This document shows positions 1-32,000 of a stretch of 32,000 nucleotides of DNA, piece after piece. The stretch covers positions 480,001 through 512,000 of the forward strand of contig NC_020304.1 in the NCBI RefSeq assembly GCF_000341395.1, given 5' to 3'. The stretch is from Desulfocapsa sulfexigens DSM 10523 (lineage in GTDB: Bacteria; Desulfobacterota; Desulfobulbia; Desulfobulbales; Desulfocapsaceae). A program made the position numbers and the translations under genes. How positions within the stretch are numbered: the first letter of the stretch is position 1; the number at the start of each line of letters is the position of its first letter. A model generated the notes under the pieces. The model saw nothing but the letters and a program-made list of their open reading frames with translations. It did no database searches and was not told the origin of the DNA.

Positions 1-846
1 TTTTTCATCCAGCCGTGCAGCTTCTGATTGCAACCTGCTGATACTGCAATCAACATTATTTTCTTTGGCAGTTTGCAGCCAGTACTCAAAATCATTTCCA
101 AGTAACTCAAAAAAACTGTCCTCTTCATCAAGCCCTTTCAGTTCCTCCAATACAGGTTCGCCAAGAGTTTCCGAAAGAGCCTCTCTGGCATCCACCAGCT
201 TAGCCTCCTGAACAGCAGAGATAGCCTTTGTGGTTTCATAGCGGGCCAGAATATCATACAAAGCCGATTGATCCTCTAATCCTAGTGCATGACCGGTTCT
301 TGCTGTCTCTAACTGGCTCTCCAGAATCTGAAGTTTAGCATTGGCAAATTTCAGCTCATCCTGAGCGGAAACTTGTGCAAAATACCGTTCAACAACCCGT
401 ACAACGAGCTGCTCACGTGCCTTTCTAAGTTCCATGGCAGCGATGTCCATTTCACAACTCCCCCGCCTCGCCCTGTATATTTTTTCCAGGTCAATTAGGG
501 GTTGCTCCAGAATAACAGCAACCTCATCGTCATAAAAATTGAGATGACGATCTTCAAGCTCGGCTATATCTTCAGGAGAGTACTCCAGATTACTGCGCAT
601 AATCTTGCCGGAGACCGCAAGCCTTGGCCCAAGGGCTGCAACCTGCGCCCAACCATCGGCGTTCTTTGCCTCGGCGTCCATTTGCTCTACCTTAAAACGA
701 GCATCGTTCTCCTGTGCAATTCTCAATGCGGTCACGAGATCAAGAGCAAAAGCCGATATCCCCATGACATGCAGGAACAAACAGGCAATAAGGCAAGACA
801 GGATCTTTTTCAATCGGATATTAATGAACGGTTCCTCCCGACTCAT
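1..846 (-). CDS. TolC-family outer-membrane channel protein, probable T1SS component (C-terminal part runs off the window)
   Basis: The minus-strand frame is open from the ATG at 846 to base 1 (282 codons). It is absent from the ORF track because there is no stop in the window. The translation MSREEPFINIRLKKILSCLIACLFLHVMGISAFALDLVTALRIAQENDARFKVEQMDAEAKNADGWAQVAALGPRLAVSG... shows a signal peptide followed by a TolC-type N-terminal helix pattern. It is the last gene of the hlyB-hlyD-hlyC string and overlaps the hlyC-like stop by 26 nt. Confidence 0.75.
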   Translation of the reverse strand, partial: MSREEPFINIRLKKILSCLIACLFLHVMGISAFALDLVTALRIAQENDARFKVEQMDAEAKNADGWAQVAALGPRLAVSGKIMRSNLEYSPEDIAELEDRHLNFYDDEVAVILEQPLIDLEKIYRARRGSCEMDIAAMELRKAREQLVVRVVERYFAQVSAQDELKFANAKLQILESQLETARTGHALGLEDQSALYDILARYETTKAISAVQEAKLVDAREALSETLGEPVLEELKGLDEEDSFFELLGNDFEYWLQTAKENNVDCSISRLQSEAARLDEK

Positions 847-1366
847 CTTCACCTGAAGCGGTTTTCCCTTTTAGGGGTTGGAGTTTACGAGCAGTGATTC
901 CACCTGTTTTGGGATCGGGAGCAGCCAATCGTATAACTTTACCTGGAAATTCATTTAGCTGGAGGTCATGCAACATGTTCTCCACCCCACCAAAGGGTGC
1001 CACGATATCGATAATCCATAGGCGATCACCACAATTCCAGTCTTCGGGGCGTAATTTTCCACCGTTTGCAAAAAGCCTGGCTTCTGCCTCTTTATTTAAG
1101 AAGGCCCAACTGATAAAAGAAGTTGGATACTCCTTTTTCATGAAGAGTTTACATTGCCCGGCTATGAGTGGTGGCATAAGCAGCCATTCCAGGTCAGCGA
1201 TAAAATGATAACGTCTGTGAGACGACTGCATATAAAGCAACAACACGGGTCCCATCGCTGGCAAGCGTTTCAGGATTTTCATGGATTGCTTATGAATTTC
1301 TTCTTTAAAAGCTTCGTTATCTACCGCTTCTGCGGTTTTAATCTTATCGTCCTTCTTTTGGCTCAT
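821..1366 (-). CDS. hlyC: RTX-toxin-activating lysine acyltransferase (HlyC/RtxC/CyaC family)
   Basis: 181 aa. It aligns by eye with E. coli HlyC: SWAFLNKEAE..PEDWNCGDRLWIIDIVAPFGG..FPGKVIRLAAPDPKTG versus SWANLSLENE..AEDWTSGDRKWFIDWIAPFGD..FPDELFRAIRVDPKTH. The conserved His (SSHRRY) and Asp (IIDIVAPFG) positions are present. The ATG lies 2 nt after the hlyD-like stop. Confidence 0.85.
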   Translation of the reverse strand: MSQKKDDKIKTAEAVDNEAFKEEIHKQSMKILKRLPAMGPVLLLYMQSSHRRYHFIADLEWLLMPPLIAGQCKLFMKKEYPTSFISWAFLNKEAEARLFANGGKLRPEDWNCGDRLWIIDIVAPFGGVENMLHDLQLNEFPGKVIRLAAPDPKTGGITARKLQPLKGKTASGEDESGGTVH

Positions 1367-1368
1367 CT

Positions 1369-2721
1369 CTATGACTCCCGTAAACTTTGATCTTTATAGC
1401 GTAGCATTGGTCCCAGAAAATAATGGATGACACGTCTTTTTCCTACTTTTATATCGGTGGTAACCGTCATTCCGGGTAAAATTTGTCCCTGTTTCCCATT
1501 AATAACATTGGGTAATTGATAACTGTCCACAGAGATCCGTATGGGATATATCGCCCCCAGTTGTTCATCCATAACAGCATCCCTGCCGACCCATTCAATC
1601 TCACCTTCAAGATCACCATGGCGGGTAAAGGGATAGGCAGCCACCTTAACAGATGCATTTTGACCAATGGAGACAAACCCGATATCCTTGTTAAGCAGTT
1701 TCGCCTCTATCTCAAACCCACTGTCCATGGGGACGATGGTCATCAGTGGTTGAGCAGATGTAACAACTCCACCAACGGTATTAATTGCGAGTTGTTGCAC
1801 AATTCCATCCACCGGTGAGCGCAGTTCCCGGTTAACAAATTTATTTTTGGCCTTGGTGAGATGCTGGACCAATGCCTCCTGTTTCTTTTGGGCTTCTGTC
1901 AGCTCTTTGAGCAGTTCTTTTTTATATTCACTCTCCCACAACTGCTTTTCATCCTTTCTTTGTGAAAAACTGAGTTCAAGCTCTTTCATCCTGTTTTTTT
2001 CAGTGCCAAGTTTTTTTCGCACCTCATTTATTTCCATCTGGGCCTGAAGATATTTGCCACTGGCGAGCATCTCTTTCTCTGCCATTATTTGTTTCTTTTC
2101 GTATAGTTTTTCTGCCAGTGGTAACGATTCTTGCAACCATCCGATGGTTGCCTCCACCGATTTCAGTTCCGCCTCTGCTCTCTCGATACTGTGATCCATG
2201 GCGGCCATCTTTTCTTTCCGTGCCAGAAGGGACTGATGAAGAAGCCGCTGCTGCAATGAAATCTCATCTTCTCCTGCTTCATTCGGTGCAGTAAAAAGAC
2301 CGGCATCCCCAGCAAGTTGTGCTCCCAACCGCGAGACAGCCAGTTGAGTCGTTATCAGCTCTCTTTCGAGGCTTTTCAGGTCTGCTTGGGACTCGGTTGA
2401 ATCCATCCTTACCAGTAACTCACCTTTTTTAACCAACTGGCCATCGCTCACTGCAATCTCTGTCACAATACCGGGTTCCAACGGTTGAACAACCTTTACT
2501 CTCCCCTTAGGAATCACAACGCCTGTGCCAGTGGCAATAATATCAATTTGTGCAACAAAGGCCCAGATAATGACAAATAGAGCGAGGGTAACAAGAAGCA
2601 GAACTATAACCCTTGAAAAGGGTGCAGGAGGCCGCTCCAACACCTCAATGGTTGCCGGCATAAATTCAAAATCACGGCGAATACCATTCTGTTCTTTATA
2701 TTTTTTTATAAAATCAGGCAT
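1369..2721 (-). CDS. hlyD: HlyD-family T1SS periplasmic adaptor (membrane fusion protein)
   Basis: The ORF track gives 1369..2763. I prefer the ATG at 2721 because a GAGGGG Shine-Dalgarno sits 4 nt upstream and ATGCCTGA overlaps the hlyB-like stop. The protein has an N-terminal TM helix (VIVLLLVTLALFVIIWAFVA), a long coiled-coil and a C-terminal beta-rich region typical of HlyD adaptors. Confidence 0.9.
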   Translation of the reverse strand: MPDFIKKYKEQNGIRRDFEFMPATIEVLERPPAPFSRVIVLLLVTLALFVIIWAFVAQIDIIATGTGVVIPKGRVKVVQPLEPGIVTEIAVSDGQLVKKGELLVRMDSTESQADLKSLERELITTQLAVSRLGAQLAGDAGLFTAPNEAGEDEISLQQRLLHQSLLARKEKMAAMDHSIERAEAELKSVEATIGWLQESLPLAEKLYEKKQIMAEKEMLASGKYLQAQMEINEVRKKLGTEKNRMKELELSFSQRKDEKQLWESEYKKELLKELTEAQKKQEALVQHLTKAKNKFVNRELRSPVDGIVQQLAINTVGGVVTSAQPLMTIVPMDSGFEIEAKLLNKDIGFVSIGQNASVKVAAYPFTRHGDLEGEIEWVGRDAVMDEQLGAIYPIRISVDSYQLPNVINGKQGQILPGMTVTTDIKVGKRRVIHYFLGPMLRYKDQSLRES

Positions 2722-4858
2722 AACACCCCTCATGGATACTTTGCAGTGTTGCAAATCTGCCACCGGCCTTCAGCAAGGCCTGCGGAGTATCATTTTCCAC
2801 GATGCGACCATGTTCAAGGCTGATGATTCTATCGGCACGACGAACGGTTGTGAGCCGGTGAGCAATAATAAACACCGTCCGTCCCTCACATATCTTGCGC
2901 ATATTTTTTTGAACATGCATCTCCGACTCATAATCAAGGCCACTGGTTGCCTCGTCCAGGATGAGCATTCCGGGATCCGAAGCAAGGGCGCGGGCGATGG
3001 CAATTCGCTGGCGCTGTCCGGTGGAGAGCCGACACCCTCTCTCCCCCACTAAAGTGTCGTATCCTTCCGGTAGTCCAAGAATTAAGTCATGTACCCCCGC
3101 AAGCGTTGCAGCAGCAATGACTTCTTCCATCTCCAGATTCGGCACATTCAGGGTTATGTTATCTCTGATGGATCGGTTAAACAGTACCCCGTCCTGAATA
3201 ACCACTCCAATCTGTCGCCTTAGCCAGGAGCTGTCAGCCATGGAAATATCAACGCCATCAATAAATATTCGTCCCTTTTCCGGGACATATAAACGTTGGA
3301 GTAATTTCACCAAAGTTGTTTTTCCGGAACCGGTCGTTCCAACAATACCAATGACCTCACCGGCTTTTACTGAAAACGAAACATCCTGCAGAACTTCTGT
3401 TCCTTCCGGGGTGAATCTGAAAGTAACATCCTCAAAGCGTACATCTCCCTTAATTGCCGGCAAACTTACCTTGGAAGGATCAAATCCCGGTTCTGGAGCA
3501 GTGTTAAAAATATCACCGATACGAGCCACTGAAACATTTACCTGCTGCAATTCTTTCCAGATTCGGGAAAGGCGAAGGATTGGAGCAATAACCCTGGACG
3601 AGAGCATATTAAAAGCAATAAACTGACCAACCGTTAAATTCCCATGCAGTACTTCTTTGGCACCAAACCAGAGAAGCAAAACAGAAAGTATCTTACTGAT
3701 TATTCCGGTGGTTTGGCTGATCAAATTGGAAAGATGTCCTCCTGAAAAACCGATCTTCACATGATTTGCCAGACGTTTCTCCCACTCTTCACGAACTTTA
3801 GGTTCAGCAGCATTTGCCTTGATGGTCTCCATACCAGCCAGGGTTTCCACCAGAAACGATTGCTTGTCCGATCCCGCTGTATAGCGATCTTCAAGTTTGT
3901 TACGCAGCAAAGGAGTCAAAAGAAAAGAGGCACCAAAAAGCAAGGGAAGAGCAACCATTACCAGCATGGTCAGAAAAGGGCTGAAGAGATACATGACAAA
4001 AAGGAAAACGATCAGAAAAAACAGATCGAGAAAGAGCATCAGCCCAGAGCCGGTAATAAAGCTGCGTACATTTTCAAGCTCCTTCATCCTGGCAATGGTA
4101 TCGCCCACCTGCCTTGACTCAAAATAGCTTAAGGGGAGACTCATCAGGTGCTTAAATAACTGTACACCAAGCATGAGATCAATGCGGTTGGCAGTATGAG
4201 ACATAAGATAGGTTCGCAGGCCGTTCAATGCGATTTCAAAAAAGGAAACGACAACCAGGGCAAAAACCAGGACATCAAGGGTGGAAAGACTGTTATTGCT
4301 TAACACCTTATCAATAACAATCATAAAGATAAGGGGCGAAAGGAGGCCGAAAATCTGCACAAAAAAAGATGCCAGGAGGCAATCCCGCAGCACACTCCAA
4401 TATTTGCGAGAAGATTGTACAAACCAACCCAGGCCAAACGCTTGCCTGCTTCGTTGTTGTGTCGTTCGTTTTTTCAGCAAAAGGATCTGGCCGCCCAGAT
4501 CCTTTTGAAATTCCTCAATATTGACCCAACTGCCCCTGGCTTCGCCAACCTGCTGTACCAGAACTTTCTCCCCCTGCTCGTCTTTTCCACCCACCAAAAC
4601 AAAATCACCACTTTTGCGCTCTGCAATAATGGGAAACAGCCCAGGATTCACTTTGGAAAGATCCTTGCTTACGGGTTTGGCCTTAAAACCAATCTCCTGA
4701 AAAATTCGAGCCAGCTCTATGAGCTGGAGCTTACCTGTATCTCGGCCAAAGTGATGTTTTATCTGCTCCATGGTAATAGGGTTTCCATGAAGTTTTGCCG
4801 CAATCGCGACACAGAACAACCCACTTTGAAGATTTGCCTTTTTTGTGTTTTTGGTCAT
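2714..4858 (-). CDS. hlyB: HlyB-type T1SS ABC exporter (permease/ATPase) with N-terminal C39-like domain
   Basis: 714 aa, collinear by eye with E. coli HlyB. It carries Walker A GTTGSGKTT, signature LSTGQRQR and Walker B MLILDEATS. The N-terminal C39-like domain appears to have Ser where a peptidase would have the catalytic Cys (LQSGLFCVAIAAKLHG versus HlyB DYGLYALEILAQYHN), which suggests a non-cleaving RTX-type exporter. Confidence 0.95.
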   Translation of the reverse strand: MTKNTKKANLQSGLFCVAIAAKLHGNPITMEQIKHHFGRDTGKLQLIELARIFQEIGFKAKPVSKDLSKVNPGLFPIIAERKSGDFVLVGGKDEQGEKVLVQQVGEARGSWVNIEEFQKDLGGQILLLKKRTTQQRSRQAFGLGWFVQSSRKYWSVLRDCLLASFFVQIFGLLSPLIFMIVIDKVLSNNSLSTLDVLVFALVVVSFFEIALNGLRTYLMSHTANRIDLMLGVQLFKHLMSLPLSYFESRQVGDTIARMKELENVRSFITGSGLMLFLDLFFLIVFLFVMYLFSPFLTMLVMVALPLLFGASFLLTPLLRNKLEDRYTAGSDKQSFLVETLAGMETIKANAAEPKVREEWEKRLANHVKIGFSGGHLSNLISQTTGIISKILSVLLLWFGAKEVLHGNLTVGQFIAFNMLSSRVIAPILRLSRIWKELQQVNVSVARIGDIFNTAPEPGFDPSKVSLPAIKGDVRFEDVTFRFTPEGTEVLQDVSFSVKAGEVIGIVGTTGSGKTTLVKLLQRLYVPEKGRIFIDGVDISMADSSWLRRQIGVVIQDGVLFNRSIRDNITLNVPNLEMEEVIAAATLAGVHDLILGLPEGYDTLVGERGCRLSTGQRQRIAIARALASDPGMLILDEATSGLDYESEMHVQKNMRKICEGRTVFIIAHRLTTVRRADRIISLEHGRIVENDTPQALLKAGGRFATLQSIHEGCYA

Positions 4859-4872
4859 TTCTATTTCTACAA

Positions 4873-7800
4873 TTATGCCGCGAGAGCCAGGGCGCCATCA
4901 TCGACATCATCGGGTTGGAGAGCATCATCAAACTGGTCAAAAACGATGATATCCTCAGTTGTTGAATTGCCTGCTGAGTCGGTGAAATTTGATCCTGCGG
5001 CTGCATCTGATTGCAGTTGCTGGGCAATTCGATTGATCTCAGCTTCACTTATTTCCTGATCTGCTTCTGTGTGCGGTGTGTTTTCGTCACCAGATGCACT
5101 ATCCTGTGTCTCTGTGCATTCCTTTTCTGGTTCCTCTTGAATAATAGGTTGTGTTTCGCCTGCAGCAAGGGGAATTGCATCACTCTCCTCAGCCGGAAGA
5201 CCTTCTGTAAAGGCGAGCTCTTCACCACGTAAAGCAACATCGCCAACTTCAGCACTGCTTCCATCTTCCAGGTGATACACCGTTGAGCCAAATACTGTGT
5301 TTCCTGCAATTACCTCTTCCTTACCATCGCTTTTGAGCTCAATATCACTTATTCCGGCATCATCAAGGGTTTTAAATTCCCCCTCATCACTGATGCCGTT
5401 GGAATTTTTATCCTGCCATATGCCAAAGTCACTCCACGCCGCATCTTCTTTACTGAAAATTCCATCGTTGTTGCTGTCAAAGGCCTGCAAGCCTTCAAGG
5501 TCAGTGGTGGCACCCGGCAAATATTCCTTGAGCATCAACTCATCTGCTCTGGTCACCGCCCCGTCATGATTGTGGTCGTAGACCAGAAATCCATCGTCTG
5601 CTGCAACCCAGCCGCTGGATTCTGCTATTGTGTCACGGTTCCAATCGAAGGTTACTCCTTCCTCAATACCCAGCAGTTCAACGCCGTCTCCGTCGAGGTC
5701 GAGGATTACCGGGCTGTAAAGGTAACGGAATGTGTAATTTTGGTAACCGGGTTCCGCATCCTCTGTTCCTCCCCACATCTGGATATACATCGTTCCTGAA
5801 GCACCGCGCTGATCAACTCCTGTTAGTGTGAATGAGGCAGGGATGCCATATTGTAGCACTCCATGATAATAAAAAGAGCTATTGGAGTTTTTATAAACGG
5901 TTCCATGGCTCACTTGGGCTGCGGATACGGTAACCGTATCGCCATAATTTCTGTCATATACAGCGATATTGAAATATACGTCGTAGAAGTTTACGTAACT
6001 ATCGTGACTCCAGTCTACAGATTGTATTGAAAGCTCAGGGGCGAAATTATGCTCAACAATCTGGTTCATAATCAAACGGCTGGGGGCCGTGCCACCATGA
6101 CCATCGGAAACCGTATAACTCACCTCCACATGGCGTTCCCCCCCTGACGGCTGTACCCAGAGATATCCTCCCTCGACCTTAACGTTTGCAGAACCTGAAG
6201 AAACGTAAGGACTGACGATGGTGAGGCTGTCACCATCCACATCAAAATCATTCGCTACCAGGCCGGCAATGCTGTATTTGTTCCAGATATGGGTTTCCGC
6301 AGGAGATGCAATATCCTCCTGAGCAACAGGATTGTCGTTAACGGGCTGGACGTAAATTTCTGAAGTCCCGGTGCTGACGGCACCGAAGGAATCGGTTACC
6401 TGATACTGAAAAGTCTCAACTCCGCAAAAATTTGCATGGGGATTGTAATAGATGGCACCCGTTCCCGAATCGTAGGAGAGGATACCATGGGCGGCTCCAA
6501 CAACACCTGTAAAACTGAAGGAATCACTTTCATAGACCGAGTCCATCTCAATGTCGTAATCATTGGCAATCAGCTGGGCGGCGTTGAATTCAAAGGAATT
6601 GTCTTCCACGGCACCTTCAATCCGCTCAGGAACCAGAATGGGAGCATCATTGACAGGATCAAGATCCACAAAGGCAACAGCGCTAACCGGATCACTGATC
6701 CCGTCACTCACCGTATATTCAAAACTTGCCTGCCCCGGATAGTTGTTGTTAAAATTCAGCTCAGGGGTAAACTCTATTTTTCCATCACCGCGCAAAGTCA
6801 CCGTTCCATGGGTAGCATTCCCAACCCCAGTGATAAAAAGGGTATCACCATCCACATCGGTATCGTTGGCAAGCAGGGTCTCCTGATCAAAAACAGCAAT
6901 GATATCCTCCTGGCTGAAAAGGATCTCAGAATAGGCATCCGGGGAGGTATTCAGCTTCACATCAATGGTGGCGGTGGCCTGACTCTCACCACCATTTCCG
7001 TCTGTTATGGTGTAGGTGAGGGTATCTATACCAACCCAGTCGTCACTAGTCGCCTGATAATGGATAAAACCGTTTACATCCTGGCTCACCGTGCCATATT
7101 CAGCGTTGCCAAAACCAGTTATCTGAAGGGTATCGCCATCCACATCTGTGTCATTGGCCAGCAGCACGGCAGAGCTGTAGACATTATCATAACTGTTATT
7201 TGACCAGGCGAGGATATGGTCATCATCCATAGCCTGTGGAATGTCATTTTCACCAAGAACATTAACCACGATCAGCCCCGTTCCGATTCCGGCTTCCGTA
7301 TCGGCCACCGAATACCTGAGAGTGGCTATGCCAAAAAAATCTTCATCCGGTAAAAAGTGGAGGAGACCGTTTTCATCCAGCCAGCCATCTCCACCCGTGG
7401 ATGCGGAAATTCCCATAAAGCGCAGATCCGTTTCATCTTCTATATCGGAAGCACCCGCCATAAGGGTTGCCGAATCAAAGGTGATCTCCCCGTCTTCCGT
7501 CATGGTGGCCGTTGTCGTTGCCATCTTAGGCAGATCATTTACGGGGGCGATATGAATGGTCATGCTGCCGGTTACTTCCATGCCCTGGCCATCACTTACC
7601 GTGTAGCTGAACTGGCCGCTGCCGTAAAAATCCGCATCGGGAGTATAGGTGTAGACCCCCTTATCCTGAGAAAAACTTCCCCCGCTGATGGCTGAGAGCG
7701 AGGTGAAGGTGAATTGATCACCATCCGGGTCATCGATAAAAGAAGCCATCTCCTGCTGAGTAAAGACGATGGCTTGATCTTCATTGATGAAACGCTGGTC

Positions 7801-8688
7801 GTAAAGGATAGTGGGCGCATCGTTGATGCCCAGAACCTGCACCGGCACCATGGTGCTTTCCCGGTTTCCCTCTGCATCTTCCACCGTGTATTCAAATCCT
7901 GCCTGAGAACCGGAATAGTCCGCGTCGGGGGTGAAAACAATATCGCCGTTCTCGGTACTCATCAGGGTTCCGTGAGATGGTGCCCCAAGTCCAATAAAAC
8001 GGAGCTCTCCATCCCTGTCATGGTCATTGGCCATCAGGGCTGAGATGGTGGTGCTGACAGCCACCTCTTCATCGGTTATCAGGGTATCATCACCAAAATC
8101 GGTGGCATCATTTACGGAGAGGATATCAATATGGAGCCGGCCGGAAACCGCGGCGCCATGCGCATCCTCCGCTGTATAGTCAAGGGTGGCATCACCATGG
8201 TAATCGCCGTCCGGCGTGAAGGTATAGATCCCGTTTTCTTCAGTGACCACGCCACCGCTTATATTGGTGATGGCACCGATGGACGGGCTCTCACCGTCTC
8301 TGTCCTGAATAAACTGTTCGATGACGGCGGCATCGAAGACTATCGGTTGGTCTTCATTGGTGCTTATCGAGGTGCTTATGATTTCCGGAGCATCATTGAC
8401 AGCAGCAACATGTACCTGTACGAACGTGATTGACTGGTTACCGTCTGCGTCTGCAACCGTGTAGTCAAACCCTGCATCATTGCCGGAGTAATCCGGCTCC
8501 GGGACAAAGGTGATACTCCCATTTCCATCCTGAGAAACCGTGCCATGCAAACCATTCCCCAAAGCAACAAATTCGAGGGGCCCTTCAACATCAGAATCAT
8601 TGGCCAACAGCTCCGTAACCGTCGTTGTAACAGAAGTGTCCTCATCGGTGGTCAGGATGTCGGCCCCGAACACTGTTGCATCATCCAC
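4873..8688 (-). CDS. C-terminal portion of giant T1SS-type toxin/adhesin: cadherin-like repeats 7-15, a beta-rich domain, an EF-hand-like Ca-binding region and an acidic C-terminus
   Basis: 1271-aa ORF. It contains ~95-100-aa repeats with LLANDxDxDGDxL and VNDAP motifs. These are followed by LDLDGDGVELLG..GWVAADDGFLVYDHNHDGAVT..DSNNDGIF..DKNSNGISDEGE and an acidic tail ending DDVDDGALALAA. The stop lies 14 nt upstream of the hlyB-like start. Its frame stays open upstream of the listed GTG and continues the repeat pattern of ORF 8700..14366 (see the frameshift finding). Confidence 0.85.
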   Translation of the reverse strand: MDDATVFGADILTTDEDTSVTTTVTELLANDSDVEGPLEFVALGNGLHGTVSQDGNGSITFVPEPDYSGNDAGFDYTVADADGNQSITFVQVHVAAVNDAPEIISTSISTNEDQPIVFDAAVIEQFIQDRDGESPSIGAITNISGGVVTEENGIYTFTPDGDYHGDATLDYTAEDAHGAAVSGRLHIDILSVNDATDFGDDTLITDEEVAVSTTISALMANDHDRDGELRFIGLGAPSHGTLMSTENGDIVFTPDADYSGSQAGFEYTVEDAEGNRESTMVPVQVLGINDAPTILYDQRFINEDQAIVFTQQEMASFIDDPDGDQFTFTSLSAISGGSFSQDKGVYTYTPDADFYGSGQFSYTVSDGQGMEVTGSMTIHIAPVNDLPKMATTTATMTEDGEITFDSATLMAGASDIEDETDLRFMGISASTGGDGWLDENGLLHFLPDEDFFGIATLRYSVADTEAGIGTGLIVVNVLGENDIPQAMDDDHILAWSNNSYDNVYSSAVLLANDTDVDGDTLQITGFGNAEYGTVSQDVNGFIHYQATSDDWVGIDTLTYTITDGNGGESQATATIDVKLNTSPDAYSEILFSQEDIIAVFDQETLLANDTDVDGDTLFITGVGNATHGTVTLRGDGKIEFTPELNFNNNYPGQASFEYTVSDGISDPVSAVAFVDLDPVNDAPILVPERIEGAVEDNSFEFNAAQLIANDYDIEMDSVYESDSFSFTGVVGAAHGILSYDSGTGAIYYNPHANFCGVETFQYQVTDSFGAVSTGTSEIYVQPVNDNPVAQEDIASPAETHIWNKYSIAGLVANDFDVDGDSLTIVSPYVSSGSANVKVEGGYLWVQPSGGERHVEVSYTVSDGHGGTAPSRLIMNQIVEHNFAPELSIQSVDWSHDSYVNFYDVYFNIAVYDRNYGDTVTVSAAQVSHGTVYKNSNSSFYYHGVLQYGIPASFTLTGVDQRGASGTMYIQMWGGTEDAEPGYQNYTFRYLYSPVILDLDGDGVELLGIEEGVTFDWNRDTIAESSGWVAADDGFLVYDHNHDGAVTRADELMLKEYLPGATTDLEGLQAFDSNNDGIFSKEDAAWSDFGIWQDKNSNGISDEGEFKTLDDAGISDIELKSDGKEEVIAGNTVFGSTVYHLEDGSSAEVGDVALRGEELAFTEGLPAEESDAIPLAAGETQPIIQEEPEKECTETQDSASGDENTPHTEADQEISEAEINRIAQQLQSDAAAGSNFTDSAGNSTTEDIIVFDQFDDALQPDDVDDGALALAA

Positions 8689-10296
8689 GGATAAAATATC
8701 TATCTGCAGGGTACCGGTGACGATTCCGCCATTACCATCGCTTGCGTTGTAATCAAGGGAAGCGGCACCATGGTAGTTGGCGTGGGGGTAAAAGTATATA
8801 AACCGTTCTCTTCACTCACCACTCCGCCATTGACGTTTACGATACCCGTGAGGGTTACATTGTCTCCATCCACGTCCTGAAGAAAGCGTTCAATGGTTGA
8901 AGCATCAAAGGTGATGGCCTGATCTTCGTTTGTGGATAGAGTGTCTGTGAGGATCTCCGGAGCATCATTGCTTCCTGTCACCTCCACGCCGACAAAAGCA
9001 GTTGATTCAAGACCTTCATCATCCTTAATCGTGTAATTGAATCCGGCTTCGGCGCCAAAGTAGTTGGAGTTGGGGGTAAAAGTGATGTTGTTGTTCGCGT
9101 CAACTGAGACGCTCCCATGCTCAGCATCACCCACCGAGACAAAATGTACAGATCCTCCTTCCGGATCACTGTCGTTTGCCAGCAGATCTCCAACGGCAAT
9201 TAACAGCGGTGTTTCCTCCGTGGTCTGAAAACTGTCTGCACCCATGGCAACGGGATCATTGACCGGCAATATCTCAAACTCAAGGTGACCCTGCACCGTG
9301 CCCCGATGGCTGTCATTGGCCTGATAGTCAAACGATGCGATGCCGGAATATCCTGCTTCGGGGATAAACTTGAAGAAGCCGTTTTCTACAACAACACTGC
9401 CGTGCTCAATATTGGTGATGAAATCGAGATGCAACTGATCGCCATCGGCATCGCTTACAAACCTGGCAATCTCTTCCGGGCAGAAGGTGATGGGTTCGTC
9501 TTCGTTGATTGCGGGGTAGGTAGTGCTGCTTACCTGGGGCGCTTCCCGCTGGTCCAGGACTTCAATGGCGGCAAAGCCGGTGCTGAGATTGTCGGACTGA
9601 TCCGTGACGGTGTAAGAAAATCCCGCTTCGGTTCCCGCATAATCAGCATCCGGGATAAAGGTGACAGTACCGCTCGTATCCATGCTTACCTGGCCGTGTC
9701 TGGCACCATGGACCCCTGTCAACTGGATTGTTTCTCCGTCGTATTCGTGGTCATTGGCCAGGAGTTTGTCTACCGTGGTTGTCAGGGAGTGATCTTCGAG
9801 GATAATAAACCTGTCGTCGGTGGGTACTGGACCGAGATTTTCATCAAGTATGGTGAGGCTGGCCTCTCCCCTTTGCGGGTAGGTACCGTCGTGGGCCATA
9901 TAACTGAAATTCAGGGTTCCGGTGAAACCCTTTTCGGGAGTGAAGAGTAAACGGTTATTTATCTCAGTAATTGTCCCATGTTCAAGACCACGAAAATGAT
10001 CAAGGGTGATTGGATCGCCATCGGCATCGCTGTCATTGGTAAGCAGTTGATCCAGATAAAAGGAGTCTCCTTCATAAATGATGAAATGATCCGGGTTCAG
10101 TTCCGGCAGGTCGTTTTGATCTTCAACCACGATTAAGGCACGACGGGTGATGGTTTCTCCACTTGGGCCAAGTAAGGTGTATTCAAAGGAGGCCGTTCCT
10201 GCAAAGCCCTCGTCCGCCGCAAAACGCAGATCTCCATTAACATCTTCGTACAGTGTGCCGTGTTGTACGTTGCCGTAAGAAAGAAGGGTGTAGGAT
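6038..10296 (-). repeat. 15 tandem coding repeats (~95-100 codons each) of cadherin/Ig-like 'tandem-95'-type units, alternating between two subtypes
   Basis: Counted by eye from the translations. Subtype A reads (..TTDE....LLANDxDxDG..L.F...G..HG.V......I.FTP...Y.G...F.YTV.D..G......V.V...NDAP). Subtype B reads (EI......NEDQ.I.F......F..D.DGD............GG.V.E.NG.YTFTP...YHG...LDY.A.D..G..V.G.L.I.I..VNDAT). Confidence 0.7.
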
Positions 10297-13200
10297 TCTG
10301 CAGACGAACTGTACGATGTTTCCTGAACAAGGCTGCTTGCCAGAAAGCGAAGGCTTGAATCCTGCACCATGGAAAAGTAGACTCCCTGGCTGGTGCCTTC
10401 AGGAAGTGGAGGTGCTTCAAAACCGGAAGGCAGATCCGTCTCGCTTATCAGGATGTTATTGGTAAGGAGTACATCAACCGGTTTCTGGTCGGGATAAAAG
10501 TACTCGTAAAAATCGCTTGCGGATAATTCCTGCCACCACTCAGGGATATTGGAATAGGAAGTGGCGGGTAGTGCGGGTGCCTTTGCAAAGGAGAAACCGG
10601 ATACGCCGCTCTGTTCCGCAAAGGGATCGAAGGTGCTGCCAAGGCCGGGTAGCTGCGAAGAGAGGATCGCCTGCAGGTCTGTCTCGTCAGTGATAGGGGG
10701 AATAGTGTTACTGTCCGTGGGCTGCGCACTTTGCTGTTCGTAGGGGCCATTCCCGTTTGTCAGGTAACTTTCAAGGGCAGCCGCATCCAGCGGTTTTACA
10801 TAATCTATATTGGTTTCCGGGTGTTCTATCTGTCCATAAAAGGCAGAGGCACAGGCCTGATCGACATCAAGGCCCAAGCCCATGGCCAGCAGCAGCCCTG
10901 AAGCCCCTGCAAAGTTATGTTGCAGACTGACGGCAGAAAGGAGCTTTCCGACGGTTTGTGAGGGGCGTTGCTCCGGGGTCAGGGGCAGGGATTTGATATC
11001 CTTATCACCGGCGACAAAGTGCTGCCCCTGGGGGCCGTTGGCGTTGCCGCCTCCTGTAAACACACCGTTGCCGTAGGTAACCCCTACCCGGGGAGTCCAG
11101 GATTCCCCATAGGTATAGGTCATGCCCCGTTTCACAAAGCCCATGGCGGCAAGGCTCGCGTCTACCTTCGCAAAATCTATATTGCCGCTACTGTCACGGG
11201 CAAGTTTAATGGCATCGTCTACCCTGTCGCCACGGTCTCTTGCGTAGAGGGCACCGCGCATATCCAACCCTAAGCGTGATCTGTCAGCTACACTGATCAC
11301 TACTTTACCGCCATACTCAGAGGTGTATTTAATCTCCGGGTCTTTTCCTGCTTCCATGCGCAGGGATGGTAAACTACCATCGATGGTAACCCTGCCTCCC
11401 AATTCTTTGTATTTCTGGATTATGGCAATGAGTGGGGAGCCTGCTGCTCGCACGCTCTCTTTCATATCAGAATCGCCATGGACATCCATAATTACGTTGC
11501 CGTTTTCATCGAGGGCGAAGTCGGCTGTGGCTGAAGGGGGATCTTCGGTCATCAGCATATTGGCTATCTGAAGGACTGCTGCCGCTGCCCATCCCCAGGG
11601 GCCACAGGCCATTAGGACTGTGGTTGCAGCGGTGACCGCCGCACCCCTTACATCACCCATAGCTAGTTGGGCGCCTATGGCTAGGATGGACATAACGGGA
11701 ATGCTACCGGCGATACTGCCGGTGGTGCCCAGCAGACTGCCTACGCTGCCAAGGCCACCGCTGATGACACCTAAACCGTCTACAACACCCGCGATGGCAT
11801 TGTAGGTCATTATGGCGTTATTAACGGTACTGACAGTCTGATAGGCAATCCTGACAGCATCACCAGACTCCAGCACATCATCGAAGGAAGCGATGTTGCT
11901 GGCAAGGCCTATGGCTGAGCCTATGCCGCTCATGGTGTTTTCACCAAGGTTTATCGAATCAGAATACTGATCTATTCCACGTATAAGTTCAGTAGAAGAA
12001 CTGGCAATTCCCCAGCCGTCTCCGTCTTCAATGGCATCAGCCAAGGCAAATCCAGCGGAGGCGATATTGAGTGCGGTGGCCCCAGATCCGACACCTTCAG
12101 CGTCGAGAAAACCGCCGCCGTTTGCATCCATATAGCTTTCAATATCACGCAGAAGATCAATACTGTTGCCGGCAATTCCCCAGCCGTCTCCTTCATCTAC
12201 TGCCTGCCCGAATCCTATTCCGTGTTCGATGCCGTCTACTATGGCTTCGCTTCCATTGGATTCACTCAGAAACCCGTCACCTCCACCCGGCAGTGCATCG
12301 GCATAATCGTCAAGGCCGGATACAAACCCTGCACCTGTACGGGCCATATCCCAACCGTTTCCGGTGTTTATTGCGTCCCGTAGATCGCTCTCCGAGCTCA
12401 TGAGATTAAGAAATTCTTTATTTAAATCTGCTTGTGGAATTTGTTGTTCGGATTCTTCTGCTTCTGCTTCAGATTGAACTGTATCAGATTCTTCTTTAGT
12501 AACAGCTATCTGGTCTGTTTGGTTCTGAGAATAGGGTACTCCATCCGCTATAAGTAAATCTGGATTTTCCAGTTGCTGCAACCGTGTTTCGGCCTGCTCA
12601 AAGCTAATGTCAAGACGCTCAGCTACTCGACCAACAACCTCCTCATAGGATAGATTTGACGAGTCTTTATCAGAATGAGTCACATCATATACAACAACCT
12701 TGGCCTCAAATAACTCGATCATTAGCGGCAGATAAAGGATACCGTAAACTCCTAAACCATCTATACTTTCTTGGGGAAGATTGCCCAAATCTTCTAGAAG
12801 CTGTATATCAGCCTCGTGCAGTAGCGCCGCTTCATTTGGTTGGTTTTCTGCTTTCTCATAAGCGAAATCATGTGTCATGCAACACTTATCAACATCATCA
12901 ACTCCTTCTACCCATGGGTTTTCAGACGGTGGAGCATACTCCCTGCTCGTCCGCTCCCCAGCAAACCAACCTGGGCCGCAATACAACCCATAAGTTGGAA
13001 CAAGAATTTTCAAATAATCTGTAAATGTCGGATTAACCCAGTATTCAGTGTTGTCTTCTAACTCCGTTTGTGGTGGCTCCTCTTCAGAGCTTGATGTTCC
13101 ACTTTGATTGTTTCTGAGTAAATGCTCTGCAAATGAATCATCATTAGATGCAAGCAAAATTGGGTTTCCATCCGCATCGGTCATGGGGGTAGGCAAAGGG

Positions 13201-14366
13201 AATTCCCAATCTTCAGGTGGGATAACAATTTCATAACCAGCTTTAATCTGATCAGGATTATCTATTTCCAGGTTAAAAATGAGGATGTTTTCTACTGTGG
13301 TGTTATTGGCTTTTGCTAATTCAGAAAGGGTATCACCTGGCTGGATGGTGTAATTGTCAAAAGCTTGCGTTGTTTGCCCGGAGCTATTGCTGCCATGATA
13401 ATCTGTTTGCGGTGGGGGGGGATTCTCAATGTTATTATTTAAAGGTGTATCTCCTTTAGAGTCAATGACGGAGACTTTAATGTTGGAATCAGATTGATAG
13501 TCAATGGTGATTTTGTCATTGGGGTTGAAAGGAATTGTCTGTTGATTGTCATCTGTACCGATATAAACGATACCGCTGGCATCCTCCTTGTATTCAACAC
13601 TCCAATTGTTGTCTGGGTCGAGTATAATTGCTGGAGAGCCATCATCATGGTATAACACTTCAGCTTTGGGGTTATCCTGGATATTGGTGAACCGTATTCC
13701 ATCGGAACCCTCCAGTTGCGTGATGATATGTCCCTGTTGCCGCAGAGAATCGACAACTTCCAGATTGCTTTCCAATGGCAGGTCACTGGTCAGGGTACCA
13801 GAGGTCATGTTGAAGGTTATTGTTTCGGGAGATGACGGGAGCGCGTCTGTTGTGTCTTCATGCCCTCTATCTTTAATCTCAGTCACTTTACCCCAAGTCC
13901 AATCCACACCGGTGTTAACGAGGCTACCGGCAACAATACCGACCAGCGGTGCAATGGGTGCAAGCGGTGTACTGCCCACTGCTCCTGTCACAACAATTTG
14001 CGCGACAGTCCCGGCTGTACTCGATAAAGTTGCCTGCATTATCCCTTCCTCTTTGGCACTGATGGCAATATCCAGAATTGCGCCGGGACCTGCACTGTTA
14101 AGATGAAGGAGCAACTTGCCACCGACAGGTAATGAGCCTCCAGCTTCAGCCAGTGTTTGTTCCATGGCTGTCTGTACTCGATCACGTGCGAGAGCGGTAA
14201 ATACTGCTGGACCGGGAAGAAGATCAGAGAGGTCCCCTGTTTCCATTTCCAAACCATGACAACCAGTTATATCAACAGCATATTCTGAAGCATTGATTTT
14301 GGTTATCTCAGCCTGGGGCAAAACATCAGGTGATTCTGTGGTATCTGTTTTATGATCTTCATTCAT
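8700..14366 (-). CDS. N-terminal portion of the same giant toxin: LysM, phospholipase-A2-like head, shared ~600-aa core and cadherin-like repeats 1-6
   Basis: 1888-aa ORF. LysM: YTIQPGDTLSELAKANNTTVENILIFNLEIDNPDQIKAGYEIVIP. PLA2-type signature: YGLYCGPGW...VDKCCMTHDFAYEKA. The core is shared with ORF 17890..20457. Repeats follow with VNDAP and LLANDxD motifs. The ORF ends in out-of-frame sequence after a C5 run. Confidence 0.85.
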   Translation of the reverse strand: MNEDHKTDTTESPDVLPQAEITKINASEYAVDITGCHGLEMETGDLSDLLPGPAVFTALARDRVQTAMEQTLAEAGGSLPVGGKLLLHLNSAGPGAILDIAISAKEEGIMQATLSSTAGTVAQIVVTGAVGSTPLAPIAPLVGIVAGSLVNTGVDWTWGKVTEIKDRGHEDTTDALPSSPETITFNMTSGTLTSDLPLESNLEVVDSLRQQGHIITQLEGSDGIRFTNIQDNPKAEVLYHDDGSPAIILDPDNNWSVEYKEDASGIVYIGTDDNQQTIPFNPNDKITIDYQSDSNIKVSVIDSKGDTPLNNNIENPPPPQTDYHGSNSSGQTTQAFDNYTIQPGDTLSELAKANNTTVENILIFNLEIDNPDQIKAGYEIVIPPEDWEFPLPTPMTDADGNPILLASNDDSFAEHLLRNNQSGTSSSEEEPPQTELEDNTEYWVNPTFTDYLKILVPTYGLYCGPGWFAGERTSREYAPPSENPWVEGVDDVDKCCMTHDFAYEKAENQPNEAALLHEADIQLLEDLGNLPQESIDGLGVYGILYLPLMIELFEAKVVVYDVTHSDKDSSNLSYEEVVGRVAERLDISFEQAETRLQQLENPDLLIADGVPYSQNQTDQIAVTKEESDTVQSEAEAEESEQQIPQADLNKEFLNLMSSESDLRDAINTGNGWDMARTGAGFVSGLDDYADALPGGGDGFLSESNGSEAIVDGIEHGIGFGQAVDEGDGWGIAGNSIDLLRDIESYMDANGGGFLDAEGVGSGATALNIASAGFALADAIEDGDGWGIASSSTELIRGIDQYSDSINLGENTMSGIGSAIGLASNIASFDDVLESGDAVRIAYQTVSTVNNAIMTYNAIAGVVDGLGVISGGLGSVGSLLGTTGSIAGSIPVMSILAIGAQLAMGDVRGAAVTAATTVLMACGPWGWAAAAVLQIANMLMTEDPPSATADFALDENGNVIMDVHGDSDMKESVRAAGSPLIAIIQKYKELGGRVTIDGSLPSLRMEAGKDPEIKYTSEYGGKVVISVADRSRLGLDMRGALYARDRGDRVDDAIKLARDSSGNIDFAKVDASLAAMGFVKRGMTYTYGESWTPRVGVTYGNGVFTGGGNANGPQGQHFVAGDKDIKSLPLTPEQRPSQTVGKLLSAVSLQHNFAGASGLLLAMGLGLDVDQACASAFYGQIEHPETNIDYVKPLDAAALESYLTNGNGPYEQQSAQPTDSNTIPPITDETDLQAILSSQLPGLGSTFDPFAEQSGVSGFSFAKAPALPATSYSNIPEWWQELSASDFYEYFYPDQKPVDVLLTNNILISETDLPSGFEAPPLPEGTSQGVYFSMVQDSSLRFLASSLVQETSYSSSAESYTLLSYGNVQHGTLYEDVNGDLRFAADEGFAGTASFEYTLLGPSGETITRRALIVVEDQNDLPELNPDHFIIYEGDSFYLDQLLTNDSDADGDPITLDHFRGLEHGTITEINNRLLFTPEKGFTGTLNFSYMAHDGTYPQRGEASLTILDENLGPVPTDDRFIILEDHSLTTTVDKLLANDHEYDGETIQLTGVHGARHGQVSMDTSGTVTFIPDADYAGTEAGFSYTVTDQSDNLSTGFAAIEVLDQREAPQVSSTTYPAINEDEPITFCPEEIARFVSDADGDQLHLDFITNIEHGSVVVENGFFKFIPEAGYSGIASFDYQANDSHRGTVQGHLEFEILPVNDPVAMGADSFQTTEETPLLIAVGDLLANDSDPEGGSVHFVSVGDAEHGSVSVDANNNITFTPNSNYFGAEAGFNYTIKDDEGLESTAFVGVEVTGSNDAPEILTDTLSTNEDQAITFDASTIERFLQDVDGDNVTLTGIVNVNGGVVSEENGLYTFTPTPTTMVPLPLITTQAMVMAESSPVPCR
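10592..12410 (-). repeat. Shared toxin core, copy 1 (direct repeat of 17892..19665)
   Basis: Nucleotide alignment by eye at a constant +7300 offset over the 3' ~1 kb. It includes perfect-identity blocks at 10879..11057 and 11224..11371. The ORF track lists identical 64-aa antisense ORFs at 10882..11076 and 18182..18376. Confidence 0.9.
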
Positions 14367-14378
14367 AATTCATCCCCA

Positions 14379-15521
14379 TTAATCCCTTATTGTACGACTG
14401 TTGTTTGTCTTGGTTGGGTGTTCAGGATACTGTTGAACTTCAGGATTTTCACATTGCTGTTTGATCAGGTTGAAAATTGTACCCTCAGCTATTTCCGAGT
14501 TTGTCTGGAATATTGCTCTATAACTGGCTATTTTTTCGTTTTCATTCGCCCAGTTGTCCTCAGGGAGACGCAACAGGGTATCTTCCCGGGCCTGGAGAAA
14601 TTCCTTCACCAGATCACCGGAACAATCAAGATGCCCCAAGGAATAATCCTCATAAATCAATTTTGTGCAGGCACCACGTAGATATATATGCAGGACATAC
14701 CACCATTCATTCTGGAACGTTGCATAATCATTATATACTTGAGGGCTAGTCTCTTTAGTATGTTCACGTAACTTTAGAAAAAGCTGAAAGTGGCGCCTTA
14801 GATTTTTCATATACTCTGTACCGATTTCCCTTTTATAATAATCAACGCCATATCTTTTTTTAAGGTACTCTGCCATAAATAGGTAGTACGCCTTAGCTGA
14901 TCTGAAAAATAGCTTATAACGCCGCTGCCGATTTATTTTATCTTTCATGGGGAGCGTGGCGAGCGGCTCAAGGTGATGACTTACATCTCCGAAATACTGT
15001 TCATATCCCGTTGTTGAGTATACCCACTTGCCCTCATCATCCAGGTAATTAGACATATCGTCCTTTATGGGATTTAGCAGATAATAATTACCAAACCAGT
15101 GAAGCTCCCGTTCCCCATCATCTTCAGGGAGTATTTTCCAGCCTATATTGAAAAGTCCGTCTCGTACCATCCGAACAGGTTTTAAAATGATACTTTTAGG
15201 GCCAACCACTTTTGCCATGGGATAAATGCAAAACACCGAGATGGTAAAAGAGGTCACCATAAATGTCTTACCCAGGAAAAATGGGCGACCAGCTGTCTGT
15301 TTGGAGATCAGTGTTACCCAGCCAACCAGAAGGACTATACCGACAAATCGGGTAGTTTTTTTCAGTATCTGTTTGCCGGTTAACGGTTTTTTTGGTGATT
15401 TCTCAGGGATATAATCTTCAGTAGCCTTTTCCTGAAGATCGTTATCCATATATCCACAAACACAATGAACGGAGCTGTCATCATTATTTATTTCACCACA
15501 TTCTGGACATTCCCAACTCAT
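14379..15521 (-). CDS. Hypothetical membrane protein with N-terminal zinc ribbon (candidate immunity or accessory protein)
   Basis: 380 aa. It has a CPECG..(11)..CVCG zinc-ribbon motif, two hydrophobic helices (FVGIVLLVGWVTLI and VTSFTISVFCIYPMAKVV) and a ~270-aa C-terminal domain I do not recognise. Its stop lies 12 nt upstream of the giant toxin ATG. Confidence 0.7.
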   Translation of the reverse strand: MSWECPECGEINNDDSSVHCVCGYMDNDLQEKATEDYIPEKSPKKPLTGKQILKKTTRFVGIVLLVGWVTLISKQTAGRPFFLGKTFMVTSFTISVFCIYPMAKVVGPKSIILKPVRMVRDGLFNIGWKILPEDDGERELHWFGNYYLLNPIKDDMSNYLDDEGKWVYSTTGYEQYFGDVSHHLEPLATLPMKDKINRQRRYKLFFRSAKAYYLFMAEYLKKRYGVDYYKREIGTEYMKNLRRHFQLFLKLREHTKETSPQVYNDYATFQNEWWYVLHIYLRGACTKLIYEDYSLGHLDCSGDLVKEFLQAREDTLLRLPEDNWANENEKIASYRAIFQTNSEIAEGTIFNLIKQQCENPEVQQYPEHPTKTNNSRTIRD

Positions 15522-15673
15522 AAAAATTCCATACCGTATAATTTCCTGCTCCTACTGACTCTTTTATGCTTTTAGTAGTGTATGCCTTTGGTAAAAACAC
15601 ACGATTTATTATTGACCAGAAAGTTGCCCCAACAATCAGAGAGGCTATGACGAAGCTGGTGCTGTCACGAACT

Positions 15674-16837
15674 TTAATCTCTTTCTGGTGACGCTATACC
15701 TTGGTCAATAGCCTGTAAGTTTTTTGGCTTTAAAGACTGCCACTCTTTCTGTTGCTGAGGGAGTTTGATTTCGAACAGGTCTGTACCGTCACTGTTAATG
15801 CTCCAGTAGCTTAAAATTCTATTACGGTCTTTATCATCCTGGAAAATCACTCTTGAGCCATCTAGAGATATTGCGGCATCAGCAATATAACTTTTCATCA
15901 TCGTTAGACGGTTGTTTTTTCCATCACGTTGCTTAATAAACAAATCATAATTAAAGCCTTTTTTCCCTGGATCTAATCCCTGTTTCTTATCTATTCCGTT
16001 TGTTATGGCTTTATACAGTATCTCCTCATGTTTTGTAATTCCAACCAATTTGGAGAATTTATAGTTCTTATGATAACTCTCAATCTCAATGAAAGGTTCT
16101 AAATCTAGTGCGTCGGGTACGTTTAATCTGTCGATGATAAATATCATATTATCCCAATATTTATTATAAAACGCATCAGACTCCTCGCTGTTTATTGACA
16201 GTGGGTATAATCCTGAGAAAATAATTTTCTCACCATCAGGTAAATAAAAACAATTTCCCAATTGATAATACTTATAAAAAGTCAACTGTGTCCTTTCCTC
16301 TCCACCAATATCCATCTCCCAGATATCCCAATGCTTATAACGGGTCTTCCCCCTATTGCGAATTTCGGCTGGCTTTTTGTAGAGAATACGTTTTGCATCA
16401 GGAGAAAAGGTGGGCCAAAATCGCATTCCCCAATCAGGGGTAATGATTTCATAGCTGAAATCACTCAAATCCATTATGGCAAACTTCTTTTTATCCCAGT
16501 GCAATCCCTTTTCGGTAACCTGACTGATTGTGAAAACCAGCTTCGTTCCGTCCCATGAGTAAGATGGTTTGCTCCAGCCTTGATTTTTCGGCGTTTCAAA
16601 TAGGGAGAACTTTTCACTGGCAAAATCATAAAAACCGATGGTTCTGGTGTGGCGCTCTTTGTCCAACCCGTAATATTGGTAAGAGAATGCCATTGTCTGT
16701 CCATCCGGCGATAATGCCAGTCCACTCATCATTTCGGGTTGGCGTACATTTCTCACAACAGAACATCCTCCTAAACTGGCAGCAAATAGCACTATAATGG
16801 TAATATAATGCACCATATAGATTGGTTTAATTAGCAA
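15674..16837 (-). CDS. TolB/PD40-like beta-propeller lipoprotein
   Basis: 387 aa. Lipobox FAASLGGC. Repeated PD40-type motifs: SPDGQTMAFS, SWDGTKLVFT, FSPDAKRILY, LPDGEKIIFS, SLDGSRVIFQ, NSDGTDLFEI. The listed start is TTG at 16837; an alternative ATG lies at 16816. Confidence 0.8.
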   Translation of the reverse strand: MLIKPIYMVHYITIIVLFAASLGGCSVVRNVRQPEMMSGLALSPDGQTMAFSYQYYGLDKERHTRTIGFYDFASEKFSLFETPKNQGWSKPSYSWDGTKLVFTISQVTEKGLHWDKKKFAIMDLSDFSYEIITPDWGMRFWPTFSPDAKRILYKKPAEIRNRGKTRYKHWDIWEMDIGGEERTQLTFYKYYQLGNCFYLPDGEKIIFSGLYPLSINSEESDAFYNKYWDNMIFIIDRLNVPDALDLEPFIEIESYHKNYKFSKLVGITKHEEILYKAITNGIDKKQGLDPGKKGFNYDLFIKQRDGKNNRLTMMKSYIADAAISLDGSRVIFQDDKDRNRILSYWSINSDGTDLFEIKLPQQQKEWQSLKPKNLQAIDQGIASPERD

Positions 16838-17535
16838 ATTGAGAGTATCCCCTCAAGCTGCTCCCCGGTTACTGCAGAATGTCCAACGAGTGTTATGTCC
16901 ACACCAATTATCCGTTTATTATTCATATCTTGATCTCGTTCTCCATAAATCCCACAGGCAAACACCCTACCCGATAATTGCACGTTTGCCACCTACCAGA
17001 ACGGGTAGGTTTTATGCTTTTTCTGCCTTTTTTTATAAGAAAATCAGATTATGCTTAACAGCCAGAGCTAGAGCATGGGAAGGACTGTAAACACCAATTC
17101 TTTTCATCATTAAAATCCAGGTAAACTTCCGAATACGCAATACTATTCTCCCTGAATCCCACCAATGCTGAAGCAATAATCTTTACCGACTCTTCATATT
17201 CACAACCACTTATCAGTTGCCACAGCAACACGATTACAAAAAAATGAGACAGATCTTTTCAAAAACTTTTAAAATCTCCTGAACCCCTCAAAATCATTTA
17301 TAGGGACAGGATATTTTAAAAGAAGAGAAAATATCAACACCATCAATGCGAAAGGTAATATACAAGTTATCTCGCAATTTACTATCCGTAAATATACCTA
17401 TTTTTCAATATAAACAGAAACTAATCCATACTGGTTGAAATGTATCATTGCAATCATTATTGGCTCAAAATCAACTCTAACTAATATAAAGGCAAATTGT
17501 TTATTGCGGCAGGCTGAAAGCACAGGCTAAGCGGA

Positions 17536-17712
17536 CCTTCAACATCAGAATCATTGGCCAACAGCTCCGTAACTGTCGTTGTAACAGAAGTGTCCTCATC
17601 GGTGGTCAGGATGTCAGATCCAAAAACTGTCGCATTATCCACGGATAAAATATCTATCTGCAGGGTACCGGTGACGCTTCCGCCATTACCATCGCTTGCG
17701 CTGTAATTAAGG
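17536..17712 (-). pseudogene. Relic fragment of toxin cadherin-like repeats 6/7 (copy A)
   Basis: About 90% identical by eye to 8582..8758 of the main gene. It translates as LNYSASDGNGGSVTGTLQIDILSVDNATVFGSDILTTDEDTSVTTTVTELLANDSDVEGPL. There is an in-frame TAG upstream and no start codon. Homology is lost on both sides. Confidence 0.85.
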
Positions 17713-17720
17713 CAGCGACA

Positions 17721-17882
17721 GGGGTCTCCTTTTGACCTTTCTCTTCGATCGAGTAGCGAAAGCTAAGGGCAACCATTTAGTTTGCCAACTAATTTCCAAT
17801 GTAGCCAAGAGAAAAAAATAACTAAAGAACAGAGATTTCAGTTTGATTTAATACCACAAAGGTCAAAGGGAGATTTGACCCC
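17721..17882. repeat. 162-bp element bounded by imperfect terminal inverted repeats, ending in a terminator-like hairpin (copy A)
   Basis: The left end is GGGGTCTCCTTTTGACCTTT. The right end is AAAGGTCAAAGGGAGATTTGACCCC, whose reverse complement is GGGGTCAAATCTCCCTTTGACCTTT. The right end also folds on itself (GGTCAAA/TTTGACC) and is followed by CCTTTTT on the plus strand. Confidence 0.6.
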
Positions 17883-17889
17883 TTTTTCA

Positions 17890-20457
17890 TTAGAAACCGG
17901 ATACACCGCTCTGATCTGCAAAGGGATCGAAGGTGCTGCCAAGGCCGGGGATCTGCGAAGAGAGGATCGCCTGCAGGTCTGCCTCATCAGTGATTGGGGG
18001 AATACTGTTACTGTCCGTGGACTGCGCACCTTGCTGTTCATAGGGGCCATTCCCGTTTGTCAGGTAACGTTCAAGGGCAGCAGCATCCAGAGGTTTTACA
18101 TAGTCTGGATTGGTTTCCGGGTGTTCTATCTGTCCATAAAAGGCAGAGGCACAGGCCTGATCCACATCAAGGCCCAGTCCCATGGCCAGCAGCAGCCCTG
18201 AAGCCCCTGCAAAGTTATGTTGCAGACTGACGGCAGAAAGGAGCTTTCCGACGGTTTGTGAGGGGCGTTGCTCCGGGGTCAGGGGCAGGGATTTGATATC
18301 CTTATCACCGGCGACAAAGTGCTGCCCCTGGGGGCCGTTGGCGTTGCCGCCTCCTGTGAATACTCCGTTGCCGTAAGTGAATCCTATGCGAGGAGTCCAG
18401 GATTCCCCGTAGGTATAGGTCATGCCCCGTTTGCTAAAGCCCATGGCAGCTAGTGCTGCATCCACTTTAGCAAAATTTATATTCCCGTTGCTGTCTCTTG
18501 CAGTTTTAATAGCATCATCAACTCTGTCGCCACGGTCTCTTGCGTAGAGGGCACCGCGCATATCCAACCCTAAGCGTGATCTGTCAGCTACACTGATCAC
18601 TACTTTACCGCCATACTCAGAGGTGTATTTAATCTCCGGGTCTTTTCCTGCTTCCATGCGCAGGGATGGTAGACTACCATCGATGGTAACCCTGCCTCCT
18701 AGCTTTTTATAATTCTGGATGATGGCAACGAGAGGGGAAGCTGCTGCTTGCACGCTGTCCTTCATATCCGAATCGCCATGGACATCCATGATTACGTTGC
18801 CGTTTTCATCGAGGGCGAAGTCGGCTGTGGCTGAGGGGGGATCATCTCCCCCTGCTACAAGATTGACGATCTGGATTGCGGCAGCTACTGCCCAGCCATA
18901 TACGGGAATACAGAGTGCAGCAGTTGTTAATGCAGTAACAGCAGCACCTCTTACATCGCCCATAGCTAGCTGTGTACCTATGGCAATAATAGATATTATG
19001 GGGATGTTGCTGGCAATGGCATTAGTGCTGCCCACAATTGCATTGTAGACACCAATGGCATTGTTGACGGTACTGGCAGTGGTGTAGGCAATATTCAGGG
19101 CATCACCCGATTCCAGTACATCATCAAAGGAGGCTATATTAGCGGCAAGGCCAATGGCTGAGCCAACTCCAGCAAGAGTTTCACCGCCTACGCCGATACC
19201 TCCCTCAACATAGTTATCTACCCCTTGTAACAGTGAGGTTGTGGAACTGGCTATCCCCCAGCCATCCCCGTCTTCAATAGCCTCAGCTAAAGCAAGACCG
19301 GAGGAGGCGATAGTAAGTGCGGTGGCTCCTGATCCAACTCCTTCAACGTCAAAAAAACCGCCGCCGTTTGCATCCAGATACCCTTCTATATCACGCAGAA
19401 GATCAATACTGTTTCCGGCAATCTCCCAACCATCACCATCATCTATGGCCTGGCCGAGGCCGATACCGTGTTCGATGCCGTTGAGTATTGCTTCTCCAGA
19501 TTGTTCCAGGAATCCGTCTTCAGTCGCAGGGTTGTTATCATTCAAGAAAACATCGTTACGATTATCTAAACTGGAGAGATAGCCAGCACCTTCACGAGCG
19601 ATGTCCAAGCCATCACCAGAATTGATTGCATCACGAAGAGCTATTTGAGAACTCATCAGATCCAGTTCGGCTTCTCGTTCTACGGCTGCTTGCTGTATAA
19701 TTGCCCTCATTTCTTCTTGGCTTACATTGAAGGCTGAAGAAACAAACTCATTCTGCTGTTCACTGTCCCATGATGCAAATTCTTTGGCTGATATTTCTCC
19801 TAGTTCCGGGTAGCGTGACAACATCTCATTATACAATTCTTCAGAGCTATGAGCGGTTAAGAGACGAAGCAAAGAAACACTGCTGTCTATGATAACGCTT
19901 CCCCCAAGGTGTTCACCACCTGAATGATGGACTAGATCTGAGTCTCCATTGATATTATAGAAATCAGGATCCTGTTCGTCTGCCTCCCCGATACCTGGTA
20001 CGTTGAATGCGCCTCCAGTTATTGAAACAGAATTACTATATTTTTCTTTTAGAAAAGTTGTTACCACCTGTGCAAGATGACCACCCAGTGAATGTCCGGT
20101 TACATGTAATGTATCTATCCCTTCGGATTTAATTATCAGGTCAGCAAGCTCCTTTGCACTACCTTGTTGCGGAGGCTTTCCACCCAACCACAAGAGTGCA
20201 TCATCATCCAGGTCATCGATACCGTTGGTACCTGTATATGCGATTACAACTTCACCTTCCGGTGATCTGAATACCTGTGCTTCAAAGCCGTTGGTTGGTG
20301 GTTCAATATTATCGTTTTTGAAGAATTCACTACTGTGCCCAAGGTGTTCCCAACCATCTGATGACATTTCCTGCCAGAGTTTGGACTCGGCCAGTTTATC
20401 TGTACTTTCGTAGCTTAAAATGCTTAAAGCCAGATCATTTTTTATTGTAATAGCCAT
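17890..20457 (-). CDS. Class-3 lipase (alpha/beta hydrolase) head fused to the shared toxin core; lacks repeats and the C-terminal export region
   Basis: 855 aa. Lipase signature: FEAQVFRSPEGEVVIAYTGTNG...LHVTGHSLGGHLAQ. From about LMSSQIALRDAINSGDG to the C-terminus it is homologous to residues ~650-1255 of ORF 8700..14366. The stop falls exactly where that homology ends (SGVSGF*). Confidence 0.85.
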   Translation of the reverse strand: MAITIKNDLALSILSYESTDKLAESKLWQEMSSDGWEHLGHSSEFFKNDNIEPPTNGFEAQVFRSPEGEVVIAYTGTNGIDDLDDDALLWLGGKPPQQGSAKELADLIIKSEGIDTLHVTGHSLGGHLAQVVTTFLKEKYSNSVSITGGAFNVPGIGEADEQDPDFYNINGDSDLVHHSGGEHLGGSVIIDSSVSLLRLLTAHSSEELYNEMLSRYPELGEISAKEFASWDSEQQNEFVSSAFNVSQEEMRAIIQQAAVEREAELDLMSSQIALRDAINSGDGLDIAREGAGYLSSLDNRNDVFLNDNNPATEDGFLEQSGEAILNGIEHGIGLGQAIDDGDGWEIAGNSIDLLRDIEGYLDANGGGFFDVEGVGSGATALTIASSGLALAEAIEDGDGWGIASSTTSLLQGVDNYVEGGIGVGGETLAGVGSAIGLAANIASFDDVLESGDALNIAYTTASTVNNAIGVYNAIVGSTNAIASNIPIISIIAIGTQLAMGDVRGAAVTALTTAALCIPVYGWAVAAAIQIVNLVAGGDDPPSATADFALDENGNVIMDVHGDSDMKDSVQAAASPLVAIIQNYKKLGGRVTIDGSLPSLRMEAGKDPEIKYTSEYGGKVVISVADRSRLGLDMRGALYARDRGDRVDDAIKTARDSNGNINFAKVDAALAAMGFSKRGMTYTYGESWTPRIGFTYGNGVFTGGGNANGPQGQHFVAGDKDIKSLPLTPEQRPSQTVGKLLSAVSLQHNFAGASGLLLAMGLGLDVDQACASAFYGQIEHPETNPDYVKPLDAAALERYLTNGNGPYEQQGAQSTDSNSIPPITDEADLQAILSSQIPGLGSTFDPFADQSGVSGF
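17892..19665 (-). repeat. Shared toxin core, copy 2 (direct repeat of 10592..12410)
   Basis: See copy 1. Perfect-identity blocks lie at 18179..18357 and 18524..18671. Confidence 0.9.
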
Positions 20458-20471
20458 AAGTTATTACCTGT

Positions 20472-21641
20472 TCAACGCAAGTCATGTACTTCCATTATCC
20501 AAATTTCATCTTTATGATTATATGCAATCTGATTTTTATTAACTGGATTTTGCAGACCGTCAAAAGCCCATCCTTTAGGAAACTTGTAACGATCTATCCG
20601 TTTGCCATCTTTTCTATCCCAGATGTCCAGTGTGCGTTTGTTTGTTAATGCAATGACATATTGTTCATTATCGAGAAAACCCAGCATTATTGGAGAGGTA
20701 TCCATCGGACCGATGGTTTCAACTATTTCATGCGTTTCAACATCAAAAAGTTTCATCGATTGGTGGTATATTCTATAACTGACATCCTTGTCCGTCGCAT
20801 TGGATCCATACAAAAAATAACTGCTATCTGAGGTCCAGGCAAAGGATGCCGGCGGGCCAAAGGCAACGTCTTTTAATTGTTTTTTTAATACAATTTCAGG
20901 ATATTGCCATATTCGAAGATATGAGTGCACATCACCTTTTTTACCCCTGACTCCTATTTTCCCGAAATCCATCCAGGCATCAACCATATATTTCCCATCT
21001 GGGCTAATGGATACTTTTTCGGGATTTTCATAAGCCTCTAAGTACCCACTTTGTTTCATGTCGGGGACAGTATAAAAATAAATTTTTGGTTCTTTATTAC
21101 CCCTCAATGAAAGAAAATGCCAAGAATACAAACGATTATCAGGAGTTGCGTACAGTCGGTTTCCAGTAGGAAAAAGAGGCATTTCATCTGAATAAAGCGA
21201 ATAATTATTCCCAACATCCCAAACTCGAAGCTTATGCTGCCCCTTCACAACTTGAGATTGACCAATTAGATATTTACCATCTGTTGAGTAGGCTAGATAC
21301 GACGAGAAAAGCTTATAATCTTTGACTAGGGTTTTGATCAATTGATGTTTTTTGATATCAAAAACAAACACCTTATCATGTACCTCAGATGTACAGGCAA
21401 GAAACCTGCCTGAAGGGTGAATAGTCATATCATCACAAGAATGGCCAGTTTCGCATTTCATAACCGCCATTCTACGTATATGTTTTGTGTCCATATTGCT
21501 TATCCCTCCACTACAACCACTAAGTACAACAAGCGCTGCAAAAAAATACATCGAAACAAGAGTTAGCTTAAAGCTACACTTCCCGTACGACAAGACTGAC
21601 CCTACGAGTATCTTATGCCCCATGATCCGATTATTGTTCAT
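20472..21641 (-). CDS. WD40/PD40-like beta-propeller lipoprotein
   Basis: The ORF track gives 20472..21707 with a GTG start. I prefer the ATG at 21641 (MNNNRIMGHK...), which is conserved in leader copy A. Lipobox LVVLSGC. Propeller-type motifs: HPSGRFLACTS, STDGKYLIGQS, ISPDGKYMVDAW. Its stop lies 14 nt upstream of the lipase ORF ATG. There is no obvious sequence similarity to the 387-aa propeller. Confidence 0.75.
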   Translation of the reverse strand: MNNNRIMGHKILVGSVLSYGKCSFKLTLVSMYFFAALVVLSGCSGGISNMDTKHIRRMAVMKCETGHSCDDMTIHPSGRFLACTSEVHDKVFVFDIKKHQLIKTLVKDYKLFSSYLAYSTDGKYLIGQSQVVKGQHKLRVWDVGNNYSLYSDEMPLFPTGNRLYATPDNRLYSWHFLSLRGNKEPKIYFYTVPDMKQSGYLEAYENPEKVSISPDGKYMVDAWMDFGKIGVRGKKGDVHSYLRIWQYPEIVLKKQLKDVAFGPPASFAWTSDSSYFLYGSNATDKDVSYRIYHQSMKLFDVETHEIVETIGPMDTSPIMLGFLDNEQYVIALTNKRTLDIWDRKDGKRIDRYKFPKGWAFDGLQNPVNKNQIAYNHKDEIWIMEVHDLR

Positions 21642-22248
21642 ATCTTGATCTCGTTCTCCATAAATTCCACAGGCAAACACCCTACCCGATAATTGCACGT
21701 TTGCCACCTACCCGAACGGGTAGGTTTTATGCTTTTTCTGCCTTTTTTTATAAGAAAATCAGATTCTGCTTAACAGCCGGGCTAGAGCATGGGAAGGACT
21801 GCGAACACCAATTTTTTTCATCACTAAATTCAGGCACAGTTCCGAAAACACAACACTATCCCCCTGAGTTCCACCAATGCTGGAACAATAATCTTGATCG
21901 GCTGTTCATTTTCACAAACACTCATCAGTTGCCACAGCAACAAAAGTAACAAAAAAATGAGACAGATCTTTTCAAAAACTTTTAAAATCTCCTGAACCGC
22001 TCAAAATCATTTATAGGGACAGGATATTTTAAAAGAAGAGAAAAGAACAACACCATCAATGCGAAAGGGAATATACAAGTTATCTCGCAATTTACTATCC
22101 GTAAATATACCTATTTTTCAATATAAACAGAAACTAATCCATCTTGGTTAAAATGTGTCATTGCAATCATTATTGGCTCAAAATCAACTCTAACTAATAT
22201 AAAGGCAAATTGTTTATTGCGGCAGGCTGAAAGCACAGGCTAAGCGGA

Positions 22249-22425
22249 CCTTCAACATCAGAATCGTTGGCCAACAAGGCAGTAACCGTCGTTGTAACAG
22301 AAGTGTCCTCATCGGTGGTCAGGATGTCAGCTCCAAAAACTGTCGCATTATCCACGGATAAAATATCTATCTGCAGGGTACCGGTGACGCTTCCGCCATT
22401 ACCATCGCTTGCGCTGTAATTAAGG
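22249..22425 (-). pseudogene. Relic fragment of toxin cadherin-like repeats 6/7 (copy B)
   Basis: Homologous to 8582..8758 and 17536..17712, with the same break points. Confidence 0.85.
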
Positions 22426-22433
22426 CAGCGACA

Positions 22434-22606
22434 GGGGTCTCCTTTTAACCTTTCTCTTCGATCGAGTAGCGAAAGCTAAGGGCAACCATTTAGTTTGCCA
22501 ACTAATTTCCAATGTAGCCAAGAGAAAAAAATAACTAAAGAACAGAGATTTCAGTTTGATTTAATACCACAAATTCGCCACAAAGGTCAAAGGGAGATTT
22601 GACCCC
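22434..22606. repeat. Inverted-repeat-bounded element, copy B (173 bp)
   Basis: Same sequence as 17721..17882. The left arm has one change (CCTTTTAACC). Here it lies 72 nt downstream of the DUF2156 gene stop. Confidence 0.6.
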
Positions 22607-22678
22607 TTTTTCGCCTAACGGAAAGCGCCTGCTCTTGCAGTATTTTGACGCGCACTTAGACTACCGCGATAATATTGG

Positions 22679-23557
22679 TCATTCGATGCTCGAACCAGAC
22701 AAGGAAATCCGCACCTTTTCGACCAGATGATGCGGATAGTAACTTTCTTTTGCCCGGCGCAGACCAGGAATTCCGAGATCCTGCTCCCGGTTGACATAGG
22801 TAAAACCGCTGAGGTTGTTTTTGGCAAACCACTGATTTATCAACTGGCCCAGGCCTTGAAACTGGGGCATAGCCTTCTCAAAATGGCAGACCACGGTCGA
22901 GGGGTTAAGCGCCTCACCCACGGTAAAAGCCTCAACAATTCCCTTGATACGAATGGCGCCACCAGTAAGACCAAATTCCTGATAGTGGTACAGAGTTTCT
23001 GCTATGGCCTGATATTCACCGCATAGCCCTGGTTCAGCTTTGCAATTCCGGGCGGCGCACCATCGATCCTGCATGGCCATACACTCGGTAACTAATTCCG
23101 AGGTGATGATCTCATATTGGCAACTGTATGCGGCCAGGCACTTGTTGATGTGATTTCTTTTTTTCGTGAATTTTCTACCGGCAAGGGTGGCAAGCTCTTC
23201 CCGAAGATAGACATAGTCGCTGTTATCCCGGTCCTCGGCAACCGTGACGCCAGGAAGCAGGGGGATATCCGCTATCATGTCCTTAGGGATACGCTCAGCT
23301 CCACTTATCTGACTGCCATACTCACGGAAAACCTCAGTCAGGGATACCGATCCGACGGGGGGGCCCAGAACCACCAGCCCCATCTTAGTCTCAGCAAAAA
23401 CAATGAGCGAGTCGCTGATAACATCTACCCAGATCGGACGGGTATTATGCCAGGAATAGAGATTGGTGAAGGTCAGCTCCGAAGTTTCAGGTGGAAAACG
23501 CCGGAGATATTCGGTAACAAAGAGCCGGTCATCAAGGGAGAGCAGGTGCAGGGTCAT
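22679..23557 (-). CDS. DUF2156 domain protein (MprF/LysX C-terminal lysyl-transferase-like fold)
   Basis: 292 aa. Motifs I associate with DUF2156 proteins: FPPETSELTFTNLYSWHNTRPIW, DNSDYVYLREELATLAGRKFTKKRNHINK and the C-terminal YVNREQDLGIPGLRRAKESY. Confidence 0.75.
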   Translation of the reverse strand: MTLHLLSLDDRLFVTEYLRRFPPETSELTFTNLYSWHNTRPIWVDVISDSLIVFAETKMGLVVLGPPVGSVSLTEVFREYGSQISGAERIPKDMIADIPLLPGVTVAEDRDNSDYVYLREELATLAGRKFTKKRNHINKCLAAYSCQYEIITSELVTECMAMQDRWCAARNCKAEPGLCGEYQAIAETLYHYQEFGLTGGAIRIKGIVEAFTVGEALNPSTVVCHFEKAMPQFQGLGQLINQWFAKNNLSGFTYVNREQDLGIPGLRRAKESYYPHHLVEKVRISLSGSSIE

Positions 23558-23940
23558 GAGATTCCTTTGAAGATAGGGACAATATCACTCTGAGGGCATC
23601 GAGAATTTCTATAGCTATCTTTCTTTGCCAATGATCTTGTGGAAATCAATCGCTAATTCCAGTTAACCCGGCCAGACACTCCAACCGCAGTGAAGAACCC
23701 ACATTTGAGAACAACATATAAGAATTATGTACATAGCAGCAACCTGCAGTCAATAATTTTCCCATATAAGGGGCATATTATTGACTGCAACCACCTCAAG
23801 AAAAATCGAAGTTTTAAAGGTTCATCCGACTAAAGCGTACTTTTCCGTAATACAGCCCACCCTATGGGTGAATTGTAACTCAGGGGACATCTGTGATAAG
23901 TAAAACTAAGGGAAAAACTGTATTGTGTTACCGGAATTTC

Positions 23941-24000
23941 TCTTATCAGTTGCCACAGCAATAAAAGTAACTTGTTTGTTGCAGCAGGATAAATAAATTC
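23941..24000. repeat. Short copy (D) of the leader ends, lacking the ~265-bp AT-rich interior
   Basis: cttatcagTTGCCACAGCAAtaaaagtaac is joined directly to ttgtttgttgcagcagg. These two segments flank the AT-rich interior in copies A, B and C. Confidence 0.6.
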
Positions 24001-24027
24001 CTTGGGGGGGGCTTGCGCTGCCCCCCC
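23985..24027 (-). terminator. Probable intrinsic terminator after gene 24133..24789
   Basis: G8/C7 hairpin (GGGGGGGGCttgcgctGCCCCCCC, 24004..24027). On the minus strand it is followed by AAGGAATTTATTTAT, an imperfect T tract. Confidence 0.45.
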
Positions 24028-24132
24028 ACACGTGAATGGCATTGTGTTTGAATGTTTAAGCAGAAAGAGTGAAAGGCAAAGAGGAAGAATCAACAATTAA
24101 CCACACTTCCTATCCGGCAAACCTTACCTATC

Positions 24133-24789
24133 TTATATTTTACATTTTCCACTTGACCAGTTTGTTCCATTGTTTCCATCCGGTACAAAGCAGAATGTCA
24201 TAGTTATTGTTTCATTACAGGATTTAACAATCCATTGTTCTTCCCACATTCCAGGATGTTCTTTGCCAGCACTGTCTGTTATGTCTGGCCCTTTTGTCAC
24301 TTTGGTGTCTAATACTTTTATTGTTTTGCACGACTCATCTTTCCTCTTTATAGCCACCATCCCTGCGACCCCGCCTACAAATAAGTCACGAATTAATAGC
24401 GGTGAACAATAGGTAGTTCCCGGTACCAACATTCCCATTTGTGGTTCTTTCCCGTTTTTAGCTACCACTATGGCATTATATATTTTGCTTTTATTACATC
24501 TCTTAAATTCATACCTAAATGTCCACACACCTCCAACAGGATAAACATCTTCATTATTAAATGTTAAAGGAGTGAGAATCGCATGTGAGATAGGGTTCAC
24601 ATAATACTTACTATTACAATCCCTTTGGATATTTAACTCCCTATCCCAATACACTCCGAGATCATACAATTGTTTGTAAAAGCCCTGTGAGGTCATATAG
24701 GACTCGGCCTTAGCCAAGGAAGGGTTGGCATGGACGTTTGAACTACTAGAAAAAATAGCAATGATGATCAATAATTGATTTACCCTCAT
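24133..24789 (-). CDS. Hypothetical secreted Cys-rich protein
   Basis: 218 aa. Signal peptide MRVNQLLIIIAIFSSSSNVHA with an A-x-A-like cleavage site. The mature part has 8 Cys. I do not recognise a family. Confidence 0.65.
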   Translation of the reverse strand: MRVNQLLIIIAIFSSSSNVHANPSLAKAESYMTSQGFYKQLYDLGVYWDRELNIQRDCNSKYYVNPISHAILTPLTFNNEDVYPVGGVWTFRYEFKRCNKSKIYNAIVVAKNGKEPQMGMLVPGTTYCSPLLIRDLFVGGVAGMVAIKRKDESCKTIKVLDTKVTKGPDITDSAGKEHPGMWEEQWIVKSCNETITMTFCFVPDGNNGTNWSSGKCKI

Positions 24790-24946
24790 ACACTCTCACA
24801 CTGAAAAATTAAAATACCCTCGATGTTTACCCAAAAAGGGCAGCGAACAATACATTCAAGATGGCCCTGTGATCTATCCCTGTGACTTGTCACAAGACTA
24901 ACGACCTAAAAGGATGACACATGCAGATACCTGGCTTCAGAGCCCA

Positions 24947-25609
24947 CTATTCAATGGAAACAAACATCACTTTGCTTAAAAATGGTGTTCCGTATTTTTC
25001 CCAATTTTCTTCCCAGGTACTTTCCGGGCTTTCAAATGTAAACACATACACATAATCGGAAACATTACTTGCACTGATGAACTTATGAACAATGATAGGC
25101 TTTAACCCTGGAGGTGCATCTCTATACCTGAAGTAGGTGTTTTCATAATCGCCCTTACGATTTTGGCTAAACATCAATATTTCTTCTTCGTTATGGGTTT
25201 CCAGAAAAGGCTCAAGGTAAAGAAGGGCCATCTTTTTTGCAGGAATTGATTTTACTTTATTAGAATCAGAGATGACTTGGATGGTAACACCCATTTCAAA
25301 CATTTTGGATTCCGAGAATTTTTCCGGGCTGGCTGCATAGACTTCGATAGGTATCCCGTCAGTGTTCGTTGAGCCTCCATTTTCATGCCAACCTATGGGT
25401 GTCTGAAAAACAGCATTTTTATATAGATGCCATTCAAACCCTTCCATTGGTGCTGGTAATTGAGCTAGTAACTCTTCAGGAGCACTAGCAATTTGAAGCG
25501 CAGAAATTATCGGCTGTACAGGTGGTCTTTCCTGAACCTGCACACAGGAAGCCATAGATAGCGCGAAAAGAATAATTATAAAAAAACTAACCCTACAGTT
25601 CAACTTCAT
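24947..25609 (-). CDS. Hypothetical lipoprotein
   Basis: 220 aa. Signal peptide with lipobox (FALSMASC). AAGG lies 9 nt upstream of the ATG. I do not recognise a family. Confidence 0.65.
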   Translation of the reverse strand: MKLNCRVSFFIIILFALSMASCVQVQERPPVQPIISALQIASAPEELLAQLPAPMEGFEWHLYKNAVFQTPIGWHENGGSTNTDGIPIEVYAASPEKFSESKMFEMGVTIQVISDSNKVKSIPAKKMALLYLEPFLETHNEEEILMFSQNRKGDYENTYFRYRDAPPGLKPIIVHKFISASNVSDYVYVFTFESPESTWEENWEKYGTPFLSKVMFVSIE

Positions 25610-25791
25610 CTATTTTACCTTGTCGTATTCGATACATAATGAGTAGAGGCCGTTAGAAAGTCGACAAAACACACAAAACATACAGAGATTATGGTATCTG
25701 CTTGATTGCCACATTTTTCAATCTGAATGCAATGATTTACGATAAACATATGTTTTATCACCAAAAAAAAACCATCGGAGTAGAAGAAACC

Positions 25792-26337
25792 TTAACGAAT
25801 CATCGCTGCGAATTTTGGATGATTGAGAATGTCTTTAATAAGATTTTTAACAGCTGGAGAAAAGGCCTGTGGAACTTGCTGGCAAGCTCTATCTCCTAAC
25901 CAACTGGCAGAAAAAGGATATTCACTATCGACTGTAAATGATTCTCTTCCATCTGCTGATAGTTTGATTACAAACATCCACTTGCCATTTCCTACAACTG
26001 AACTGGCATCAAGTTTTTCAAAGTGCCCATTTACAGTAAGACTTGAACTAGAATCATATAAATCAGCCAATTTTAATTCTGAAATAAACGCATTACGAAT
26101 ATACTCTTCAAATGAATTATCATTGGGGGTCTTTATGGTAATTGAGCCTCTACAGTTTATAGACTCATGAATGGTCTCAGACGTAAATGTGTTTATATTA
26201 ACCTTTGATGCACTTTGCATTTTTCGTAGTGATTCAATATTTTCTACCGAAACACCATATTGGTTAACAGAAGCAGTACACCCAGAAATAAGCAACATTC
26301 CAAACAAAAATATCATGAAATTACCAAAAATTTTCAC
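25792..26337 (-). CDS. Hypothetical lipoprotein
   Basis: The ORF track gives 25792..26352 with a TTG start. I prefer the GTG at 26337, which has GGAGG 8 nt upstream and gives MKIFGNFMIFLFGMLLISGC (lipobox LISGC). Confidence 0.65.
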   Translation of the reverse strand: MKIFGNFMIFLFGMLLISGCTASVNQYGVSVENIESLRKMQSASKVNINTFTSETIHESINCRGSITIKTPNDNSFEEYIRNAFISELKLADLYDSSSSLTVNGHFEKLDASSVVGNGKWMFVIKLSADGRESFTVDSEYPFSASWLGDRACQQVPQAFSPAVKNLIKDILNHPKFAAMIR

Positions 26338-26417
26338 GTTCTTTTCCTCCAATTATTAAAATCTGCTGTTTAAAATCAGGCAATTCACCCAATCTAAAAG
26401 CAGTCAAGATACAATAG

Positions 26418-26819
26418 TTATTTCTTAACTTGTTGGCCCTGCGCCACATCATAATTATCTATCCAGAGCAGCTTACCTTCGGTGTACGGAGATGCCCAGG
26501 AAAGCGCAGTTACCCGATGTCCCTGTGCTTCAATTAACATTCCGTTTGCACCTTTAGCTGCAGCTTCCTTGACAGCAGCATTTGCAGTTTCACCCGCGCC
26601 GCCATACCATTCACTCTGGGAAACGAAGTCACCAATTACTGAATATTTTATATTTTCCGGAACAGACTTCTCGAAAACAAGAACTTCTCCATTAAATGCT
26701 GGTCGTGCTTGATCAGGGGCTACATTGTAGCTGGTCGAGGAACAGCTGCTCACCAACACTGCCATAGCCACACACAATATGTACTTAATCACCATGTTCT
26801 CTCTTTTTACTTTTGCCAT
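26418..26819 (-). CDS. Small lipoprotein (pattern reminiscent of DUF4156/YdgH-like small periplasmic proteins)
   Basis: 133 aa. AAGGAG lies 8 nt upstream of the ATG. Lipobox LVSSC. The segment YSVIGDFVSQSEWYGGAGETANAAVKEAAAKGANGMLI resembles the G..V.......a...l...Aa..GAN core of those families. This is from memory only. Confidence 0.6.
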   Translation of the reverse strand: MAKVKRENMVIKYILCVAMAVLVSSCSSTSYNVAPDQARPAFNGEVLVFEKSVPENIKYSVIGDFVSQSEWYGGAGETANAAVKEAAAKGANGMLIEAQGHRVTALSWASPYTEGKLLWIDNYDVAQGQQVKK

Positions 26820-27018
26820 TTCAATAGCTCCTTGTTTACAATTTCTCTTTGATCTTTCTGGCTTCTGCGTTTTCTTTTCTTACTTCCCACCCTCGGGAAC
26901 CGCCACCAAGCACCTGTTAATACTTTACATTTTAATCACTAGTTCACATCAACAACCAAAACAAAGGCGTCACCCATTAAAACACTATCGTGTCCATGAA
27001 CTTCACCGATGCGGCACC

Positions 27019-27355
27019 GGCTCTTTATTTCCACAACCACTTATCAGTTGCCACAGCAACAAAAGTTAACGGAAAAATGAGACAGATATTTTCAAAAACT
27101 TTTAAAATCTCCCGAACCGCTCAAAATCATTAATAGGAACAGGATGTTTTAAAGGAAGAAAAAATAACAACACCATCAATATGCAAGAGAGTATACAAGT
27201 TATCTCGGAGATTACTATCCGTAAATATACCTATTTTATCAAAATAAACAAAAAGTAATCTGTTCTATCTGAAATGTATCACCGGTATCATTATTGGCCC
27301 AAACAACACTACAATATAAGGATAGGCTAGCTGTTTATAGCGGCAGATAAAAGAA
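27019..27355. repeat. Partial leader repeat, copy C (AT-rich interior plus both conserved ends)
   Basis: Roughly 80% identical by eye to 17187..17530 and 21900..22245. It lies ~200 nt upstream (minus sense) of the lipoprotein gene starting at 26819. Confidence 0.8.
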
Positions 27356-28261
27356 ATCCCTGGAGGCCTGGAACTGCAGTCCACTTAAATAGTATTGTGC
27401 CCGTGGATATCTAGTTTTGAGAGTCTGAGATTGTGAAATCCACAGTAGAGCTGGGAAATATCCAGCCTCTTTTGGTCTCTGCAGCAGCCTCTGTTACCCT
27501 TGGGCTATCCTAACCTTTATTACGAGTTATTTTTAACTAATGATTTTCCGCTTTTCTGCCGATATATTGATATGGCATATTCATTCACCCCGGACGCTTT
27601 GTGACCACAAGTCGCTTACAAAGCGCCCATTTTCTCAAGGATGAGGAGGTGCAGTGTAACTATTTGGCAATTCAGCGTACAGGAGAGGGAAGTCAGACAC
27701 GGAAGCCGAAAGAGAAAACTCTTGACTCACAAAGGATGTAACGAACCGTTCAAAGATCGCTACTGGTGTCCAAAACAGAAATGGTTTTCAAAAGAAGTCT
27801 GTCCTTTTATCAATCGAAGGGAGTGTGAAAACTTTTCGAGTATGAGTGGGGAACGGTTTACAAAAACCCAGGATTTCACAAAATCGACGCACAAATAACC
27901 AGGACTTGAACAAACACCAGATATTTAAACCAAGATCTCCATATATTGCACCGGGCTTACTTTTTTCTACAATGAACCTCATTCTCAGCAAATAAGGTGT
28001 AGTTTTCGTGATTCAATTTGACAGATTTTGTCAAAAGTTCAGACATCGCAAGAGAATCAATCCCCCCTTAACACTCGATAACGCTATCAGCTTAAATATC
28101 GTCCCATACAGTTCTCTTAACCTTGACATTGGGTTCTTTTTTGAGTCCCAACACAGAAAATGCTTTCGCTGGTGCCACGTCGTAACAACCTGTATTGTGG
28201 TTGAAAATTGGAATTTTACCGTTGCAAGAAACCCCTTCATATGTTATAAAAAAGTAACATT

Positions 28262-28345
28262 AATAGAAAATGCCAAACCTGTTGGAAAGCAGGGACGGAA
28301 AACTGCGGGTCTTTAGAGATAGCCGAGTTGCCTAATTAATAAGGT
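28262..28345 (+). promoter_or_regulatory. Probable c-di-GMP-I (GEMM) riboswitch aptamer
   Basis: AAUGCCAAACCUGUU-GGAA-AGCAGGGACGGAAAACUGCGGGUCUuuagAGAUAGCCGAGUUGCC matches, from memory, the Vc2/GEMM-I pattern GCAAACC-stem-GNRA-stem-GGGACGCAAAGCC..CGG..AGCGGGGUUACC. It has a 6-bp P1b stem (CCUGUU/AGCAGG) capped by the GNRA loop GGAA. It sits upstream of a PEP-CTERM gene. Confidence 0.6.
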
Positions 28346-28360
28346 GGCTCGGTTTTTTTT
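28321..28360 (+). terminator. Intrinsic terminator serving as the riboswitch expression platform
   Basis: AGCCGAG(ttgcctaattaataaggtgg)CTCGGTT followed by a T8 run. Its 5' arm is the same AGCCGAG that forms the 3' half of the aptamer, so the two folds are mutually exclusive. Confidence 0.6.
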
Positions 28361-28494
28361 GTTTATCAAACTCTTAACTTGGGAAAGAGGGGATGAGCGA
28401 AAAAGATCGTTATAAAGCCTGCTACTGGAGTGGACTGTTATTCCACCTAACGGCCTTTATCGCCCAAGGATATCGCCATTATACAGGAGAGACC

Positions 28495-29205
28495 ATGAAC
28501 CGTATAATTATTTTATTAATTTGGATCAGCGCTTTATTCTTTCCAGCTTTTAGTTACGCGGATTTGATTACTTTTGCAGAGGCTGACGATTCACATATAG
28601 AATGGACTGGTGGTATTTTACAACATACCACTAACTATGGCAGTTCTACTGAGATACAAACCGCTAACAATGGGATTTTTGATACATATGGCCTGATTAA
28701 ATTTGATAACATTTTTGGGTCTGGGCCAGACCAGCTTTCAACAGACGCAACTATCACTTCTGCTGAATTGCATCTATGGATGTCACGTGAGTCCGCTGCT
28801 TTTAACAACATAATTAACCTATATCAGTTGACGAAAGACTGGGACGAACAGACAGTCACGGGCACAAATTATGGGGGATTGTTTAGCAATACAACAGGTA
28901 CTGCAATAGATGTTTACAATAGTGCAGTTCCTGGCGGTACTCCTCAGGAACTGATATTTGACGTGATGGATAGCTTATTGGACTGGCAATCCGCTGATGG
29001 TGTTACTAATTTTGGATGGGGAATAGAATCTCAAACATTGCACGCAGTTAATTATTTTTATTCAAATGATTCCGATGGCGATTACATCCCCTATTTGATT
29101 TTAGATTACGAGACAGACCCAGTCCCAGAACCCGCAACAATGCTACTCTTCGGAACAGGTATAGCAGGGCTTGTAGGTTCAACAATCAGGAAGAAAAAAA
29201 AGTAA
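28495..29205 (+). CDS. PEP-CTERM-anchored secreted protein (N-terminal domain resembles DNRLRE-type domains)
   Basis: The ORF track starts at 28393. I prefer the ATG at 28495, which has AGGAGA 5 nt upstream and gives signal peptide MNRIIILLIWISALFFPAFSYA. The C-terminus PVPEPATMLLFGTGIAGLVGSTIRKKKK is a PEP-CTERM sorting signal. Confidence 0.85.
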   Translation: MNRIIILLIWISALFFPAFSYADLITFAEADDSHIEWTGGILQHTTNYGSSTEIQTANNGIFDTYGLIKFDNIFGSGPDQLSTDATITSAELHLWMSRESAAFNNIINLYQLTKDWDEQTVTGTNYGGLFSNTTGTAIDVYNSAVPGGTPQELIFDVMDSLLDWQSADGVTNFGWGIESQTLHAVNYFYSNDSDGDYIPYLILDYETDPVPEPATMLLFGTGIAGLVGSTIRKKKK

Positions 29206-29230
29206 CACACCCGAAAATCTCTCTTTCAAA

Positions 29231-29264
29231 GGCAGGATCATTCATTCGATCCTGCCTTTTCTGT
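29231..29264 (+). terminator. Intrinsic terminator after the PEP-CTERM gene
   Basis: A 9-bp perfect stem, GGCAGGATC(attcattc)GATCCTGCC, followed by TTTTCTGTT. Confidence 0.75.
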
Positions 29265-29501
29265 TAATACCCTCTGCTGCTAATAGTAAGTGACAAAGTC
29301 TTCAGGTTCGCCAAATTCTTAAACATTACCTTACCACTAATCTTCCTCAAAATTTTTCCACAGATTTTTTTCTACAAACCGATTATTTATTTCTGGTAAA
29401 TGGATAATTCAAGAGCATGACATCTCTCTATCTTTTCCACATTTATTGTGAAAAGATGATGCTGCAATTGCTTTTTAAGCAAACAATACTATTTAAAATT
29501 G

Positions 29502-30347
29502 ATGAAAAAAACAAAGAAAAGACTTTCATTCCTCTGCCCGAATTGCAGAAAATTAATCAGCCATTCTGAATCTGAATGTCCATCCTGTGGATTAAAAAAC
29601 CCTGGATCTATCTGGAATAACAATATTTTCATCAGAGGAACAGATACAAATGATACCATATTGAAAGTGATCGTTGCAACGAACATTGCAATGTTTGTAC
29701 TCTCTTTAGTTATTGATTTGAAACACACTGGTTTTTCAAGTAGTCCTTTAAATTTTCTCTCACCGAGTAACAACAGCCTCCTTATACTTGGCTCTACCGG
29801 CACCATACCCATATTCCAACTGAATCGTTGGTGGTCACTTCTTTCGGCAAATTATCTACACGGCAGTCTACTGCACCTTGTATTCAACATGATAGCAATC
29901 TACCAGATCGGACCTCTACTTATACGAGAGTACGGTGTAAGTAAAATGTTCATCATATATACATTAAGTGGAATAGGCGGGTTTTTTATTTCATCGGTCT
30001 TTGGTGTTCGATTTACTATCGGTGCTTCAGCTGCGCTTTGCGGGTTGATTGGTGCTGCTTTGTACTATGGAAAAAGCCGGGGAGGTACATATGGTAATGC
30101 TATCTACAATCAAATCGGTGGTTGGGCTTTAGGTATATTTCTTTTTGGTTTTATGGTTCCGGGTATCAATAACTGGGGGCATGGTGGGGGTATGCTTGTT
30201 GGTGCCCTGTCAGGTTATTTGCTCGGTTACAGAGAACGTTCCCAGGAGAAAATAGGTCACAAGCTTTCAAGCCTTGCCTGTATTGTATTTACAGGCATTA
30301 TACTTTTCTGGTCCCTTACAAATGGCATCTTATATCTTGTCATGTAA
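29502..30347 (+). CDS. Rhomboid-family intramembrane serine protease with N-terminal zinc ribbon
   Basis: Zinc ribbon: CPNC..(11)..CPSC. Rhomboid motifs: NYLHGSLLHLVFNM (TM2 H..H..N), GASAALCGLIGA (catalytic GxSx) and WGHGGGMLVGAL (catalytic His). The listed TTG at 29499 is followed immediately by an ATG at 29502. Confidence 0.85.
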   Translation: MKKTKKRLSFLCPNCRKLISHSESECPSCGLKNPGSIWNNNIFIRGTDTNDTILKVIVATNIAMFVLSLVIDLKHTGFSSSPLNFLSPSNNSLLILGSTGTIPIFQLNRWWSLLSANYLHGSLLHLVFNMIAIYQIGPLLIREYGVSKMFIIYTLSGIGGFFISSVFGVRFTIGASAALCGLIGAALYYGKSRGGTYGNAIYNQIGGWALGIFLFGFMVPGINNWGHGGGMLVGALSGYLLGYRERSQEKIGHKLSSLACIVFTGIILFWSLTNGILYLVM

Positions 30348-30868
30348 TTGCCACTATAAATATCGAGACAGGTTTTGACACTAACACCCCTATTCCAGAG
30401 GCAACAACCATGCTTCTCTTCACTACTGGTTTAGTTGAGCCTGTAGGTTCTGGCTTCTAATCTTTGTGACGCCATAGCCGAAACAAAGATTTGACAGCCT
30501 CGTAAGCAATACTGATAATCACAAAAGCAATGGTTCCCAAAAACACCCAGCCCAGATATTCTGAAGCAGTATCCAATGATCCATCCTCCTTTTACCATTA
30601 ATGGCGTCGAATTTATTCCCGGTATATATCTCTGTTTAAGGTACTCCGAGCTAGCTTAACCCAAAACAGAACACTCCTACTATGGTTTTCTGACCTGGAT
30701 GAACCTTGCTTAGCCAAGGTGTCTCCAGGCAATTGCATGACGTTATTGACCTGTTTAGTGTCGTGGATGCCACTTTCTTTTGGATGAGTTTACACATACT
30801 ATATCACAATACAATAAAGTATAGAAAGACATCGACTGGATCACTTTTACCTGGAAGGGGATGATGAA

Positions 30869-31282
30869 ATGAGCAAAACAACAGTTATCTTACTGGCCTC
30901 TCTCGTGGCCATTACCTGGACAACAAATGCAGTGCAGGCGAGACCTGGAAAACGTTACGACGAGAGCACCAATATGTGTAGAGTCATCGATCAAGGCAGA
31001 CTGGACTGGGAAAGTGACCATTGGGGAAGTGGTGCGCGTAAGTTTAATCAAGTCTGCAAAAGTTGCCATACGAAAGAGAATGATAAAGGTGCCCCTTTTC
31101 TGTATATGGAGAGCTATGGATCGGAAGGATGGAACAGAGTCTTTGCAAAGCGCAGGGTAAAGTGTAAGGAGGACGGTTCCTGGGATGTTTTGAGTAAGGA
31201 GGACTTATTATTGGTCAACGACTATCTGTACCGGAACGCAAATGACACATATGATCCAAACGATGCCGACACCTGCAGCTGA
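30869..31282 (+). CDS. Secreted monohaem c-type cytochrome
   Basis: 137 aa. Signal peptide MSKTTVILLASLVAITWTTNAVQA. A single CxxCH motif (CKSCH). A GGAAGGGGA Shine-Dalgarno lies upstream. Confidence 0.75.
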   Translation: MSKTTVILLASLVAITWTTNAVQARPGKRYDESTNMCRVIDQGRLDWESDHWGSGARKFNQVCKSCHTKENDKGAPFLYMESYGSEGWNRVFAKRRVKCKEDGSWDVLSKEDLLLVNDYLYRNANDTYDPNDADTCS

Positions 31283-31350
31283 TGATACTGTCACTCCCGG
31301 TCGGGAGTTCAACAGCTATACTTGAATAATTAAGAGTGAGTTGACACAGA

Positions 31351-31389
31351 GGGTGTGGTAAGTATTTACCCCACCCTTTTTTTTTGCTG
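31351..31389 (+). terminator. Intrinsic terminator after the cytochrome gene
   Basis: GGGTGTGGTAAgtaTTTACCCCACCC followed by a T9 run. Confidence 0.8.
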
Positions 31390-31509
31390 TTTCGTAAGTA
31401 CTCTCATATCAAAAATACGTGCAACACAAAAGAGTTACCCTGAATATTCAACAGATCCTCACCGCTACCCAGTCACACAGAAATACCACTCCTAAGGAGA
31501 GTTATGTAA

Positions 31510-32000
31510 ATGAAGAATATCACTATACTCGCACTTGATGACGGATCGGCCACGTCAATTACCGGCCCTATGGAAGTTTTTCAAATGACAGGCACCTTAT
31601 GGAATATGGCCAACGGCCTGGAACCGACTCCTTTTTTTAATGTACAGGTTGTCACCCTGACAGGTGAGCCGGTGAGAACCATGAATGGTATTACCATTAG
31701 CGCCCATGGCTCAATTGATGATGTGACGGATACAGACCTTATTATTGTCTCTCCCACCACGAATATTGAAAAGAACCTGAGTAAACAGGGAAGAATCATT
31801 CCATGGCTTCTCGATCAGTACAACAACGGTGCCCAGATAGCCGGAGTGTGTACCGGAGTTTTCATACTGGCTGCAACCGGACTGCTCGACGGGAAAATAG
31901 CCACCACCCACTGGGCAGTAGCCAACGAATTCAAACAACTTTACCCGCTGGTAAACCTGATGCCGGAACGCCTATTCACCGATGCCAATGACCTGTATTG
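31510..32000 (+). CDS. GlxA-family (DJ-1/PfpI N-terminal domain, AraC-type) transcriptional regulator, 5' part only
   Basis: The frame is open from the ATG at 31510 (AAGGAGAG 9 nt upstream) to the window end. The translation MKNITILALDDGSATSITGPMEVFQ...IAGVCTGVFILAATGLLDGKIATTHW shows the DJ-1/PfpI nucleophile-elbow pattern typical of GlxA-type regulators. It is absent from the ORF track because there is no stop in the window. Confidence 0.75.
   Translation, partial: MKNITILALDDGSATSITGPMEVFQMTGTLWNMANGLEPTPFFNVQVVTLTGEPVRTMNGITISAHGSIDDVTDTDLIIVSPTTNIEKNLSKQGRIIPWLLDQYNNGAQIAGVCTGVFILAATGLLDGKIATTHWAVANEFKQLYPLVNLMPERLFTDANDLY

What the first reader, a model, noticed from the sequence alone, without database searches (positions are those of the whole stretch)
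8582..22612. Mirror-image polymorphic-toxin locus: alternative N-terminal lipase heads stacked upstream of one T1SS-exported body
Seen in sequence: (i) The giant gene (14366 down to 4873) has a PLA2/LysM head, a ~606-aa core, 15 cadherin-like repeats and an acidic C-terminus. It is followed directly by hlyB-hlyD-hlyC-tolC homologues. (ii) About 7.3 kb upstream, in the same orientation, ORF 17890..20457 has a different head (class-3 lipase, HVTGHSLGGHLAQ) on the same core. Its stop sits at the base where homology to the main gene ends (..FDPFADQSGVSGF* versus ..FDPFAEQSGVSGFSFAKAP..). It therefore has no repeats and no C-terminal export region. (iii) Each head is preceded at 12-14 nt by its own unrelated lipoprotein or membrane-protein gene(s) and by the same ~1-kb leader. 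Inference: the two cores are 1.8-kb direct repeats, so one crossover would delete ~7.3 kb. That would place the lipase head and its cognate lipoprotein on the exported body, giving a head-swapping switch. Established knowledge: CdiA, Rhs and MafB polymorphic toxins vary the C-terminal tip and keep orphan tips downstream. T1SS substrates carry their secretion signal at the C-terminus, so a T1SS version would need the variable end and the orphan array inverted, which is the geometry here. I am not aware of a described HlyC/T1SS-linked system organised this way.
Basis: partly seen in the sequence, partly recalled or inferred. Interest (0 to 1): 0.88.

Follow-up and report, generated by a model that had tools for sequence, protein, structure and literature searches.

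The report
Upstream spare heads for exported toxin
A sulfur bacterium carries a giant exported protein whose lipase-like front end comes in interchangeable versions, with a displaced spare version and its partner gene parked just upstream. This is the mirror image of how known bacterial "polymorphic toxins" store their spare tips.

Summary
The window is from Desulfocapsa sulfexigens DSM 10523. It has a ~3,160-codon gene followed by hlyB-hlyD-hlyC-tolC. Upstream lies an 855-aa ORF with a different lipase head on the same ~610-aa core (76% aa identity), and it stops where homology ends. Each head follows its own lipoprotein gene and a shared ~1-kb leader.

Two corrections apply. As deposited, the giant gene is split by a 1-nt frameshift (C5 run; close relatives have C6). 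The PLA2 call rests on a motif only.

Comparative data support the polymorphic-toxin reading. The core family is rare (42 cluster representatives). Full-length relatives carry at least four head types on the same core and body. In the sister MAG Desulfocapsa sp. MC-05, the "orphan" head and its lipoprotein sit on the exported body. Seven of nine loci with readable upstream sequence hold truncated heads or body fragments. Lipoproteins co-vary with head type.

I read the orphan as a displaced former main cassette, as with Rhs/CdiA orphans but with polarity inverted. Crossover between the cores is feasible (179-nt identical tract, in frame). Nothing indicates a programmed switch. Toxicity, immunity and export remain untested.

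The parts
1..846 (-). 5' part of a TolC-type outer-membrane factor gene. It starts at ATG 846, overlaps the hlyC end and runs off the window.
   Evidence: Translation shows a signal peptide and a TolC-like N-terminus. The orthologous position in relatives is a 455-aa PF02321 OEP gene.
821..1366 (-). hlyC-family toxin-activating lysine acyltransferase (181 aa)
   Evidence: Pfam HlyC E 4.4e-37. NCBI name.
1369..2763 (-). HlyD-family T1SS membrane-fusion protein (464 aa)
   Evidence: TIGR01843 E 5.6e-112. Pfam HlyD_3.
2714..4858 (-). HlyB-type T1SS ABC transporter with an N-terminal C39-like domain (714 aa)
   Evidence: TIGR01846 E 2e-257. Peptidase_C39, ABC_membrane and ABC_tran.
4873..8688 (-). 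Downstream ORF of the giant gene (1271 aa): 9 cadherin-like repeats, an SPM-like Ca-binding domain and an acidic C-terminal tail (presumed T1SS signal).
   Evidence: 73% identical to the C-terminal 1235 aa of the uninterrupted MC-05 protein.
5215..5712 (-). Homologue of the FrpC self-processing module. It starts at Pro but is preceded by Ser, not Asp.
   Evidence: PDB 6sjw E 2.7e-25, with the alignment starting at PVILDLDGDG.
8784..8788 (-). C5 homopolymer where the giant gene changes frame. Relatives have C6.
8700..14366 (-). Upstream ORF of the giant gene (1888 aa): head, core and the first 5-6 cadherin-like repeats.
12459..14366 (-). Head of the main gene (aa 1-636). It has a Gly/Ala-rich hydrophobic N-domain, LysM (13218-13352) and a PLA2-like motif region (12780-12968).
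   Evidence: LysM E 5e-11. PLA2 matches are sub-threshold. The N-domain is 30% identical to the head of P0019.
10593..12458 (-). Core, main copy (aa 637-1258)
   Evidence: 76% aa identity to the orphan core. The family search gave 42 representatives.
14379..15521 (-). 380-aa Zn-ribbon membrane protein, 12 nt upstream of the main head.
   Evidence: A 26% identical relative sits upstream of the cassette in L007.
15674..16837 (-). 387-aa PD40/TolB-like beta-propeller lipoprotein (lipobox LGGC).
16904..17888 (-). Leader copy 2. It comprises a hairpin at 17861-17880, a cadherin-repeat fragment at 17530-17725, a conserved AT-rich ~330-nt element and a proximal element with hairpin.
17530..17725 (-). 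Fragment of giant-gene body inside leader 2, 93% identical to 8576-8770.
17890..20457 (-). Orphan ORF (855 aa): lipase/phospholipase-like head (19717-20457) plus a full core (17893-19716). It has no repeats and no C-terminal export region.
   Evidence: 74% identical over its whole length to aa 1-856 of the full-length MC-05 protein.
20472..21707 (-). WD40-like beta-propeller lipoprotein (lipobox LSGC; the true start is probably internal), 14 nt upstream of the orphan head.
   Evidence: 60% identical to the lipoprotein upstream of the MC-05 giant gene. Homologues always precede this head type.
21619..22612 (-). Leader copy 1, with a cadherin fragment at 22243-22438.
26978..27368 (-). Third, diverged copy of the AT-rich leader element, upstream of a separate operon of small lipoproteins.

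Best explanation
Shown:
- The locus encodes a member of a rare family of giant proteins built as variable N-terminal lipase/phospholipase-like head, then a conserved ~610-aa core, then a cadherin-like stalk, then an FrpC-SPM-like Ca-binding domain, then an acidic C-terminal tail.
- The core begins at the motif AELDLM...L(R/E)DAIxSGDG and contains a conserved hydrophobic helix pair.
- The gene is followed by hlyB-hlyD-hlyC-tolC.
- Each head is encoded directly downstream of a head-type-specific lipoprotein gene, so [lipoprotein + head] forms a cassette.
- In D. sulfexigens the lipase cassette that occupies the main position in sister MAG MC-05 now sits upstream as an intact but export-less ORF. 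It is cut exactly at the core/body boundary. A second cassette (PD40 lipoprotein + membrane protein + LysM/PLA2-like head), with its own copy of the leader, is joined to the body.

Inferred:
- The protein is exported C-terminus first by the T1SS and acylated by HlyC.
- The core inserts into a target membrane and delivers the head, CyaA-like. The targets are neighbouring bacteria.
- The lipoproteins are periplasm-facing immunity proteins, as Tli proteins are for Tle lipases.
- New cassettes arrive by homologous recombination, using the core/body as the downstream arm. They push the resident cassette upstream, and it is then truncated at a variable point.
- The orphan is kept because its lipoprotein still protects against kin that use the old head, and it serves as a reservoir. 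RecA-type crossover between the two cores would delete 7.3 kb and re-arm the lipase head, as shown experimentally for Rhs orphans. This would be rare and one-way, not a programmed switch.
For: - Source and family rarity.
- At least four head types on one core and body in full-length relatives of 2,463-3,133 aa: Mbeg1/Lipase_3-like, two Tle1-like DUF2235 subtypes, a GHSKGG hydrolase, and LysM heads.
- Sharp head/core boundary motif.
- MC-05 has a 405-aa lipoprotein (60% identical to the 411-aa one) and a 2734-aa protein. Its aa 1-856 are 74% identical to the orphan and the rest is 70-73% identical to the window's body. hlyBDC follows.
- Upstream orphans or remnants are seen in 7 of the 9 loci with readable upstream sequence. 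L003 and L015 show none.
  - The window itself.
  - L004: two orphans, one 95% identical to the first 554 aa of the main gene.
  - L002, L006 and L007.
  - L001 and L016, which carry body fragments only.
- Lipoprotein/head co-variation:
  - head 80% with partner 60%;
  - head 36% with partner 26%;
  - head 38% with partner 37-38%;
  - head 57% with partner remnant 36-41%.
- Identity profile: the orphan 5' core is closer to MC-05 (71-93% against 50-74% for the main copy). The two 3' cores are 88-100% identical to each other but 72-85% to MC-05.
- Recombination substrate: perfect tracts of 179 and 148 nt in the same codon phase.
- The orphan ORF is intact. Omega is 0.15 against MC-05 and 0.16 between the two 3' cores, with dS 0.26.
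- T1SS and HlyC genes.
- Precedent for orphan re-arming by recombination: PMC3967940. The displacement model for effector/immunity arrays (PMC5361080) is known from the listing only; I did not read it.
Against: - No experimental or read-level data show export, acylation, toxicity, protection or recombination.
- The deposited main gene is frameshifted, so the system may be inactive in this strain. It may equally be a homopolymer sequencing error.
- The core has no recognisable fold or family. The AF2 model has pLDDT 56 and Foldseek found nothing, so 'translocation module' is analogy only.
- Classical RTX nonapeptides are absent.
- The low omega between the two cores could have accrued while both were main copies in different strains. 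It does not prove selection on the orphan.
- The lipoproteins have no match to known immunity families. FrpD shows that an upstream lipoprotein can instead be a binding partner of an RTX protein's N-terminus (PMC5233953 abstract).
- Several comparison loci are short, error-prone metagenome contigs.
Confidence: 0.6

Rival explanations
1. Inert relic. The orphan and its leader are debris of a tandem duplication or insertion. The cassette has no present role, neither immunity nor reservoir, and will decay.
For: - Other loci show clearly decaying remnants: a 149-aa head stub and 81-aa partner stub in L002, a ~90-aa stub in L007, and frameshifted pieces in L006 and L016.
- The leaders themselves contain a dead cadherin fragment.
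- An orphan stop at the homology end needs no selection, since a stop soon after a breakpoint is expected by chance.
Against: - The 2.5-kb orphan ORF and its lipoprotein gene are both intact although the repeat copies have diverged (dS 0.26), with omega 0.15-0.16.
- It keeps a full leader copy and a terminator-like hairpin.
- Retained orphan immunity genes are reported for other effector/immunity arrays (PMC5361080, abstract listing only).
Confidence: 0.15
2. Not an interbacterial toxin. The giant protein is a surface adhesin or lipid-scavenging exoenzyme. The upstream lipoproteins are FrpD-like outer-membrane partners that bind or anchor the N-terminal head, or chaperone it, rather than immunity proteins.
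For: - The C-terminal region is homologous to the FrpC self-processing module.
[quoted passage not shown] That frpD lies directly upstream of frpC is from my own knowledge, not checked here.
- The body is a cadherin-like stalk typical of T1SS adhesins.
- Head-specific co-variation fits any specific binder.
Against: - Turnover of enzymatically different heads, with retained orphan cassettes, is the hallmark of conflict systems rather than adhesins.
- Several heads are Tle1-like. From my knowledge of the T6SS literature, that family is best known as an antibacterial effector with lipoprotein immunity.
- A HlyC acyltransferase points to membrane insertion.
- The Asp-Pro bond needed for FrpC-type clip-and-link is absent.
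Confidence: 0.15
3. Programmed head-swapping switch. The locus flips between heads at appreciable frequency as a regulated diversity generator.
For: Direct repeats 7.3 kb apart with long identical, in-phase tracts, and a duplicated leader.
Against: - No recombinase gene, no inverted repeats and no recognisable att-like sites.
- A deletion is irreversible and would also discard the PLA2-type cassette together with its lipoprotein and membrane-protein genes.
- Orphan breakpoints differ from locus to locus: early core, core end, or inside the body. That fits sporadic recombination rather than a defined mechanism.
Confidence: 0.05
4. Ordinary paralogy. The 855-aa protein is an independent enzyme with its own route out of the cell, or an intracellular role.
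For: It is an intact ORF with its own leader and partner gene. Several database members are of similar length (P0007, P0009, P0011).
Against: - It has no N-terminal signal peptide and no C-terminal T1SS region.
- Its closest relatives (MC-05, P0006, L015) continue into or belong to full-length proteins.
- P0007 is the front half of a frameshifted giant gene (L007).
- P0009 and P0011 share an identical tail and look like truncated array members.
Confidence: 0.05

Closest known systems
Rhs and CdiA polymorphic toxins with orphan toxin/immunity cassettes (PMC3150448 from the listing; PMC3967940; Zhang et al. 2012, PMC3482391)
   Same: - A conserved delivery region carries a sharply demarcated variable toxic tip.
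- A tip-specific partner gene lies next to the tip-coding end.
- Truncated spare tip+partner cassettes beside the main gene keep a piece of the conserved region as a recombination arm.
- Re-arming by homologous recombination is geometrically possible.
   Different: - Polarity is inverted. The tip is N-terminal, the partner gene is upstream, and the orphans are upstream and keep downstream (core/body) homology.
- Export genes are T1SS plus HlyC, not T5SS or T6SS.
- This orphan has its own start codon and leader, whereas Rhs orphans lack initiation and export signals.
- The boundary motif is AELDLM...DAIxSGDG, not VENN or PxxxxDPxGL.
- Function is untested.
Bordetella CyaA (bifunctional RTX toxin; own knowledge plus abstracts)
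   Same: An N-terminal enzyme domain is carried by a C-terminally exported T1SS protein with a hydrophobic segment and a dedicated HlyC-family acyltransferase. This gives a plausible model for how a core could deliver an N-terminal head.
   Different: - There is no sequence similarity.
- There are no nonapeptide RTX repeats.
- The stalk is cadherin-like.
- The heads are polymorphic and paired with lipoproteins.
- The presumed targets are bacteria.
MARTX toxins (effector-domain mosaics shaped by recombination; own knowledge, Satchell 2011 as cited in PMC12419801)
   Same: Giant T1SS toxins with an rtxC/hlyC-type acyltransferase and exchangeable enzymatic modules.
   Different: - MARTX effectors are internal, flanked by glycine-rich repeats, and released by a cysteine protease domain.
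- No such domains were found here.
- MARTX loci have no adjacent immunity genes or orphan arrays.
Neisseria FrpC/FrpD (PMC7078468, PMC5233953)
   Same: A homologous SPM-type Ca-binding domain sits near the C-terminus (E 2.7e-25). [quoted passage not shown]
   Different: The scissile Asp-Pro is Ser/Thr/Met-Pro in this family. FrpC has RTX nonapeptides and neither polymorphic heads nor HlyC.
T6SS Tle lipase effectors with Tli immunity lipoproteins (own knowledge; Pfam PF09994)
   Same: Relatives' heads match the Tle1-like catalytic domain. The window's orphan head has a GxSxG lipase motif. The partners are lipoproteins, as expected for protection of the periplasmic face.
   Different: The heads are fused to a T1SS carrier rather than delivered by VgrG/PAAR. 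The partners show no similarity to any annotated family.
Min-Wnt/Lipocone domains fused N-terminally to RTX-like repeats (PMC12419801)
   Same: This is a published note that polymorphic-toxin-type domains can sit N-terminal to a T1SS export region.
   Different: It is a single sentence about a different toxin domain. No core, no upstream immunity genes and no orphan arrays are described.

Membership tests
Polymorphic toxin systems (CdiA/Rhs/MafB type) | Conserved trafficking region joined to a variable toxin tip at a sharp boundary | tested here: met
   The same core and body carry at least four head types. The boundary motif is AELDLM..DAIxSGDG.
Polymorphic toxin systems (CdiA/Rhs/MafB type) | Tip-specific partner gene adjacent to the tip-coding end, co-varying with the tip | tested here: met
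   Gaps of 12-14 nt. Partner homology tracks head type in three head classes across independent loci.
Polymorphic toxin systems (CdiA/Rhs/MafB type) | Partner protein neutralises the toxin; the toxin inhibits neighbouring cells | not testable with these tools
   Needs expression and competition assays.
Polymorphic toxin systems (CdiA/Rhs/MafB type) | Orphan tip+immunity cassettes beside the main gene | tested here: met
   Window, L004, L002, L006 and L007, plus body fragments in L001 and L016.
Polymorphic toxin systems (CdiA/Rhs/MafB type) | Variable tip at the C-terminus, with immunity gene and orphans downstream | tested here: not met
   The tip is N-terminal, and the partner gene and orphans are upstream.
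RTX / T1SS substrates | Adjacent ABC transporter, membrane-fusion protein and outer-membrane factor | tested here: met
   HlyB TIGR01846 E 2e-257, HlyD TIGR01843 E 5.6e-112, and a TolC/OEP gene.
RTX / T1SS substrates | GGxGxDxUx nonapeptide beta-roll repeats | tested here: not met
   No HemolysinCabind hit and no GGxGxD string. DxDxDG loops of the SPM-like domain are present instead.
RTX / T1SS substrates | Uncleaved C-terminal secretion signal | tested here: inconclusive
   The tail is acidic and conserved, with EAEINRIAQQLQSD...ALALAA shared across the family. No predictive model is available.
Acylated RTX toxins (HlyA/CyaA class) | Dedicated HlyC-family acyltransferase in the operon | tested here: met
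   Pfam HlyC E 4.4e-37.
Acylated RTX toxins (HlyA/CyaA class) | Sequence homology of the pore-forming or acylated segments | tested here: not met
   No PDB or Pfam similarity for the core. The fold search was empty.
MARTX toxins | Cysteine protease domain and A/B/C glycine-rich repeats flanking internal effectors | tested here: not met
   No such Pfam hits in either giant ORF.
FrpC-type clip-and-link proteins | Self-processing module | tested here: met
   6sjw E 2.7e-25 over 166 aa.
FrpC-type clip-and-link proteins | Asp-Pro scissile bond at the start of the module | tested here: not met
   The window has Ser-Pro. Relatives have Ser/Thr/Met-Pro.
Tle1-like (DUF2235) T6SS phospholipase effectors | PF09994 catalytic domain | tested here: not met
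   Absent from both window heads. Present in relatives' heads: P0002-4, P0010, P0023 and L004.
Class-3 / Mbeg1-like lipases | Alpha/beta-hydrolase fold with a GxSxG nucleophile elbow | tested here: met
   GHSLGG in the orphan head. Lipase_3 E 2.7e-5 at 24.5 bits against a 22-bit cut-off. Precomputed PF26363 Phospholipase-like.
Secreted phospholipase A2 | Ca loop (YxGxG) plus CCxxHD catalytic motif within a PLA2 fold | tested here: inconclusive
   The motifs YCGPG and CCMTHD are present. Pfam scores are below the cut-offs. PDB hits are at E 0.014 or weaker. The single-sequence AF2 model has pLDDT below 50 over the motif. No homologues were retrieved.

The most novel reading that the evidence does not exclude
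This is the first recognised polymorphic toxin system built on a type I secretion system. It would be a HlyC-acylated carrier whose conserved core translocates interchangeable N-terminal phospholipases into rival Gram-negative cells. Cognate lipoprotein immunity genes and arrays of displaced heads lie upstream, and homologous recombination with the core can re-arm them. It would be a mirror image of the CdiA/Rhs design, imposed by the C-terminal export signal.
Probability: 0.35. Interest if true: 0.85.

Novelty: new variant of a known kind. Interest (0 to 1): 0.78.

Why it matters
All described polymorphic toxin systems place the variable toxin at the C-terminus and store spares downstream. 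This family suggests that the position of the export signal dictates locus geometry. When the signal is C-terminal, as in T1SS, the whole design flips.

It would add T1SS to the routes used for interbacterial polymorphic toxins. It would also give a natural set of head/lipoprotein pairs in which to test lipase immunity. The unknown ~610-aa core becomes a candidate new translocation module. The family is found in anaerobic sediment Desulfobacterota, where bacterial warfare is little studied.

Tried and rejected
- AF2 on the C-terminal half of the core with a 13-sequence alignment gave mean pLDDT 56, confident only for residues 12-157. Foldseek against the PDB found nothing at E<=0.001, so the core fold remains unknown.
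- phmmer of the orphan against the PDB found nothing.
- The PLA2 region gave no support beyond the motif. The word-indexed homologue search returned nothing. The single-sequence AF2 model was too poor over the motif to search with.
- Rfam found nothing meaningful on the leader. RNA folding of the conserved AT-rich element gave z = -1.9, which is marginal.
- The sigma-70/terminator scan of the locus was not above shuffled expectation, apart from the repeated hairpins.
- No inverted repeats of 30 nt or longer were found, which rejects an invertible-segment model.
- The search for related loci failed with the 13-sequence alignment. A 5-sequence alignment worked, but only 2 genome loci and 3 metagenome loci were confirmed.
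- P0002 could not be located by exact look-up. It was later recovered as L006.
- The Logan contig carrying the exact 380-aa protein (L014) breaks at both repeats, so it says nothing about rearrangements.
- I considered dN/dS as proof of selection on the orphan and rejected it as decisive. The two cores may have diverged while both were functional in different strains.
- Seven literature searches, of which five looked for a prior description, plus two look-ups inside papers found no description of this family or geometry.

Full report
**Source and layout.**
The 855-aa ORF is 100% identical to a protein of Desulfocapsa sulfexigens DSM 10523, on a 3.99-Mb contig. All relevant genes are on the minus strand. 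In the direction of transcription the order is as follows.
- Leader 1 (22612-21619).
- A 411-aa WD40-like lipoprotein gene (21707-20472).
- The 855-aa ORF (20457-17890).
- Leader 2 (17888-16904).
- A 387-aa PD40/TolB-like lipoprotein gene (16837-15674).
- A 380-aa Zn-ribbon membrane protein gene (15521-14379).
- The giant gene (14366-4873).
- hlyB (4858-2714), hlyD (2763-1369) and hlyC (1366-821).
- A tolC-type gene starting at 846 and leaving the window.

Family assignments are strong for the export genes. HlyB matches TIGR01846 at E 2e-257 and has a C39-like domain. HlyD matches TIGR01843 at E 5.6e-112. HlyC matches the Pfam model at E 4.4e-37. An OEP gene occupies the orthologous position in relatives.

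**Checking the observation.**
The two-heads-one-core observation is correct. Giant aa 637-1258 align with orphan aa 248-855 at 76% identity (E = 0). The alignment ends at ...SGVSGF, immediately before the orphan's stop, while the giant continues SFAKAP.... At DNA level the homology ends at 10592/17892.

The orphan head carries HVTGHSLGGHLAQ. It matches Lipase_3 (24.5 bits, cut-off 22) and the newer 'Phospholipase-like' PF26363.

The main head has a clear LysM domain. Its PLA2 signature (YCGPG...CCMTHD) is motif-level only, with all profile and PDB matches below threshold.

The gaps between partner genes and heads are 12 and 14 nt. The ~1-kb leader is duplicated at 83-97% identity.

The stalk has 14-15 cadherin-like 'tandem-95' repeats. 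The last 120 residues are strongly acidic.

First, the giant gene is two ORFs in different frames, and GenBank annotates them as UWK_00405 and UWK_00404. The break is a C5 run at 8784-8788. Two relatives 91-93% identical there (L005, L009) have C6 and read through, as does MC-05. This is either a homopolymer sequencing error or a genuine slip that inactivates the strain's system.

Second, each leader contains a ~195-nt fragment of giant-gene body. Positions 17530-17725 and 22243-22438 are 91-93% identical to 8576-8770.

**The family.**
An exhaustive profile-free search with the core found only 42 cluster representatives among 1.84 billion. Full-length members (2,463-3,133 aa) share core, cadherin stalk and tail but carry different heads:
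- Mbeg1/Lipase_3-like hydrolases;
- two subtypes of T6SS Tle1-like (DUF2235) phospholipase domains;
- a 'GHSKGG' hydrolase;
- LysM-containing heads.

The head/core junction is sharp. Unrelated sequence gives way to the motif AELDLM-x5-L(R/E)DAIxSGDG.

The core then has Gly/Asp-rich helical repeats and a conserved hydrophobic helix pair. Next comes an alpha/beta region for which AF2 gives a partly confident model with no structural neighbour.

Near the C-terminus there is a homologue of the FrpC self-processing module (PDB 6sjw, E 2.7e-25). The residue before its first Pro is Ser/Thr/Met rather than the Asp required for clip-and-link cleavage (PMC7078468 abstract). Classical GGxGxD nonapeptides are absent.

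**The decisive comparison.**
In the MAG Desulfocapsa sp. MC-05 (L003) there is a single cassette. A 405-aa lipoprotein, 60% identical to the window's 411-aa one, is followed by a 2,734-aa protein. Its first 856 residues are 74% identical to the entire orphan (head 80%). The rest is 70-73% identical to the window's body. hlyB-hlyD-hlyC follow. The orphan's head therefore does sit on the exported body in a sister species.

Sliding-window identities show the orphan's 5' core is closer to MC-05 (71-93%) than the main copy is (50-74%). The 3' halves of the two window cores are 88-100% identical to each other but only 72-85% to MC-05.

The simplest history is that the lipase cassette was the resident main cassette. 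A LysM/PLA2-type cassette then arrived with its own leader and partner genes and recombined within the 3' core or body. The resident cassette was left upstream, cut at the core/body boundary. The TAA stop lies in the 4-nt joint (TAAT) between the end of core homology and the leader's first conserved bases.

**Generality.**
Among the nine loci with readable upstream sequence, seven show upstream remnants.
- The window itself, as described above.
- L004 (Thermodesulfobacteriota bacterium B35). A 423-aa lipoprotein gene is followed by a 553-aa ORF 95% identical to the start of the main gene and truncated ~50 aa into the core. Next come a 476-aa secreted-protein gene and a 595-aa GHSKGG head fused to a remnant of the core end. 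Last come a 422-aa lipoprotein gene and the 2,802-aa main gene with hlyBDC.
- L002. Stubs of a 476-like partner and a GHSKGG head lie upstream of a 183-aa lipoprotein gene and a Tle1-like head.
- L006. A Tle1-like head with core and ~135 aa of body is followed by a new 479-aa lipoprotein gene and another head.
- L007. A relative of the 380-aa gene and a ~90-aa head stub lie upstream of the cassette.
- L001 and L016. Body fragments lie directly upstream of a cassette.
- L003 and L015 show no orphan.

Breakpoints vary between early core, core end and inside the stalk. This explains the cadherin fragment in the window's leaders as the stub of an older orphan.

Partner genes track head type:
- WD40-like lipoproteins go with the Lipase_3/PF26363 head in five loci;
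- the 385/422/423-aa family goes with one Tle1 subtype;
- the 476-aa family goes with the GHSKGG head.

**Mechanism.**
What is shown is the architecture, the export-gene context, head polymorphism, partner co-variation, upstream orphans, and a feasible in-frame crossover. The crossover could use perfect tracts of 179 and 148 nt in the same codon phase.

The rest is inferred by analogy.
- C-terminus-first export by the T1SS. That the secretion sequence is C-terminal is stated in the abstracts of PMC4648471 and PMC5018854.
- HlyC-dependent acylation.
- Membrane insertion of the core with delivery of the N-terminal head, as in CyaA.
- Periplasm-facing lipoproteins acting as immunity, as in Tle/Tli.
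- Bacterial targets, as suggested by the LysM and Tle1-like heads.

For orphans the best precedent is Rhs in Salmonella. There, recombination between the main gene and a downstream orphan arms the orphan toxin under selection (PMC3967940). The displacement model for T6SS effector/immunity arrays (PMC5361080) is a second precedent, known here only from its abstract listing.

**The 'switch'.**
The crossover would be a one-way 7.3-kb deletion. It would also discard the current cassette together with its lipoprotein and membrane-protein genes. There are no recombinase genes and no inverted repeats. Breakpoints are not conserved between loci. I therefore treat re-arming as a possible rare, selectable event rather than a programmed switch.

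The orphan ORF is intact and shows omega of about 0.15. That constraint may predate its displacement.

**Rivals.**
- The orphan is a pure relic.
- The system is an adhesin or exoenzyme whose lipoproteins are FrpD-like binders of the N-terminus (PMC5233953 abstract).
- The locus is a programmed switch.
- The 855-aa protein is an independent paralogue.

The second rival is the most serious, because the SPM homology links this family to FrpC. However, turnover of catalytic heads with retained cassettes fits conflict systems better.

**Novelty.**
Five literature searches and two look-ups inside papers found no description of a T1SS/HlyC-linked polymorphic toxin with N-terminal tips and upstream orphans. 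The nearest is one sentence noting Min-Wnt toxin domains N-terminal to RTX-like repeats (PMC12419801). I class this as a new variant of a known kind (polymorphic toxin systems). It is of high interest but entirely computational, and the main gene is possibly inactive in this particular strain.

Noticed in passing
window 28263-28336 (+), with 28393-29205 (+) and 29499-30347 (+): A c-di-GMP-I riboswitch (69 bits, E 1.3e-14) lies directly upstream of a PEP-CTERM/CBM96 protein gene, followed by a rhomboid-family protease gene.
   Followed up: partly
window 17147-17480, 21859-22195, 26978-27368 (all minus-strand sense): A ~330-nt AT-rich element is conserved at about 85-97% in three same-orientation copies, each upstream of a lipoprotein-led operon. 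It has no Rfam match, the RNA fold z is -1.9, and blastn does not detect it in the MC-05 locus. It may be a regulatory region or an RNA of unknown kind.
   Followed up: partly
window 8784-8788: The giant gene is frameshifted at a C5 run. Relatives L005 and L009 have C6. Giant genes are also split in other assemblies: L007 as 829 + 2025 aa, and L006.
   Followed up: yes
window 5215-5712 (-): A homologue of the FrpC self-processing ('clip-and-link', NeissLock) module has Ser-Pro instead of the essential Asp-Pro. This holds across the whole family. It may be a non-cleaving, Ca-triggered folding domain replacing RTX repeats.
   Followed up: partly
window 17530-17725 and 22243-22438; L001 3-209; L016 2-904: Dead fragments of cadherin-stalk coding sequence sit upstream of cassettes. 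The window's copies are 91-93% identical to its own gene at 8576-8770, which begins a few bases downstream of the frameshift site, but only about 80% identical to MC-05.
   Followed up: yes
window 16904-17117 and 21619-21831; L003 2196-2343 and 6537-6637: The proximal leader element has a GC hairpin (ACCTACC..GGTAGGT) and a short shared ORF start (MANVQLSGRVFACGIYGERDQDMNN). It also occurs twice in MC-05, upstream of two different lipoprotein genes. The annotated GTG start of the 411-aa ORF is probably spurious.
   Followed up: partly
window 22679-23557 (-): A gene for a lysyl-phosphatidylglycerol-synthase C-terminal-domain protein (LPG_synthase_C, E 3.4e-47) abuts leader 1. This is a lipid-modifying function next to a phospholipase locus. 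No homologous DNA was seen in the MC-05 locus.
   Followed up: no
window 24133-26819 (-): A run of four small genes (133, 186, 220 and 218 aa) encodes proteins with signal-peptide- or lipoprotein-like N-termini and no Pfam match. Three are syntenic with MC-05. They could be unrelated, or further stand-alone protection genes.
   Followed up: partly
L015 612-1145: A RelB/ParE toxin-antitoxin pair lies immediately upstream of a lipoprotein + lipase-head cassette in a sediment metagenome contig.
   Followed up: no
Proteins P0010, P0013, P0016, P0018, P0023, P0024, P0032: A subset of family members has a ~170-aa insertion (ATRGCDGRIID...) after the hydrophobic helix pair of the core. This suggests two core subtypes.
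   Followed up: no
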